Source: an uncultured Acidobacteriota bacterium
Lineage (GTDB): Bacteria > Acidobacteriota > UBA6911
Direction of reading: 5' to 3'
DNA: 64,000 bases
NCBI GenBank assembly: GCA_963809485.1
Contig: CAWEJX010000007.1
Coordinates: forward strand, 384,001-448,000
Shown: in pieces, positions 1-64,000 of the stretch
Layout: the number at the start of each line of letters is the position of its first letter
Position numbering within the stretch: position 1 is the first letter of the stretch
Notes under the pieces: generated by a model
What the model was told of the DNA's origin: nothing
Databases searched by the model: none
The model's input: only the letters and a program-made list of their open reading frames with translations
Made by a program: the position numbers and the translations under genes

Positions 1-679
1 CCAGCAGAACACTTGCCCCTCCCTTTGTTACCGCATCCGCAAAATCCCCCAGCTTGCCGGCGCCGCCCGAAGCGACGACCGGAAGGTTGACGGCGCAGCT
101 TATGGCGCAGGTGAATTCGAGATCATATCCTGCCTTGGTTCCATCCCCATCCATACTCGTGGGCAGGATCACACCGGCGCCCAGCATTTCGCATTGTTTT
201 GCCCAATCCACCGCGTCTCTGCCAACCGGCTGGGTGCCGCCGGAAATCACCAGCTCAAATCCCGATGGCACAATTTGGCTTCGGCGCGCATCAATGGCTA
301 CAGTGATGCAATCCGAGCCGAATTTTTTCGCGGCTTCGCTGATAAGAGCGGGCCGCTTAACGGCAGCGCTGTTCATGGAAACGCTTTTGGCTCCGGCCTC
401 GAGGAGCAGCTCGATATCTTCCAGTTCAGATATACCCCCGCCGACTGTCAGAGGTATATGAAGAATGGAAGCGACATTCCTTACCCACTCAATTCGGGTC
501 TTCCGGTTTTCGAGTGTGGCGGCAATATCGAGCATAGCCAGCTCGTCGGCTCCTTCCTGCTGGTAGAAGAACGCGTTCCCCACAGGGTCGCCCGCATCCA
601 CCAGGTCGGTGAAGTGAATTCCTTTAACCACACGGCCATTTTTCATGTCGAGGCACGGCATTATCCTGACCGGTTTCAT
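1..679 (-). CDS. hisF: Imidazole glycerol phosphate synthase cyclase subunit HisF (3' end runs off the window)
   Basis: Minus-strand reading from ATG at 679: MKPVRIMPCLDMKNGRVVKG...GADELAMLDI...IPLTVGGGI...TSMDGDGTKAGYDL...PVVASGGAG; AAGGAG RBS just upstream. Missing from the ORF track because it has no stop inside the window. Confidence 0.9.
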   Translation of the reverse strand, partial: MKPVRIMPCLDMKNGRVVKGIHFTDLVDAGDPVGNAFFYQQEGADELAMLDIAATLENRKTRIEWVRNVASILHIPLTVGGGISELEDIELLLEAGAKSVSMNSAAVKRPALISEAAKKFGSDCITVAIDARRSQIVPSGFELVISGGTQPVGRDAVDWAKQCEMLGAGVILPTSMDGDGTKAGYDLEFTCAISCAVNLPVVASGGAGKLGDFADAVTKGGASVLL

Positions 680-992
680 ACATGCTCCTTCAGTCCAAGT
701 ATTGGATACCTACTCGGAAAATTGTATATCTGAACAGCTTAAGAAATTCAGTTTCCAGTTCAGAGTTCCCAGTTTAAAACTGAAGTGCAACCCTGTACGC
801 TTCTTTTGTTCTCGAATCCTTCTTCTGACTTCTGACTTCCAAATCCACGGGCGCGGCGTGATGGCTTCGAATTCCATCAATTGGCACGCGCGAGGGGATT
901 TCATGAGGCGAAGCACTTGGCTGGTTTTTCAGCTTCGGGCGTAGAGAGCTTAGCTCTTAAGGCCGGGAACTCCAAGTTCAAAATCGGAACGC

Positions 993-2228
993 TTATTCAT
1001 ATCGAAGCGATTCGATGGGATCCAGCAGTGCGGCTTTGCGCGCGGGCCATACGCCAAAAACAAGCCCGATCGCGACCGAGACGCTCAATCCTGCGGCCAC
1101 AGCCCAAAAGGGAATCTGAGCCGGCAACGACGGCAATAGGGCGACAATGATATAGCTGATGGCCACCGCGAGGATGATTCCGAAAATTCCACCGACTCCC
1201 GTAAGCGTCATGGCCTCGAAAAGAAACTGCAGAACGATATCCTGCCGGGTAGCGCCGATGGCCTTTCGCACCCCGATCTCCCGGGTTCTTTCTGTGACGG
1301 AGACGAGCATGATATTCATGACCCCGATTCCCCCGACCAGCAGCCCGACGCCCGATATCGCAATTGCGATCAGCCCGACGGTTGACGTAATCGAGTCCAG
1401 CTGCTCGATGATGCGGTCGGCCGTGGTGAGATCAAAATCATTGGATTCCGACGGTTTGACTCCCCGGCGCCTGCGCAAAAGGCTCTCGATTTCATCCATG
1501 GCCGTGGAACGCAATCCCGAGTAAGCCTGGATGGTGAGGAAATGCTTGTCTTCCCATGGCATTAGGCGATGAAAGGTGCGGTACGGGACGATGACGGCTG
1601 TGTCCGTGCCGGAGTCAACGAATCCCGTCTTGCTTTTCTCCAGCACCCCCAGGACCGTAAAAGGGTGCCCCTGTATCTGTATCTGCTTCCCAAGCGGATC
1701 CGCCTCCGCGAACATTGCCTCGGCAGCATCTGCCCCAATAACCGCAACCAGCATCCGGTGGGCATCCTCCGCCTCGGAAAAGAAGCGCCCCTTTTCGATC
1801 GTCATGTTCACCACGGACAGATAGTTGGATGGCACCCCAATGAAGCTGGAGGAGCGCAAGCTGTTTCCCTTGTATTTGATCTGGACACGGGAGCCCATGG
1901 GCACTCCCTCCCATGCGACGTCCTTTACGGAAGGGCACTGCTCTTTGATGGCCTGTGCATCCTGGATCGTGAGAGGTTTGCGCTTCATTTCCTCCCGGGA
2001 CCGGCGGCCGATCGAAACCCCGGTGTTCAGGTGAAAGACATAGATATTGTTGGTGCCGTAGCTTTCCAGCTGAGCGACGATGCTCTCTCTCAGGCCGGTT
2101 AAAATGGATGCGATCACGATAACCGTGACCACACCCACGATAATCCCCAGTATGGTCAGGAAAGACCGAAACTTGTGGGCCAATATGGTTTCAAGAGCCA
2201 TGGAAAGATTTTCGCGGTAATTGACCAT
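993..2228 (-). CDS. MacB/FtsX-family ABC transporter permease
   Basis: RSFLTILGIIVGV N-terminal TM, periplasmic domain, GGIGVMNIMLVSVTERTREIGVRKAIGA, C-terminal PARKAALLDPIESLRYE. Confidence 0.9.
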   Translation of the reverse strand: MVNYRENLSMALETILAHKFRSFLTILGIIVGVVTVIVIASILTGLRESIVAQLESYGTNNIYVFHLNTGVSIGRRSREEMKRKPLTIQDAQAIKEQCPSVKDVAWEGVPMGSRVQIKYKGNSLRSSSFIGVPSNYLSVVNMTIEKGRFFSEAEDAHRMLVAVIGADAAEAMFAEADPLGKQIQIQGHPFTVLGVLEKSKTGFVDSGTDTAVIVPYRTFHRLMPWEDKHFLTIQAYSGLRSTAMDEIESLLRRRRGVKPSESNDFDLTTADRIIEQLDSITSTVGLIAIAISGVGLLVGGIGVMNIMLVSVTERTREIGVRKAIGATRQDIVLQFLFEAMTLTGVGGIFGIILAVAISYIIVALLPSLPAQIPFWAVAAGLSVSVAIGLVFGVWPARKAALLDPIESLRYE

Positions 2229-2277
2229 AGATGCCCGTTCTCGAAAACGGCGGTTTCCACCGTTCTCCGCTTGCTCC

Positions 2278-3585
2278 TTATTCTCTCATTAGCGCCACAA
2301 TAGGATTTAGCTTGGATGCCTTGTGCGCCGGGTAAATGCCGGATATCACCCCGATGCCGCCTGAAGTCAATAGTGCCATTAAAATATAGCCCAGGGTGAT
2401 ATTCATCGGCACCGGCGTTGTGTTCGCGATGATCAGGCTGATGATGTAGGCAAGCAGGATGCCGATCGCTCCTCCGGCTGAAGCCAAAAGCGCCGACTCG
2501 ATCAGGAACTGCAGCAGGATGTCGCTGCGCTTTGCCCCTACGGCCTTGCGTGTCCCTATCTCCACGGTTCTTTCGGTGACGGTCACGAGCATAATATTCA
2601 TGACCACTATTCCACCCACGATGAGCGAAATAAGAGTTATGGGAGTGATCACCATGGCAATGGCTCCCGTCAGCTGGCCCACCGCGTCCTGAAGGGCGCT
2701 GCTGGCGAGAATGTCGAAATCGTCTTCCTGGTTCGGTCTCAGTTTGTGACGTGCTCTGAGTATTTGCCGGACTTCGTCCTGAGTCGATTCCAGCGCCGCA
2801 GCCGATGGAGCCTTTACCCGGAACTGAATGGACTGACGGGGCCCATATTTCTTCAAAAACGCCGTGTAGGGAATATAAACCTTGTTATCCAGGGACTGCC
2901 CCATCATGCTGCCGTTGCGCACTTCGACGCCGATTACGGTGTAGTCGTCGCCTCCAACCTTGATTTTCTTGCCCAGCGCATCCGCAGAGCCGAAAAGGTC
3001 TTCGCGCACCTGGGACCCGATAATGGCATTGCGCCGGGCAGAAGACACATCAAAACTGGAAATGAAGCGACCCTCCGCAAGCTCCAGTTCCTGGATTTTG
3101 GGCAGGTCCTCGTTTACGCCTGTGATGCTGGCGTCATAAAACGTGCTGCTGCCCCGTTTGACATCATCGGTCCCGTTCAGCGTGGTGGAAATGGCGTCAC
3201 ATCCGTCGCACCTTTCCTCCACTGCCCTCATGTCCGCAGGATAGAGGCTCTTGTTGCGTTTGATGATCTTTTCAAAATCCTCGTTCGATACGTTCACCCT
3301 CGCAAAACGTGCCACAATGAATGCGTTGCTGCCGAATGAGGAAACTACCCGATCCGAAACATAACTGCCCAATCCTTCGATGGCGCCTCCGACCGTAACA
3401 ACCGATGCCACGCCGATAATAATGCCCAGCAGCGTGAGCACGGAACGCAGCTTATGGGCCCAGATTGAATCCACCGCTATGCGGAAGGCTTCCCACAAGG
3501 CAGCCCCGGAGCGCCTGGTTTTTTTTCGTTCCCGCGCTTCCATCATCATTGCCGGGAATTCAAGTTCGGTCGATTCCACATGCAT
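2278..3585 (-). CDS. MacB/FtsX-family ABC transporter permease (start uncertain)
   Basis: LRSVLTLLGIIIGV; GGIVVMNIMLVTVTERTVEIGTRKAVGA; PAHKASKLNPIVALMRE. Confidence 0.88.
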   Translation of the reverse strand: MHVESTELEFPAMMMEARERKKTRRSGAALWEAFRIAVDSIWAHKLRSVLTLLGIIIGVASVVTVGGAIEGLGSYVSDRVVSSFGSNAFIVARFARVNVSNEDFEKIIKRNKSLYPADMRAVEERCDGCDAISTTLNGTDDVKRGSSTFYDASITGVNEDLPKIQELELAEGRFISSFDVSSARRNAIIGSQVREDLFGSADALGKKIKVGGDDYTVIGVEVRNGSMMGQSLDNKVYIPYTAFLKKYGPRQSIQFRVKAPSAAALESTQDEVRQILRARHKLRPNQEDDFDILASSALQDAVGQLTGAIAMVITPITLISLIVGGIVVMNIMLVTVTERTVEIGTRKAVGAKRSDILLQFLIESALLASAGGAIGILLAYIISLIIANTTPVPMNITLGYILMALLTSGGIGVISGIYPAHKASKLNPIVALMRE

Positions 3586-3666
3586 AATTCTTTTCCTACT
3601 GAGCCGGCTCCACGCAGCCAACTTTATTTATACGTTCGAGCATCCCGAAATGTTCTGGCTTTTCAC

Positions 3667-5310
3667 CTACTTGGAAGCAACTTGTTCCTGTGCACGATTC
3701 CCGCCGGTTTTGCTATTTTGGGCCGCGGTCTTTGCGCCCGGTCCGGCGGAATTTTGCGGGGTTTTCGAGGAAGCGGACCTGCTTGAACTCGGGGTTTTGG
3801 CGGAAACCTTTTTCGTTTCTTTTGAGGTTACAGGGCGAGGAGGAACCTGAAGCCACGTTCCTGCAATTATTTTCTTCTTGACGGATATATTGTTGGCTTT
3901 TGCAAGATCATCAACCGAAACGCGATAGCGTGCCGCAATTTTGCTGAGATTTTCACCCCGGCGCACTTTGTGCCGGCCTTCATATTCGGGCACCACCTTG
4001 ATCCTGGCCGCCGGCAGGGAAGCCAGCTGCTCCTGGATCCCGGGATCCACATCCACGGGTACTTTCAGCTGGTAGCCGGGGTAGTTGGCCGGAGTCGTTA
4101 ATCCCCGCAGGGCCGGATTCAGTCTTTTGAGCTCGTCCAGCGAGATGCTCAGGACCTTGGCTGCGGCGCGGAGGTCGATCGGCTTCGACACGGATACTTC
4201 AGTGTACTGAAGCGGCGGATGCAATTCCGTGGGAAAGCCGTATTTTTCGGGATTGCGTCCCAGAATAACGCTGGCCTGGATCAGTGGGACGTGATTCTTA
4301 GTCTCCAGCGGGACTTTTCGCTTCAGATCTATCAACTGCCAGAAGTCGTTGACGCCCGTGTTTTTGATCAAACGCCTGACTTTCCCCTCACCCCAGTTAT
4401 AGGCGGCCAGGGCAAGGTTCCAGTCCTTGAACATATCGAAAAGGTCGTTAAGATATCGGGCCGCAGCGCGCGTTGATTTCTCGGGATCCGAGCGCTCATC
4501 CACGTCGCGCGTCACCTTGAGCCCGTAGCGCACGGCCGTTCCCTTTTTAAATTGCCATATGCCCTTGGCTTTGGCCTTGGAGACCGCTTGAATTTTAAAC
4601 AAGCTCTCGACCTGAGCCAGATACATCAGGTCCAGGGGAACGGATTCCTCCCGGAATACCTTTTCGATGATCGGGCGGTACTGCCCTGAACGTAGCAGGC
4701 CATCCTCGAAGTATCTGCGGCCGCCATTCAGCCAGTAATTCAGGGACTTCATCACCATTTCGTTGATCGTGATCGGGATCTCGTATTTGTGATTTGCCAG
4801 ATCAAGGGCCAGGGCATCCTGAAATGCCGGGTCGACATTTATGGGGATCAGGTCCAGCTTTTCCAGTTCATCCACAACGGCGCTTTCGACCTCATCTTCG
4901 GGCTCGGAAGGCACCAGAAGATAGCGGGATTCATCTTCCTGGATTCGGCGGATCAGGTCCTGAAAAAAACTGTTGAGCATCGGCGTGGAAGCCAGGTCCC
5001 AGTTCGACCGCAGGAGCATGTCCACGGCTTCATTGAAGGACTCACGCGCCTGCTCCGAATCGCCCGACTTAATCTGGTTGGAGCCCTCCAGGTACCTGGA
5101 CCGGGAAGCGCGCATAAGCTCCGAGAGGCCCGCCGGGATATTGGGATTATTCAGGGCATACGGCATTTCAGCCAGCGTCGAGAGCGGCTCTGTCGGTAGC
5201 GCAACAGGACTGAGCCCGCTGACAGTCATTGCAGGCAGGTACAGGCAACAAAAAGCCAGTATCAAATGAACCGGCCAGGGTCTCTTCTTGGTCTTTCGGC
5301 GTATGGTCAT
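3667..5310 (-). CDS. MltD-like lytic murein transglycosylase with LysM domain (start approximate)
   Basis: SLT motifs LAQVES, AKGIWQF, LAAYNWGEG; LysM HKVRRGENLSKIAARYRVS; low-complexity K/S/A tail. Confidence 0.88.
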   Translation of the reverse strand: MTIRRKTKKRPWPVHLILAFCCLYLPAMTVSGLSPVALPTEPLSTLAEMPYALNNPNIPAGLSELMRASRSRYLEGSNQIKSGDSEQARESFNEAVDMLLRSNWDLASTPMLNSFFQDLIRRIQEDESRYLLVPSEPEDEVESAVVDELEKLDLIPINVDPAFQDALALDLANHKYEIPITINEMVMKSLNYWLNGGRRYFEDGLLRSGQYRPIIEKVFREESVPLDLMYLAQVESLFKIQAVSKAKAKGIWQFKKGTAVRYGLKVTRDVDERSDPEKSTRAAARYLNDLFDMFKDWNLALAAYNWGEGKVRRLIKNTGVNDFWQLIDLKRKVPLETKNHVPLIQASVILGRNPEKYGFPTELHPPLQYTEVSVSKPIDLRAAAKVLSISLDELKRLNPALRGLTTPANYPGYQLKVPVDVDPGIQEQLASLPAARIKVVPEYEGRHKVRRGENLSKIAARYRVSVDDLAKANNISVKKKIIAGTWLQVPPRPVTSKETKKVSAKTPSSSRSASSKTPQNSAGPGAKTAAQNSKTGGNRAQEQVASK

Positions 5311-5529
5311 GCTGGTTTTTATGCAAGCCTGCGTAATAGCTCTTTCCCGCGCCACTAACCCGGATCCGGAATACATATAATTCAATTCCGGTGAAATGCC
5401 AATGATTTTTCGCAGAAGGTCAGCCCCCGCTTTTTCTTACGCGGCCTTCTCAATTCCCGGCAAAAATCATTCCTCACTGAAGCCCCGACATGCTGTCTTT
5501 CAAGTCCGGATTATGTACCGGACACCGAA

Positions 5530-7194
5530 TTATTTGACCTTATTATGCGCGGCCGGGATTGTCCGCCCTGAGGTCATCAGCAATTTGGCTTCGGGCAGAA
5601 CCTCCAAAGCCTTCAAAACTTGCGCGTCTCCCTGTATGGCAATTTTAAAGCCTTCCTGAAGCCCGAAGGATGACGTGTAAACTTCCTGCTTTATTCGTCT
5701 CTTAATATAATCGACATTATTCCGGATATCCTCGTCAATAAAATCGACGCGCCGGTCACGCAGAAATTGTTTGAAGTCGGCCAGTATGGCATCGGTTATT
5801 TCCAAATTTGGCAATGGATTGGAGGCTTTCCCATCCGGCGCTGCGGCTTCGCTGCCTGTGAAGCGAAAATGACCGGCCGACGGCACCTGTCCCGAAGTGA
5901 GGCGCCGGGCATATTGAAAAAAGATATCCTTCGAGGAAAGGAGCCCCTCAAATCGGTTCAATTCCCGAGCGGGCTCAATAATATCCGGCGTAATGCCTCC
6001 TCCCCCGTAGACCTTGCGTCCGCTGTCCGTATACCTTATTTCCCTGTCCTCTTTGCTATCCGGGACGGAATTGTCACCTTCCATGTAATAATATTCAAAT
6101 GTAGATCCTGAATAGTCGCGCTGGATCAGCCTTCCGCTCGGGGTGTAATACTTGGCGGTAGTGAGGGCCATTCCCGTGTCGTTCGCCAGGGTGTATACGG
6201 ATTGCACCAGGCCTTTGCCGAAACTCGCCTCACCGACAATGAGAGCCCTATCGTGATCCTGAAGGGCGCCGGCGACGATTTCCGAAGCGCTGGCGCTGTG
6301 CCGGTTAATCAAAACCACGAGAGGCACGCCGATCTTGTCCGTACTGGGAGCGCGATAGGCTTTAGCGGATCCCTCCGCTCGCCCCTTGGTGGATACAACC
6401 ATTTCCCCGCGTGGGAGGAATAAATCGGAAATCTCGATTGCCTGGTTCAACAGGCCGCCGGGATTGTCCCGAAGATCGAGGACCAGGCCGGATATGTGGT
6501 TGCTTTCCAATTCTTTAAGCTTGGACCTGAGCTCGTCGGCCGTAGATTCGGAAAAGCGATCGATTTTGACATAACCGACTCCCGGCTTTATCTCGAACGC
6601 GTAGGGAACCGTTACCAGAGGGATCTCATCCCGCTCCACAGTGAGTTGAAGGGGATCTCTCAAGCCTGGCCGCTCGACCGTAATGCTCACCATGGTTCCG
6701 CGCGGTCCGCGCAGGTGATTCACTACTTCATCCGAAGTCCAGTCATCGATCGATTCTCCCTCGATCTTGGAGATAACGTCACCCGCGCGCAGTCCTTTCC
6801 GTTCCGCCGGAGAGCCGATAGCCGGAGGCTCGACAATCACGACTCGGCCCCGATCGCGGAGAAGAGGACGCACGCGAATTCCCAGGCCGAAATATTTGCT
6901 GTGCTGTTCTTCCCGGAGGCGCGAAAACTCTTTGGGATCGAAGAAACTGGAATGGGGGTCCAAAACCCGAAGCATGCCCTTTATGGCGCTGTACACCAGT
7001 TTGTCGGGGCCCACCTTATCCACATAGGTTTGCTGGATTACGTCCAGGGCCTCCGTAAAATTTGTCAGGAATTCGTTGGGTGAAGTGTAATTGGGTGCTC
7101 CGGCCTTTGCCGCAGCCCTGCCTCCCAGCAAACCGCCGGCCAGGGAAGACAGGAGAACAACCAGGATCAAGAGAACGGCAAATCTGTGCTTCAT
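5530..7194 (-). CDS. S41 family C-terminal processing peptidase (CtpA/Prc-like) with PDZ domain
   Basis: LDPHS, GLGI, LDLRDNPGGLL, SASASEIVAGALQD, SFGKGLVQ, AKYYTPSGR; signal peptide from ATG 7194. Confidence 0.92.
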   Translation of the reverse strand: MKHRFAVLLILVVLLSSLAGGLLGGRAAAKAGAPNYTSPNEFLTNFTEALDVIQQTYVDKVGPDKLVYSAIKGMLRVLDPHSSFFDPKEFSRLREEQHSKYFGLGIRVRPLLRDRGRVVIVEPPAIGSPAERKGLRAGDVISKIEGESIDDWTSDEVVNHLRGPRGTMVSITVERPGLRDPLQLTVERDEIPLVTVPYAFEIKPGVGYVKIDRFSESTADELRSKLKELESNHISGLVLDLRDNPGGLLNQAIEISDLFLPRGEMVVSTKGRAEGSAKAYRAPSTDKIGVPLVVLINRHSASASEIVAGALQDHDRALIVGEASFGKGLVQSVYTLANDTGMALTTAKYYTPSGRLIQRDYSGSTFEYYYMEGDNSVPDSKEDREIRYTDSGRKVYGGGGITPDIIEPARELNRFEGLLSSKDIFFQYARRLTSGQVPSAGHFRFTGSEAAAPDGKASNPLPNLEITDAILADFKQFLRDRRVDFIDEDIRNNVDYIKRRIKQEVYTSSFGLQEGFKIAIQGDAQVLKALEVLPEAKLLMTSGRTIPAAHNKVK

Positions 7195-7382
7195 AAAGGG
7201 TTGGCTCCGATAGTGGACCTTCCAAGCTTGAAGAGTATAGCATGCGGCGAATTGCCGTGACAATATTCAAAAGAAGTCTTTGAATCCGGAGGGTGCGGCC
7301 ACATGGCTTGACTTCCGATTTTTGCTAATCTAGACTTGAACTACAAATATTGGCAGGGAACCGCCGGGAAAGCAGGTGCAGC

Positions 7383-7691
7383 ATGGGCTCTCTTGGGATG
7401 CAGGAAATTATCATTATATTTGTTCTTGCCCTAATCATCTTCGGCCCGCGAAAGCTGCCGGAACTCGGGAAATCGCTGGGAAAGGGCCTCGCCGAATTCA
7501 AAAAGGCTTCCAACGAGCTTAAGCAAACCTGGGAAGATGAGGTAAGGCTCGACAAGGAAAAAGAGGCGCTGTCCGAAATTGTCAAGGACAGCTCAATTCA
7601 GCCATCCGAAATCCTCGGGGATAGCTCAACTCCGCTATCCGAAACCCCTAAGGAAGAAACCAACTCCGTAGGATCAAAAGAAACTCAATGA
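7383..7691 (+). CDS. tatA: Twin-arginine translocase TatA/TatB subunit
   Basis: MGSLGMQEIIIIFVLALIIFGPRKLPELGKSLGKGLAEFKKA; directly upstream of tatC. Confidence 0.9.
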   Translation: MGSLGMQEIIIIFVLALIIFGPRKLPELGKSLGKGLAEFKKASNELKQTWEDEVRLDKEKEALSEIVKDSSIQPSEILGDSSTPLSETPKEETNSVGSKETQ

Positions 7692-8480
7692 GTGATGAGA
7701 CTGCGGAGTTAAAAGCTGAGAACGGTTCGCAGGAACCGGAAAGCGAATCCGGGAAGATGTCCTTTCTCGAGCATCTCGACGAGCTTCGCAAACGGCTGGT
7801 TCACGTTGCCTGTTTTATAGGGATCGGATTCATTGCCTGCTGGTTTTTTGCAAGGCCAATTTACGACTTTCTGGCAGTTCCACTAGCCAAAGCCCTTCCC
7901 GAGGGAACCAAGCTCGCATATACAAAGCCCACCGATCCATTCACTCTATATATGAAGGTGGCCATGCTGGGGAGCATCTTTTTGACGCTTCCGCTGACCC
8001 TCTATGAAGTGTGGAAATTTATTGCGCCCGGTCTCTATAGAAAAGAAAAGAAATATGTGGTGCCCTTTCTTGCATTTTCGATAATCCTTTTCGTCGGCGG
8101 GGCGGCTTTCTGCTACTACATAGTTCTTCCGGCAGCCTATCAGTTTTTGATAAATCTTGGAGCGTCCTTCACTCCGGTGATCAAGGTCGACGAATACCTT
8201 GATCAGACGAACATGATGCTCCTGGGCTTCGGGCTGATTTTTGAAATGCCTGTCGTGGTGGCCTTCCTTATCGATCTTCGGCCTTGTCAGCGCCGATTTC
8301 CTGTGGAGAAAATTCAAATACGCGATGGTGGGCATCGTTGCGCTGGCCGCCGTTTTGTCGCCGACCGGGGATGCCTTCAACCTGCTCCTATGGTCGGCCC
8401 CAATGGTACTTCTATATATTGTCAGCATTGGAGTTGCAGCCATCCTTGGCTGGAAGCGAAAATCCAAAGGCCTTGTTTAA
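7688..8480 (+). CDS. tatC: Twin-arginine translocase TatC, split by a +1 frameshift near 8270 (probable assembly indel)
   Basis: MSFLEHLDELRKRL, WKFIAPGLY, GLIFEMPVV in one frame; C-terminus SIFGLVSADFLWRKFKYA...LSPTGD...LYIVSI continues in the 8241..8480 frame. Confidence 0.88.
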
Positions 8481-8527
8481 AATCTATTTTATGGGATCGG
8501 CAGAAACCTCCTGAAACGCCGCCAATT

Positions 8528-9571
8528 TTACGATTCTCGCGCGAAGTAATCCTGCAGTATTTCAAAAAATTCCTCAGTTGTTCGAGCAGCGTGAATCTGC
8601 GCTCTGAGCCGGGTGCTTCCCGGAAATCCTTTGGACAGATAGCCCCCAGCCCGCTTGATTCTTCCCAGGGCAGCAGGGGCGGGAGAATCCAGGCTCACGC
8701 GCTTCAGGAATCGGATCATAAAATCAGCCTTTTCAGCCGGACCCACCTGTTTTACGGACCTGCCGTTCATGTGGTCCCAGCACTGCCGGATCAACCATGG
8801 ATTGCTCAGGACGCCGCGACCAAGCATAACGCCGTCCACGCCGGTTTGCTCGAACATGCGCACGGCATCCGCCGGATCAAAAACGTCTCCATTGCCCATG
8901 ACCGGTATTTGCGCCTGCTCTTTCACCCGGGCGATTACGCCCCAATCCGAATGCCCGGAAAACAGGTCCGAACGGGTCCGGCCGTGAATTGCCAGGGCTT
9001 CGACGCCGCAGCCTTCGGCCAGCTTCAGCACTTCCACGGCATTAATGGAGTTTCGGTCCCACCCCGAGCGGATTTTGACCGTTAGCGGCACCCGGATTGC
9101 CTTTCGCACCGCTTTAAGAATTTTTTCCATGAGAGGGAGGTCGCGCAGCAGGTTGCTTCCTCCTCCTTGCCTTACAACCTTTTTGACGGGACACCCCAGA
9201 TTAATGTCCACGATATCAGCGCCCATCGCTTCCACCATGGCCGCGGACTCAGCCATACGGACGCTATCGGAACCGAAAATCTGGATGGAAATGGGGCGTT
9301 CTGTGTCTTCGAACCGGGTTAATCGATACGTCCCGGTGTTGTTCCGCCCGGCATTGTTCCGCCCGGCATTGTTCCGCCCGGCATTGTTCCGCCCGGCATC
9401 TTGCCGCCCGGCATCTTGCCGCGTCATTCCTTCGGTGCTGACCAGCTCGGAGACCACCAATCCGCATCCGCCCAGGCCCTTGACAACCTGGCGGAAGAGC
9501 GAATCCGTGTGCCCGGCCACCGGCGCCAGGACGAGCGGAGGCTCAACCACAATGTCGCGGATTTTGAACAT
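8528..9571 (-). CDS. dusB: tRNA-dihydrouridine synthase (DusB-like) with an internal pentapeptide repeat
   Basis: LAPVAGHTD, IQIFGSD, DINLGCPVKKV, TVKIRSGWD, AIHGRTR, MGNGDV, VMLGRG. Confidence 0.88.
   Translation of the reverse strand: MFKIRDIVVEPPLVLAPVAGHTDSLFRQVVKGLGGCGLVVSELVSTEGMTRQDAGRQDAGRNNAGRNNAGRNNAGRNNTGTYRLTRFEDTERPISIQIFGSDSVRMAESAAMVEAMGADIVDINLGCPVKKVVRQGGGSNLLRDLPLMEKILKAVRKAIRVPLTVKIRSGWDRNSINAVEVLKLAEGCGVEALAIHGRTRSDLFSGHSDWGVIARVKEQAQIPVMGNGDVFDPADAVRMFEQTGVDGVMLGRGVLSNPWLIRQCWDHMNGRSVKQVGPAEKADFMIRFLKRVSLDSPAPAALGRIKRAGGYLSKGFPGSTRLRAQIHAARTTEEFFEILQDYFARES
9332..9421. repeat. In-frame 15-bp tandem repeat, 6 units (CCCGGCATTGTTCCG / CCCGGCATCTTGCCG variants), inside dusB
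   Basis: Directly visible; encodes RQDAG-RQDAG-RNNAG-RNNAG-RNNAG-RNNTG. Confidence 0.95.
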
Positions 9572-9725
9572 GGATCAATTATATCAGCGCCGGCAACCGA
9601 TGAAGAGAAAAGGCGCGGAGGGGGGACGGTTGCGCGCCGGCACGTCTTCCGTTGACAAATGAGGCGCATGGCGGAGTCAGGGATATTCAAGCGCGTAACA
9701 TATCCCGGAGAGATACACTCGAGGC

Positions 9726-9757
9726 CGGGAGGACGGACTCGAGGACTCGTCCTCCCG
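9726..9757. terminator. GC-rich hairpin between sod and dusB (possible terminator)
   Basis: CGGGAGGACG...CGTCCTCCCG 10-bp stem; no U-tract on the sod strand. Confidence 0.35.
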
Positions 9758-9778
9758 TTTCACAATCCAGAAACTAGG

Positions 9779-10372
9779 CTAACGAGACGCCTGTTCGAAT
9801 CGTTTCTGAGCGGCGGACCAGTCGATGGCCTTGAAGAAAGCCTCGATGTAATCGGCCCGCTTCAAGCCAAAGTCGATCATGAAGGCGTGCTCAAAAACAT
9901 CCATGATGAGGATGGGCGCCGCTGCTGCAAGATGCCCGCCGTCATGCTCACCAATCCATGTGTTCAGGAGCTGGTTGCCCGCGGCATCGTAGTAAAGCAC
10001 AGTCCAACCGATGCCCCGCATCGCGCCGACGGCTTTGAAGAGTTTCTCCCAGTTTTCAAAAGAACCGAAATCCTCCGCGATTTTTGCGCAAAGCCCGGAG
10101 TTCTTGTCCAGCGCGATGCCGCCCTTGACCATGTTCCCGAAATACAGTTCGTGAAGCCTCATTCCGTCGAATTCCCAGCCAAACCGGCGCTTGAGTTCGG
10201 CATACTGGGGCGTCGCCGCTTTGCCCTGCTTCTCCAGTTCGGCAAACTCCTCCATCAGCTTGTTGGTATTGGTTACATATCCGTTGTAGAGAGTGAAGTG
10301 GTTGGTTAACAGCTGGTTGCTAAAACCCTCCGCGCCCAGCAGCTTTTCAAAATTAATCGCCTGGTACTTCAT
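9779..10372 (-). CDS. Fe/Mn superoxide dismutase
   Basis: NHFTLYNGYV, LHELYFGNM, MDVFEHAF metal-ligand motifs. Confidence 0.88.
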   Translation of the reverse strand: MKYQAINFEKLLGAEGFSNQLLTNHFTLYNGYVTNTNKLMEEFAELEKQGKAATPQYAELKRRFGWEFDGMRLHELYFGNMVKGGIALDKNSGLCAKIAEDFGSFENWEKLFKAVGAMRGIGWTVLYYDAAGNQLLNTWIGEHDGGHLAAAAPILIMDVFEHAFMIDFGLKRADYIEAFFKAIDWSAAQKRFEQASR

Positions 10373-10917
10373 CAGATTCTCTCCTTTAGGCGGCGTTCAG
10401 CCTATCAAAACTTCTATGGATACTCCATGCCCCGCATGCGGCATGGCCCGGTCCCACACACTATAGCGCTTGAGCTGAAGTTTAGGATAAATTGCGTCGT
10501 TCGACCAGATCTCAAAACGGATTTCTCGATTTTTCCAGCAAACTGACCCAAAACCCGCGGCTTCGGGACCGGGCGGCCCTCAATAATCGCTGCCCCATGT
10601 TATTTCGCTGACGTTATTTCCTTCATTGGACTCACGGATTGCATTTTCCGTATCCACCCGTATTTGTAGCGGTACTTTCCTCTGAATATCCCCGGATCTG
10701 ACAAAAATGCTGCCTTGGGTGTATCGTCCACCGGCACTGATGCCGACGAATTTTTGAGTGTGGAAGGGAATCCAACGATCGATACGATATTTTCTGATTT
10801 CCCACAGGAATGCGCCCGCATCTCTTCTTGGTGCTTAAGCCTTGATACTGTTAATAGAAAGGATTAGTCTTCTTTACCTAATTCCTGGAGAATTTGCCTG
10901 TTCAACGGAGGTATCCG

Positions 10918-12123
10918 ATGCCCAAACTACGCCTTTCCAATCGCGGTCGAAACACCCCTCCTTCACCGATCCGCAAGCTGGCGCCTCTGGCCGCAAAAGC
11001 CAAAAAGTCCGGGATCCATGTATATCATTTGAATATAGGCCAGCCCGACATCGAGTCGCCCCGGGAGTTCTTCGACGGCCTGGCCGCGTATAAGGAGAAA
11101 GTCGTCGCCTACGAACAGTCCCAGGGAAACGAGGGATTGTGCGCAGCCTGGTCGAACTATATTAACAGAACCCTGAAGATCCGCACCCGCCCGGAGCACT
11201 TCCTGATCACCACGGGCGCGAGCGAAGCGCTGGTGTTTATCTTCATGACCTGCTGCGATCCCGGAGATGAGATCATTATCTTCGATCCCACGTATGCCAA
11301 TTATCTCGGTTTTGCCGCGATCGCCGGAGTACATCTGGTGCCGGTTCTGAGCAATCCGGACGATAATTTTGCTCTGCCGGCGCACAAGGAAATTGAGCAG
11401 AGGATCACCAACCGAACCCGGGCTATTCTGCTTTGCAGCCCGAACAATCCTACGGGAACCGTGTGTACCGAACAGGAACTCAGGTTCCTGTATGAGCTGT
11501 GCGAGGAAAACAACATCTTCCTGATTGTGGATGAAACCTACCGTGAATTTGTCTATGACGATCGCAAGCCTCTCTCAATCCTGAACCTGGTGCCGGAGAG
11601 CGACCGCGTGATCGTCGTGGACAGCCTCTCGAAACGTTTCAGCCTTTGCGGCGCGCGTATCGGCTGCCTGCTGACCTCCAATGAGGACGTAATCGCGACA
11701 GCTTTGAAAATAGCCCAGGCGCGGCTTGCGGCTCCAACGATCGATCAGTTCGCGGCCGCATACATGCTGAACCGCATCAAGGACGATTACCTGGAAAACG
11801 TCCGCAAGGAATTCCTGCTGCGCCGTGACGCCCTGTACCATTCGCTGAAACAGATCCCCGGCGTAGAAGCGCACAAACCCATGGGCGCTTTTTACACGGT
11901 GGTGGGTTTGCCTGTGGAGAATGCGGAGGATTTCGCCACCTTTCTGCTTTCCCAATTCTCTCATAACGGGAAAACAACCTTCATCGCGCCCGCCGCGGGG
12001 TTTTATATGCAGAATGAGCATGGATTGAAGAAGGCGAGGTTTGCCTACGTGCTCAATAAGAGCGAGATTGAAGGAGCTATCGAAGTGCTCGCAGCCGGCC
12101 TCGAGAGCTATCTGCAAAAATAA
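10918..12123 (+). CDS. PLP-dependent aminotransferase class I/II
   Basis: HLNIGQPD, ITTGASEAL, SPNNPTG, VDETY, DSLSKRFSLCGARIG (PLP lysine); GGAGG RBS before ATG 10918. Confidence 0.9.
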   Translation: MPKLRLSNRGRNTPPSPIRKLAPLAAKAKKSGIHVYHLNIGQPDIESPREFFDGLAAYKEKVVAYEQSQGNEGLCAAWSNYINRTLKIRTRPEHFLITTGASEALVFIFMTCCDPGDEIIIFDPTYANYLGFAAIAGVHLVPVLSNPDDNFALPAHKEIEQRITNRTRAILLCSPNNPTGTVCTEQELRFLYELCEENNIFLIVDETYREFVYDDRKPLSILNLVPESDRVIVVDSLSKRFSLCGARIGCLLTSNEDVIATALKIAQARLAAPTIDQFAAAYMLNRIKDDYLENVRKEFLLRRDALYHSLKQIPGVEAHKPMGAFYTVVGLPVENAEDFATFLLSQFSHNGKTTFIAPAAGFYMQNEHGLKKARFAYVLNKSEIEGAIEVLAAGLESYLQK

Positions 12124-12454
12124 CCTCCAAATCATGCAGCGGGATTCTTGAAATCTGCGGGACCCTCGGGCATTGGGGCAATCTGCCGCCGGGGCTCGGA
12201 GCCGTGAGAGTATATCTTCCTGAGTACGCCGCGGACATGCCGGACTTGAGAACCGGGGGAGGATACTATTCATTTGGCTGCAAAGCAAAAGATATGTTAT
12301 GTTTGGAACGCTATTCAAAAGCATGGCTTGTCATTTTGGGGAGTCCCTTAGCGGGACTTTCGCTGGTATCGTCTTCATACGGAAGGATGGGTTCGCGGCC
12401 GCTCTTGCCTGCCGCGAGATAAACTTTTTTCCAGAATAGGGGAGGAGGCGTCGC

Positions 12455-14173
12455 ATGGCCGATGTTTTCACTCATGACCTCATAATTTTCGGGGCGGGAT
12501 TGGCCGGATTAAGAGCCGCAATAGAAGCTTCACGCTCCACGCAGGGGAAAATAGACATCGCCGTCATTTCGAAAAACCAATTGATGCGCGCGCATTCGGT
12601 CGCCGCCGAAGGGGGTACGGCCGCGGTGATGCGGCCGGAGGACGGCGACAGCATCGAGCTTCACGCATGGGATACGGTCAAAGGAAGCGACTTCCTGGCG
12701 GACCAGGACGTTGTGGACCTGTTCGTCCGCACCATGCCTTCCGAAATACTGCAGCTGGATCATTGGGGAATCCCGTGGACACGGCGGGAGGACGGCCGCA
12801 TTGCCCAAAGGCCTTTTGGCGGACACAGCTACCCGCGCGCCGTTCTGGCCCAGGACAAGACCGGCTTCTTTGAAATGCAGACGCTCTACGACACGCTGCT
12901 TCAGTACAACTGCGCCAGGCACTACAACGAGCATTTCGTCACCTCGATCCTGGTTGAGAACAATACATTTTGCGGGCTGACGGCCATCGACATGACGACG
13001 GGCCAGTTCAAGGTCATCCGCGGCAAAGCCCTGATAATCGCAAGCGGCGGGGCAGGCACCCTGTTCGGATTCACCACCTATTCCCAGACGGTCACGGGCG
13101 ACGGCATGGCGCTGGCCTACCGCGCCGGAATACCGCTGGAAGACATAGAGTTTCTGCAGTTCCATCCCACAGGCCTTGTTCCCTCTGGGATCCTGATCAC
13201 GGAGGCTTGCCGCGGTGAGGGAGGGTATCTGGTCAACAGCAAGGGCGATCGGTTCATGAACAAGTATGCCCCATCGAAACTCGAGCTGGCTCCGCGCGAC
13301 CTGATCTCCCGCTCGGAAATGACTGAAATCGAGGAGGGGCGCGGATTCAAGGGCCCGGACGGCCTCGATTACATCCATCTGGACCTGAGGCACCTGGGCG
13401 CAAAGAAAATCAACGAGCATCTGCCGCTGATCCGCGAGGTTTGCATCGAATTCAACGATCTCGATCCGATCAAGGAACCTATTCCCTGCCGTCCCGTGGC
13501 CCACTATTCCATGGGCGGCATCGAAACGGATATCAAAGGCGCCACCCGGGTCAGGGGTATCTGGGCAGCCGGCGAAGCGGCCTGCGTCAGCCTGCACGGC
13601 GCGAACCGTCTCGGATCCAATTCAACGGCCGAGTGTCTGGTTTGGGGCAAAATCACCGGGGCGGAAACAGGTCGCTATTGCGCTGAAAATAAACAGGCGG
13701 CTCCGGTTCCCGAATCCAAAGTCAACGCCGAACACAAAAGAATTTTCGAGGGGCTCCTATCGCGGAAAGGCCCGGAGAATCTTTACGAAATCCGCAGAGA
13801 ATTGCGCTCGTGCATGGATGTCAATGTGGGAGTCTTCCGGACAGGTCAGGAACTGAGCCAGGGACTGGAAAAGATCCGGTCACTCCGAAGACGCTATTCC
13901 AATATCAGCATCGAGGACAAAAGCGCCGTCTACAACACCAACCTGTATCATGCGCTGGAGATTGCAAACCTGCTGGATCTTGCGGAGGTCATGGTGACGG
14001 GAGCCGTAACGAGGACCGAATCGCGCGGCGGCCACGCGCGCCGGGATTTTCCCGTTCGCGACGACGAAAACTGGCTGAAGCACACGCTGGCCTTCTTTAC
14101 CGAGCAAGGCCCGAAACTGGATTACAAGCCGGTCACCATCACGACATGGCAGCCGGTGGAAAGGAAATACTGA
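12455..14173 (+). CDS. sdhA: Succinate dehydrogenase/fumarate reductase flavoprotein subunit
   Basis: GAGLAG; [10 protein letters not shown] (FAD His); QFHPTG; [10 protein letters not shown]; HYSMGG; [10 protein letters not shown]; ESRGGH. Confidence 0.95.
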
Positions 14174-14196
14174 AACAAGACTTTCAAGGAGCAGCT

Positions 14197-14632
14197 ATGC
14201 AAAACAGACGCGAAAACCAATCTCGGACTCTGGGGCTGGCTCAGCGGCGGGCGCTACGGAATGGAGCGCTATGCCTATGCTCTGCATCGCCTGACCGGTC
14301 TCGGGATCCTGGCCTATTTTCTCATGCACATCTTTGTGACCGGATCGCGCGCGGCCGGCCCGGAACGATGGGAAACCACGATGGCATTTTTCAGCACGCC
14401 GCTCTTCAAAATCGGCGAGTTTCTCGTCTTCCTGGCTTTTGCCTATCACGCAATCAACGGCATCCGGCTCATCCTGGTCGAACTGGGATACATGATCGGG
14501 AAACCGGGTCTTCCGGCCTATCCCTATAACTATTCCACCCTGCGACAGAGGCCGCTTTTTGTGGCCGCTATGGTTATCGCAGCGGTGCTCATGATCATCG
14601 GCGGCGCCGATTTTTATCTCCTGATGAAATAG
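14197..14632 (+). CDS. sdhC: SDH cytochrome b membrane anchor C; probable 1-nt indel near 14218 separates ATG 14197 from the body (first in-frame ATG 14261)
   Basis: LHRLTG, MHIF, YHAINGIRLIL, three TM helices; AAGGAG RBS precedes ATG 14197; NLGLWGWLSGGRYG lies upstream of 14261 in the body frame. Confidence 0.8.
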
Positions 14633-14641
14633 GAGGGAACC

Positions 14642-15013
14642 ATGCGCGAATCAAAATTATGGTCCTGGCACATACTCACTGCCGTGATCATTCTGGTTTT
14701 GCTCGGCGTCCACATGGGCACCATGCACCTGGGCGCCCTTTTGAGCACGACTGGCATAGGGTCCGGCGATCCTACCCAATCCGCCGAGGTATTTCACCGC
14801 AGCCAGCAATTTATTTACATGATCGGCTATATCCTGTTGCTCGGAGCCGCTCTGTTCCACGGGCTGTATGGGCTCCGCAGCATGCTCTTCGAGCTGTCGC
14901 TTTCGAGAATAAGCGAAAAAGTGATCGGCGGCTTGTGCGCCGTTGCCGGCGTCGCGCTTTTCATTTACGGAAGCTATGTCGCGGTAATGGTGTTTCGGAT
15001 GAAGGGAGTGTAA
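14642..15013 (+). CDS. sdhD: SDH membrane anchor subunit D
   Basis: Three TM helices with WHILTA, VHMGTMH and FHGLYGLR; lies between sdhC and sdhB. Confidence 0.78.
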   Translation: MRESKLWSWHILTAVIILVLLGVHMGTMHLGALLSTTGIGSGDPTQSAEVFHRSQQFIYMIGYILLLGAALFHGLYGLRSMLFELSLSRISEKVIGGLCAVAGVALFIYGSYVAVMVFRMKGV

Positions 15014-15015
15014 CC

Positions 15016-15873
15016 ATGGCTAAAACGCAGACACAGGATTCAGGCATCATCAAAACCGTAGCTTTCGAGGTGCTGCGCTACAATCCGGCCGATGGCCGAA
15101 AGCCCCAGCTGCAGGAATATTCCGTGCCGGTCACAAAGGGCATGACGGTGCTGGACGGGCTCAACTGGATCAAGGAGCATAAGGACAGCACTCTGTCCTG
15201 GCGGTCCTCTTGCCGGATGGGTGTGTGCGGATCCTGCGGGATGTTCATCAACGGCCTTCCGCGCCTCGCCTGCAACAACCAGATTATTCATCTGCACTCG
15301 GACCGCATCGTGATCAAGCCTTTGCCCAACTACGACGTCATCCGCGATCTGGTCCCGGACCTGGATAGCCTTTTAAAAAAGCATCAGTCCGTAAAACCCT
15401 ACCTCATCCGGAAAGACAGGGTGGAACAGGACCGTCCAACCGGCGAATATTTTCAGTCGGAGCAGGAACTGGTCAACTACATACAATTTGCTTACTGCAT
15501 CAAGTGCGGGCTGTGCCTGTCCGCCTGCCCGACGGTTGCCACATCCGAGGAATATGCAGGCCCCCAGAGCCTGACTCAGGGCTGGCGATATATGCTGGAT
15601 ACCCGCGACGAAGGCGCCGCGGAACGCGAGGACGAAATGTATTCCAGGCACGGCGTATACCGCTGCCATTTTGCCGGCGCCTGCTCGCAGGTGTGCCCGA
15701 AAGGCGTAGATCCCGCACTGGCGATCCAACTGGCCAAGAAGGATGCGTTTCTGAGAAGTTTCGGATTGCGCAAACGCCGCCAGGTTACGGCTGTGGCTCC
15801 GCCCATACAAAACTGGGTTTCTAAGGCGGATATCCCGAAGGCTCCGGAGCCGACCATCAAACAGAAGAGCTGA
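15016..15873 (+). CDS. sdhB: SDH/FRD iron-sulfur subunit
   Basis: SCRMGVCGSCG...LAC (2Fe-2S); CIKCGLCLSACP; CHFAGACSQVCP. Confidence 0.95.
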   Translation: MAKTQTQDSGIIKTVAFEVLRYNPADGRKPQLQEYSVPVTKGMTVLDGLNWIKEHKDSTLSWRSSCRMGVCGSCGMFINGLPRLACNNQIIHLHSDRIVIKPLPNYDVIRDLVPDLDSLLKKHQSVKPYLIRKDRVEQDRPTGEYFQSEQELVNYIQFAYCIKCGLCLSACPTVATSEEYAGPQSLTQGWRYMLDTRDEGAAEREDEMYSRHGVYRCHFAGACSQVCPKGVDPALAIQLAKKDAFLRSFGLRKRRQVTAVAPPIQNWVSKADIPKAPEPTIKQKS

Positions 15874-15939
15874 GCTTTTTGGGCAGGTGCGGCCTTCCGG
15901 CCGCGCCTGCTCAAGCTGAATGACTGAAATCCCCCGCAA

Positions 15940-16339
15940 GTCAGGTACCTCCGGCAAAGCCGGAGGCTTGAATGATTTGAACCGCTCAAAGCGGTTGGAG
16001 GAGTTATGCCGGTCTTGAACGCTGACTTACGCGGGCAAAAGCCGATGAGGCGCTTCCGATCCCCGCAGGGGCCAGCGCTCCGCGCTGGACGGTTTTCTGC
16101 GGCGGCACTGTGGCAAGCGCCGTGCGGCAAGGAGATGAAGGGTATGAGAAACCGGGCGTTTGCCACAGTGCCGCCACAGAAAACTCCATTGGAAGCGCCT
16201 CATCGGCTTTTGCTCGCCGACCCTCGCCGAACAAATCGGCGTTTGTCAGCGCTTTTATCAGCGTTTCTCAGCGTTTCAAATTACGGAGCTGTCAAACTCT
16301 TTGAGTCCCCCGGCAGAGCCGGGGGTTTACCAATGTAAT
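15940..16339 (-). mobile_element. Non-autonomous IS200/IS605-like element, copy 1 (full length, nested inverted repeats)
   Basis: Subterminal hairpins CCTCCGGCAAAGCCGGAGG, AACCGCTCAAAGCGGTT and CCCCCGGCAGAGCCGGGGG; no transposase ORF; five copies in the window. Confidence 0.8.
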
Positions 16340-16366
16340 CAGAAATCGAACGTCCGCTTGAAAAAA

Positions 16367-16840
16367 ATGAAGGAAGTAACTCTGTATACCGACGGCGCCT
16401 GCCTGAATAATCCCGGCCCGGGCGGCTATGGCGTTGTGCTTATCTACGAATCCCACCGCAGGGAGCTTTCCGGAGGATTCCGTCGCACCACCAATAACCG
16501 CATGGAAATCTACGCAGCCATCGCCGGGCTCGAAGCCCTCAGGGAACCCTGCCGGGTAACGCTCTTCAGCGATTCCCAATACCTCATTTTTGCCATGCAG
16601 AAGGGCTGGGCGCTCCGGTGGCAGGCCAACGGCTGGAAGCGGAACAGGAAAGAAGAAGCCGTCAATCCGGACCTCTGGGAAAGACTGCTGAAATTGTGTT
16701 CCATCCACGAAGTGACGTTTAGGTGGGTACGCGGTCACGCCGGAGAAAGCGAAAACGAGCGCTGCGACGAACTGGCCACGGCCGCGGCCCGCGGGACCGG
16801 GCTTGCCCCGGATGAAGGCTATGAGAAAGCCTCGCCGTAG
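16367..16840 (+). CDS. rnhA: Ribonuclease HI
   Basis: [49 protein letters not shown]. Confidence 0.95.
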
Positions 16841-17583
16841 AGCTGCCGGGTATTCAGCGCTACGGCTTCAATCACTTCCGCTCTCGCAAGCCCCTTCAGC
16901 TGCGCAATCGCTTCCAATGCATGCAAGGCATTCGCCGGTTCGTTTCGCTCCTGCGCAATAGGGCCGAGGACCGGGCTGTCTGTTTCAATCAAAAGCCTCG
17001 AAAGCGGCAGCCGTTTGACGAGCCTTTGTTTCTGTTCGGATCGTATCACCGACGGAGGTATGGAAAAGTAAAATCCGGCTTCTGCCGCGGGCAAGGCTGC
17101 CGAAGGCTTCCCGTCGAAAGCATGCAGCTGCACTTTGCGGGCGCCGCTCTGCAGCAATAGCGCCACGGCATGCCGGCCGGCGGAACGGGAATGCACGTTC
17201 AGAGGGAGCGAGAGTTCCTTGCTCAAGGCAATGAAGCTCCCGAATATTTCGCGCTGCAGCTCCCTGTCGGATTCACTCTGCACCATCCAGTAATCCAGAC
17301 CCACTTCTCCGATCGCGGACAGTTTTTCTCTATGGCTGCGGATAAATCCGCACATTTTTTCAGCCAGATCAAGCTCCAGCAACGTGGGGTAGAGCCCTGC
17401 GGCAGGACGGATCATGGGATGGAGGACGGCCAGTTCCAGGTTCTTTTCGGCATCGGCAAGGTTTTCACCCACAGCGATCACGGCCGTTATCCCGGCTGCC
17501 CCCGCTCGTGCGAGAACCTCCGCCCGGTCCCCGTCAAAAACCGGGTCGCACAGGTGGGCGTGAGTGTCCGTCAGCGATGCCAT
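16819..17583 (-). CDS. TatD-family deoxyribonuclease/hydrolase
   Basis: [34 protein letters not shown]; 3' end overlaps rnhA by 22 bp. Confidence 0.9.
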
Positions 17584-17751
17584 GAGGCAAGCATAGCGGA
17601 ATTCGTGCGTGGCATGGAAGGCGAAAGGCGCAGGACAGGAGCCGGAAGACAGGGAAGCCGGAGAGATTCCGGCGATCCCCATAGTCGGACAGATTTTATG
17701 CGTGGATGTTTTTGAGCCCGCAGGCATAAAATCACAGGTGAGACAAAAGCC

Positions 17752-18768
17752 ATGATTTATTCGTGGATACTGGATTCCGGAGGGACAGGCCGCGGCGCCT
17801 GGCAGGGCGGTGTGATTTACGAGTTCATTCGCTGGTGCCGCGAAAACGGCTGCTTCCCAACCATCACCATGGGCGCTTCGGCAGGAGGTTATGCCGCTGC
17901 CGACGTGGCCACGGGCACAGAAAAGACCGTAATGAAAGGCTGGACCTTCTGGGGAAAGCAGCACCTGCCAAGGCGCCTTCGAAACTCGCACTCTGACGGG
18001 ATAGGAGGATTCCGCGCCCAACTCCGCAGTTCGATCCGTTACGTGATGGAGGAAGAAGAGCTATCCGGCGTATTCGGGAAAAGTCCGGTCGAAAAGCTGC
18101 TCGTGTTCACAACCCGCGTCCGGCGCAAAGATCTCAAACCGTTCGGACCGGGCGACAGGCTGCGCTTCTTTTTCAAATCAGCGACCCGCAAGCTTCCGAG
18201 AACATTAAAATACCTTCCCGGGAACTACGCGGAGGAACCGGTCCTGTTCGCAACAAACCTGCCCGCGGGATTACGTTCCGAATACATCCGGCCATTAACC
18301 CCCGGGAATTATCATGCCGTGATCGAAGCTTCGTGCCTCGTGCCGGTGGCGATGGGTCCGCCTCTGCTCCCCCGGGAACTTCAGGCAGATACCCCAGACA
18401 GCGATGGCCCGTCCGTTTTCATGGACGGCGGCTATGCCCTTAAAATGCCTATGCGTCTATTCGAGGAAGATGCGCGTTTCCAAGCGCTCGCCCGCTGGGT
18501 TTCCGCGGATAAGACGATTATCTTCTGCTGCGATCCTGCAGGAATGCTCTGGGAAACCAGTTCCCGGCTGCGGTCCCTGAACAACTTTCCCAGTGTGACG
18601 GAAGCCTTGTGCGGGAACCGGCTTCTAGTCATCAGCCCGGACCACAAAGTGGAAGCCGGCTTCCTGTGCACGGATAACGCCGTCGCCATGAGGACCTTTC
18701 AACGGGGTCAGGAACAGGCTCAGTGCCTGCTGCGGTCCGAGAATGTCCGCCGCTTCTTCGAAGCCTGA
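17752..18768 (+). CDS. Patatin-like phospholipase/esterase
   Basis: SGGTGRGAWQGG (oxyanion loop), GASAG (nucleophile), EASC..P, MDGG. Confidence 0.75.
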   Translation: MIYSWILDSGGTGRGAWQGGVIYEFIRWCRENGCFPTITMGASAGGYAAADVATGTEKTVMKGWTFWGKQHLPRRLRNSHSDGIGGFRAQLRSSIRYVMEEEELSGVFGKSPVEKLLVFTTRVRRKDLKPFGPGDRLRFFFKSATRKLPRTLKYLPGNYAEEPVLFATNLPAGLRSEYIRPLTPGNYHAVIEASCLVPVAMGPPLLPRELQADTPDSDGPSVFMDGGYALKMPMRLFEEDARFQALARWVSADKTIIFCCDPAGMLWETSSRLRSLNNFPSVTEALCGNRLLVISPDHKVEAGFLCTDNAVAMRTFQRGQEQAQCLLRSENVRRFFEA

Positions 18769-18882
18769 AACATACCCCCAAAAATCGACCCCGAAACACG
18801 CGAAATCCGCAAAATAATCAGATGAGTTTCCGCTTGAATAGGAAATGCGTTTAAATTCGTGGCTGGTTTTACGCCTGAGGCG

Positions 18883-21141
18883 CTAACGGCGAGGCCCGGG
18901 TTGATTGAACTTGGTCATCAGGTCCTGGATGGAAGCGGATTTTTTCTCCGGAAGAGGAGACTTCTTCTCGCGGGCCGGCTTCCCGGGGTGCACCGCGGAC
19001 TTCATGGACAGCGAAATCCTCTTCAGCGTCTCGTTCACTTCAAGCACCCGGACCTTGACGATCTGGCCGACTTTGACAACTTTCCTGGGATCATCAACGA
19101 AACGGTCCGCCAGCTGGGAGATATGCACAAGACCGTCCTGATGGACGCCGATATCGACGAAAGCGCCGAAATTGGCGACATTGGTCACGATCCCTTCGAG
19201 CTCCATTCCTGCGACAAGATCCTTAATCTCCTTGATTTCCTCCTTGAAAGTCGCATACCGGAACTCAGCCCGCGGATCGCGGCCTGGTTTCTCCAGTTCG
19301 GAAATGATGTCGCGCAAGGTCGGCTCTCCGACCGTCTCAGTCACATAGTCCTTCAAGTTGATGGAGCTGAATTTTCCCGCAGCCGCCCCAATCCGATCCA
19401 GGGGCAGGTTCAGGTCGCGGGCCATTTTCCCCACGATAAAGTAGCTTTCGGGGTGCACAGCGGTGTTGTCGAGAGGATTTTCCCCGTCCCTGATTCGCAG
19501 GAATCCGGCCGCCTGTTCGAATGTTTTCGGACCGAATTTCGGTATTTGAACCAGCTCCCTCCTGTTGCGGAAAGCGCCCTTTTCATTGCGGAAGGCAACA
19601 ACACTCCTGGCCAGGGACGAAGAAATGCCGGCAACGAAACTCAAAAGCTCCTTTGAAGCCAGGTTTAAATCGACGCCGACATAATTCACACAGCTTTCAA
19701 CCGTATCCTCCAGCTTCTGCTTGAGCAGCTTCTGATCCACATCGTGCTGGTACTGGCCGACACCGATGGACTTGGGATCGATTTTGACCAGTTCCGCAAG
19801 CGGGTCCTGGAGCCTCCGGGCGATACTCACCGCGCCGCGAGCCGTCAGGTCCAGATCCGGAAACTCTTCGATCGCCACCTCGCTTGCCGAATAAACGGAG
19901 GCTCCCGCCTCGCTAACCATCACCTTGACCGGCCTGGGTTCCAGCGTGTTCAGCACATCGCCCACAAAAGATTCCGTCTCCCGGCCCGCGGTCCCGTTTC
20001 CGATGGCCACAAGTTCCAGGCGGTGCTTCCCGATGAGCTTTTTCAGTGTCTCCGCCGCCCGGGCGCGTTCCGCATCCGATTTGTGCGGATGGATGGTCTC
20101 ATACTCCAGAAGCTTGCCTGTTTGGTCGACGGCGGCAACCTTGCATCCCGTGCGGAATCCGGGGTCGATGCCGAGGGTCGGTTTCATTCCGGCGGGGCTG
20201 GAGAGAAGCAATTCCCGCAGATTGGCCTCGAAGGTCCGGATGGATTCCCTGTCGGCGGCCGTCTTTTTCTCCAGCCGCACTTCCCCGATCAGCGTGGTCT
20301 TCATGAGGCGCTCGAAGGCATCCGCCAGCATTTCCCGGAAAAATTCGCGCACATTTGCCGCCGAAGCATGTATCTCCTGAGACTCCAGGTACGCGGTAAC
20401 CACGGCCGGATCATAGTCGATCGTAAAAGTGAGAATGCCCTCCGTTTCGCCGCGCCTGAGGGCAAGCATATTGTGCGGCGCGATGTCCTTCACACGGACC
20501 CTGTATTCGCGGTACATCTCGAATTTCGTCGTTCCTTCGGGATATTCCTCCTTGATGCGCGAGGTGAAGAAACCCTCGTTCATCAAATAGTCCCGCAGAT
20601 GCTGCCGCAGAGCCGCCTTCTCCGAGACTTCTTCCGCCAGGATGTCGGACGCGCCCTGCAGGGCTTCGGCGGCACTCTCAACCCCGAGTTCGCCGGAGAT
20701 ATAGCGGGCGGCCTCGGCCTCGAGGTCCGGCGGAGGCGCATCGGGGCTATTTGCGCTTCTCAGGAACCCGGCCAGCGGCTCGAGCCCTTTTTCGCGGGCC
20801 ACGGTCGCCCGCGTGCGTTTCCTGGGTTTGTAGGGAAGATACAGGTCTTCGAGTGCCGTTTTCTGCAGGCATTCCTCGATTTTTGTTTTCAGCTCATCGG
20901 TCAGCTTCCCCTGCTCCTGGATGGATTTGAGGACGGCGGCTTTTCTCTCTTCCAGCTCGGTCAGGTAGGTGTGCCTCTCGAGCAGGGCGCGCAGCTGGAT
21001 CTCATTCATCTCGCCCGTCCGTTCTTTGCGGTACCGCGCGATGAAGGGCACGGTCCCTCCTTCGGCAAACAAGGCCAGCGCATTCTGCACCTGATCGATC
21101 CCGAGAGAAAGTTCCGATGCGATTAGCTGAAGCATGTTCAT
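18883..21141 (-). CDS. tex: Tex-family RNA-binding transcriptional accessory protein
   Basis: GTVPFIARYRKE, LEDLYLPYK, GIDPGFRTGCK, ARRLQDPLAELVK, C-terminal S1 domain. Confidence 0.95.
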   Translation of the reverse strand: MNMLQLIASELSLGIDQVQNALALFAEGGTVPFIARYRKERTGEMNEIQLRALLERHTYLTELEERKAAVLKSIQEQGKLTDELKTKIEECLQKTALEDLYLPYKPRKRTRATVAREKGLEPLAGFLRSANSPDAPPPDLEAEAARYISGELGVESAAEALQGASDILAEEVSEKAALRQHLRDYLMNEGFFTSRIKEEYPEGTTKFEMYREYRVRVKDIAPHNMLALRRGETEGILTFTIDYDPAVVTAYLESQEIHASAANVREFFREMLADAFERLMKTTLIGEVRLEKKTAADRESIRTFEANLRELLLSSPAGMKPTLGIDPGFRTGCKVAAVDQTGKLLEYETIHPHKSDAERARAAETLKKLIGKHRLELVAIGNGTAGRETESFVGDVLNTLEPRPVKVMVSEAGASVYSASEVAIEEFPDLDLTARGAVSIARRLQDPLAELVKIDPKSIGVGQYQHDVDQKLLKQKLEDTVESCVNYVGVDLNLASKELLSFVAGISSSLARSVVAFRNEKGAFRNRRELVQIPKFGPKTFEQAAGFLRIRDGENPLDNTAVHPESYFIVGKMARDLNLPLDRIGAAAGKFSSINLKDYVTETVGEPTLRDIISELEKPGRDPRAEFRYATFKEEIKEIKDLVAGMELEGIVTNVANFGAFVDIGVHQDGLVHISQLADRFVDDPRKVVKVGQIVKVRVLEVNETLKRISLSMKSAVHPGKPAREKKSPLPEKKSASIQDLMTKFNQPGPRR

Positions 21142-21232
21142 GTTTACAAAACTCCTTCTTTCTCAGATTCCTGTCGAGCCAAACCACCCTCGCCCCGGAG
21201 GCAGGGGATTCCAATGCTCCCCGATGGGAGCA

Positions 21233-21763
21233 TTAGAAGAGCGCCGGCTTTGCGATCGCCCATGCCGCGATGGTCATTCCGTCCCATATGGTCCCATCCC
21301 GAATGAAACCGTCCAATTCGTCCATCGTGAGGCGAACCAGTTCGAAGCTTTCGGTATCATCCGGGCGGGCGCCTGCATAAGAAAGATTGCGGGCAATATA
21401 AACACGGCACATTTCGTCAAGCAATCCGTTGCACGGGTTGAAGCTGCCGACCCACAGGAGCTGTCCCGATAAAAAGCCGGCTTCCTCCAGCAGCTCATCC
21501 CTCGCCGTCTCGTCGAAGGTGCGTCCGTCCTTCAATCCGCCGCATGGAAATTCCACGCTGTCGCGGTTTCCCGTATAGCGGTATTGCCGGACCAGTAGAA
21601 AATTGCCTTCTACATCCTGCGGGACCACCATGGACGAGCCGTTTGTGCGCACATAATGATATTCCCCTGTTTTTCCCGAGGGAAGCTCAACCCGGTCCCG
21701 GCAATATTTCCACCAGGGATTCTCATAGATGATTTTTTTGGACAATCGCTTATAGGGTTCCAT
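21233..21763 (-). CDS. Nudix hydrolase (ADP-ribose pyrophosphatase-like)
   Basis: LVRQYRY, EFPCGG, Nudix box GGLKDGRTFDETARDELLEEAG. Confidence 0.85.
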   Translation of the reverse strand: MEPYKRLSKKIIYENPWWKYCRDRVELPSGKTGEYHYVRTNGSSMVVPQDVEGNFLLVRQYRYTGNRDSVEFPCGGLKDGRTFDETARDELLEEAGFLSGQLLWVGSFNPCNGLLDEMCRVYIARNLSYAGARPDDTESFELVRLTMDELDGFIRDGTIWDGMTIAAWAIAKPALF

Positions 21764-22115
21764 AAATCTCCCGGCGTCCTTGTTCAACAGATTTACACTG
21801 TACCCCATCGAAATGAAACAGACCACGAATTACCCGGCATGGCTCCCAGATTTTGGCCCATGACCGCTCTCCCCCACCTCCGGGTTTTAATGAGGACGGG
21901 CCTCCGCAAATTTTAACGCCGACGAACGCCGATAACCGCTGACGTACGCTGAAAAATAATAAATAAATATGATTTTCTAGGCATTTGCTATTGGTTGGGT
22001 GAGGACGGCTTTCCAGTGGCCGTTTCAAAAGCTCCGGAGGGCTGTACCTAACAAAATTTCAGCAGCCGAGATTTTGTTTTCCCTGATCCTATGCTTTGTG
22101 CTTCAATTCCGCATC

Positions 22116-23207
22116 ATGACTGCCGGAGTCTTTAATGCTGAGGAATTGCTCCGCCGGGTTTCCCGGTCTTTCTATCTGACGCTCCGGGTATTGCCGTGCT
22201 CTGTCAGGCAGCAGCTGAGCTGCGCCTATCTGCTGGCCCGTGCGGCGGACACGATAGCGGATACGCAGCTGGTCGCTGTTCCGCGCAGGCTGGAAGCTTT
22301 GCGGCAGTTGCGCTCAGGCATCCAGGCTGCCTGCGAAGACCGCACGCCTGAAACACCGGATCTCGGGGAACTGGCAAAAGCCCAAAGTTCGATTGCGGGC
22401 CAGGGGAATGCGGCGGAACGCAGTCTGCTCGAAAAGGCGGGATATCTGCTGGACTTGATGCGGGGATTCCAACCCGGGGATCGCCAGGTAACCGGCAGGG
22501 TGCTGGACACCATCACGCGAGGCCAGGAGCTGGACCTGATCCGCTTCGGTGAGGCCGCCAAAGGCCGCATCACGGCGCTTGGATCCGACGCGGATCTGGA
22601 TCATTACGCCTACTGTGTTGCCGGCTGCGTCGGAGAGTTCTGGACGAAAATGTGCCGTTCGCATGTATTTCCGGATTTGTTGATTCGTGAAGAGACCCTG
22701 CTGGCAAACGGCGTGCGGTTCGGCAAAGGCCTGCAGCTGGTGAATATTTTACGCGATCTGCCCGAGGACCTGCGCCGGGGACGCTGCTATATCCCGCAGG
22801 ATCGTCTTTCCGAACACGGGCTGCTGCCCGCGCAGTTGCTGGATCCGGCCGTGATCGTCCGGTTTCGCCCGCTGTACGACTCCTACTTGAAGCAGGCCGA
22901 GGAGCACCTGTCTGCCGGCTGGCAATACACCGCGATGCTGCCCTTCCGGCTTATGCGGATCCGCATGGCATGCGCCTGGCCGGCTCTTATCGGTATGAAG
23001 ACCCTGGCACGTCTGCGCAGCGGCAACGTGCTTGATGCCGGCAAACGCATCAAACTCGCACGGTCCGAGATCCGCCGCCTGATCGTCCGGTCCACGCTGC
23101 TCTATCCATTTCCGCCGGCATGGTCCCGCCTGTTTGAAGCAACTCGCAATGAATCAGCATCCCCACATGGTTCCGGCAGCCCCGACTCTCGGGCTGCATT
23201 TTTATGA
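22116..23207 (+). CDS. Squalene/phytoene synthase family protein
   Basis: SRSFYLTL, YLLARAADTIAD, YCVAGCVG, GKGLQLVNILRDLPED, RCYIP. Confidence 0.85.
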   Translation: MTAGVFNAEELLRRVSRSFYLTLRVLPCSVRQQLSCAYLLARAADTIADTQLVAVPRRLEALRQLRSGIQAACEDRTPETPDLGELAKAQSSIAGQGNAAERSLLEKAGYLLDLMRGFQPGDRQVTGRVLDTITRGQELDLIRFGEAAKGRITALGSDADLDHYAYCVAGCVGEFWTKMCRSHVFPDLLIREETLLANGVRFGKGLQLVNILRDLPEDLRRGRCYIPQDRLSEHGLLPAQLLDPAVIVRFRPLYDSYLKQAEEHLSAGWQYTAMLPFRLMRIRMACAWPALIGMKTLARLRSGNVLDAGKRIKLARSEIRRLIVRSTLLYPFPPAWSRLFEATRNESASPHGSGSPDSRAAFL

Positions 23208-23317
23208 AACAGGCCGGACGTTGCAGGAGGAATGCCTCAAAAAACCCGCGGGCTTCGCGCCTCCGCGTGAGTTTTTCCGGGTTGCGGCCAGGCCACAGCC
23301 TTATCTTTTGGCTTCTG

Positions 23318-24253
23318 CTATTTCTCGCCGCTGGCCAGGATTGTCTGAAAATGGGGCGGCTCTTCTTCGCGCGCGACCACGCTGATCTCGATTTTCCTGA
23401 AGCCGGCGTCTTCCAGCCAGCGGTGCAGGTCGCTTTCCGCAAAGCCGAGCCAGCGGTCGCCGTAGGATTCGTGCGCCTTCTCAAAGCCGTGCTTGAGCAG
23501 ATCAAGAATCAGGATCTGGCCGCTCGGGCGCGCAGCAGCCGATGCGCCGAGGCAATGGCGGCGGCCGGATTCTCTGCGTGATGCAGAGCCTGGCTCAGGA
23601 TCACCAGGTCGACGCTGCCGGGCTCGATCGGGGGATTCTGCAGATCGCCCAGCCGGAATTCGAGGTTCTTCAGGCCGTTCTTCCTGGCCTTGGCGGCGCC
23701 GAAAGCCACGATTTTTTCCGAATTGTCCACGGCAATCACCTTTTTGCAGCGCCGCGCCAGCAGTTCGCTCAACAAGCCCTTCCCCGGAACCCAGATCGGC
23801 GACCACCAGCGGCGGCACAATGCGCAGCAGCAGATGGCCGAATCCCTGCCAGGACCGGCCCGGCCCGTACACGCGGTCAAACCGTCCCGGCCACCTGGTT
23901 GAAGTAGACTTGTGCCTGCTCGCGCCGCCGGTTCAGGATGCGCTTCAGGTTGATCCGATCCGCCGGCGTATGTCCGGCAATTCGCGCGCGCCTTGAAAGG
24001 CCAGCTTCAGGAAATCCGCCGCCAGATCCGTCCGCCTCCCGTTCAGCTTGTAGAAGGTCCGCTTGCCTTCGCGCCGCGATTGCACCAGCCCGGATTCCTG
24101 CAGCAATCCCAGGTGCGTCGAAATTCGCGATTGCCCCAGGCGCGTGATCTCCTGCAGCTCCTGAACCGACAGCTCATTCTTTTCCAGCAGGGCGATGATT
24201 CGCAGCCGCGTTGCGTCCGACAATGCCCGCAGTGATTTGAGAACAGAGGACAT
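23318..24253 (-). pseudogene. ArsR-HTH + SAM-methyltransferase fusion regulator (SahR/SamR-like), broken by several frameshifts (real or artefactual)
   Basis: Fragments in successive frames: ALSDATRLRII...QSRISTHL (ArsR), YGPGRSW, VADLGSGEG, IAVDNSEK...LSQALHHA, LILDLLKH...WLGF; divergent from ahcY. Confidence 0.8.
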
Positions 24254-24295
24254 ATGCCAGCGCTCCCAGATCAATTTCCGCCGTCAAAATAACTA

Positions 24296-24344
24296 TTGAC
24301 GTCTTGCAAAAATCATATATCATCTTATCCGGATTTGTCGATAT
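24296..24344 (+). promoter_or_regulatory. Putative sigma70 promoter for ahcY with adjacent SahR-type operator
   Basis: TTGACG (24296)-16 bp-TATCAT (24318); dyad TTATC-N10-GATAT at 24325-24344. Confidence 0.5.
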
Positions 24345-24406
24345 GTTGTTTGAGGTGTCTCCCGCGAAGGTGTTCCTGGTTTGCAGCCTGAAGGGGATTG
24401 CCACAT

Positions 24407-25875
24407 ATGACAGCAACAAAAGTTCTCGATGCTCAACAGTCGAAGAATCCGCACAAGAGACGCGGCGCCGAATGCCGGATATCTCGTCCGCGATATCAGT
24501 CTTGCCGAATGGGGCCGCAAGGAAATATCGGTTGCCGAGCAGGAGATGCCCGGGCTCATGGCGGTGCGCGCAAAATACGGTCCTCAAAAGCCGCTGACCG
24601 GCGTGCGCATTTCCGGATCGCTGCACATGACGATTGAAACCGCAGTGCTCATCGAAACGCTGGTCCAGCTTGGGGCTTCGGTGCGCTGGGCAAGCTGCAA
24701 TATCTTCAGCACGCAGGATCACGCCGCGGCGGCGATGGCGGACGCCGGGATCCCGGTCTTCGCCTTCAAGGGAGAAAGCCTCGAGGAGTACTGGGATTTC
24801 ACCCTGGCCGCGCTCACGCATCCCGGCAATCAGGGTCCGGAGCTTGATCGTCGACGACGGCGGAGACGCCACGCTGCTGCTGCACAAAGGCTATGAGATG
24901 GAGCACGGCAGCGACTGGGTGCGGACGCCCGGTGCCAGCCACGAAGAGCAGGTCATCAAAAACCTGCTTAAGAAGTGCGCGCAGGAGCGTCCCGGCTGGT
25001 TTACGCAAGCCGTCAAGGGATGGAAAGGCGTCAGCGAGGAAACCACCACCGGCGTGCATCGCCTGTACCAGATGCTCGAAGCCGGCACGCTGCTCGTGCC
25101 CGCCATCAACGTCAACGACTCGGTCACCAAATCAAAATTCGACAATCTCTACGGCTGCCGCGAATCGCTGGCCGACGGACTCAAGCGCGCGCTGGGCGTC
25201 ATGATTGCCGGCAAGACCGCCGTTGTCTGCGGCTACGGCGATGTGGGCAAGGGCAGCGCGCATTCCCTGCGCGGTTTCGGCGCGCGCGTGATCGTCACCG
25301 AAATCGATCCCATCAATGCGCTTCAGGCCGCCATGGAAGGATTCGAGGTGACGCGCATTGAGGAAACGCTGGGCGAAGGCGACATCTATGTCACCTGCAC
25401 CGGCAACTGCGACGTCATCACGCTGGAACATATGCTGAAAATGAAGGACCAGGCGATCGTCTGCAACATCGGGCACTTCGACAACGAAATCCAGGTGGAC
25501 CGGCTGAACCAGGCGCCGGCAGTGCAGAAGGTCAACATCAAGCCGCAGGTGGATCGCTATGATCTGCCCGGCAATCGCAGCATCTATCTGCTGGCGGAAG
25601 GGCGTCTCGTAAATCTCGGCTGCGCCGAAGGACACCCGAGCTTTGTCATGTCCAATTCATTCACCAACCAGTGCCTGGCTCAGCTCGATCTGTGGGCGCA
25701 TCGCGCCGAATACAAGCCGGCCGTCTATCGCCTGCCGAAGCGGCTCGACGAAGAAGTCGCCCGGCTGCATCTCGAAAAAATCGGCGTGAAGCTGACGACG
25801 CTGACGCAGAAGCAGGCCGACTACATCGGCGTCCCCGTCGACGGCCCCTACAAGCCGGATCATTATCGGTACTGA
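24407..25875 (+). CDS. ahcY: Adenosylhomocysteinase, with a +1 frameshift near 24845 and an uncertain start (24407 or 24429)
   Basis: [26 protein letters not shown] in the first frame; [41 protein letters not shown] in the second. Confidence 0.93.
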
Positions 25876-26218
25876 CCGTCCGCGTCAGTCTGCAGGGCGG
25901 TCCGAAGCGCCGATTGTTTGCATTTCCGAACGCGCTCCTGCATCTTTAATAATGGGCGGCCCAGTGGCCGCCCCTGAGCACACCATGGGAGGTGCCTCTT
26001 CGTCTCTTGCATGTTGACTGTCACCTTAAGGATCATCGTTCATCGGCGTTATTTCAGCGTTCGTCAGCGTTCCCTGATCCTGGAGCCGTCAATCCCTGCA
26101 AGTCCCATAACAATCCCCTTTGGCGATGAATAATTGACTTGCCAGCGATTATGGCCGCCCCGGCGGATTTGCTCTGGTGCAGAAGCTTGACCTGAGCTAA
26201 GCTGAGGCCTTCGAATCT

Positions 26219-27121
26219 ATGGCCGACAACGGGATTATCGCCATTCTTGCGGATACGGGGCCCTTGACGGGCGCTCAGCTCGTCGAGCGTACCGGAATGA
26301 GTGTTTTCCAGCTCTGGCAGTCCTGCCGGAAAAATCCTTCTATCCGCCTCTTTTCAGCTGCCAGGCGCTTTCTCCGGCTCGACCGCACGGTCGCGGGTTA
26401 CGCCCGGCTCTCTCCGTCCATTCGAAGGGAATTTCTCACATACACGCATGTGGGGCTTGACAGCCAGATCGACGCGCTGGCAGCCAAAACCGAAGCTTTC
26501 AGGCTGGAGACGAAACAGATCAGTCAAACCAAGCAGGAGATCGCCCGGGAATGCGTCGTGTCCGCCCTGGAGCTTCTGCCCGACAGGGACCGTATCCTGG
26601 AAAAAGCCTGTTTTCTCATTGCCGGCGACGTGGTCTACGACATGTCCCATACGGTGCCGCGGCCGGAGAAAAGCACCGGGGAAATGGTCCGCGGTTCCGA
26701 CCTGGATATCGTTGTGGTCGCCGAAGACGGCCTGAATCCGGAATATGTGCGCGCCTTTGATGCGGCCTTTCACAAGAGAAAGCACCTGCTACTGGTCAAC
26801 GACCGGGAAGAGATCGACTACCTGATCAAATCCATGTCCCGGGTCCGCGAACAGCTCAAGTTCGACATATTCTCCTCCATGGTCGCCTGCAAGATACTCG
26901 ACGAAAGCCGTCTCCTGTTCGGCAATCCCGCCGTCTTCCGGGCCGTCAAAGACATGCTCATCGAATGCGGCATTCCGGAAAAGCTGAAGAGCCTCGAGGA
27001 GCAGGCCGCTGCCAGCCGGGACCTGGCCGAAAATCAGCTGCTCGATGTCCGGGCCGAAGGAGACCAGAGCGAGTACTACAATCTCTTCTACACGCACGCG
27101 GAGGAAGATGAGATATACTGA
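26219..27121 (+). CDS. Hypothetical protein: N-terminal winged-HTH-like region plus Pol-beta-like nucleotidyltransferase motif
   Basis: IIAILADTGPLTGAQLVERTG (wHTH-like); FLIAGDVV...GSDLDIVVV and a later EIDYLI. Confidence 0.55.
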   Translation: MADNGIIAILADTGPLTGAQLVERTGMSVFQLWQSCRKNPSIRLFSAARRFLRLDRTVAGYARLSPSIRREFLTYTHVGLDSQIDALAAKTEAFRLETKQISQTKQEIARECVVSALELLPDRDRILEKACFLIAGDVVYDMSHTVPRPEKSTGEMVRGSDLDIVVVAEDGLNPEYVRAFDAAFHKRKHLLLVNDREEIDYLIKSMSRVREQLKFDIFSSMVACKILDESRLLFGNPAVFRAVKDMLIECGIPEKLKSLEEQAAASRDLAENQLLDVRAEGDQSEYYNLFYTHAEEDEIY

Positions 27122-27182
27122 TTCCGGATTCGCGCTGGAAACGATGAAAACCGTATTCCCGGAATTTCGCGACCTATTGAAT

Positions 27183-28211
27183 ATGCATACGCTGCGCGCT
27201 TTCGTGCTATCGATTCTGCTGATTCTGACGGCATGCGGTCTGGTTCCTGATGATGCCGTTGTGCCGCATCCCATCAGCGTCAGCGCCAAACGGGTCGACG
27301 CTTTCGATCTCAACGATCCCTCGCGCAGCCGTTTCGGCGATCTTGATTTCCGGGGCGGGCTGATTCTCAAATCCCCGGACCCTTCCTTCGGCGGCTTTTC
27401 CTCTCTGAATGTTCAGCCGGATGGATCGCACTTTCTCGCGCTTTCCGACCAGGGCAATTGGCTGCGCGGCCGCATCGTCTACCAGGAAAACCATCCCGCA
27501 GCGATCAGCGATGCCAAAATGGCGCCGGCTTTGCGCGCCGACGGCAAAGTCTCCGGCCGATGGGACACCGAATCGATGGCACGGGACGGAGGCATCCTGT
27601 ACGTCGGCGTCGAGCGCGAAAATCAAATCTTCCGCTTCAATTACGGGCATAAAGGCCTGCGCGCTCCCGGGAAACCAATCCCGATTCCGCCCGCCATGAA
27701 GGATCTGCCGTTCAACCAGGGTCTCGAGGCATTGGTCTTCGTCCCCCAAAAACGTCCGCTCGGCGGCACGCTGATTGCATTGTCGGAGCAGGGCCTGAAC
27801 GAAGCCGGCGATATCAAGGCGTTTCTGATAGGAGGGCCGAGTCCCGGCACTTTCTACGTGAAGCGCACGGACGGGTATGACATCAGCGACGCCTCGCTGC
27901 TGCCGGGAAACGATCTTCTGGTCCTCGAGCGGCAGTACTCTCCCTTGACCGGAGTCTCGGTCCGCATCCGGCGCATTCCGCTGGCGACGATCCTCCCGGG
28001 AGCCACAGTCGACGGCCCTACCATTCTGGAGGCCAAGACAGGATGCGTGATCGACAATATGGAGGCTTTGAGCGTATATCAGACCCCTGCCGGCGCCACG
28101 GTGCTCACGCTCCTGTCGGACGACAATTTCTCGCCGGTTCAGCAGACCATACTGCTGCAGTTTACCCTGGCGGGAAACGGAGCTTCAAAGCCGCGCGCAT
28201 CCGCAAAATGA
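27183..28211 (+). CDS. Esterase-like activity of phytase family lipoprotein
   Basis: Lipobox LTAC; FGGFSSL, ALSDQG, DTESM, NQGLEAL, LVLER, DNMEAL, LSDDNF. Confidence 0.8.
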   Translation: MHTLRAFVLSILLILTACGLVPDDAVVPHPISVSAKRVDAFDLNDPSRSRFGDLDFRGGLILKSPDPSFGGFSSLNVQPDGSHFLALSDQGNWLRGRIVYQENHPAAISDAKMAPALRADGKVSGRWDTESMARDGGILYVGVERENQIFRFNYGHKGLRAPGKPIPIPPAMKDLPFNQGLEALVFVPQKRPLGGTLIALSEQGLNEAGDIKAFLIGGPSPGTFYVKRTDGYDISDASLLPGNDLLVLERQYSPLTGVSVRIRRIPLATILPGATVDGPTILEAKTGCVIDNMEALSVYQTPAGATVLTLLSDDNFSPVQQTILLQFTLAGNGASKPRASAK

Positions 28212-28218
28212 GGGTGAC

Positions 28219-29740
28219 GTGAAGAGACCCCTTCCCGGAATTACCTGCCTTCTGCTTTTCTGCATTGCCCTCCAGATGCCCCTGATTGCTCAACAGGTGT
28301 CTCTGACCATCCTCCACACAAACGATACCCACGGGCATCTGCTGCCTTTCAGCTACCCCTCGGTGGTTTCACCGGCGTCCGAACTAGCCGCCATCAAGGC
28401 GCGCACGGATATCGGCGGCATCGCCCGCAGGGCAACTATTGTGCGCCGCCTGCGCAACGAGCTCGGGGGGCAAGGCACGGCGGTATGGCTCGTCGACACC
28501 GGGGATTTTTAGTGACGGCACGCCCTTCTCGACCGAATATCACGGGGAAGCGGACGCGGCAGCCATGAATGCCGCAGGCTATGATTTCGGTGCGCTGGGC
28601 AACCACGAATTCAACCTTCCACTCTCCCGTCTTAAGAGCCTTATCGGTATGTTTCGCTATCCGGTTTTGTGCGCCAATGCCATTGAAAATTCCACCAGCC
28701 GGCCATTGGCGCAGCCTTCCGTCATTCGAGAACTGGGCCCGCTCAGGATAGGCATTTTCGGCCTTCTCACTCGCAGCACCGCGGGATATCCGGCAACAAA
28801 GGAGGGAGTGACCATCCTGGGAGAAATCGATACGGCTCAGCGCATGATGAGTGTTCTCCGTCCGGAGGCGGACATCATCCTGGCCCTGTCGCACGCGGGC
28901 GAGCAGATGGACCAACAGATATCCGCGGCCGTGCCGGGGATCGACGTTATCATAGGAGGGCACTCTCACTCCCGCCTCCCTTTCGGCCAGATTGTCTGGC
29001 GCTCGGAAGAGCTCAAGTCCGGTGAAGTCAACGGCACCGTCATCGTGCAGGCTCATCAATGGGGAGGGGAACTGGGGCGCCTGGACCTGCTGTTCGTCCG
29101 GGACGACCGGGGCGCCTGGCACGTCTCGCGCTACAGAGCGCTGCTCATACCGGTTACGTCGGAAATTCCGGAAGACGAAGCCGTTGCCGCCGTTGTCGAC
29201 CGCTATTGGAAACCGATTGCCGCGCGCCACGGGGAAATCATCGGCGAGGCTGCCGCGGACTTTGTCGAACGAGGGGACGACCTGGCGCAATACAACCTTG
29301 TGGCGGACGCGGTACGCGAGACTTTCGGAACCGAAATTGAGCTGGAAAACATGGGCGGAGTCCGCGCGCCCCTTATCAAGGGCCAAATCACCCGCGCGAA
29401 CCTGGTCGAGATGGACCCGTTCAACAATACCGTCGTGACCTTCAGGATCAGTGGCCGGCGCCTGAGCCGCATTCTGGAAGCTCAGCGGCCGGCGGTTTCC
29501 GGACTGAAGTATCGGATTGAAAACCAAAAGGCCGCGGATGTGACCGTCGCTGGCCGTCCGCTGATCGCAACCCGCATGTATACCGGTTCCTCAAATTCGT
29601 ACTTCGCCGGATTTGCATTGAAGGGGATTCCGGTCCAAGATACCGGCAGGCAGCGGCTTGACGTGATCATCGACTATGTACGAAAAAAGAAGATTGTGCG
29701 TCCTGCGTTTGACGGGCGCCGCGTCATCCTGGAGCCTTGA
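28219..29740 (+). CDS. Secreted 5'-nucleotidase/metallophosphoesterase, +1 frameshift in a T-run near 28508
   Basis: Signal peptide; LHTNDTHG, DTGDF, LGNHEF, LSHAG, GGHSH; C-terminal NMGGVR and PFNN. Confidence 0.88.
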
Positions 29741-29801
29741 TACAGATACCCTGCAGAGAAATCCGGCCACCGCCGGAACCTTTTGAACCGCAGAATGTCA
29801 A

Positions 29802-30041
29802 GTCAGGTGCCTCCGGCAAAGCCGGAGGCTTGAAAGATAGGAACCGCTCAAAGCGGTTGGACTAGTTACGCCGGTCTTGAACGCTGACTTACGCGGGCAA
29901 AAGCCGATGAGGCGCTTCCGAGCCTCGCCGAACAAATCGGCGTTTTTCAGCGCTTTTATCAGCGTTTCTCAGCGTTTCAAAATACGGAGCTGTCAAACTC
30001 TTTGAGTCCCCGGCAGCGCCGGGGATTTATCAATGTAATTA
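29802..30041 (-). mobile_element. IS200/IS605-like non-autonomous element, copy 2 (internal nested hairpin deleted)
   Basis: Same ends as copy 1; interior joins GAGGCGCTTCCGA directly to GCCTCGCCGAACAAATCGG. Confidence 0.8.
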
Positions 30042-30136
30042 TGGCCTTCCGCGCCCGCTGAAGCGTAAAATGAAATTCAGCAATTCCTGCATTTTTGCAT
30101 TTGGAGCTTCTGCTGCAAATCCGGAGGCGTGCTGCC

Positions 30137-31318
30137 ATGAAGCAATCGCTCCTGTGCCTCTTCCTGTTTGTTTCCTGCAATGCGCCTCCATGCGGCGCCC
30201 AGGACGTTTTGCACCGCGAGCGTGTGCGCGAGGGCATCCGCGCCATATACAACCTGGATTATGACGGGGCTCAGCGGATATTTGATCAGATCAAGAAGGA
30301 TGATCCCGGCAGTCCTGTGGGCTACGGGATGACGGCGCTTACAGCCTGGCACAAACTCCTGTACTCGGCCAGAAATCCGGCCGTCTTCGAATATGGGATC
30401 CCGACTCCGTTCGGTCACGCTCCGGCCCCCTCTGAATCCATAACTCCCGAACAGCAGGCTTTTCTGGATGCGAACAAGGCGCTCCAGGATTTCTGCGACA
30501 AGCTTCTCCAGGAAGATCCCAGGAATGCTCTGGCCCTGTATTTTAAAGGCGTGTCATTCGAGAATCAGTCCACGCAGGCCTTAACCATCGAAAGAAAATA
30601 CATGATCGCGATACGCCACGCAAAAATAGCCGGCAAGCTTCACAGGGATGCCCTGGCCCTGGAACCGGCGCTGGTCGACGCCAAGACCAGCACCGCCGTC
30701 CCGGAGTATGTGGTCGGAACCTACAACATCACTGTCCGCTGGATCGGCCTGTTTTTGGGCCTGCGCGGCAACAAAAAAGCTGCCGTCGAGAAGCTTACGG
30801 AAGTCATGGACAAGGGCGTGTACAGGGCTATGGACGCACGGCTGGTCCTGGGGATGCTCCAGGCGTGGAGGGGAGATCCCAAACAGGCAGCGTCCCTTTT
30901 CGCCGGGCTGCGCGCGGAGCACCCGCGCAGCTTCCTGGGCGACCTGGCTCTGGCGACGGCTTACGAGGAATCGGCAAAGGATTTGAAATCCGCAATCGGC
31001 GTCTATCAGGAATTGCTCCGGGATATGGCGATGAAGGCGCCGGGCATCCATCCGGCTGAGATCCATTTACGGATCGGCAAAGACTACGCCCTGCTGGGCG
31101 ATTACGACTTCGCCATGAAGCATTTGGATAAAGCCCTCCAATCCGTCCAGGGGCACCCTGAAACCACGCCGCTGGTTTATTACCAAATGGCCCTCATTCA
31201 TGAAAAGCGGAGAGACAAAGCAGCGGCCAGGGATTGCTACCGGCAGGTTGCCGCCTATTCCGGACCGTCCGGATTGATTGAAGAGGAAATGAACCGCGCC
31301 AGAAAGAAGATCCGCTAG
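30137..31318 (+). CDS. Secreted TPR-repeat protein
   Basis: Hydrophobic N-terminus; TPR-like helical repeats (IHLRIGKDYALLGDYDFAMKHLDKAL; VYYQMALIHEKRRDKAAARDCY). Confidence 0.7.
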   Translation: MKQSLLCLFLFVSCNAPPCGAQDVLHRERVREGIRAIYNLDYDGAQRIFDQIKKDDPGSPVGYGMTALTAWHKLLYSARNPAVFEYGIPTPFGHAPAPSESITPEQQAFLDANKALQDFCDKLLQEDPRNALALYFKGVSFENQSTQALTIERKYMIAIRHAKIAGKLHRDALALEPALVDAKTSTAVPEYVVGTYNITVRWIGLFLGLRGNKKAAVEKLTEVMDKGVYRAMDARLVLGMLQAWRGDPKQAASLFAGLRAEHPRSFLGDLALATAYEESAKDLKSAIGVYQELLRDMAMKAPGIHPAEIHLRIGKDYALLGDYDFAMKHLDKALQSVQGHPETTPLVYYQMALIHEKRRDKAAARDCYRQVAAYSGPSGLIEEEMNRARKKIR

Positions 31319-31347
31319 AAAACCGCCGCTGGCGACAGGCCTGGGTA

Positions 31348-32601
31348 TCATTCGGCCCGGAGAGCTTCGACCGGATCGAGCCGGGAAGCCTTGACGGCCG
31401 GCCAGGTGCCTGAAATAAGCCCTATGATTGCGATGGTGATGAACGACGTGAAGAAGACTCCCGTATCGACAATCAGACGTATATCCCCCTGCCCGCTGGT
31501 GTCCTCGAAAACCGCGCCGAGAAACGGAATGACCCCGATCCAGTGCGCAAGCAGGATTGCCAGAAGGTAGCCCAGGACTCCTCCCATCAGCGACAATGCC
31601 AGCGCTTCGCCCAGGAATTGCATGCGGATGTGCCGCTTGCGGGCGCCCAAAGCCCTGAGCACGCCGATTTCCTGGGTCCGTTCCTGCACGCAGAAAAGCA
31701 TGATATTCATAATGCCGATCCCGGCGACTGCCAGGGTCAGCAGGCCGATGGCCTTAAGCAGCCCCTTGGTGGCCAGAGCGAGGCCGTTGACGATTTTGAT
31801 CCCCTCGCTGTACTTGTCCAGGATCAGGGCCTTGGAATCCGCAGGGTTGAATTTGTGGATTTCGCCCAGGACCTGCAGGACCTGCCTTACGGCAGGCTCT
31901 TCCATCCCGCCGCTCACCGGCTGGAACACAAGAACGCTGTTATAGCGTATGTCCATCATGATCCCCATCACATCAATCGGGATCATGGCGCAAAAATCAT
32001 CGTCGGAAAAATAACTGGACAATGAGATCTTCTTTCGCAACACGCCCACAACCGTAAAGCGTATGCCGTTGATGAAGACGTCCTGGTCCAGCGCAGGCGC
32101 CTGGCTGAAAAGCTTTTTCTTCACGCCGCTTCCCAGCACGACCACCCGGCGCATTGCAGAGACATCTTCCGCACTGAGGAAGCGCCCTTCCTGAATATAC
32201 ATGCCGCGCATGGCGCCGTATTCATCATTTACCGCGCGGATTCCCGCGGTCGTGATCCGGTCGCCCCAGCGCAGCTGAAATTCGTCGTAAACCTCCGGGC
32301 TCACGCGCTTCACCAGCGTGCAACGCTGCCGGATCGCTTCCACGTCGTCCGGCTGCGTTCGAATGACCCGGCCCGATCTCGAGCCGCCCGCCTGCATGGA
32401 GGTCTGGCCGTTCCAGACGACCACGACGTTATCTCCAAAATATTTCATGCCCAGCAGCAGGGCCCGCTGGAAATCCTCGCCATAGGCGATCAGCAGGATG
32501 AACGATGCGATCCCCCAGGCGATCCCCAGCACCGTCATGACGGAGCGCTTCCCGTACGCCGCCAGATTTTCGATGACCCGCCGAACTATTTCGAGAACCA
32601 T
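31348..32601 (-). CDS. MacB/FtsX-family ABC permease
   Basis: RSVMTVLGIAWG, GIGIMNIMLFCVQERTQEIG, PAVKASRLDPVEALRAE. Confidence 0.88.
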   Translation of the reverse strand: MVLEIVRRVIENLAAYGKRSVMTVLGIAWGIASFILLIAYGEDFQRALLLGMKYFGDNVVVVWNGQTSMQAGGSRSGRVIRTQPDDVEAIRQRCTLVKRVSPEVYDEFQLRWGDRITTAGIRAVNDEYGAMRGMYIQEGRFLSAEDVSAMRRVVVLGSGVKKKLFSQAPALDQDVFINGIRFTVVGVLRKKISLSSYFSDDDFCAMIPIDVMGIMMDIRYNSVLVFQPVSGGMEEPAVRQVLQVLGEIHKFNPADSKALILDKYSEGIKIVNGLALATKGLLKAIGLLTLAVAGIGIMNIMLFCVQERTQEIGVLRALGARKRHIRMQFLGEALALSLMGGVLGYLLAILLAHWIGVIPFLGAVFEDTSGQGDIRLIVDTGVFFTSFITIAIIGLISGTWPAVKASRLDPVEALRAE

Positions 32602-32609
32602 CTTTCTCC

Positions 32610-32770
32610 AATTACGAATGACGAATGCAAACAAACTCCGTGTATAAACATTATCGAACTATTATTTCGGGCAATTTTCATTTGCATACCATATCAAGCA
32701 ACTACTCTATTCATTCATATGTATGTTTCCATTCGTAATTCGTCATTCGTAAATCGTAATTCGTCATTCA
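32610..32770. repeat. ~160-bp AT-rich element bounded by inverted arrays of TCGT(A/C)AT heptamers, copy A
   Basis: ATTACGAATGACGAATG at left, TTCGTAATTCGTCATTCGTAAATCGTAATTCGTCATT at right; core aligns by eye with 34015-34180. Confidence 0.75.
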
Positions 32771-34008
32771 TGTCTGAGGGCTTCTATCGGATCCACCACC
32801 GCCGCCATGAAGGCCGGGTAAATGCTTGAAAGCACGCCCACCAGCGTCAGGAATCCAAAAGCGAACAGCCCGATCCCGGGAGTCACGATCATGCCCGCGA
32901 AAAAATCGACCTTCGGCAGCAGGTTGATCAGGGCGCAAATCCCCCAGCCGAAAGCGATGCCGGCCAGGCCGGCGGACATTGTCAGCACCATCGATTCGGT
33001 AAAAAACTGCATCAGGATCCTGCGTGTCGTGGCCCCGACAGCTTTACAGATGCCGATCTCCCGCGTCCGTTCGCCGATGGAAAGGAGCATGATGTTCATC
33101 ACCCCGACTCCGCCCAGGATCAGGGTTACGGCGGCAACGGCCCCTAAAAAAATCCGGAGTGAATCAAACACCTTCTTGATGAATTTGGCCTGCTGAACGG
33201 TATTCCAGATAGACACGGCGTCTTCATCCAGATAGTCGAAATTCTTTTCCTCGGCAAGTATCCGGCGCACCTGTAACTCGGCCGCCTCTCCAAGGTCGGC
33301 GCTCCGCGCCTGAAGGATGATATTGCTTAGCTCAAATTTGCCTTTGGCGGCAGCGGGCAGCGGAAAGTCGCGGGACATCGCATAGAAAGGAATAAATATT
33401 TTCTTCTTGTCCGGCCCGCTGTAGTTGGAGTTTTGGTCCTTGGGAATCAATTCTCCTATGACGAGATAGGGAAAATCTCCGATCATAACCGTCCGGCCGA
33501 AGGGATTTTCCTTGTTGAACAGCTGCTCTTTGACTTCATCTCCCAATATACAAACGCGCAAGGCCTTTTCGTTATCCCCTTGATTAATGGGCCGGCCTCC
33601 CGGCTTCAATTCGATGGTACGCATCTGCATATAGTCGGGAAATACTCCGTGAGTCCTGAAGGTGCCGTTGTTGATGCTGGACCGGGCAGAAAGCGATCTC
33701 TGGATTTCGGGGCTCGAGCGCTGGAGGTACGTGGCCTTTTCTTTCAGCAGGAAGTAGTCCTTAAGCGTAAGCCTGATGGTCTTTCCGGCTCGGATCCCAC
33801 CGGCGGATTTGCTCGTTGTCCCGCCCCAAGCAATGAGGATGTTCTGGCCGAGGGCGCGCGCCTTCTCCCTCTGTGCAACCCACATCCCTTCGCCCATCGA
33901 CGTCATAAGAATGAGGCAGACCAGGCCCCAGGCGATTCCGAACATGGTCAGGAACGACCGGGTCTTATTGGCAGCCAGATTCAACAGCGTCTGTTTCAGC
34001 AAAGCCAT
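32764..34008 (-). CDS. MacB/FtsX-family ABC permease
   Basis: RSFLTMFGIAWG, GGVGVMNIMLLSIGERTREIG, DPIEALRHE. Confidence 0.88.
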   Translation of the reverse strand: MALLKQTLLNLAANKTRSFLTMFGIAWGLVCLILMTSMGEGMWVAQREKARALGQNILIAWGGTTSKSAGGIRAGKTIRLTLKDYFLLKEKATYLQRSSPEIQRSLSARSSINNGTFRTHGVFPDYMQMRTIELKPGGRPINQGDNEKALRVCILGDEVKEQLFNKENPFGRTVMIGDFPYLVIGELIPKDQNSNYSGPDKKKIFIPFYAMSRDFPLPAAAKGKFELSNIILQARSADLGEAAELQVRRILAEEKNFDYLDEDAVSIWNTVQQAKFIKKVFDSLRIFLGAVAAVTLILGGVGVMNIMLLSIGERTREIGICKAVGATTRRILMQFFTESMVLTMSAGLAGIAFGWGICALINLLPKVDFFAGMIVTPGIGLFAFGFLTLVGVLSSIYPAFMAAVVDPIEALRHE

Positions 34009-34014
34009 AATGTA

Positions 34015-34180
34015 AATTACGAATGACGAATGACGAAAACAATGCAACCAAACTGAATGCATAAACATCATCGGATTATTGTCTCGGACAGTTTTCATCT
34101 GCCCGCCATATAGAACAGCTTCTCTATTCCATTATATGTGTGTTTCAGTTCGTCATTCGTCATTCGTAATTCGTCATTTA
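34015..34180. repeat. Heptamer-flanked ~160-bp element, copy B
   Basis: AATTACGAATGACGAATGACGAA...TTCGTCATTCGTCATTCGTAATTCGTCATT; core homologous to copy A. Confidence 0.75.
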
Positions 34181-35422
34181 TTATTGTAGGATCAAAGGGT
34201 CTCCGGGCTTCAATCCCGAAAGCAGTTCGGCGCGCGAGCCGTTGCCCAATCCTGTTTTTACGGCAACCTGGCGCCGGCCCGTTTTTGTTGAGGCGTCCGG
34301 CACTTCCACGAAGGTCTCGCGCTTTTCGTTGTAAATCAGGGCACTCTCCGGGATGAGAAGCACATTGTGATGCTCCTCAAGGATGATTTCGGCGTTGGCG
34401 CTCATGTTGACCTTCAGGAGGTCGAGGTCATCCAGGATCGACACGCGCACTTCGAAGCGCGTGACGTTATCCTTCTCAACTCCCATGGGCGCTATCCGGA
34501 ACACTTTCCCCTGGAAAATGCGGTTTTTGTATGCATCGACCGTGACGCGCACGGGCTGACCCACCTTCACCAGCCCGATGTCCGTCTCGTCGACCCTGCC
34601 TTTTATGTAAAGCTCCTGAACATCACCCAGCGTCATTATCAGCGTCGCGTTGGATCCCAGCTGGAGAATCGACGAAACGGCGTCGCCCACTTCCACTTCG
34701 CGGCTCAAGACCACCCCATCGATGGGCGAGCGGATGGAGGCGTATTTCAGGTTTTCCTCGGCCCTTTCATGCCGCGCCTGCGCCTGAATCACCGCCGACC
34801 TGGCTTTCTCGATTGTCCGGCTGTTCTGCTCTATTTCCGCCTCCCGCACTCCCACTGCGGCATTCAGGGTTTTCTGGGCCACCTCCGCCGATTTCATTTT
34901 CTGCTCCATGCTGTCGAAATCGGATTTTGAGATCAAACCCTGGCCGAAGAGCTGTTGCTGGCGCCGGTATTCCGCGCTCATGAATTCAAAATCCCTGTTT
35001 TCGGCTTCAAGCTGCGACTTCTTCAGGTTCGCGCGCAGTGTTTTGCCTTGGGATTCCATTTCCTGAAGACTGCTTTCAGCGGATCTCAAAACCGCCTCCG
35101 CCTCTTTAAGCTCCGCTTCCAGCGTCTCCTTATCGAGTTCAACCAGAAGCTGCCCTGCGCGAACGCGATCTCCCGAATTGACGTAGAGGTATTTGATGAG
35201 TCCGCTTGCCTTCGACTTGATATCCACTTTGGAGAGCGGTTCGACTTTCCCGGTGGCCACGACAGATCGGGCGATGGAGCCCGGCTCGACTTTGGCCAGC
35301 TTTTCCGGCGGGATGGTTTTGTCGACTTCGAACAGGGCCCCAAACAGCCAATATCCGCCGAATAGAAGCAGAAGCCCGACAATCGACAGGAATGAAAAGG
35401 TAAACAGATGCTTTTTAGCCAT
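34181..35422 (-). CDS. MacA-like periplasmic adaptor (membrane fusion protein)
   Basis: N-terminal TM; VVATGKVEP, GDRVRAGQLL, long coiled coil, IRSPIDGVV, VDETDIGLVKVGQ. Confidence 0.88.
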   Translation of the reverse strand: MAKKHLFTFSFLSIVGLLLLFGGYWLFGALFEVDKTIPPEKLAKVEPGSIARSVVATGKVEPLSKVDIKSKASGLIKYLYVNSGDRVRAGQLLVELDKETLEAELKEAEAVLRSAESSLQEMESQGKTLRANLKKSQLEAENRDFEFMSAEYRRQQQLFGQGLISKSDFDSMEQKMKSAEVAQKTLNAAVGVREAEIEQNSRTIEKARSAVIQAQARHERAEENLKYASIRSPIDGVVLSREVEVGDAVSSILQLGSNATLIMTLGDVQELYIKGRVDETDIGLVKVGQPVRVTVDAYKNRIFQGKVFRIAPMGVEKDNVTRFEVRVSILDDLDLLKVNMSANAEIILEEHHNVLLIPESALIYNEKRETFVEVPDASTKTGRRQVAVKTGLGNGSRAELLSGLKPGDPLILQ

Positions 35423-35439
35423 GATTCCTCCATCGCTAA

Positions 35440-35670
35440 TTTCCAATACGAAAATCGGGAGGAATAAGTTTGCGGAATTTTGCGAGGAAAGATCGGGGCA
35501 GAGTCTTTAGGGCTTTCAGCCTTAAGCAGCAATCGCCGCAACATGAGCAGATAAACTGAACATCTCGCTGATTGCTCGGCTCAAGCACGAGTCCCTCTTC
35601 CTCGTTTTTGGCTGCGATTTCCAGAGCTTCCTCTTTGTTGATGGATCTGCCCCATCCCATCCTTCCCATC
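35440..35670 (-). pseudogene. Fragment of a 4Fe-4S-binding protein
   Basis: RSINKEEALEIAAKNEEEGLVLEPSNQRDVQFICSCCGDCC; both flanking parts missing. Confidence 0.55.
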
Positions 35671-35729
35671 AAATCGCCAAAATCCCTGCGGCCAGCTCAG
35701 CTATCGGATTGGAAGCTCGCAGTTGCCGA

Positions 35730-35900
35730 CAGCGATATTATTCAGTACGGCAATCGGCCTAGCTTCCTGCTTGAATCTCTCGCTGTACTGCTCCTTGACC
35801 TTCTTTATCGCCACGATGCGGCCCGGGCGGGTGTCCCGCGCCTTCCATACATCTCCATGCCCCCGGCACCTGCTGGCGAGAGGATTTCGCATGGGCCGAG
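35730..35900 (-). pseudogene. N-terminal remnant of a Ser/Thr protein kinase
   Basis: GHGDVWKARDTRPGRIVAIKKV...ERFKQEARPIAVLN (subdomains I-III), then truncated. Confidence 0.7.
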
Positions 35901-36044
35901 TTTGGTGCCAGCGGTGAAGAGGGATAGGTATCATAAGCTGCCGACCGCTCATGAAATACCTCCAAGCGGCTGCCTTATAGCCTTCCGATAATCGCCGATT
36001 ATGTAAACTTGAGAGCTTCGTAACGTCCGTCCCCCGTCTTGTTT

Positions 36045-38096
36045 TTACTTTTTGATGCGGACGTCTACTACTTTGGCTCCTTGTCCCTCCGGATAAACGA
36101 TAACGGGATTCAGGTCCATTTCCGCGATTTCGGGCAGATCGACGGCCATTTGGGATACAGAGACCAGCAGGCGCTCCACAGCGGCCAGATCGGCGGCAGG
36201 GAGGCCCCGCCCGCCCTTGAGCAGCGGGAGCGACCGGATTTCCCGGACCATTCGCGCGGCGCCTGCCTCGGAGAGAGGCGCCATCCGGAAGGAGACATCC
36301 TTGAGCGATTCCACGTGAACGCCGCCCAATCCGAACATGACAACCGGACCCACGCCCGGTTCGCGTTTAAGCCCTATGATGACTTCCGTCCCCGGCGGGC
36401 ATTGCTCCTGCACGACCAGATTCGCGCCCGGAAACCGGCCGGACATTTCTTCGACTGCCTTCTGAAGCGTTGCCTTGCGGGCGATGTTCAGAGCAACTCC
36501 CCCCGCATCGCTCTTGTGAACGACCTCCGCGCTGTCGACTTTCACCGCCACGGGAAATTTCAGCCCGGAGGGCAGCTGCGTCCCGGTCAACGGAACCGTG
36601 CGGGCGGCGGCGATCTTATAGGCATCCAGCACTTTGAAGGCAGCCGTTTGCGAAACGAATCCAGCAGGCTGTCTGGCCAGTATCTCCTGTGCCTCGGCCT
36701 TGTTTCCCGAAACAATGGCCGGCGGTTCGGCAAGGCGCTTACGGATTTCACCGTAACGCACCATGGCAGCCAGGACGCGCGCGCCTGTCTCCGGGAAGTC
36801 GAAGACCGGGATTCCCGCGCTCTTGATGGTTTCGACTGTTTTTGCCCAATTCTCGTTGGTCATGACGACGGCGATGATGGGCTTGGTCGCTTTACGCGCC
36901 GTCTCGGCAATGCTTCGGGCAATGGCTTCGCAATCCACGAAAAACGGTGTGACCATAGGAATGAGTATGGAGTCGACGCCCGGGTCATCGTTCAGGCAGG
37001 ACAGAGCCAGGGCGAAATGGTCGGCGTTGGCCGTTGCGGCGACATCGACGGGATTCTCCACGTAGGATTCCGCAATCAGCCCGGCGCGCAGCCTGCTCTT
37101 CGTTTCCTCAGTAAACCTGGCCAGCGAGAGCCCGTGGCCCACGCACTCATCCACGGCCATGATGCCGGGACCGCCGGCGTTCGCGATGATGCCCACGTTC
37201 GGACCGGCCGGCACCGGCTGGGTGGCGAACGCGTATGCCGCGGAGATCATCTCTTCCGTCGTGTTGAACCGCATCACGCCGGCGTGCTCGAATATCGTGT
37301 CCGTCAGGGAGTCCCTCTGCATGAGCGATCCCGTATGGGAGCTGACCGCCTTGGCGGCGGCCGCGGTGCGCCCGGTCCGGATCGCCAGTATGGATTTTTC
37401 GCGGGCAATGCGCCTGCAGCGCTCGATGAATCCGGGGGTATCCTTCATGCTTTCGATATGCATGATGATGGTCCGCGTCTCCGGATCATTGCCCAGATAA
37501 TCCAGCAGTTCGTTGGTATTCACATCGGTGGCATTGCCGTGGGATGCATAGATGCGGAAACCCGAGCCCATCCTGCGCAGGTTCAGGTTGAGCATCTCCG
37601 CCACACCGCCGCTCTGGGCAAGGATCGAGGCCTTGCCGGGACGCATCGGCGTAAAGGTGAAGTTGGCGTAGACGGAAATTTCCGGATCCGAATTCATGAC
37701 TCCCTGGGAATTCGGGCCATAAACACGCACGCCGTATCGGCGGGCCGCGTCGAGCAGGGCATCTTCGAGTTTGGCGCCTTCCTCTCCCATCTCGCGGAAC
37801 CCGGCAGTGTGGATGATGACGAACTTGACGCCCATTTTCCCGCAGTCCTCGACCACCTGCGGAACCATGGTGTTCTTGACCACTATGCTCGCGATATCCA
37901 CCGGTCCGGGCACATCCAGGATGCTCGGGTATGCCTTCAGGCCAAGGATTTCGGGCTCCTTCGGATGAATCGGAAAAATCGGGCCCTTGAAGCCGTGGTC
38001 CAGCAGGTTCTTGACGACGCGGTTTCCAATCGAAAAAGTATTGTTGGAAGCCCCTATGACGGCGACGCCGCGGGGCCGGAACAGTGAATCAAGCAT
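36045..38096 (-). CDS. ADP-forming acyl-CoA synthetase (fused alpha/beta, AcdAB-like)
   Basis: VAVIGAS, AGFREMG, GPNSQG, QSGG, SHTGSL (phospho-His), NPVDV, HKSDAGGV, MDLNPV; no GNAT domain. Confidence 0.88.
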   Translation of the reverse strand: MLDSLFRPRGVAVIGASNNTFSIGNRVVKNLLDHGFKGPIFPIHPKEPEILGLKAYPSILDVPGPVDIASIVVKNTMVPQVVEDCGKMGVKFVIIHTAGFREMGEEGAKLEDALLDAARRYGVRVYGPNSQGVMNSDPEISVYANFTFTPMRPGKASILAQSGGVAEMLNLNLRRMGSGFRIYASHGNATDVNTNELLDYLGNDPETRTIIMHIESMKDTPGFIERCRRIAREKSILAIRTGRTAAAAKAVSSHTGSLMQRDSLTDTIFEHAGVMRFNTTEEMISAAYAFATQPVPAGPNVGIIANAGGPGIMAVDECVGHGLSLARFTEETKSRLRAGLIAESYVENPVDVAATANADHFALALSCLNDDPGVDSILIPMVTPFFVDCEAIARSIAETARKATKPIIAVVMTNENWAKTVETIKSAGIPVFDFPETGARVLAAMVRYGEIRKRLAEPPAIVSGNKAEAQEILARQPAGFVSQTAAFKVLDAYKIAAARTVPLTGTQLPSGLKFPVAVKVDSAEVVHKSDAGGVALNIARKATLQKAVEEMSGRFPGANLVVQEQCPPGTEVIIGLKREPGVGPVVMFGLGGVHVESLKDVSFRMAPLSEAGAARMVREIRSLPLLKGGRGLPAADLAAVERLLVSVSQMAVDLPEIAEMDLNPVIVYPEGQGAKVVDVRIKK

Positions 38097-38160
38097 AATG
38101 GCTCCTTAAGGAAAAATTAGTGTTCTGTGGAGTTGGCAACTCGCGAACGGGCAACCGGAA

Positions 38161-39372
38161 CTACTGGATTGCTCCTGCTTCTCTGAGCTTCGCAATTTCC
38201 TCCTTGCTGCAGCCGATTTCGAGCAGCACCTCTTCCGTGTGCTCACCCAGGTCCGGCGCCTTCCTTCTCCAGGATGCCGGCGTTTCGCTGAGATCCCAGG
38301 GGAATCCCATGGTCTTTGTGGGCCCGTGAACAGGGTGATCGATATTAATCATGTAGTTGTTCGCCAGCACCTGCGGGTCCTCCACAACTTCAGGGATGTT
38401 TTGGACCGGAGTATAGATGCAGCCGTGTTCTTCCAGGATCTTCATCCATTCATCCCGGGTTTTGCTGGCAAAAAGCCCGTCAAAAATGGCGATCAGTTCT
38501 TCGCGGTTGGCCGAACGGGCGGCAAAAGTGCTGAATCTCGGGTCATTGATCAGATTCTCGATTCCCAGGGCGCCGCAAACCTTCGCCCACCACCGGTCGG
38601 GGTCCAGGTGGGCGATGGCGATCCATCTGTCGTCTTTGCAGCGATAATGGTTGTACATGGGATTTCCCATTTGGGTTCTCACAAATCTGTGAAATTCCTG
38701 CTTCAGCATGGCCGTGCCGGACATAAGGTGCCCGATCAGGGCGACGACGCTGCCCATCAGCGAAGTGTCGACCACCTGGCCTTTGCCGGTCCGCTCGCGC
38801 GCAAAGAGCGCCAGGCATACGCCCCAGGCGCTTATGAGCCCGCCCAGTTCGTCGCCGAGGCCGGGAAGCATCATGCAGGGAGGCGTCTGGTCTTCCCCGG
38901 CCGCCATCATCAGGCCGGACCGCGCGATGCCGGTGTAATCGAAGGAAAGGCTGTTGGCGGACGGACCCTTGCGTCCCCAGCCGGATGCCTGCGCGTAGAT
39001 GAGCCGCGGATTGCGGGCAAGAAGCGCCTCCGGACCGATCCCGAGACGGATGGGGGCCGCAATGCTCATGTTGTTTAGGAATACATCCGCCCTATCGATG
39101 AGCTTGAGGAAGACATCCAGGCCTTCCTTCTTTTTCATGTCCAGGACGATGCCCCGCTTGTTGCGGTTGGCATGCTCGAAGTAATAGTTGTACCCCTTGA
39201 CGTTGAATTCGGCCTCGATCGTCCGGAAGTGGCGCCTTGCGGGATCTCCGTCTTTCGATTCGATCTTGATCACGTCGGCACCCAGGTCCCCCAGCCGCAT
39301 ACCGGCCACCGGTCCCTGCTGAAACGTGGAAATCTCTATGACCTTGATCCCTGAGAGCGGTCCTTCTGACAT
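38161..39372 (-). CDS. Family III (CaiB/BaiF) CoA-transferase, copy 1
   Basis: GPLSGIKVIE, LGDLGADVIKIE, NRNKRGI, PGLGDELGG (catalytic Asp), GKGQVVDTSL, APDLGEHT. Confidence 0.92.
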   Translation of the reverse strand: MSEGPLSGIKVIEISTFQQGPVAGMRLGDLGADVIKIESKDGDPARRHFRTIEAEFNVKGYNYYFEHANRNKRGIVLDMKKKEGLDVFLKLIDRADVFLNNMSIAAPIRLGIGPEALLARNPRLIYAQASGWGRKGPSANSLSFDYTGIARSGLMMAAGEDQTPPCMMLPGLGDELGGLISAWGVCLALFARERTGKGQVVDTSLMGSVVALIGHLMSGTAMLKQEFHRFVRTQMGNPMYNHYRCKDDRWIAIAHLDPDRWWAKVCGALGIENLINDPRFSTFAARSANREELIAIFDGLFASKTRDEWMKILEEHGCIYTPVQNIPEVVEDPQVLANNYMINIDHPVHGPTKTMGFPWDLSETPASWRRKAPDLGEHTEEVLLEIGCSKEEIAKLREAGAIQ

Positions 39373-39588
39373 TGCATTCCTCCCGATGAGTTAATTTCCA
39401 GAAATCTTTCAACCGGGGATGCCTGCATGGAATCTGGCCCCCGGCAACGCGAGGGCCAATATATCACAGGGATCCGCCGGACCGCCACGCTAACGGTGGC
39501 CGGCCGGGCCGATCCTGAAACAATTGCAAAACGGAATGGAACCTCCGGGCCGGCTATTTCGTTTTAACGGGCAAGGAGGCATTTCGCC

Positions 39589-40578
39589 ATGAAACACTAC
39601 CCGTTGCGCATCGCGGCCATTATCGCTTTGACCAGTCTGATCGGATGCCTGACGGCATTCCCGGCTGTGGAGGGAAGATTTGAGCGAACGTTGACTGTGG
39701 CCGGCCCGGTCACCCTGGAAGTCACGACCGGCTCCGGAAGTATCGACGTGAAGGCAGGCAATTCCGGCTTCGTCAGGATTCGGGGAGTGATTAAGGCCCG
39801 GGATGACCGGCACGCGAGCGCGGAAGAGAAGATCAAATACCTGGAATCTCAACCGCCGATCGAGCAGAGCGGCAATGTTATCCGCGTTGGCCGGATCGAT
39901 GACGACGATTACAGGAATAATGTCTCAATCAGCTACGAGATAGAAACACCGCCCGAGACAACCCTGACCAGCCGCGCCGGGTCCGGAGGCCAGCGGATCT
40001 ATGGGCTGCAGGGACGCGTGGAAGTTGCTACCGGCTCCGGGTCCATCAATATGGATAATATACGGGGTGATGTGAACGCACAGGCCGGCTCGGGCGGCAT
40101 CGAAGCCCACGCTGTGACCGGACGGCTCGAGTTGAGAACCGGCAGCGGGTCCATCAGGGCGTTGGGGATTGCAGGGTCCATCAGCGCAAGCACGGGCAGC
40201 GGCGGTATAACCCTGGATCTGTCGGCCGCCGAACAGGGCTCTGCCATGGACGCGGAAGCCCACACCGGTTCGGGCAGCATCGAGGTTGACGGAGTTGCCG
40301 GATCCCTTCGGGCAAGCACAGGAAGCGGAAGCATCAAGGCCGGCGGGAACCCGGCGGGGAACTGGAGCATTAATACTTCATCCGGCAGCGTTTCGCTCGA
40401 AATGTCGCCACGCGCGGCATTTGATCTTCATGCCCGGACCGCCTCCGGCCGGATAAGTGTGGAGCCGCCGGTGGAAGTTCAAGGTGAAGTCGGCAGGAAC
40501 GAGCTCCGCGGCAAGGTACGCGGCGGCGGCAGCCTGGTCGAGGTTCGTACAAGCTCCGGCAGCATATCCGTCCAATAA
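39589..40578 (+). CDS. Secreted beta-strand-repeat protein (DUF4097/adhesin-like)
   Basis: Signal peptide; many TGSGSI-type repeats. Confidence 0.8.
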   Translation: MKHYPLRIAAIIALTSLIGCLTAFPAVEGRFERTLTVAGPVTLEVTTGSGSIDVKAGNSGFVRIRGVIKARDDRHASAEEKIKYLESQPPIEQSGNVIRVGRIDDDDYRNNVSISYEIETPPETTLTSRAGSGGQRIYGLQGRVEVATGSGSINMDNIRGDVNAQAGSGGIEAHAVTGRLELRTGSGSIRALGIAGSISASTGSGGITLDLSAAEQGSAMDAEAHTGSGSIEVDGVAGSLRASTGSGSIKAGGNPAGNWSINTSSGSVSLEMSPRAAFDLHARTASGRISVEPPVEVQGEVGRNELRGKVRGGGSLVEVRTSSGSISVQ

Positions 40579-40599
40579 GCGCTTCCGTATCAAATCGCG

Positions 40600-40637
40600 A
40601 TCCTCATTGCTCACGGGATCCCGTGAGCAATGAGGAT
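40600..40637. repeat. Perfect 38-bp palindrome
   Basis: ATCCTCATTGCTCACGGGA|TCCCGTGAGCAATGAGGAT. Confidence 0.9.
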
Positions 40638-40827
40638 TCGTCTGCCCGAAGGGCCGGAATTTATGGACCGGATGCACTGCTTTCAGTGTAAAATTAGGGA
40701 TGGGACCGGTTTCGGGATCTCTGCAGACACGGAGAAAGCCGCGGTTTCATGTGCTTTTTCCCCGCATTAGTCTGACTCCCTGCGTTTCCTGTTTCGCCCA
40801 TATGCCGGTCACAGAAGGAGTCCATGC

Positions 40828-42105
40828 ATGAAGACCGTAAAGATGAAGCTCGGCCATGGCTACGTCGATGTATCCGTCCCGGAAGAAAACCTGCTGGGAG
40901 TGATCCTCAAAGAGGTGCCCCCCTCCACAATGACCGAAGACGAGGCGATCCTGTCTGCGCTCGCCCAACCGATCGGCACTCCGAGGCTGAAGGAGATCGT
41001 CAAACCCGGTCAGACCGTCTGCGTTGTCGTATCCGACGTGACCCGCGCCTGGCAGAGGATGCAAGTCTACCTGCCGCATATCGTGAACGAACTGAATGAA
41101 GCGGGTGTCAGGGACAAGGACATTCGTTTCCTGTGCGCTCTCGGCTACCACCGCAATCAGACTCCCGAGGAGCACGAGAGACAGCTGGGGAAGGCGCTTC
41201 TGGAGCGTTTTGGTATCACCGATCATGACTGCATGGACAAGGCCAACCTGGTCCCTCTGGGCACAACCAGCCGCGGAACTCCCGTGACCATCAACAGAAT
41301 CGCGGCGGAGGCCGACCACCTGGTCCTGACCGGCTGCTGCACCTATCACCCGTGGGTTGGCTGGGGAGGCGGAAAGAAGTCGATTCTGCCCGGGATCTCC
41401 TCCATCGAATCCATCCAGCACAATCACCTGATGGTGATGGATGATAAGGGCCGGCAGCGTCCCGAGGTAAGGAGCGGGAATATCCAGGATAATCCGATGC
41501 ACCAGGACATGCTCGAAGTCGCTTCAATTGTGAATCCTTCGTTCATGTTCAACGTGATCATGGGGCACGACGGCAAAATCGCCCGGGCCGTGTGCGGGCA
41601 CTATGAGCAGGCGCACGCTGTGGGACGCAAAATCGTGGACGATCTCTACGCAGTGCCGATCAAAGAGCTTGCTGACATCACGATTTCGTCGCAGGGCGGG
41701 TACCCGAAGGATATCGACGTCTGCCAGACCGGCAAAGGCATCTATCACACGCAGGAAGCAACAAAGCCCGGCGGCACCATAATCATCTTGAGCGACTGCT
41801 CGGAGGGCATCGGGCCGCCGGACGCAAACACCATTTTCCTGGGCTGCGGCACAAACGCCGAGAGGGAAAAAGAGGTCCGCAGTCTATTCACAGTGGCCAA
41901 GTACGTGAGCTATTACATGTGCACCGCCGCCGAAAAATGGAACATCATCATCGTGGGCGGCGGGGATCCTGCGCTGCTGAAGAGGACCTCGCTGAAGACG
42001 GCCAGGACGGTGGAGGAAGCTCTGGAGATGGCCTTCGCCAGGGGAGGGAAGAAAATATACCTGATGCCTCAGGGTTCGAGCGCGCTTCCCAAACTTACTG
42101 CATAA
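40828..42105 (+). CDS. LarA-family nickel-pincer 2-hydroxyacid racemase/epimerase, copy 1
   Basis: PIGTPRL, SDVTR, ALGYHR, YHPWVGWGGGKKSILPG, IQHNH, GGYPKD...QTGKG. Confidence 0.88.
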   Translation: MKTVKMKLGHGYVDVSVPEENLLGVILKEVPPSTMTEDEAILSALAQPIGTPRLKEIVKPGQTVCVVVSDVTRAWQRMQVYLPHIVNELNEAGVRDKDIRFLCALGYHRNQTPEEHERQLGKALLERFGITDHDCMDKANLVPLGTTSRGTPVTINRIAAEADHLVLTGCCTYHPWVGWGGGKKSILPGISSIESIQHNHLMVMDDKGRQRPEVRSGNIQDNPMHQDMLEVASIVNPSFMFNVIMGHDGKIARAVCGHYEQAHAVGRKIVDDLYAVPIKELADITISSQGGYPKDIDVCQTGKGIYHTQEATKPGGTIIILSDCSEGIGPPDANTIFLGCGTNAEREKEVRSLFTVAKYVSYYMCTAAEKWNIIIVGGGDPALLKRTSLKTARTVEEALEMAFARGGKKIYLMPQGSSALPKLTA

Positions 42106-42114
42106 AGGCCGCCC

Positions 42115-42906
42115 CTACTGTTCCGCCTCCCGATCATCGGCGGCAAGCAGGGCGGCCCCAAAAGCGCCTGCCAGCTGCGCGTGAGGCAAAATGTTTACCG
42201 GGCGGCCTAACCGCTGGGACAGCATTTCCGCCAGTACCGGATTGTGGGCCACCACCCCGCCGCTGATGACGACATCGCCCGAGAGCGGATCCATTTCTAT
42301 AATCCGCTTCACGACCGATTCGATAAGCCCGGCAACGATCTCAGGCACTTTCTCGCCCGCGCGCAAATGGGACAGAATTTCCGTTTTGGTGAATACGGTG
42401 CAAAAGCTTCCCATGTGAACTATGTGTTTTGCCTGGCGCGCCAGGGATTCGATCTGGTCCATCGGCACGTCCATGCGCTGGGCAACCTCTTCGAGGAATG
42501 CGCCCGTTCCCGCAGCGCATTTGCGGTTCATTTTGAAATTGATACGCCTGCCTTCGGCGTCCACATGAATGACCTTGTTGTCCTGGCCTCCGACATCAAC
42601 GACTGCGATTTTGCGCGGGAAGAAGTGGTGTGCGGCGCGGGAGTGGCAGGCGATTTCCGTCCGGGTCGCATTGGCGAAAGAGACGTTGTGCCGGCCGTAG
42701 CCGGTTGAGAGGATGCGCGCGAGATCCGGCAGGCTTTTGCCGCAGGAAGCCAAAGCCGCATCCATGGCTTCCTGCGCGCACGTCTCGAAATTGACCCCGG
42801 TTTTCCTTACGTCGGAAGCCAGGAGCGCTTTCCGGGAATCAATAATCGCAACCTTGGTCGCCGAAGCGCCGACATCCACCCCGCCGTAAATCGCGTCGGA
42901 ACTCAC
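42115..42906 (-). CDS. Acyl-CoA dehydratase activase (HgdC/HadI/FldI-like ASKHA 4Fe-4S ATPase)
   Basis: GVDVGASATK, STGYGR, TEIACH, DVGGQDNK, KCAAGTG, CTVF, GAFGAA. Confidence 0.92.
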   Translation of the reverse strand: MSSDAIYGGVDVGASATKVAIIDSRKALLASDVRKTGVNFETCAQEAMDAALASCGKSLPDLARILSTGYGRHNVSFANATRTEIACHSRAAHHFFPRKIAVVDVGGQDNKVIHVDAEGRRINFKMNRKCAAGTGAFLEEVAQRMDVPMDQIESLARQAKHIVHMGSFCTVFTKTEILSHLRAGEKVPEIVAGLIESVVKRIIEMDPLSGDVVISGGVVAHNPVLAEMLSQRLGRPVNILPHAQLAGAFGAALLAADDREAEQ

Positions 42907-44162
42907 CGGCCCTTCCTCTCCGCAAGTTGCTCGATGAAAGCCTCGATATTGGTGCGGGCCTGTTCTTCCGAGTAGCAGCGCAGGTCGTTCAGATCCCCGT
43001 GCAACACAAGCATCGGTATGTCGTACTTTTTGGCGAGACGTTCCGGCAGGCCGTAACGGTTGTTGGAATTGTTGGGGCAGGTTTTCGCGTCATGAAAAAT
43101 CATGCCGTCGATCTTGTACAGATCGATCTCTCTCTCGAAATAGTGCTCCTTGTACTCTTCATTGCGAACGATGAACAGTTCAATGTAGGCGCGCGCCATG
43201 CTGTCAAAGGGATCGTCCGGATCCAGAGCGGGGAAGACCCAGCTGCTGCAGTAGGTCGAAGCCAGAACGCAGGTATTCAGGCCTGCAAACTGGGTGGACA
43301 ATTCGCGCAGCTTGCCCCAGATCGGCATGCCTTCCCAGTAGAGGCGGAATCTCTCGTCGTCGATGGCTGCAATCCCGTCCTGGACCCGCTGCCGCAGTTC
43401 GGCAAGAAGCAATTTGTAGTAATCGACCGCCCGCTGTTCGCCCCGGAGAACCACCGCGGGGCCCATTTGGATCGTGCCATCAAAAAATGTCAGCGGGGAA
43501 GGGACGTTCGAAGCGATTTGCAGCACCTGTTTCCACAGGTCCGTGCATTGACGGGAAAGGCCGACCACACGCCTGAATTCCTCGTAATCCAGCTTTTGGC
43601 CGGAGATCTCCTCCAGCTTCGGAACAAGCGCCTTGATCTGGGCGGAGATGGAATCCACATGCGCTTTGGTAATGTCGCCGACGCCGCGGTGCGTCTCGAC
43701 GCCGATAACGGGCACCTTGAATTCCCGCGCATAGAAGTTGTACCAGTCCTGCACATCGCGGCACTGGTTGGTGTTGTAAACCAGCACGTCGGGGCGGGGC
43801 GGGCCGCTGATGCCGGGGTATGCCTTGCTTATGGGGCTTTCGCCCTTGATATAAGATCCGATATCGCTGGTCAGATACGAACAGATGTCGGGGGAGTAGC
43901 CCAGGGCATTGGCTATGGGAATGAGATCCGTGGCCATGCGGGTCGAGCCGAGCATGGCGCCGTGATTTTCCGGAAAGAAGACCAGGAATCCGGCTGCCCG
44001 CAGCAGTTCGGCGGGCCCGACACTGGTGCACCAGGCAATTTTGCGGCTTTTCGTCCTGGCAGCTTCATCCAGCTCGCGGAAATGCTGCTCCATGATTTCC
44101 TTCATTTTATTGGTTGCTTGGATTTTCTTGAATGCCTGCGGCTTTGTTTGTTCCGTTTTCAC
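42903..44162 (-). CDS. 2-hydroxyacyl-CoA dehydratase alpha-type subunit (HadB/FldB/HgdA-like)
   Basis: GTG start 44162 with RBS; IAWCTS, FPENHG, GYSPDICSY, NQCRD, KTCPN, TNIEAFIE. Confidence 0.85.
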   Translation of the reverse strand: MKTEQTKPQAFKKIQATNKMKEIMEQHFRELDEAARTKSRKIAWCTSVGPAELLRAAGFLVFFPENHGAMLGSTRMATDLIPIANALGYSPDICSYLTSDIGSYIKGESPISKAYPGISGPPRPDVLVYNTNQCRDVQDWYNFYAREFKVPVIGVETHRGVGDITKAHVDSISAQIKALVPKLEEISGQKLDYEEFRRVVGLSRQCTDLWKQVLQIASNVPSPLTFFDGTIQMGPAVVLRGEQRAVDYYKLLLAELRQRVQDGIAAIDDERFRLYWEGMPIWGKLRELSTQFAGLNTCVLASTYCSSWVFPALDPDDPFDSMARAYIELFIVRNEEYKEHYFEREIDLYKIDGMIFHDAKTCPNNSNNRYGLPERLAKKYDIPMLVLHGDLNDLRCYSEEQARTNIEAFIEQLAERKGR

Positions 44163-44360
44163 TCCCTCACTCCTGTGTTTATTGGATTCCTTTTTACCGT
44201 ACCCATCTGTCCTCATTTCCAAATATGGCTTGCCTCGAGCCCGAATGTCAAATTTCTTCATGAAGCGTTCTGGCTTTTGGCTTCCGCCTTCCGATGTTAC
44301 ACTAAGTGTTTTTTTAACCTGTGTGCGTTCATATCGGCGGGCGGCCGGGGAGGAGCAAAG

Positions 44361-45518
44361 ATGGCAGAAACGCAATCGGGCGGTTTGGCGATGGTTGAAA
44401 GGTACTATTCCGACTACGGGTCGAGAGCCCGGGAACTGAGGAGCTCGGGCAGGAAAGTCATCGGGTATATGTCCGCTCTCTGCCCCGTGGAGATCCTCAC
44501 GGCGGCGGGCGTCGTGCCGGTACGGCTGAAGGGCAACGTGTCGGAACCTGTCACCAAGGCTGATGCCTACATGGAGACAATGATATGCCCCTTTGTACGG
44601 AATGCCTTCGATGCGGCTCTCAAGGGCAGATACGCATACCTGGACGGCATGGTACTGCCCCATCAGTGCGACAGCGTCGAGAGGACCTTTGACGTGTGGA
44701 GTGAAAAACTGGAATTCCCGTACTGGCATTTTATCAACTACCCTCATGTCACGGACGATCCTTCCATCGAGTTTACGGACGAGATCCTGAGAATTTTCCT
44801 GAGGACCTTGGAAAAGTTCACTGGGAGAAACATCACCGATCAATCGCTCGCGGAAGCCGTCCGCGCTCATAACGAAAACCGGCGGGCCATGAGAGCGCTT
44901 TACGAACTGCGGAAAGAAGATGCGCCCCGCATCTCCGGCGCCGAAATGATGAAGGTCCTCATAGCCTCCATGAGCCTCCCCGTCGACGAGTCAACCGCCC
45001 TGATAAAAAGCGTTGCTGAAGAAGCCAAAACGCGGGTTCGCGGCAACGGCAGCCCGACAGCGCGAATCATGCTCGTGGGAGATCAGATCGACGACGTGGC
45101 GATCGTCAACGCCATCGAAGATGCCGGTGCGTGCCTCGTCATGGACGATCTTTCGACGGGCAGCAAGATGTACTGGGGCGACGTCGATCCGACAAGTGAT
45201 CCGGTCCGGGGCATTACGGAAAGGTACCTCAAAAAACTGAAGTTCCCTACGACGTTCGTCTCCGAGGGAAACACCTATTCGGAAAATCTCGAAGCGCGCT
45301 TCGGCCACATGAGGCAATACATCGAGGATTTCAGGGTCAACGGGGTGATCCTTTTCATTTACAAATATTGCGATCCGTACGGCTTTGAAGTCCCCGCGAT
45401 AAAAAGCTTCATTGAAACAGCCGGGACGCCGGTCCTTTACATTGAGGATGAATACAACACGTCCAGCCTCGGCCGGGTGAAAACCCGGATAGAAGCATTC
45501 CTGGAAATGATTGCTTAA
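44361..45518 (+). CDS. 2-hydroxyacyl-CoA dehydratase / benzoyl-CoA reductase beta-type subunit (HadC/FldC/BzdN-like)
   Basis: GGAGG RBS; KVIGY..PVEILTAAG, MICPF, HQCDS, KYCDP, KTRIEAFLEMI. Confidence 0.85.
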   Translation: MAETQSGGLAMVERYYSDYGSRARELRSSGRKVIGYMSALCPVEILTAAGVVPVRLKGNVSEPVTKADAYMETMICPFVRNAFDAALKGRYAYLDGMVLPHQCDSVERTFDVWSEKLEFPYWHFINYPHVTDDPSIEFTDEILRIFLRTLEKFTGRNITDQSLAEAVRAHNENRRAMRALYELRKEDAPRISGAEMMKVLIASMSLPVDESTALIKSVAEEAKTRVRGNGSPTARIMLVGDQIDDVAIVNAIEDAGACLVMDDLSTGSKMYWGDVDPTSDPVRGITERYLKKLKFPTTFVSEGNTYSENLEARFGHMRQYIEDFRVNGVILFIYKYCDPYGFEVPAIKSFIETAGTPVLYIEDEYNTSSLGRVKTRIEAFLEMIA

Positions 45519-45530
45519 CAGGAGAGATAC

Positions 45531-46859
45531 ATGGCTGAAATCAGAAAACCAAGACCACTGGCGACACAGGCGGCGGGGAAAGCAGGAAAATTCGGCCGGG
45601 CCAACATGGCCGCAACTTTGAAAGCCAGGGAAGAGGGCAAGAAGGTTGCCTACACCTATATCAATAACGCTCAGGACGAGATCGTCCGCGCCATGGATAT
45701 CGTCCCGGCCTGGGGCGAGAATTTTGCCGGTGTTTGCTCCGCCAAGCGCGACGCGGAGAAGTTTCTTCAGAAGGCGGAGGCGGAAAATTTCTCCCGCTCG
45801 CTGTGCACCTATGCGACATGCACCATCGGCTTCGACATGTGGCGCGAGGAACTGGGAGGGGAGATTCCCCCCAATACTCCGTGGGGGGGCATGGGAAGGC
45901 CCGACATGATCATCGGCAGCGCCCAGCAGCTGTGCGATCCAAGGATCAAATGGCCCCAGGCGACTCAGCACTATCTCCAGGACGTCCCGGTCTGGATGGG
46001 AACCATGTACTATCCTCCCTGGGACCCTGCCATCGACCACAAGGAACAGGAGAAGCTTTACGTAAAGTACGCCACTGAAGAACTCCGCAGCCTGGTGCGG
46101 TTCTGCGAAAAGCACACGGGGAAAAAAATGGACTGGGACCGGCTCGCAGCGCTGGTCGATTTAACCGACCGGACCTGGGACATGTTTATCGACAGCTACG
46201 AGCTGCGGAAAGCCATTCCGACCCCTATGGATACGGGCGACGCCATGAACACGATGGTGCCGCTGACTTTCAATCTGGGCACCCAGGAAGCCCTCGATTT
46301 CTACAAGGAGCTCTATAGCGAGCTACGGGAGAAGATTGCTCAGAAAAAGGGCGTAGCCGAGGACGAGAAATTCCGGCTTGTCTGGGGCGCCGGCCTGCCT
46401 TCCTGGTTTGCTCTGGGCGACTTCCAGTACTTCAATGATAAGGGAGCCGTTTTCCCGGTTGAAGTCACCTATCGCAACGCCGAGAAGATTGAACGCCTCG
46501 ACCTGCCCAAAACCAGCGATCCCCTCGAACACCTCGCATGGAGATGGGTACGCTTGTGGACCCGATGGTTCGACAAGGCGCGCAAGCGGCCGGGTTCGCT
46601 ACCGAAGGTCGAGCGCATCATCGAATATATGGAAGACTACCAGTGCGATGGCGTGGTGTTCCACTCCGCATACTCCTGCCGCAGCTGGCATGCGGGTATC
46701 GTCCAGCAGGCACAGGTGCTGAACAAGGTCTACGGCGACGTTCCCACTCTTATCATGGAGGGGGACATCGTCGACATCAGCTCCTACAATGAAGCCGATA
46801 CCCATAACAGGATCGACGCGTTCATCGAAACCCTCGCAGCCAGGAAAGGGAAACGGTAG
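45531..46859 (+). CDS. 2-hydroxyacyl-CoA dehydratase / benzoyl-CoA reductase alpha-type subunit (HadB/FldB/BzdO-like)
   Basis: WGENFAG, SLCTY, QLCDPR, DGVVFH..SCR, EGDIVD, RIDAFIETL. Confidence 0.85.
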   Translation: MAEIRKPRPLATQAAGKAGKFGRANMAATLKAREEGKKVAYTYINNAQDEIVRAMDIVPAWGENFAGVCSAKRDAEKFLQKAEAENFSRSLCTYATCTIGFDMWREELGGEIPPNTPWGGMGRPDMIIGSAQQLCDPRIKWPQATQHYLQDVPVWMGTMYYPPWDPAIDHKEQEKLYVKYATEELRSLVRFCEKHTGKKMDWDRLAALVDLTDRTWDMFIDSYELRKAIPTPMDTGDAMNTMVPLTFNLGTQEALDFYKELYSELREKIAQKKGVAEDEKFRLVWGAGLPSWFALGDFQYFNDKGAVFPVEVTYRNAEKIERLDLPKTSDPLEHLAWRWVRLWTRWFDKARKRPGSLPKVERIIEYMEDYQCDGVVFHSAYSCRSWHAGIVQQAQVLNKVYGDVPTLIMEGDIVDISSYNEADTHNRIDAFIETLAARKGKR

Positions 46860-46873
46860 CAGCTCCGTTTCGG

Positions 46874-47120
46874 GTCAGGTACCTCCGGCAAAGCCGGAGG
46901 CTTGAAAGATTTGAACCGCTCAAAGCGGTTGGAGAAGTTACGCCGGTCTTGAACGCTGACTTACGCGGGCAAAAGCCGATGAGGCGCCTCATCGGCTTTT
47001 GCTCGCCGACCCTCGCCGAACAAATCGGTGTTTGTCAGCGCTTTTATCAGCGTTTCAAAATACGGAACTGTCAAACTCTTTGAGTCTCCCGGCAGAGCCG
47101 GGAGTTTACCAATGTAATTA
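46874..47120 (-). mobile_element. IS200/IS605-like non-autonomous element, copy 3 (interior collapsed to a perfect hairpin), abutting the next start codon
   Basis: Same ends; interior GCAAAAGCCGATGAGGCGCCTCATCGGCTTTTGC. Confidence 0.8.
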
Positions 47121-47971
47121 TGATGCAGGTTGCCAACAGCTACTTCGCCGGTGTAGATATCGGGTCGACGATGACCAAGGTTGTCATCCTGGGCGGCGGC
47201 AAAGAGTCGTCCATCATAGGACCTACGGGGCCCGAGCACAGGAAACTGGCCAACCTTGTGATGGAGGAAGCGCTGCGCCGGGCGGGAATTTCGTTTGGCG
47301 ATGTAACCTGCGTTGTCGCAACTGGTTACGGAAGGATCAATGTGCCCTTTGCCGACCGGCAGGTTACGGAGATCACCTGTCACGCAAAGGGGCTGTCGAG
47401 CCTCCTCCCCTCGGCGCATACGGTGGTGGACATCGGCGGCCAGGACAGCAAAGGGATTCGCGTTGAGAACGGCAAGGTTGTCGATTTCGTCATGAACGAT
47501 AAATGCGCTGCCGGCACCGGGCGTTTTCTGGAAATCATTGCGGAAGCGCTTGGCATTTCCCTGGACAAACTGGGGGAGTTGTCCCTGGCCGCTGAGAAAC
47601 CGGCCGTCATCGGCAATACGTGCACGGTCTTCGCCGAACAGGAGGTTATCTCGCAGCTGGCGGCCGGCGAGTCCGTGCCGAACCTTGTGGCCGGCATCCA
47701 TCAGGCTATCGCGACGCGCATTTTTGCCCTCGTCAGCAAGCTCAAGATCAAGCCCGATGTGGCCATAACGGGCGGCGGGGCGAAAAACGTCGGTCTGGTA
47801 AAAGCGCTGGAAGCAAAATTCGGCTGCCCTGTGCAGGTTCCCCGTGAACCGCTCCTCACCGGCGCTCTCGGAGCGGCCCTGATCGGGCGGGAGATGTACG
47901 AGAAGGCTGTAAAGACCGGCGGCAAACTTGCCACGAAGCCCCGGCAGCTGGGCGAAGCAAGCCTTTTCTGA
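47120..47971 (+). CDS. Dehydratase/reductase activase with canonical motifs (HgdC/BzdQ-like)
   Basis: GVDIGSTMTK, ATGYGR, TEITCH, DIGGQDSK, NDKCAAGTG, CTVFAE, GALGAA. Confidence 0.92.
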   Translation: MMQVANSYFAGVDIGSTMTKVVILGGGKESSIIGPTGPEHRKLANLVMEEALRRAGISFGDVTCVVATGYGRINVPFADRQVTEITCHAKGLSSLLPSAHTVVDIGGQDSKGIRVENGKVVDFVMNDKCAAGTGRFLEIIAEALGISLDKLGELSLAAEKPAVIGNTCTVFAEQEVISQLAAGESVPNLVAGIHQAIATRIFALVSKLKIKPDVAITGGGAKNVGLVKALEAKFGCPVQVPREPLLTGALGAALIGREMYEKAVKTGGKLATKPRQLGEASLF

Positions 47972-48075
47972 TGCAGGGCTCGAAATGGAGAACTTGCCAA
48001 TGTCCCCCTGCGCAAGCCCGAAGTTCGAAGTCTTCTGCGGTTCGACATTCGATACTCAATATTCGCTTCAGTATT

Positions 48076-48128
48076 TGTCAAACTGAGGCTGCCTCACCGG
48101 CAGAGCCGGCGGCTCTTCCATTGGATTA
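48076..48128 (-). mobile_element. Solitary end remnant of a related IS200/IS605-like element
   Basis: TGTCAAACT...CCGGCAGAGCCGG...CCATTGGATTA resembles the end of copies 1-5. Confidence 0.5.
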
Positions 48129-48138
48129 GGGTGACTCT

Positions 48139-48900
48139 ATGAAATATGCCTTGGGGATCGACGCAGGTTCAAGTTTCGCCAAAGCAGCCGTGTTGGGAGA
48201 AGGAAGGCTGCTGTCCTGCGCCGTAATCCCTGCAAGGGGCAACTATGCGGACGCCGCCCGGAGGGTGTCTGAAACCGCCATTGAAAAGGCAGGGCTTCTC
48301 CGCAAAGACATTTCAACGACAGTGGCGACAGGCTGGGGAGCCGGGGCCGTTGATTTTGCCGACCGGACCGTTGCCGATATCTCCTGCCACGCTGCCGGGA
48401 TTTTTCATTTCTTCCCTTCAGCCCGGACCGTCGTGGACATCGGCAGCCAGTTCAGCCGGGCTATCAAGCTGGCTGACGACGGAAGGGTGATGAATTTCGT
48501 TCAGAATGAGAAGTGCGCGGGCGGGAGCGGCAAGTTTCTCCAGGTCATCGCGCGGATTCTCCATATGAACGTCGCGGATATCGGCGCCCTTTCCTTGGAG
48601 TCGGCAAATCCCGTCGAATTTACCACCGGATGCGCGGTCTTTGCCGAATCTGAAGCGGTTTCGCGGATTGCCGAAGGTGCCAGCCCGGCGGATATCCTGG
48701 CGGGAGTGCACAAAGCGATGGCGGCCAAGATCGTCAACCTCATCGTCCGTCTCGGCCCGGCGCCGGACTGCGCCGTCACCGGCGGGGGCGCCAAAGACAT
48801 TGGACTCGTGCGGACGCTGGAAACAGAGCTGGGCGCAAAAATACTGGTGCCTGAGGAGCCGCAGGTTTCAGCCGCAGTCGGAGCGGCAATCCTGGGATAG
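48139..48900 (+). CDS. Activase paralog with degenerate ATPase motifs (BzdP/BcrD-like)
   Basis: GIDAGSSFAK, ATGWGA, ADISCH, DIGSQFSR; both cluster Cys retained (KCAGGSG, GCAVFAE). Confidence 0.82.
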   Translation: MKYALGIDAGSSFAKAAVLGEGRLLSCAVIPARGNYADAARRVSETAIEKAGLLRKDISTTVATGWGAGAVDFADRTVADISCHAAGIFHFFPSARTVVDIGSQFSRAIKLADDGRVMNFVQNEKCAGGSGKFLQVIARILHMNVADIGALSLESANPVEFTTGCAVFAESEAVSRIAEGASPADILAGVHKAMAAKIVNLIVRLGPAPDCAVTGGGAKDIGLVRTLETELGAKILVPEEPQVSAAVGAAILG

Positions 48901-48997
48901 ACGGCCGGCCAACCGGATTTTCCGGCCGGATACCCGTGAAATTTGTGCGGATTCGTGGCATATTTGTAAAACGATGTCAATTTCAAGAAGAGGAACC

Positions 48998-50281
48998 ATG
49001 AACTACTATCTGAATTACGGCGGCGGCAGAATGAATTTCTCCCTGCCGGCCGAATGGAATGTGCTCAGCTCCCGGGACTGCGCACCCGCGCCTTTGGTTG
49101 AGGACCCCGTCAAAGAGGTCGAACGCGCTCTTGACAATCCGATAGGGACCGCGCCTCTGGAAAAGCTCGCCCGTCCCGGAATGCGAACGGTGGTGCTTTT
49201 TGACGATATGCAGCGGCCGACTCCCGCCTATCTTGCTCTCCCGGCGGTCCTGAACCGTCTTAACAAGGCCGGGGTGCCCGACGAACGGATTACGGCCATT
49301 TGCGCGCGGGGAACCCATCCCGCGCCGACGCCGGAGCAGGTTGAAAAGAAAATCGGAACGGAAGCCGTGCGCCGGCTCGCAGGCCGCATACACATCCACG
49401 AATCCCAGTCGCCGGAAAACGTGTGGATAGGCAAAACCCGCCGCGGCACGGTGGTCGAGATCAATCGGCATGTGGCTGAAGCCGATCTGGTTCTGGGCAT
49501 CGGGGCGTGCATGCCCCATCCCAATGCCGGATTCGGGGGCGGCTGCAAGATCATCATGCCCGGAGTTGCCTCTTACCGCACCATCGGGGACCACCACTAC
49601 AACTGGCTTCGCAACAGGAGCTGCAAGCTGAATGTCCTGGAAGGGAATCCTTATTACGAAGAAATCGTGGAAATTGCCCGCCTGGGCTGCCTGGCCTTCA
49701 AAATCGATTTCCTCCTGAACGAAACCAACCAGGTCATCAGGGTTTTCGCGGGCGATCCCGTCGAGGAGCACCGGCAGGCCTGCGATCACGCTGCCTCTCT
49801 TTATGTTGTTGCCCTGCCGAAACAGGCAGATGTTGTGATCACATCGGCCTCGCCTCTTGAAATCGGCGTCCAGGCGACCAAATCGCTGCTTAACGCCAAG
49901 AGCGCCGCAAGGACAGACGCCACGATTATCTGGGTGGCCGGGCAAAAGCAGGCGGGCCCGTTGATGGCCCTCATCGAGCAGATGGCGGCCGCCAAAAGCG
50001 CCAACGAATACCATCGCCGGCTTCTCAACGGCGATATCCCGGACAGCATCAAACCTTACGGTATTTCGTTCTTCATGCTGGGCGTTCCGTTCAAGGAAAT
50101 GTCGGAGCAGTACAACGTGGTCCACGTGACGGAAGGTTTGACTAAGGAGCAGGTGGAACTGATGAATTTCGGATACGCTTCATCACTCGACGATGCGATC
50201 CGCGAAGTTCAGAAGAAAATGCCCCGAGCCGATGTAACGATTCTTCCCTCAGGCGGCATTATCATTCCATCGGTACAGTAG
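48998..50281 (+). CDS. LarA-family nickel-pincer racemase/epimerase, copy 2
   Basis: NPIGTAPL, DDMQRPT, ARGTH, PHPNAGFGGGCKIIMPG, GDHH, QATK. Confidence 0.85.
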   Translation: MNYYLNYGGGRMNFSLPAEWNVLSSRDCAPAPLVEDPVKEVERALDNPIGTAPLEKLARPGMRTVVLFDDMQRPTPAYLALPAVLNRLNKAGVPDERITAICARGTHPAPTPEQVEKKIGTEAVRRLAGRIHIHESQSPENVWIGKTRRGTVVEINRHVAEADLVLGIGACMPHPNAGFGGGCKIIMPGVASYRTIGDHHYNWLRNRSCKLNVLEGNPYYEEIVEIARLGCLAFKIDFLLNETNQVIRVFAGDPVEEHRQACDHAASLYVVALPKQADVVITSASPLEIGVQATKSLLNAKSAARTDATIIWVAGQKQAGPLMALIEQMAAAKSANEYHRRLLNGDIPDSIKPYGISFFMLGVPFKEMSEQYNVVHVTEGLTKEQVELMNFGYASSLDDAIREVQKKMPRADVTILPSGGIIIPSVQ

Positions 50282-50304
50282 GCGATTGCGTTACAGAACA
50301 ATCC

Positions 50305-50365
50305 AACCACGAAATACGCCAAACACTTGAAATCTCCATTCGTGTATTTGGTGTATTTCGTGGTT
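50305..50365. terminator. Imperfect 22-bp inverted repeat between convergent genes (likely bidirectional terminator or REP-like element)
   Basis: AACCACGAAATACGCCAAACAC ... GTATTTGGTGTATTTCGTGGTT. Confidence 0.6.
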
Positions 50366-50378
50366 CTCTTTTAAGCTC

Positions 50379-51589
50379 CTACACGGTTGCGCCGGAGCTT
50401 TTCAGACGGCCGATTTCCTCTCTGCTGTAACCTAGTTCCAGCAAAATCTCTTCCGTGTGCTCGCCCAGTTGAGGCGCCGGTTTTCTCCAGGAGGCCGGGG
50501 TTTCGCTGAAATCCCACGGGAAGCCGACTTCTCGAACCCGGCGTCCCCAGACCGGATGATCCACTTCTATGATGTATTGGTTGGCGATTGCCTGAGGGTC
50601 CTGGCAGACTTCCGTGAGAGACTGGACAGGAGTGCAGATGCAGCCTCCCTTCTTCAGCTGCTCAAGCCACTCATCGCGGTTTTGGCGGCAAATTTCTCAT
50701 CCAGAATGCGGATAAGCTCTTTTGAATTCTGGCCGCGCGCTTCCATGGTGTGGAACCTGGGATCGTGTTCCAGATGCTCGAGACCCATGGCCTTGCAGAA
50801 GATGGGCCAGTACCGGTCGGGCTGAAGGTGCGCCACCGCAATCCACTTGCCATCGCGGCATGAATAGTGGTTATACATGGGATTGCCCGCCTCATTCCGG
50901 CATTCCCGGGGGTATTCCTGTCCCAGCATGGCCGGGGCATCGAGGATGAGGCCGGCCAGGGCGATGATGCTGCCCATGAGCGATGTATCGATCAATTGGC
51001 CTTTGCCGGTCTTCTCGCGGGCATATAGAGCCGCTGTGATAGCCCAGGCAAGCATCAAGGCGCCGATCTGGTCGCCCAGACCGGGCAGCATTTGCGCCGG
51101 AGGGCTCCCTTTTTCGCCGGCGCACATCATCAGACCGGAACGGGCAATGCCCGTATAATCAAAGGAGAGGTCGCCGGCTGCGGGACCTTTTCTTCCCCAT
51201 CCCGAAGAATGGCCATAGATGAGGCGCGCATTCCGCTTCATCAGATCGTCGGGCCCGATGCCGATTTTAATCGGGGCGTCGATGCTCATATTCGTAATGA
51301 AGACATCCGCTTTGTCGATCAGCTTCAGGAATATCTCTTTCCCCTGGGGCGACTTGAGGTCCAGCGCGATGCTGCGCTTGTTGCGGTTGTTGCTTTCAAA
51401 GTAATAATTTTCGCCCTTAAGGCCCACCGTGGCTCCGATCAGCCGCATAAAGCCGCGGGCAGGATCCCCTTCTTTGGGTTCGACTTTGATGACGTCGGCG
51501 CCGAGATCCGCCAGTTTTGTTCCGGCGACCGGCCCCTGTTGAAACATGGTAATTTCCACTACACGAACGCCTGTCAGTGGCCCGGACAT
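50379..51589 (-). CDS. Family III CoA-transferase, copy 2, with a -1 frameshift near 50678
   Basis: GPLTGVRVVE, NRNKRSI, PGLGDQIGA; C-terminus (FPWDFSETPASWRKPAPQLGEHT) in another frame; close paralog of 38161..39372. Confidence 0.88.
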
Positions 51590-51677
51590 CTGAAATCCTC
51601 CTTAAAAAAAATCGCTACTATAGTCGGCGGGAAAAGCCCAGTCAAGAATATCGGCCTTTGGCCGATGCTCCTAATCC

Positions 51678-52517
51678 TTATCTTCCCATGCGCCGGGCCT
51701 TTTCCAGGATCGAGGGCCGCGCTTCCTCCATCATGTCGCGGACAGCATCGTACCGCATGGTGCGCTGTTCGAAAGTGCGCTTCGTGAGAGCCCCGAGGAA
51801 CCGCCCTTCGAAATCCCGGAAATAGGATCCGTAAAGGTGATAGCTGTCTGCAATGTGGCAATATCGCCCGACTTTTATCTCTTTGCCCGACATCTCGGAG
51901 ATCCGGCCGGCCATCAGCTTCTGCAGCTGCACCAGGGCAAAGATGTTCATAAAAGCGGCCTTGTAGGCATCGTTGGAGCGGAAACGGGCATTGAGGCTGA
52001 GCAACCATTCGCCGTTTTCCTCGATCATACGGCCCCACAGGCTTTGAAGACAGGCCGGGTCGAAGCAGTCGTTGTCCTCCCAGACTTTCCAGGTGATCGC
52101 CTGTGCTCGCCGTGTGTGCGGGACTTCGGCCAGTTTCCGGCACATTGAATCGATCTGGTCGAAAGTCTGAAAACCCGGCACATCGTAGGCGAAGAGCCGG
52201 CGGTGATAGGTGTATTCCCATCGTGTATCCGCCGGATCCCCCGGATCGCGCACCAGGTGGTCTTTGATGCCTTCGCACACCTCCATGACATATTCCTGAA
52301 GCTCCACCGGCCCGCCGGGAAAATCTTTGTGGATCATGGGCTCACGGAGCGGATCGGCGATGGTCAGAATCATGGTGCAGTCTTTGCTCGGCGGATCTCC
52401 GTCCTTGTCAAATTGCGTGCGGATATCGCAACCGCGCCGGTGCAGTTCAAGCAGGGAGTTCTCCCAGCCGCGTGCGATGCAGTCCGCCTCCACATGCAAA
52501 ACAGGTATTCCGCTCAT
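51678..52517 (-). CDS. Thymidylate synthase-like protein (archaeal-type ThyA fold)
   Basis: YTYHRRL, TRRAQ, DPACLQ (catalytic Cys), FRSND, FMN, DSYHLY. Confidence 0.78.
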   Translation of the reverse strand: MSGIPVLHVEADCIARGWENSLLELHRRGCDIRTQFDKDGDPPSKDCTMILTIADPLREPMIHKDFPGGPVELQEYVMEVCEGIKDHLVRDPGDPADTRWEYTYHRRLFAYDVPGFQTFDQIDSMCRKLAEVPHTRRAQAITWKVWEDNDCFDPACLQSLWGRMIEENGEWLLSLNARFRSNDAYKAAFMNIFALVQLQKLMAGRISEMSGKEIKVGRYCHIADSYHLYGSYFRDFEGRFLGALTKRTFEQRTMRYDAVRDMMEEARPSILEKARRMGR

Positions 52518-52710
52518 CCGACACTCCCGCGCGAAATAGATATGTCTATATAGCACGGATGCGCATAAAACCGCCATGATGTTCGGACTTCATTTGCGGC
52601 AGCGCGGCTTTGAGAAAAGCAGGCAAGTCTGTTTGCCCCTGATTTCCCCGGCGTGCTAGACTCTTCCGCGATCCGGCCAAATCCCGGATGCGCGAAGGAG
52701 TCGACAAATT

Positions 52711-53355
52711 ATGCCCGATATGTCCCGGCTTTATGATGCGATCCTCAACGGCGAGGACAAACTGGCGCTGCAGCTTGTCCAGGAAGCTCTGCAGGAATCC
52801 GCCAATCCCACCGAGCTGATCGGCCGGTGGATGATCCCGGCCATGGATGAAGTCGGCCGGCGCTTTGAAGCCCAGGAATACTTCATCCCGGAAATCCTGC
52901 TGGCCGCCCGCGCAATGAAAACAGCGATGGAGCCTTTGCGCCCTCTGCTTGCGGCGCGCGGAGAGCAGCCGACCGGGCGGGTAGTCCTGGGGACCGTGAA
53001 AGGAGACTTGCACGATATCGGCAAAAACATGGTCGGCTCCATGCTGGAAGGCGCTGGCTTTGAAGTCACGGATCTTGGGATCGATGTGCCGGCGGAGAAG
53101 TTCGTCGAAGCGGTCGGGAACGGCAACGCGAACATCCTCGCGCTCTCGGCTCTTCTAACGGTCACACTGCCGGAAATGAAAAAAACCATCGAGGCGCTCA
53201 GCCGCGCAGGCCTTCGCCACCGGGTAAGGATCCTGGTGGGCGGAGCGCCCGTCACCCAGGCTTATGCGGATGAAATCGGGGCCGACGGATATGGGGAAAA
53301 CGCCGGCTCCGCAGTGTCCATCGCCCGCGCTCTTCTGGAAAAACAAAAGCACTGA
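52711..53355 (+). CDS. Corrinoid (cobalamin-binding) methyltransferase protein (MtbC/MttC/OdmA-like)
   Basis: Cap domain MIPAMDEVGRRFE; GTVKGDLHDIGKNMV; LSALLT; LVGGAP; IGADGYG. Confidence 0.93.
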   Translation: MPDMSRLYDAILNGEDKLALQLVQEALQESANPTELIGRWMIPAMDEVGRRFEAQEYFIPEILLAARAMKTAMEPLRPLLAARGEQPTGRVVLGTVKGDLHDIGKNMVGSMLEGAGFEVTDLGIDVPAEKFVEAVGNGNANILALSALLTVTLPEMKKTIEALSRAGLRHRVRILVGGAPVTQAYADEIGADGYGENAGSAVSIARALLEKQKH

Positions 53356-53443
53356 GCATGACCTTTGCCGCAGGAACCAGCGCCTTAAGAATCATCGTTA
53401 CTCCGCGTTTTTACAGCGTCCGTCGGCGTTAAAGGATCCTGGA

Positions 53444-53800
53444 GTCAGGTACCTCCGGCTTTGCCGGAGGCTTGAAAGATTAGATCCGCTCAAAACGGTT
53501 GGACTAGTTACGCCGGTCTTGAACGCTGACTTACGCGGGCAAAAGCCGATGAGGCGCTTCCGATCCCCGCAGGGGCCAGCGCTCCGCGCTGGACAGTTTA
53601 CTGCGGCCCTGTGGCAAGCGCCGTGCGGCAAGCAGATGAAGGGTATGAGAAACCGGGCGTTTGCCACAGTGCCGCCGCAGAAAACTCCATCGGAAGCGCC
53701 TCATCGGCTTTTGCTCGCCGAACAAATCGGCGTTTGTCAGCGTTTTAAACTACGGAGCTGTCAAACTCTTTGAGTCCCCCAGCCGAGCGCTGAGATTATC
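53444..53800 (-). mobile_element. IS200/IS605-like non-autonomous element, copy 4 (one end degenerate)
   Basis: GTCAGGTACCTCCGGCTTTGCCGGAGG start; inner module oriented as in copy 1; terminal hairpin decayed. Confidence 0.78.
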
Positions 53801-53868
53801 GATATCTTTGCCGTTTCAATTATCCCCCCGATCATCTATTCTGAAAATTCAGTCTTGGAGGTGATTGA

Positions 53869-56331
53869 TTGGCCGGCCTGAAAATCAAGCCAAGATCCAA
53901 AGACACTGAGATCCTTCGGACTACCGTGTGGTCTGCCGGACCCGGATGCCACGGGACTTGCGGCGTGTTAGCCCACGTGCGCAAGGGCAAGCTCGTCAAG
54001 ATAGAAGGGGATCCCGATCATCCCTGGAACCAGGGGCGGCTTTGCGCCCGCTGCCTGGCGATGACCCAGTATGTGTATCACCCCGACCGCCTGACGCGTC
54101 CCTTGAAGCGTGCCGGCGAGCGGGGTGAAGGGAAATGGGAGGAGATATCCTGGGAAGAAGCCTTCGACCTGATCGAAAAAAGGCTGGGCGATATCCGGGA
54201 AAAATACGGTCCTGAGAGTGTCGTTTTCAGTATGGGAACGGGCCGGGACATCAGCTCCTGGCTCTGCATGCTGGCTTACGCCTTCGGCAGCCCGAACGTC
54301 ATGTTCGCATTGAGCGGAAACGCCTGTTACAGCCCGAGGATTGCCGCGGTCGAAACCGTGATGGGCGACTACTGCGTTCCCGATGCCGCGCAGTGGCTTG
54401 AGACTCGTTACGAGGACCCGCGCTACCGGGTGCCGAAGTGCATCGTGATCTGGGGCTACAACATTCCCAACACGTGCCCCGATAACATTTTCGGCCACTG
54501 GTTCATCGATCTGATGAAGCGCGGGAGCGAAATCGTCTGCATGGATCCGCGGCTGACATGGTTTTCTTCGCGCGCGAAGCATTGGCTCAGGCTCCGGCCG
54601 GGCACCGACGGAGCCCTGGCCATGGGCTTCCTGAACACGATCATCCGCGAGGACCTCTACGACCGCGATTTTGTGGAAAAATGGACCAATGCCCCATTCC
54701 TCGTCAGAAAGGATACCGGCAAACTGCTGCGGGAGGCCGATCTGCGGAAGGACGGTTCACGGGACAATTTCGTGGTTTGGGACCGCGAAGCAGGGCAGGC
54801 GGCTGTTTGGGAATCCGGGAAAGCGGGATATGCGTCCGGGAATCCCAGGCCGGCTCTGCGCGGCGACTATTCAGTCGATCTGGCGGAAGGCTCCAAAGCC
54901 GAATGCCGGACTGTGTGGGATGCGTTCTGCGCCGAGGTTGACGGGTACCCACTCGACCGGGTATCGGAAATCACATGGGTGCCCAAAAAGGAAATCCAGG
55001 CCGCTGCCCGCTTCTTCGCCGAAAGCAAACCTGCGTCGATTCATTGGGGCCTGCCGATCGATTCCACCCCGGGCATTACACCGGCGGCACAGGCAATTAC
55101 GGCTCTCTGGTGTCTCACGGGCAACCTGGAAGTCCCCGGAGGGAACGTAATCGCCCGCAACGCCTTCGAATGCGTTTCGTACGCTTTGCCGGGCGCCGAA
55201 GGGATCATACGCCTCTCATCCAAAGAGGCGGATCAGCCGCGGATCGGCACCGACAAATACGGCCCGTTCAGAAAATTCATCTGGCGAACTCAGACGGACA
55301 CGGCCCTGGATCAGATTCTCAGCGGGAAACCGTACCCGGTCAAAGCCCTCTGGATACAGACCGGCAACCTGATCGCCGGCATCGGTTTTGAACCGAAAAA
55401 GTGGCGCGAAGCTCTCAAGAAGCTTGATTTTGTTGCGGCGGTCGACCTGTTTATGACCCCCACAACCCAGTTTGCGGATATTGTCCTGCCCGCCGCCACG
55501 TTTCTTGAAAAGGACAGCGTCCGGAGCTGGTGGGTTCCCCTGCAGACCATCAACAAAGCGATTTCCGTCGAGGGCTGCAAGCCGGATGTCGAAATCAATT
55601 TTGAGCTGGCCCGCAGGTTCGATCCGAACCTGCGCTGGAAATCCGTGGAGGAGCTGTTCGACGACATCCTGCGGAATTCCGGAATGACTTTCAAAGAACT
55701 GCAGGAAAGGGAGTGGGCCCTGCCGCCGGAAGGGCATTCAAGCGCTCCTTACCACCGCCACGAAAAGGGATTGTTGCGCAAAGACGGACAGCCGGGCTTT
55801 GCCACTTCCTCGGGAAAAGTGGAACTGTACTCCGTGCTTCGCGAGGAGTGGGGGCTGGAGCCGCTGCCTCACTACGAGGAGCCTCCGTTTACGCCCGTAA
55901 GCAGGCCCGACCTGGCAAAGGAGTATCCCCTGATTCTTTCCACCGGCCGGCGCTCCTTCGCGTATTTCAACGCGGAGCACCGAATGATCCCGTGGCTGCG
56001 GGAACTCGATCCGGACCCGACCGTTGAGATTCACCCGGATACGGCCAGGGCGCTGAATATCGGCGACGGCGATTGGGTGTGGGTTGAAAACTGGCTGGGC
56101 AAGCAGAAGTTTAAGGCCAAGGTGACGCTTGCGGTTCTTCCGCAGATGGTCATGGCGGCGCATGGATGGTGGTTCCCCGAAGAGGACGGCGCGGAGCCGT
56201 CTCTGTTCGGCGCGTGGAAGTCGAACATCAACCAGCTGATCCCGATGGGGAGCCAGGGAAAGGATGGGCTGGGCGCACCGATCAAGAATCTGCTGTGCAA
56301 GGTTTACAAAGCCCGGGGGCGGGATGAATAG
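53869..56331 (+). CDS. Cytoplasmic Mo/W-bisPGD oxidoreductase catalytic subunit (acetylene hydratase / catechol dehydroxylase-like clade)
   Basis: TTG start with GGAGG; WSAGPGCHGTCG...LCARC; YHPDRL..PLKR; SGNACYSPR; LRPGTDGAL; DLFMTPT; C-terminal IHPDTA..HGWW; no Tat signal. Confidence 0.85.
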   Translation: MAGLKIKPRSKDTEILRTTVWSAGPGCHGTCGVLAHVRKGKLVKIEGDPDHPWNQGRLCARCLAMTQYVYHPDRLTRPLKRAGERGEGKWEEISWEEAFDLIEKRLGDIREKYGPESVVFSMGTGRDISSWLCMLAYAFGSPNVMFALSGNACYSPRIAAVETVMGDYCVPDAAQWLETRYEDPRYRVPKCIVIWGYNIPNTCPDNIFGHWFIDLMKRGSEIVCMDPRLTWFSSRAKHWLRLRPGTDGALAMGFLNTIIREDLYDRDFVEKWTNAPFLVRKDTGKLLREADLRKDGSRDNFVVWDREAGQAAVWESGKAGYASGNPRPALRGDYSVDLAEGSKAECRTVWDAFCAEVDGYPLDRVSEITWVPKKEIQAAARFFAESKPASIHWGLPIDSTPGITPAAQAITALWCLTGNLEVPGGNVIARNAFECVSYALPGAEGIIRLSSKEADQPRIGTDKYGPFRKFIWRTQTDTALDQILSGKPYPVKALWIQTGNLIAGIGFEPKKWREALKKLDFVAAVDLFMTPTTQFADIVLPAATFLEKDSVRSWWVPLQTINKAISVEGCKPDVEINFELARRFDPNLRWKSVEELFDDILRNSGMTFKELQEREWALPPEGHSSAPYHRHEKGLLRKDGQPGFATSSGKVELYSVLREEWGLEPLPHYEEPPFTPVSRPDLAKEYPLILSTGRRSFAYFNAEHRMIPWLRELDPDPTVEIHPDTARALNIGDGDWVWVENWLGKQKFKAKVTLAVLPQMVMAAHGWWFPEEDGAEPSLFGAWKSNINQLIPMGSQGKDGLGAPIKNLLCKVYKARGRDE

Positions 56332-56332
56332 A

Positions 56333-56671
56333 ATGGAAAAGAAGCCCGAATTCGGTTTGCTGATCGATTACGAATATTGCACCGGATGCCACAGCTGCGA
56401 AATCGCCTGTGCCCAGGAATACAACCATCCGCCCGGCATACGCGGCATCAAGGTCTTCGAGGTGGAGCAGAAGATGCCCAATGGCCGGCTGTACCTGGCC
56501 AACTTCCCGTTTCCCACCGAAACCTGCGTCCTTTGCCCGCACCTCACCCGGGAGGGCATGGAACCGGCTTGCGTGAAGCACTGCATGGCTGCCTGCATGA
56601 AATACGGACGCGTCGAGGATCTCGCTGCCGAACTGGGGAAGAAGCCCCGCATGGTCCTTTGGGTCCCTTGA
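56333..56671 (+). CDS. 4Fe-4S electron-transfer subunit of the Mo enzyme
   Basis: LLIDYEYCTGCHSCEIAC; CVLC; ACVKHC. Confidence 0.88.
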   Translation: MEKKPEFGLLIDYEYCTGCHSCEIACAQEYNHPPGIRGIKVFEVEQKMPNGRLYLANFPFPTETCVLCPHLTREGMEPACVKHCMAACMKYGRVEDLAAELGKKPRMVLWVP

Positions 56672-56689
56672 ACAATTGACGATTGACGG

Positions 56690-57088
56690 GTCAGGCACCT
56701 CCGGCAGAGCCGGAGGCTTGAAAGATTGGAACCGCTCAAAGCGGTTGGAGGAGTTACGCTGGTCTTGAACGCGGACTTACGCGGGCAAAAGCCGATGAGG
56801 CGCTTCCGATCCCCGCAGGGGCCAGCGCTCCGCGCTGGACAGTTTTCTGCAGCGGCACTGTGGCAAACGCCCGGTTTCTCATAACCTCCATCTAATTGCC
56901 GCACGGCGCTTGCCACAGTGCCGCCGCAGAAAACTCCATCGGAAGCGCCTCATCGGCTTTTGCTCGCCGACCCTCGCCGAACAAATCGGCGTTTGTCAGC
57001 GCTTTTGTCAGCGTATCTCAGCGTTTCAAAATACGGAGCTGTCAAACTCTTTGAGTCCCCGGCAGAGCCGGGTTTACCAATAGAATTA
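56690..57088 (-). mobile_element. IS200/IS605-like non-autonomous element, copy 5 (inner module inverted)
   Basis: Full length; 56872-56904 is the near reverse complement of 16122-16154. Confidence 0.8.
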
Positions 57089-57226
57089 AAAGCCATCGTT
57101 GTTGATGGGCGTTATATTGTGGCTGAAGGCACAAATAAAGCCTCAGATTTACTGTGCAACGGAGTTGCGCCGGTCTGCATCGAAGATCCTGCCTCAAACC
57201 CGGCAGGAAGCCTTTGTTGACATCGG

Positions 57227-57697
57227 ATGCGGGTGCAGATAAGCTTTTCCTTAATGTTGATTATGGTATTTGCGGATCGCCGCATCATCGGTATATGGCT
57301 CTTAGCAGGGGCAATTGCCCTCCTGTTTCTGCACGGCCTGGTTGCAGGGCCGCTCTTTGTGCAATGCATTCTCAGTGACGGTCAGGCGAGGCTTGAGCTT
57401 TTCTGTCAGGATCCTCACCGGCACCACGATTCCGTATTGTCCGGCCCGTACCCGGCGGGATCAGCCCATGCACGGATGGCCGCAAGCGAGAGCGGCGGTC
57501 AAAACTGCGTCGATTTATCCCTCAATAATTCCGATTTGCTGCAGTCGGCGCGTTTCCCGCAATCATCCAATTTGACTGAGCTGGAAGCATCCATAAAACC
57601 TGTTGCCGGATTGCCATCAACGTGGACCGTACAGGCTGGAAATGCTGAGTCGGTTCCTGCGCATTCCTACCAAACCTACCTCCCGCTCCGGATTTAG
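57227..57697 (+). CDS. Small exported Cys/His-rich protein upstream of the czc-like operon (start uncertain)
   Basis: N-terminal TM; VQCILSDG, FCQDPHRHH, NCVDL. Confidence 0.55.
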   Translation: MRVQISFSLMLIMVFADRRIIGIWLLAGAIALLFLHGLVAGPLFVQCILSDGQARLELFCQDPHRHHDSVLSGPYPAGSAHARMAASESGGQNCVDLSLNNSDLLQSARFPQSSNLTELEASIKPVAGLPSTWTVQAGNAESVPAHSYQTYLPLRI

Positions 57698-57796
57698 GCA
57701 GGCGCCCCCTTTCCTTGCTCCAGACGTTTTGCTGGCATCTGAGGCAGCATTTCTTGGCCGCGGCATGCCGGGAACAAAAACACCCAAATTTCCGGA

Positions 57797-59095
57797 GTGA
57801 ACATGAAATCCTCATATTTTGCCGTGTCTTTTTTCTGCTGGTGGGCCTCGTTGAATCCGGCGGCATGGGCCTCTGAGCAAGGCTCGCAAACCGTCATTGT
57901 TGAAAAACTATCTATGTCTGCGGCGATCGCGCGTGTGCTTGAGATGAATCCCGAGCTGGCCGCATCCGGTCTGGAGATTCAAGCCGCTTCGGCCAGGATG
58001 CAGCAAGCGGGCCTCAGACTGAATCCGGAGATTGCCGCGGAGATCCAGAATCTGCCCGAATTCTGGGCTCACGATCTTTTCCGCACTACGGAATTCGAGG
58101 TGTCTGTGAGCCAGCGGCTGGAGACAGGAGGGAAACGGGCACTCCGGGTTCAAGCCGCGGGCAGGGAACGGGACGTGGCAGGCTCCACGTTGACCATGCT
58201 TCAAGCCGACTTGCTCGCCTCCACGCGCCTCGCCTTTTTGGCGGTTCTGGCGAACCAGGAACGGCTGGAAAACAGCCGCCAGCTGGCCCGCCTTGCCGAA
58301 CAGTCCCATGCCGTCGTGGCCGCGCGCGTTGCCGCAGGAAGGGCATCTCCTGTGGAACAAACCCGGTCCGCTGTAACCCTGGCAACTATCCGGCTCGAGG
58401 CAGAAAAACAGGCATTCGAATTGGTCGCCTCCAAAGACAGTCTGGCTGCATTGTGGGGCGGAGCATCCCGGGACTTTGACAGCGTCGATGCACCGTTCGA
58501 AATTCCCGTCGCGTCGCCGGCCGCCGGGGCCTGCATCGAACGCTCTCCGGACATGGCGCTCGCGGGCGCCATCATTGCTTCACGCAGCGCCGAGCTGGAG
58601 CTCGAACAGTCGATGAAAAAACCCGATCTGACATTGTCCGCCGGATACCGGCGCTCAAATCCGGAAATGTACAATGCATGGTTTGCCGGAATTGCCATTC
58701 CGCTTCCCTGGTCCGACAAACGCCAGGGATCCATCGCGGAAGCGCGCCACAGGCTGGAGCAGGCTTCCTTTGAAAAAAAAGCCGTCGAGCGCCGGCTCCG
58801 GTCCCGGCTGGCCCAGGCCCGCCACGGCTTTGAAGCGGCGATGATGGAATCGGCCGCGCTCGCAAATACCGCTCTTCCTGAAGCCGCAGGCGCATTGGCA
58901 GCCACGGAAGAGGGCTATCGCCTGGGAAAATTCGAATACCTGAACGTGCTCGATGCTCAGAGGACCTATGCGGAATTGCAGAGAAAGCACATCGAAGCGG
59001 TCGCCTCAGGCATGAAAGCTGCTGTCGAGCTGGACCGTTTCGCAGGTTGCGAATCCATGATCCCATATTCGAAGGAGCAGCGTGATGACGAGTAA
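57797..59095 (+). CDS. TolC-family outer membrane efflux protein (CzcC-like)
   Basis: NPELAA, QRLETGGKR, IPLPW, GYRLGKFEYLNVLDAQR. Confidence 0.88.
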   Translation: MNMKSSYFAVSFFCWWASLNPAAWASEQGSQTVIVEKLSMSAAIARVLEMNPELAASGLEIQAASARMQQAGLRLNPEIAAEIQNLPEFWAHDLFRTTEFEVSVSQRLETGGKRALRVQAAGRERDVAGSTLTMLQADLLASTRLAFLAVLANQERLENSRQLARLAEQSHAVVAARVAAGRASPVEQTRSAVTLATIRLEAEKQAFELVASKDSLAALWGGASRDFDSVDAPFEIPVASPAAGACIERSPDMALAGAIIASRSAELELEQSMKKPDLTLSAGYRRSNPEMYNAWFAGIAIPLPWSDKRQGSIAEARHRLEQASFEKKAVERRLRSRLAQARHGFEAAMMESAALANTALPEAAGALAATEEGYRLGKFEYLNVLDAQRTYAELQRKHIEAVASGMKAAVELDRFAGCESMIPYSKEQRDDE

Positions 59096-60293
59096 ACGAT
59101 CTTTTTCCTATCTTTCAGCCCTGGCGATCCTGGGAACGCTCTGTGCGCTGCAGGGGGCATGCAGAAACATTCAGAATCCCGCTGGGAAGCCGGGAGGCAA
59201 CGAATCATCCCCGACAGGTGCGGAGGTTGAAACCGGCAGGAAGGCGGATATGGTTCGACTGACCGATAGCCAGATGAAAGAGTTCGGCGTCGAGACGGGT
59301 CCTGCGGCACCGGGCCGGCTCAGGTTCGAGACGGTATTGCCCGGAGAAGTGGTGCTGAACGCCGACCGGATCGCCCATGTGGCGCCGCGCGTCCCCGGCG
59401 TCGTCCGCGACGTCCGGAAAAACCTGGGAGATACCGTCCGGCAGGGCGAAGTCCTGGCCGTCCTGGAGAGCCGGGATCTGGCCGACAGCACGGCGAGCCT
59501 GCTGGCAGCCCGGGAGCGCCTGATGCTCGCGCAGACTAATCTTGACCGGGAAGAGCAGGTCTGGCGCAAGAGGATATCGCCGGAGCAGGACTACCTGGAA
59601 GCCAAAAACAGACTTGCTGAGGCTCGCATCGAGCTGCGCACCGCGGAACTGAAGCTGCGCGCGCTGGGATTTTCCAGCGAATATATCGCGGCGCTGCCGG
59701 GCCGCAAGGATGAGGGTGTGATCCTGTACGAAATAGTGGCGCCTTTCGCGGGCACGGTGATGGAGAAGAACATTAACCAGGGCATGGTTTTGAGGGATGA
59801 TTCCGCCGCATTTGTGATTGCCGACCTGAGTACCGTGTGGGTCAACCTCGACATTCCTCAAAAAGACCTGCCGCTGATAAAAGTCGGACAGCCAGCGTCG
59901 ATTGGAACGGACGCGGATCCTGTCCGCCGGGCAGGGCACGTGAGTTTCATCGAGCCCATCGCCACCGAGACCAACCGGACGATTCACGCCCGTGTTGTCG
60001 TCCCTAACAGCGACGGGCGGCTGCGGCCTGGCTTGTTCGTGAACGGCCGGCTCCTGACGGACGAAGTACTGATCCCGGTTCTGGTTTCCAGCGAAGCCCT
60101 TGTGACCGTGGGTGGCGCCGTGTGCGTATTTGTCCGGGAGGATTCCGCTTTCAGGCTGCAGCCGGTCCAGACCGGGCGCACCGACGGCGGCCGCATCGAA
60201 ATTGCCCGCGGCCTGTCTCCCGGCCAGTTGTACGCGACCAAGGGCGCGTTCACACTGAAATCGGAACTTGAGAAACCCGAGGCGGAAGAATAG
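59082..60293 (+). CDS. RND periplasmic adaptor (CzcB-like)
   Basis: HVAPRVPG, APFAGTV, IADLSTVWV, LRPGLFV, GAFTLKSEL. Confidence 0.88.
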   Translation: MMTSKRSFSYLSALAILGTLCALQGACRNIQNPAGKPGGNESSPTGAEVETGRKADMVRLTDSQMKEFGVETGPAAPGRLRFETVLPGEVVLNADRIAHVAPRVPGVVRDVRKNLGDTVRQGEVLAVLESRDLADSTASLLAARERLMLAQTNLDREEQVWRKRISPEQDYLEAKNRLAEARIELRTAELKLRALGFSSEYIAALPGRKDEGVILYEIVAPFAGTVMEKNINQGMVLRDDSAAFVIADLSTVWVNLDIPQKDLPLIKVGQPASIGTDADPVRRAGHVSFIEPIATETNRTIHARVVVPNSDGRLRPGLFVNGRLLTDEVLIPVLVSSEALVTVGGAVCVFVREDSAFRLQPVQTGRTDGGRIEIARGLSPGQLYATKGAFTLKSELEKPEAEE

Positions 60294-60364
60294 AGCCCGC
60301 CCCGGACGCAAAGCCAGGATCCAAAACCTCCCGCGTTCCCGGAGGAAAAAATGGAGATTCGCCA

Positions 60365-63300
60365 ATGATGGAAAAACTGATGGGAGCCGCGCTGGGCAAC
60401 CGCGTTCTGATACTCATACTCGTCGGATTCATCGTGGTCCTGGGCGCCCTTGCCGCCAGGACGATCGCGGTGGACGCATTCCCCGATGTGACCAATGTGC
60501 AAGTGGAGATCCTGTGCGGAGCACCAGGGTTTTCTCCGCTTGAAATAGAAAAGTTCGTCACCTACCCGGTCGAGAGCGCCATGCGGGGGTTGCCGGGCCT
60601 GGCAAAAATACGGTCCGTTACAAAATACGGCCTGTCCGTCGTGACAGTCGTTTTTGAGGACGACACCAATATCTACTTCGCCCGTCAGCTCGTGCATGAA
60701 CGGCTATCCGCCGTAGAAAAGGGTTTGCCCGCCGGAGTCAAAACGGAGATGGGGCCGGTCGCCACGGCCATGGGGGAGATCTACCAGTACACCATCGAGG
60801 GGCGGCCGCCGTCGGATGCGAGCGAAAAGGTCCGCTACCTGACAGAACTGCGCTCCATCCAGGACCGGATGGTCGCGCCCATCCTCAAGGGCGAACCCGG
60901 GATCAGCGAAGTGAACTCTTTTGGCGGCTACCTCAAGGAGTACCAGGTCGTGGCCGACCTGCAAAAGCTGCTGAAATACAAGCTGTCGATCGGCGACGTG
61001 TCCGAGGCGATCGCTGAAAACAACGAGAACGTCGGCGGCGGTTTCATCGACCGGTCTTCCGAGCAGTATATTATCCGCGGTGTCGGCCTCATCGCCTCCA
61101 CCTCCGACATCGGCAAGATCGTCATCAAGACCGTGCACGGCATTCCCATCAATGTGGGCGACGTCGCGGAGGTCAAGGTTGGATATGCGCCGCGCCAGGG
61201 CGCAGCTCTTATGAACGGCAGCGAGGAGGTTGTCGGGGGCATCGTCCTGATGCTCAAGGGGGAGAACAGCCTTGAGGTGGTTCGCCGCGTGGAAAACCGC
61301 GTACGACAGATCAATGAAGCCCGCATCCTCCCGGCCGGCCTGAAACTGCGGCCGTACTACAGCCGATCCGATATCGTGGGCGAAAGCATCCGGACGATTC
61401 TCAGGGCCCTTTTGGAAGGATCCATACTTGTTCTGATAATTCTGTATCTGCTGCTACGAAGCGTCCGGGGAGCGATCGTGGTCCTGGCCGCACTTCCCCT
61501 GGCGATCCTGCTCACCTTCATGGTGATGAAAGGCGCCGGTTTGGATGCCAACCTCATTTCGCTGGGCGGATTGGCCATCTCGATCGGGATGATCATCGAC
61601 GCCACCATCATCCAGGTGGAGAACGTGCAACGGCGCCTGGGAGAATTGAAAGATCCGTCGAAAAAAATCAGCACGGTCCTGAGTGCCGTCACGGAGGTGC
61701 GCCGCCCCAGCATTTTCGGCGAACTCATTATTGCACTCACTTTCGTCCCGATCATCACGCTGGAGGGGACGGAGGGCAAGATGTTTTCACCCCTGGCTTT
61801 CACCGTCTCGATCGCACTGTTCTCATCGCTTTTTTTGTCTGTTTTCGTTACGCCGGTTCTGTGCGGTTTGTTTTTGAAGCCGGGCGGCGAGAAGAAAAGC
61901 CGGTTGCTGGAATTCAATCGAACGCTGTACCTGCGAAGCCTGGAATGGACCATGCGCGCTCCCGCGCTTGTCGTGGTCTTTTCGCTTGCGTTGATTGCGG
62001 CCGCGGCCTTCCTGATTCCCGGTCTGGGAACCGAGTTCATACCTGTCATGGACGAGGGCGCCTTCGACATGGATTTTCAGCTCGTGCCGGGAGTGTCGCT
62101 CGACAAAGCCATGGAGATCACCCGGAGCGTTCAGAAGCGGCTCCAGGCGTTTCCCGAACTCAGAACTGTGGTTTCGCGAACAGGGCAGACCGGGCTTCCG
62201 CTGGAAGCTCGCGGAGTGGACAAAACCGCCTTTGTCGGCCTGCTGAAGCCCCGGGAAGAATGGAGCACCGCGCGGACCAGGGAAGAACTGGTCGACAGGA
62301 TGCGCGATTCCCTCGCGGATATTCCAGGGATGTCTTTCAGTTTCAGCCAGCCCATTCAATGCCGCATCGACGAGTTGGTCGCCGGAACCCGCGCGCAGGT
62401 GATTCTTAAGCTGTTCGGGGAGGATATGGACATCCTGAAAACCAAGACCGGCGAAATAGCCCGTATTCTGGCGCGGGTGCCGGGCTGCGCCGATATGAAC
62501 GTTGAAAAAGTATCCGGCCAGCCATACATCTCTATTGAAGTGGACCGCGAAAAAATAGCCCGCTATGGTTTGAACGTCCGGGAGGTGCTGACGCTGATCG
62601 AAATAGCAGTCGGGGGAAAAGCGGCGACACAGATTTATGAAGGGAACCGGGCTCTGGATCTGACGGTCCGCCTTCCGGAGGATCAGCGCGACTCGATCGA
62701 GAAGCTGGGCAACACGCTCGTCGCCACCCAGGACGGGGTCGGCGTCCCATTGAGCCAGCTGGCCACGATTTCCCTGGCCACCGGCCCTGTGCAGATCAGC
62801 CGCGAGGACGGCGCAAGGCGAATGGGCATAGAGCTGAATGTCCGCGGAAGGGACATCGGGTCGTTCGTAGCCCAGGCCCGGCAGGCTATCCGGCAGAAAA
62901 TGGATCTGCCGCCGGGTTATGCGATTGTCTGGGGAGGCCAGTTCGAAAACCAGCAGCGAGCCATGCGCCGATTGATGATCATTACGCCCTTGGTGGTTCT
63001 CCTGATTTTGCTGCTTCTGTTTTTGACTTTCCAATCAGCCCGGCTGTCGTTCCTGGTTTTCCTCAACCTTCCCTTCGCGCTCATGGGCGGCATTTTCGCC
63101 CTGTGGATTATGGGGATGTATCTGTCGGTCCCCGCTTCGGTGGGATTCATAGCGCTGTTCGGAGTCGCGGTACTGAACGGATTGGTCCTGGTGTCGTGCA
63201 TTCAGCAGCTGCAGGCGGAGGGGCTGAGTGTTTCCGAGGCAGTGCGCGGCGCGTGCGGCTTGAGGATCCGGCCGATCCTGATTACGGCCTCCATCACCGT

Positions 63301-63496
63301 TTTCAGCCTTATGCCCATGATCTTTGCCACGGGGCCCGGATCGGAGGTGCAGCGGCCACTGGCGGTGGTCGTCGTGGGTGGATTGTTCACGTCCACCCTG
63401 GCGACGCTTCAAGTATTGCCCAGCCTGTACCGGTGGTTCGATCCGCAAAAGCAAATGATGGACGATAATCAGCCCCAGCTGAGGCTTCAGAGTTAA
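60365..63496 (+). CDS. Heavy-metal efflux RND permease (CusA/CzcA family)
   Basis: DAFPDVTNVQV, MGEIYQY, SLGGLAISIGMIIDATIIQVEN, GKMFSPLA, GVAVLNGLV, GSEVQRPLA. Confidence 0.93.
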   Translation: MMEKLMGAALGNRVLILILVGFIVVLGALAARTIAVDAFPDVTNVQVEILCGAPGFSPLEIEKFVTYPVESAMRGLPGLAKIRSVTKYGLSVVTVVFEDDTNIYFARQLVHERLSAVEKGLPAGVKTEMGPVATAMGEIYQYTIEGRPPSDASEKVRYLTELRSIQDRMVAPILKGEPGISEVNSFGGYLKEYQVVADLQKLLKYKLSIGDVSEAIAENNENVGGGFIDRSSEQYIIRGVGLIASTSDIGKIVIKTVHGIPINVGDVAEVKVGYAPRQGAALMNGSEEVVGGIVLMLKGENSLEVVRRVENRVRQINEARILPAGLKLRPYYSRSDIVGESIRTILRALLEGSILVLIILYLLLRSVRGAIVVLAALPLAILLTFMVMKGAGLDANLISLGGLAISIGMIIDATIIQVENVQRRLGELKDPSKKISTVLSAVTEVRRPSIFGELIIALTFVPIITLEGTEGKMFSPLAFTVSIALFSSLFLSVFVTPVLCGLFLKPGGEKKSRLLEFNRTLYLRSLEWTMRAPALVVVFSLALIAAAAFLIPGLGTEFIPVMDEGAFDMDFQLVPGVSLDKAMEITRSVQKRLQAFPELRTVVSRTGQTGLPLEARGVDKTAFVGLLKPREEWSTARTREELVDRMRDSLADIPGMSFSFSQPIQCRIDELVAGTRAQVILKLFGEDMDILKTKTGEIARILARVPGCADMNVEKVSGQPYISIEVDREKIARYGLNVREVLTLIEIAVGGKAATQIYEGNRALDLTVRLPEDQRDSIEKLGNTLVATQDGVGVPLSQLATISLATGPVQISREDGARRMGIELNVRGRDIGSFVAQARQAIRQKMDLPPGYAIVWGGQFENQQRAMRRLMIITPLVVLLILLLLFLTFQSARLSFLVFLNLPFALMGGIFALWIMGMYLSVPASVGFIALFGVAVLNGLVLVSCIQQLQAEGLSVSEAVRGACGLRIRPILITASITVFSLMPMIFATGPGSEVQRPLAVVVVGGLFTSTLATLQVLPSLYRWFDPQKQMMDDNQPQLRLQS

Positions 63497-63564
63497 GAAA
63501 CAAAAACCGGCAGCCTTTTCAGGCTTCCGACAAAGGAGTGCCGCCAATCGCCAGGTATTTTTAA

Positions 63565-63595
63565 ATTCGTCAATCGTAATTCGTAATTCGTTAAT
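63565..63595. repeat. TCGTAAT heptamer tandem array
   Basis: TTCGTCAATCGTAATTCGTAATTCGTTAATT, same unit as at 32.7 and 34.1 kb. Confidence 0.7.
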
Positions 63596-63639
63596 TGGAT
63601 GATGGCTTTCTCCCCGGAAACAGAATCCTTTGCTTCTCT

Positions 63640-63855
63640 TTATCGTTTCCCTCTGAGAATGGATTGCAGTCCCTTGCGGTACTGGGTGAAGGATTTGCGT
63701 CCTGCGGGCGTGAGCTTCAGGAGCGTCTGCGGCACTTTCCCGCGGTAGGTTTTGATGATTTCGACATATCCTGCTTCCTCCAGGCGGGACAGGTGACTGG
63801 AAAGCGTGCCTTTGTTCATCCCGGTCTCATGCTGCAGATAGAGGAAGTCCGTCAC
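63640..63855 (-). CDS. Winged-HTH transcriptional regulator, probably N-terminally truncated
   Basis: DFLYLQHETGMNKGTLSSHLSRLEEAGYVEI...LTPAGRKSF; first helix of the family appears absent. Confidence 0.65.
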   Translation of the reverse strand: MTDFLYLQHETGMNKGTLSSHLSRLEEAGYVEIIKTYRGKVPQTLLKLTPAGRKSFTQYRKGLQSILRGKR

Positions 63856-64000
63856 TCCGGCTCGCCGCGGTCCAAAACCGCCTTCAGGATGGACGGAGCC
63901 GAGAGATCGCTCAAGGGGACGTAGGCGGCCCGCATCCGGCCTGCAAGGCGCCGCATCTCGTCCCTGCCCTTTTCCCCGCCCGCAGCATCGATGAAGATCG
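63852..64000 (-). CDS. C-terminal end of a gene entering from the right edge (possibly VWA / Mg-chelatase D-like)
   Basis: Open frame IFIDAAGGEKGRDEMRRLAGRMRAAYVPLSDLSAPSILKAV...stop at 63852. Confidence 0.45.
   Translation of the reverse strand, partial: IFIDAAGGEKGRDEMRRLAGRMRAAYVPLSDLSAPSILKAVLDRGEPE

Follow-up and report, generated by a model that had tools for sequence, protein, structure and literature searches.

A conserved 2-hydroxy acid cassette in a probably composite gene island of an uncultured Acidobacteriota genome

Genes and repeats at the locus

Positions 36045-56671 of the window, the stretch of 64,000 nucleotides analysed here, carry the genes and repeats listed in Table 1. 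Pfam and NCBIfam profile searches recovered every gene that the initial annotation had listed for this island. The three dehydratase and three activase genes counted there are also all present, but they are actually one single-subunit HGD with its activase on the minus strand and, on the plus strand, a module of two subunits and two ATPases in BzdNOPQ order. The genes stated to be missing from the window indeed lie elsewhere: the nickel-pincer cofactor genes larB, larC and larE are located on contigs C20, C1 and C14, respectively, the only etfAB pair is found on C5, and none of the 19 URO-D-type methyltransferase matches of the genome falls within the window.

Table 1. Features of the island (positions in the window)
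Feature	Position	Strand	Details
Fused alpha-beta ADP-forming acyl-CoA synthetase (ACD)	36045-38096	-	683 aa; Pfam CoA_binding_2, Succ_CoA_lig, Ligase_CoA_2, ATP-grasp_5 (2.7e-57)
Family III CoA-transferase 1	38161-39372	-	403 aa; CoA_transf_3 (5e-115)
DUF4097/LiaG-like gene	39589-40578	+	Pfam 6.7e-16
LarA homologue 1 (LarA1)	40828-42105	+	Lar_N (1e-72)
Activase (archerase) of the single-subunit dehydratase	42115-42906	-	BcrAD_BadFG (3.5e-51); TIGR00241, 220 bits (cut-off 125)
Single-subunit HGD-D, HadB-like, alpha-type (HGD)	42903-44162	-	419 aa; GTG start with RBS; HGD-D family
BzdN-like subunit	44361-45518	+	385 aa; HGD-D; closest solved relative BzdN 8s02_B, 189 bits
BzdO-like catalytic subunit	45531-46859	+	442 aa; HGD-D; closest solved relative BzdO 8s02_A, 85 bits
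High-copy structured intergenic repeat, copy	46874-47122	.	between BzdO-like gene and ATPase 1
Module ATPase 1	47120-47971	+	BcrAD_BadFG (4.7e-66)
Module ATPase 2	48139-48900	+	BcrAD_BadFG (2e-47); 43% identity to ATPase 1
LarA homologue 2 (LarA2)	48998-50281	+	427 aa; Lar_N (4e-52)
Family III CoA-transferase 2	50379-51589	-	CoA_transf_3 (8e-93), match ends at profile position 294/366
ThyA-like gene	51678-52577	-	weak match: Pfam 6.6e-8; TIGR03283, 95.6 bits (cut-off 174.6)
Stand-alone corrinoid protein	52711-53355	+	B12-binding_2 (1e-29), B12-binding (6e-22)
Second copy of the repeat family	53442-53790	.	between corrinoid and Mo genes; blastn
Cytoplasmic Cys-ligated Mo/W-bisPGD enzyme	53869-56331	+	820 aa; TTG start
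Ferredoxin-like partner	56333-56671	+	112 aa; two Cys motifs; weak Fer4 matches

Three copies of a high-copy repeat are found inside the island. After merging, the family comprises about 310 loci genome-wide, with a repeat contig depth of 369-4691, a fold z-score of -8.2 and no match in Rfam. The copy at 46874-47122 is missing in related strains, where contigs of the public runs X4 and X7 join 46864 to 47135, and a loose-end consensus matches the copy at 53442-53790. The DUF4097/LiaG-like gene was rejected as a member of the system and is regarded as a neighbour, found at this site only in the genus genome G006 and the metagenome contig L134.

The two CoA-transferases share 62% identity, and the first has no NCBIfam equivalog at its cut-off. 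In the second, a 1-nt frameshift at a T4 run (50680-50683) moves the C-terminus into another frame. Contigs of the runs X1 and X7 show T5 at this site, which restores the frame, and the gene is intact in G006; the frameshift is probably a homopolymer assembly error.

The HGD-activase-ACD cassette

The first unit is defined by its gene content, conserved residues and synteny. The HGD gene overlaps that of its activase by 4 nt, and Cys94, Cys134 and Cys362 of the encoded protein align with conserved Cys of HadB (3o3m_A), its closest solved relative (172 bits). Homologues with 62-68% identity occur across phyla, and no second HGD-D gene lies beside the single-subunit HGD in any locus outside the genus. 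To our knowledge, all studied 2-hydroxyacyl-CoA dehydratases consist of two different subunits; the one-subunit HGD might thus perform a different chemistry. At 71 HGD loci outside the genus, which represent many phyla including archaea, the gene is accompanied by the activase in 62 cases, by ACD in 47 and by a PanE-type 2-oxoacid reductase in 38, with all three together in 31. PanE and Ldh_2 2-oxoacid reductase genes are found inside the block in relatives, while PanE is missing from the window's genome (best match 25% identity). The block contains no acyl-CoA dehydrogenase gene.

Among 14 HGD-bearing stretches of the genus, all have the activase, 13 ACD, 13 a CoA-transferase and 11 LarA. LarA and CoA-transferase are present in 9/9 titled loci of the genus, and each in only one of the 71 loci outside it. 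The two intact LarA genes and the two family III CoA-transferases are an addition to the cassette peculiar to this Acidobacteriota genus, and because they are tied to it in one genus only, their position possibly reflects inherited gene order, as for the adjacent efflux genes. The genome has 6.04 Mb and about 5-6 LarA genes, from which we estimate that about 0.02 would be expected per 21 kb. The part of the initially proposed route that comprised racemisation, CoA activation, dehydration and ATP recovery was supported: the order of LarA, CoA-transferase, HGD, activase and ACD is kept in the genus, and the HGD-activase-ACD core recurs across phyla.

In both racemase homologues, catalytic and cofactor residues are conserved. 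LarA1 retains Asp/Arg, both catalytic His, the cofactor Lys and the Ni-His in an alignment with Mar2, and LarA2 the equivalents of D72, R75, H108, H174, K184 and H200 of LarA (5huq). LarA1 is nearest to the LarAH10 hydrophobic 2-hydroxyacid racemases (NF052525, 452 bits, below the cut-off of 540), a family for which the available text of PMC11770544 describes a preference for hydrophobic, bulky side chains. LarA2 best matches the LarAH6 malate racemase (275 bits, below the cut-off of 500), and ACD an ADP-forming 4-hydroxybutyrate-CoA ligase (485 bits, below the cut-off of 1300).

The neighbouring units

The Bzd-like module has a distribution of its own. Its orthologues occur in 8 of 24 genus genomes, and in 5 of the 7 with usable flanks it stands alone among unrelated genes. 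The same holds for 31 of the 32 metagenome loci that span 9 kb or more, the island being shown by L134 only, which is 99% identical to the window. Of 31 long outside loci with the module, 19 also have ATPase 1, and frequent neighbours at 36 outside loci are PAS kinase (15), sigma-54 activator (12) and AMP-forming ligase genes (11). Judged against BzdN and BzdO as described in the available part of PMC11971306, the small subunit keeps three of the six double-cubane Cys, as do all 58 homologues, and the large subunit keeps the equivalents of Cys95, Cys128, Cys380 and Glu65, with His131 replaced by Arg in 79/79 homologues. In three genomes (G000, G006, G001), the module and LarA2 point the same way (gap of 97 nt in the window), which leaves some chance of a local functional link.

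The ThyA-like gene, whose true start is probably at 52517 (orthologues align from residues 13-21), is the sole PF00303 match in the genome, in which no ThyX was found. It keeps catalytic-type motifs and is single-copy in 30/30 genus genomes, G000 included. Where measured (G000, G022, G016, G042, G004), 48-88 nt separate it from CoA-transferase 2, which follows downstream on the same strand; outside the genus, none of 9 orthologues has island genes within 8 kb. Six genomes of the class sample contain both ThyX and ThyA-like genes. The gene, which makes up the third unit, probably encodes the housekeeping thymidylate synthase of the organism.

The Mo/W enzyme has no Tat signal and is closest to acetylene hydratase among solved structures (AH; 2e7z, 270 bits). 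In alignments, its Cys153 corresponds to the Cys that ligates the metal in AH and PsrA, Asp13 of AH is replaced by His, and the first FS0 Cys is absent in 112/112 homologues. The Mo gene is missing from 11 of 29 genus genomes; where it was matched and the downstream side fetched, the ferredoxin-like gene, separated by 1 nt in the window, follows in 13/13 stretches. The corrinoid protein reaches the cut-off of no NCBIfam corrinoid model, and its paralogues elsewhere in the genome adjoin URO-D or pterin-binding methyltransferase genes. It is present in 11 of 17 genus genomes whose fetched ThyA-like flank could be judged, and accompanies the Mo enzyme in about half of the relatives examined.

One pathway or a composite

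A chimeric assembly from a contaminated metagenome bin (7.3% contamination), joining DNA contiguous in no cell, is highly improbable and already largely ruled out. Several genes are split in the assembly and contig C12 begins with another, incomplete copy of both module ATPases (86% and 78% identity), as might be expected of a chimera; however, G006 and L134 show the same island gene order, contigs of the three runs X1, X4 and X7 bridge the junction between HGD and the BzdN-like gene (44162/44361), and long pieces cover 48104-50256 and 50378-51401. The order recurs in other assemblies, and the whole arrangement from ACD to the ferredoxin-like gene is found in G006 and seven more genomes of the genus (G022, G016, G018, G003, G042, G004, G020). 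This would favour a single catabolic route, as initially proposed, in which methoxylated or hydroxylated aryl-2-hydroxy acids or lignin-derived aromatics undergo corrinoid-dependent O-demethylation, Mo-dependent dehydroxylation, racemisation, CoA activation, dehydration or ring reduction and ATP recovery. The soluble catechol-dehydroxylase architecture of the Mo enzyme, which bears out its initial assignment, points in the same direction, as do the relatedness of LarA1 to hydrophobic/aryl 2-hydroxy acid racemases, a gap of just 11 nt between corrinoid and Mo genes in G042, and the 19 URO-D-family matches, which suggest wide methyl-transfer capacity. Nevertheless, we consider such a route unlikely. 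The synteny within the genus also covers the unrelated hlyD/macB efflux genes adjoining ACD and is therefore on its own no proof of a functional link; beyond close kin the modules part company and are mostly not co-conserved, and none of the 71 cassette loci outside the genus has orthologues of the Mo, corrinoid, ThyA-like or Bzd-like genes. In addition, only the corrinoid gene of the corrinoid-Mo pair is present in G015 and G002, and only the Mo gene in G022, G016, G018, G003 and G010; no methyltransferase is encoded nearby, and the ThyA-like gene is the only thymidylate synthase candidate. The stretch was absent from all RNA runs checked.

Two narrower alternatives concern the first two units. 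The Bzd-like module might be a second 2-hydroxyacyl-CoA dehydratase with a heterodimeric activator, serving as partner of LarA2 and CoA-transferase 2 and functionally joined to the cassette here. In the small subunit, just the three Cys corresponding to a HadC-type [4Fe-4S] site are present, the large subunit has a three-Cys site plus Glu without the BzdO-type His, and the module shares the direction of LarA2 in the three genomes named above. We nevertheless find this rather doubtful, because no LarA, CoA-transferase or 2-oxoacid reductase gene adjoins the module at the 31 metagenome loci and in the 5 genus genomes in which it stands alone, because it is associated elsewhere with AMP-forming ligase and sigma-54-type regulator genes, and because BzdN and BzdO are its best solved relatives and it has two different ATPase genes, as ring reductases do. 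A somewhat less doubtful possibility, to which we still give the smaller chance, is that the cassette processes small aliphatic acids (lactate, 2-hydroxyglutarate, 2-hydroxyisocaproate), as in acrylate and hydroxyglutarate fermentations, and no aromatics. The alpha subunit of 2-hydroxyisocaproyl-CoA dehydratase is the best solved relative of HGD, LarA2 and ACD are nearest to malate racemases and short hydroxy-acid ligases, respectively, and thiolase-like (19 loci) and generic AMP-ligase genes (20 loci) are found near HGD outside the genus more often than IorAB. On the other hand, ACT-pair genes and, within 7 kb of HGD at the 71 outside loci, IorA (9), IorB (7) and PaaK-like ligase genes (12) recur near the cassette in other phyla, which together with the LarAH10 affinity of LarA1 renders the initially suggested aryl-lactate substrates plausible. 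None of these neighbours and family matches fixes a substrate.

The island is probably a composite of four units and not one unified new pathway, namely a conserved block for the breakdown of 2-hydroxy acids without oxygen beside three independently inherited units. In the reaction order and direction of flux that we infer for the first unit, LarA1 and LarA2, as nickel-pincer racemases, would convert free 2-hydroxy acids, probably ones bearing a hydrophobic or aryl side chain (phenyllactate, for example), to the (R)-form, and the two paralogous CoA-transferases, or the ADP-forming synthetase in reverse, would yield (R)-2-hydroxyacyl-CoA. The HadB-like enzyme, presumably a homodimer of the catalytic-type subunit only and primed by its ATP-driven activase, would then form 2-enoyl-CoA, and the synthetase could later release an acid with a gain of ATP. 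The second unit is probably a self-contained four-gene ATP-dependent radical enzyme that, in a few strains, entered the divergent promoter region of the first by insertion. The fourth would consist of a Mo/W enzyme similar to soluble catechol dehydroxylases and its mini-ferredoxin, sometimes preceded by a putative methyl-carrying corrinoid protein with methyltransferases encoded elsewhere.

Compared with Bzd-type benzoyl-CoA reductase, the second unit has a similar subunit plan, whereas its iron-sulfur ligand pattern is that of a dehydratase. The Mo/W enzyme of the fourth unit, with its Cys ligand, its 112-aa partner and no Tat signal, shares the architecture that the available text of PMC7028382 describes for the soluble catechol dehydroxylases of the Gordonibacter type.

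Layout and integrity of the island

The initial annotation had listed the genes of the island together with their positions, and scans of long ORFs against Pfam and NCBIfam recovered every one of them in place; start codons were adjusted by means of ribosome-binding sites and profile alignments. The initial 30 kb of the window consist of housekeeping genes according to family scans. Six further ORFs, at 36039-38087 (+), 44991-46115 (-), 46961-47701 (-), 48983-50125 (-), 53264-53773 (+) and 56368-56916 (-), were rejected as genes because they lack a family match and are located opposite real genes or on repeats.

Window coordinates of the island genes and of the flanking efflux genes
Feature	Position	Strand
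ADP-forming acyl-CoA synthetase (ACD)	36045-38096	-
CoA-transferase 1	38161-39372	-
DUF4097 gene	39589-40578	+
LarA1	40828-42105	+
Activase	42115-42906	-
HGD-D, HadB-like	42903-44162	-
HGD-D, BzdN-like	44361-45518	+
HGD-D, BzdO-like	45531-46859	+
ATPase 1	47120-47971	+
ATPase 2	48139-48900	+
LarA2	48998-50281	+
CoA-transferase 2	50379-51589	-
ThyA-like	51678-52577	-
Corrinoid protein	52711-53355	+
Mo/W-bisPGD enzyme	53869-56331	+
Mini-ferredoxin	56333-56671	+
MacB/HlyD efflux flank	31348-35446	
TolC/HlyD/AcrB efflux flank	57797-63496	

The assembly of the source genome G000 comprises 6.04 Mb in 21 contigs (95.7% complete, 7.3% contamination), and the window corresponds to 384001-448000 of its contig C7. 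The gene order of the island is repeated in G006, another genome of the same Acidobacteriota genus, with proteins 79-99% identical, and also on the metagenome contig L134; in addition, the junction between the two divergent HGD genes (44162/44361) is bridged by contigs from three public sequencing runs (X1, X4 and X7). These findings make an assembly chimera very unlikely. In run X4, the sequence of a related strain is longer by 977 letters between LarA2 and CoA-transferase 2 (window 50274-50378).

The profile match of CoA-transferase 2 ends at position 294 of 366 and its C-terminus resumes in a different frame, with the frameshift at a run of four T (50680-50683). Such a split might mark a true pseudogene, but contigs of related strains from two public runs contain one extra T at this site, which restores a frame of 403 codons, the orthologue in G006 is intact, and other genes of G000 are split as well (a LarA paralogue at C21:123278-123860 and a Mo-bisPGD paralogue at C7:141108-143037). 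We thus infer an assembly error rather than decay, an error in homopolymer length (T4 versus T5) being the likelier explanation, and the split genes hint at systematic indel errors in this assembly.

Scans for promoters and terminators between 37500 and 57400 remained at chance level (8 sites versus 8.7 expected and 26 versus 22.8, respectively); the two top-scoring promoter candidates precede the HGD gene and CoA-transferase 2 but were given no weight. No RNA run was listed as containing 42100-52000. Rfam yielded no match at E <= 0.01 within 35500-57800. A high-copy intergenic repeat is present at 15939-16339, 29801-30043, 46874-47122, 53442-53790 and 56687-57088. The members of this family are about 250-400 nt long, occupy roughly 310 merged loci in the 6-Mb genome and are strongly structured (fold z-score -8.2) without matching any Rfam family. 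Between the BzdO-like gene and ATPase 1, related strains have no copy, which indicates that the element moved recently. A second, smaller repeat family with about 40 copies is represented at 48020-48130.

A probable dehydratase cassette with a single catalytic-type subunit

The initial annotation had proposed that all modules of the island serve one anaerobic pathway and had named their co-conservation as the check. This expectation held for one block only: the LarA, CoA-transferase, HGD (the HadB-like single-subunit protein), activase and synthetase genes are co-conserved, whereas the Bzd-like, Mo/corrinoid and ThyA-like genes are not.

The HGD protein adopts the HGD-D fold (PF06050, 6e-65), and its best solved relative is HadB (3o3m_A, 172 bits), in which a [4Fe-4S] cluster is held by three cysteines according to the available text of PMC7317905. 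Cys94, Cys134 and Cys362 of HGD align with conserved HadB cysteines and are invariant in 11 of 11 aligned homologues; the protein thus has the three-cysteine [4Fe-4S]-type site of a 2-hydroxyacyl-CoA dehydratase alpha subunit. We rejected the alternative of a double-cubane protein: the invariant cysteines (45, 94, 134, 206, 298, 305 and 362) do not fit the spacing of the seven-cysteine DCCP motif CX19CX18-19CX29CX166-170CX32-34CX32C, as it is given in the accessible part of PMC7317905, and the score against the NCBIfam double_cubane model is 51.6 bits at a cut-off of 350. The activase gene (TIGR00241, 220 bits, cut-off 125) overlaps the HGD gene by 4 nt. A second (beta) HGD-D subunit was found neither on the HGD/activase operon nor beside HGD in 71 loci outside the genus, and the BzdN-like gene adjoining HGD is part of a separately inherited module.

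Homologues of HGD number in the thousands: of 8000 that were scored, 7905 reached E <= 1e-20. A scan with one genome per species provided 80 loci, nine of them genus-like (at least 81% identity) and 71 outside (62-68% identity), with hosts that include Desulfobacterota, Planctomycetota, Chloroflexota, Zixibacteria, Aminicenantes and Thermoplasmatota archaea. In these 71 outside loci, many of which are cut by contig ends, the activase is a neighbour in 62, the ADP-forming synthetase in 47 and a PanE/ApbA-type 2-oxoacid reductase in 38, and all three are found together in 31. LarA, a family III CoA-transferase and a Mo-bisPGD gene (26% identical) occur at one locus each, and corrinoid, ThyA-like or Bzd-like genes at none. 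ORFs located at most 7 kb from HGD in the same 71 loci encode AMP-forming ligases (20), thiolase-like proteins (19), PaaK-like ligases (12), IorA (9), IorB (7) and ACT-pair proteins (8), which gives these neighbourhoods a partly aromatic-amino-acid flavour.

Within the genus, HGD was examined in 14 stretches; the activase accompanies it in all 14, the synthetase and a CoA-transferase in 13 each, and LarA in 11. The usual order is ACD-[CoAT1-LarA1-Ldh_2]-activase-HGD-[PanE]-LarA2-CoAT2, where CoAT1 and CoAT2 are the two CoA-transferases and the reductases were assigned by Pfam (PanE in 7 of 7 and Ldh_2 in 3 of 3 ORFs scanned). The window has lost both reductase genes at their usual positions; a PanE orthologue is absent throughout G000 (best match 25% identity), and the Ldh_2 orthologue resides on contig C9.

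Both LarA proteins contain the Lar_N and LarA_C domains and have kept the key residues of the superfamily: two His for catalysis, a Lys that binds the cofactor, a His that ligates Ni, and the Asp/Arg of the N-terminal motif. They were counted against 5huq for LarA2 (D72, R75, H108, H174, K184, H200) and against Mar2 6d6z for LarA1. The larBCE genes, which the initial annotation had noted as absent from the window, are encoded on other contigs of the genome (LarB 286 bits, cut-off 175; LarC PF01969 472 bits; LarE 310 bits, cut-off 150). Neither LarA protein reaches the cut-off of a curated LarAH family: among the NCBIfam equivalogs LarA1 is nearest to LarAH10 (452 bits, cut-off 540), and LarA2 scores 275 bits against LarAH6 (cut-off 500). 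The substrates racemised by LarAH10 members are, as far as described in the main text of PMC11770544, chiefly 2-hydroxy acids whose side chains are hydrophobic or bulky; this text and that of PMC7583248 contain no mention of a dehydratase or a CoA-transferase.

From the gene content and conservation of the cassette we infer an order of reactions, the kind of substrate, a homo-oligomeric state of HGD and a direction of flux. LarA would racemise a free 2-hydroxy acid, a CoA-transferase (or the synthetase working in reverse) would form the thioester, a homo-oligomeric HGD is predicted to catalyze its ATP-primed radical dehydration to an enoyl-CoA, and the synthetase would later make ATP at the substrate level. 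The literature searched contains no described locus that joins LarA with a radical dehydratase, although supplementary context tables of the LarA papers might list dehydratase neighbours, and no description of the single-subunit dehydratase cassette; a preprint on UBA6911 Acidobacteria has nothing on the relevant terms.

The Bzd-like, Mo/W and ThyA-like genes

The Bzd-like genes follow the plan of Bzd enzymes, with four genes in the order N-O-P-Q and two distinct ATPases (43% identical), and score far below the NCBIfam cut-offs for BzdN and BzdO. The available text of PMC11971306 describes six cysteine ligands of the [8Fe-9S] double cubane in BzdN (Cys36/73/100/263/293/327) and a catalytic site of BzdO composed of Cys95/128/380, Glu65 and His131. 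Of these six, the BzdN-like protein retains equivalents of Cys73, Cys100 and Cys327 alone; 58 of 58 homologues carry Ser/Thr at positions 36 and 263, and Phe, Leu, Ile or Val at position 293. In the BzdO-like protein the three cysteines and Glu65 are invariant, His131 is replaced by Arg in 79 of 79 homologues, and Trp46 lies beyond the alignment.

Eight of 24 genus genomes carry the four-gene module, with BzdO-like orthologues 88-99% identical. Flanks were usable in seven: G006 contains the full island, in G001 the module adjoins LarA2 and the genes onward to the ferredoxin, with other genes on its far side, and in G012, G018, G010, G005 and G020 it lies among unrelated genes. Neighbours of these stand-alone modules include a sulfatase, glycosyltransferases, a carboxylesterase, transporters, and AOR-like and metallo-beta-lactamase-fold genes. 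In the complete genome G012 (stretch L023, G012:C1:6768000-6787999, positions 8059-12435) the genes after the stand-alone module are of the STAS, metallo-beta-lactamase-fold, AOR-like (weak) and NmrA-like types, a possible clue to the substrate of the module. In G000 itself, contig C12 begins with another, incomplete copy of the two module ATPases (86% and 78% identical; stretch L215, G000:C12:1-1839), followed by a carboxylesterase and a PRPP synthetase, which is the context of the stand-alone module in G018; this copy means either two modules in one genome or a co-binned strain.

Outside the genus, homologues of the module are 74-85% identical, and several of the named ones belong to Syntrophorhabdaceae. 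Among 32 metagenome loci of at least 9 kb the island is repeated only in L134, and five others contain distant paralogues (29-40%) of some island family; leaving L134 aside, both ATPase genes are kept in 19 of the 31. In 36 loci of at least 7 kb, frequent neighbours are a PAS histidine kinase, seen in 15, a sigma-54 activator, seen in 12, and an AMP-forming ligase, seen immediately upstream in 11. In our reading these four genes form a mobile module of their own and encode a BCR/HAD-family enzyme, a candidate reductase or dehydratase; in a few strains the module was inserted into the divergent promoter region between HGD and LarA2.

The Mo/W enzyme (820 aa) begins with an Fe-S domain, has no Tat signal and is paired with a protein of 112 aa that contains two cysteine motifs; no NrfD-like gene for a membrane anchor is present downstream of the pair. 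Among solved structures the enzyme is closest to acetylene hydratase (270 bits), with polysulfide/thiosulfate reductase next, and Cys153 aligns with the metal-ligand Cys of these enzymes. Asp13 of acetylene hydratase, beside the second cluster Cys, is essential. It is replaced by His28 in 112 of 112 homologues, and an assignment as acetylene hydratase was rejected on this ground. The same 112 homologues have Gly24 in place of the first Cys of the usual CX2CX3C motif (window 53869-54060, residues 24-62); Cys27, Cys31 and Cys59 are invariant, and Cys62 (106 of 112) forms a CxxC offering a fourth Cys three residues past the usual last ligand. According to the available text of PMC7028382, catechol dehydroxylases are closest to acetylene hydratase, and those of the Gordonibacter type lack a Tat signal, are smaller and are paired with a small 4Fe-4S protein. 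The architecture of the Mo/W enzyme matches that of such soluble catechol dehydroxylases, compared by description and through the shared nearest solved relative, and the enzyme is a candidate member of this group.

Of 29 other genomes of the genus, 18 encode an orthologue of the Mo/W enzyme at 80% identity or more; in a sample of 301 genomes of the phylum the only matches are in the genus members G000 and G001, and homologues at 71-77% identity belong to other phyla. The flank of the ThyA-like gene could be assessed in 17 genus genomes, and 11 of these have the corrinoid gene. G015 and G002 have the corrinoid gene but no Mo gene, and G022, G016, G018, G003 and G010 have the Mo gene but no corrinoid gene. 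Corrinoid paralogues elsewhere in G000 adjoin genes for methyltransferases of the URO-D or pterin-binding type, none of which lies alongside the corrinoid gene of the window.

The genome contains 19 matches to the URO-D family, most of which cover the C-terminal half of the profile and fall in ORFs some 460 aa long, and about 25 family III CoA-transferase paralogues; both families are unusually large for a single genome. One locus (L214, G000:C7:130001-147000) encodes a 909-aa protein with two family III CoA-transferase domains, together with a URO-D-like fragment, a GltD-like Fe-S flavoprotein, the split Mo-bisPGD paralogue, MTHFR and a tungsten-type aldehyde:ferredoxin oxidoreductase. This locus (C7:130-147 kb), on the contig of the window, is a cluster of a different kind.

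The ThyA-like gene is most likely a housekeeping gene, as judged from its sequence and distribution: it is the sole PF00303 match in G000, where ThyX is missing, 30 of 30 genus genomes, G000 among them, have exactly one copy (ThyX occurs in only 1 of 29), and none of nine orthologues from outside the genus (44-80% identity) has an island gene within 8 kb. It also shows PAC, RSND, MNIF and DSYHLY, in line with the catalytic motifs of thymidylate synthase (Cys motif, R-S-x-D, Asn and His-Tyr), at low family scores (PF00303 32.5 bits, cut-off 24.3; TIGR03283 95.6, cut-off 174.6). Against a housekeeping role, the gene is located 48-88 nt upstream of CoA-transferase 2 in many relatives, where this was measured, and ThyX and ThyA-like genes coexist in six genomes of a class sample. 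In G015 (L037) and G002 (L038) the corrinoid gene is still divergently paired with the ThyA-like gene despite the absence of a Mo-enzyme orthologue.

One pathway or a composite locus, and comparison with known systems

A unified pathway as put forward in the initial annotation is improbable in our judgement. The synteny in the genus that joins all modules also ties hlyD/macB efflux genes to the synthetase gene in five genomes, and common ancestry therefore accounts for it as much as function does. The modules may still be linked by theme, since one genome combines aromatic 2-hydroxy acids as possible substrates with a catechol-dehydroxylase-like enzyme and numerous methyltransferases. Taken to its full extent, the whole block would be one super-locus of the genus for lignin-derived methoxy- and hydroxy-aryl-lactates: the corrinoid carrier would strip methyl groups, and its partner might be the always-adjacent ThyA-like methylene-folate enzyme in a new methyl-transfer couple; the soluble Mo/W enzyme would remove a ring hydroxyl, two nickel-pincer racemases and two CoA-transferases would feed the one-subunit radical dehydratase, and in some strains the hybrid reductase/dehydratase would act on the product. 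That all these steps operate jointly seems to us very improbable. In the composite reading a conserved dehydratase cassette lies beside units of separate inheritance, and the island is not a categorically new pathway.

The stretch brings together three widespread, uncharacterised families of oxygen-sensitive metalloenzymes: a radical dehydratase with the catalytic subunit only, 62-68% identical from bacteria to archaea; a four-gene ring-reductase-like enzyme with dehydratase-type Fe-S sites that databases label 'benzoyl-CoA reductase'; and an environmental branch of soluble catechol-dehydroxylase-like molybdoenzymes. The nickel-pincer racemases beside the radical dehydratase in this genus provide a testable physiological role for LarA homologues, and suggest that wetland and soil Acidobacteriota might ferment both enantiomers of 2-hydroxy acids derived from amino acids or plants. 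Metagenome surveys that take Bzd-like genes as markers of anaerobic benzoate degradation are likely over-calling, and the conservation of gene order among members of one genus is, on its own, not enough to define a pathway.

Compared with Gordonibacter-type soluble dehydroxylases such as Dodh, as described in the accessible text of PMC7028382, the Mo/W enzyme is likewise a bis-MGD protein that lacks both a Tat signal and a membrane anchor and has a small 4Fe-4S partner, but the first Cys of its N-terminal cluster motif is missing, no MFS transporter is encoded alongside, and its host is an environmental Acidobacteriota lineage. The Bzd-like module shares gene order and two ATPase genes with BzdNOPQ (PDB 8s02; described in part in PMC11971306), whose subunits are its best solved relatives (189 and 85 bits), and differs in having no dch/had/oah-type genes alongside. 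With DCCP/YjiM and DCCP-R/YjiL the dehydratase cassette has in common, as far as the available text of PMC7317905 goes, the two-gene plan of a homomeric HGD-D protein and one activase gene.

HadA and FldA are family III CoA-transferases. The cassette resembles HadBC/HadI/HadA of Clostridioides difficile (PDB 3o3m) in its HGD-D fold, with HadB as the best solved relative, and, like this and the Fld, Hgd and Lcd systems, combines an adjacent ASKHA-type activase with family III CoA-transferases. In contrast to HadBC, it encodes the alpha-type subunit only, a HadC-like partner being absent from the block in the window and from the 71 outside loci; its conserved partner is an ADP-forming synthetase rather than a transferase, and LarA racemases are added. 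For the acrylate-pathway 'lap' cluster of Coprococcus catus and Anaerotignum propionicum, the available text of PMC8914356 describes a dehydratase of three components, mentions no ADP-forming synthetase, and ascribes inversion to a lactoyl-CoA epimerase acting on the thioester, whereas a LarA-type lactate racemase is found in a separate lct cluster. Yet the lap cluster, as described there, follows the same logic within one locus, from CoA transfer through inversion to radical dehydration with an activator, and is the closest described counterpart of the dehydratase cassette in this respect.
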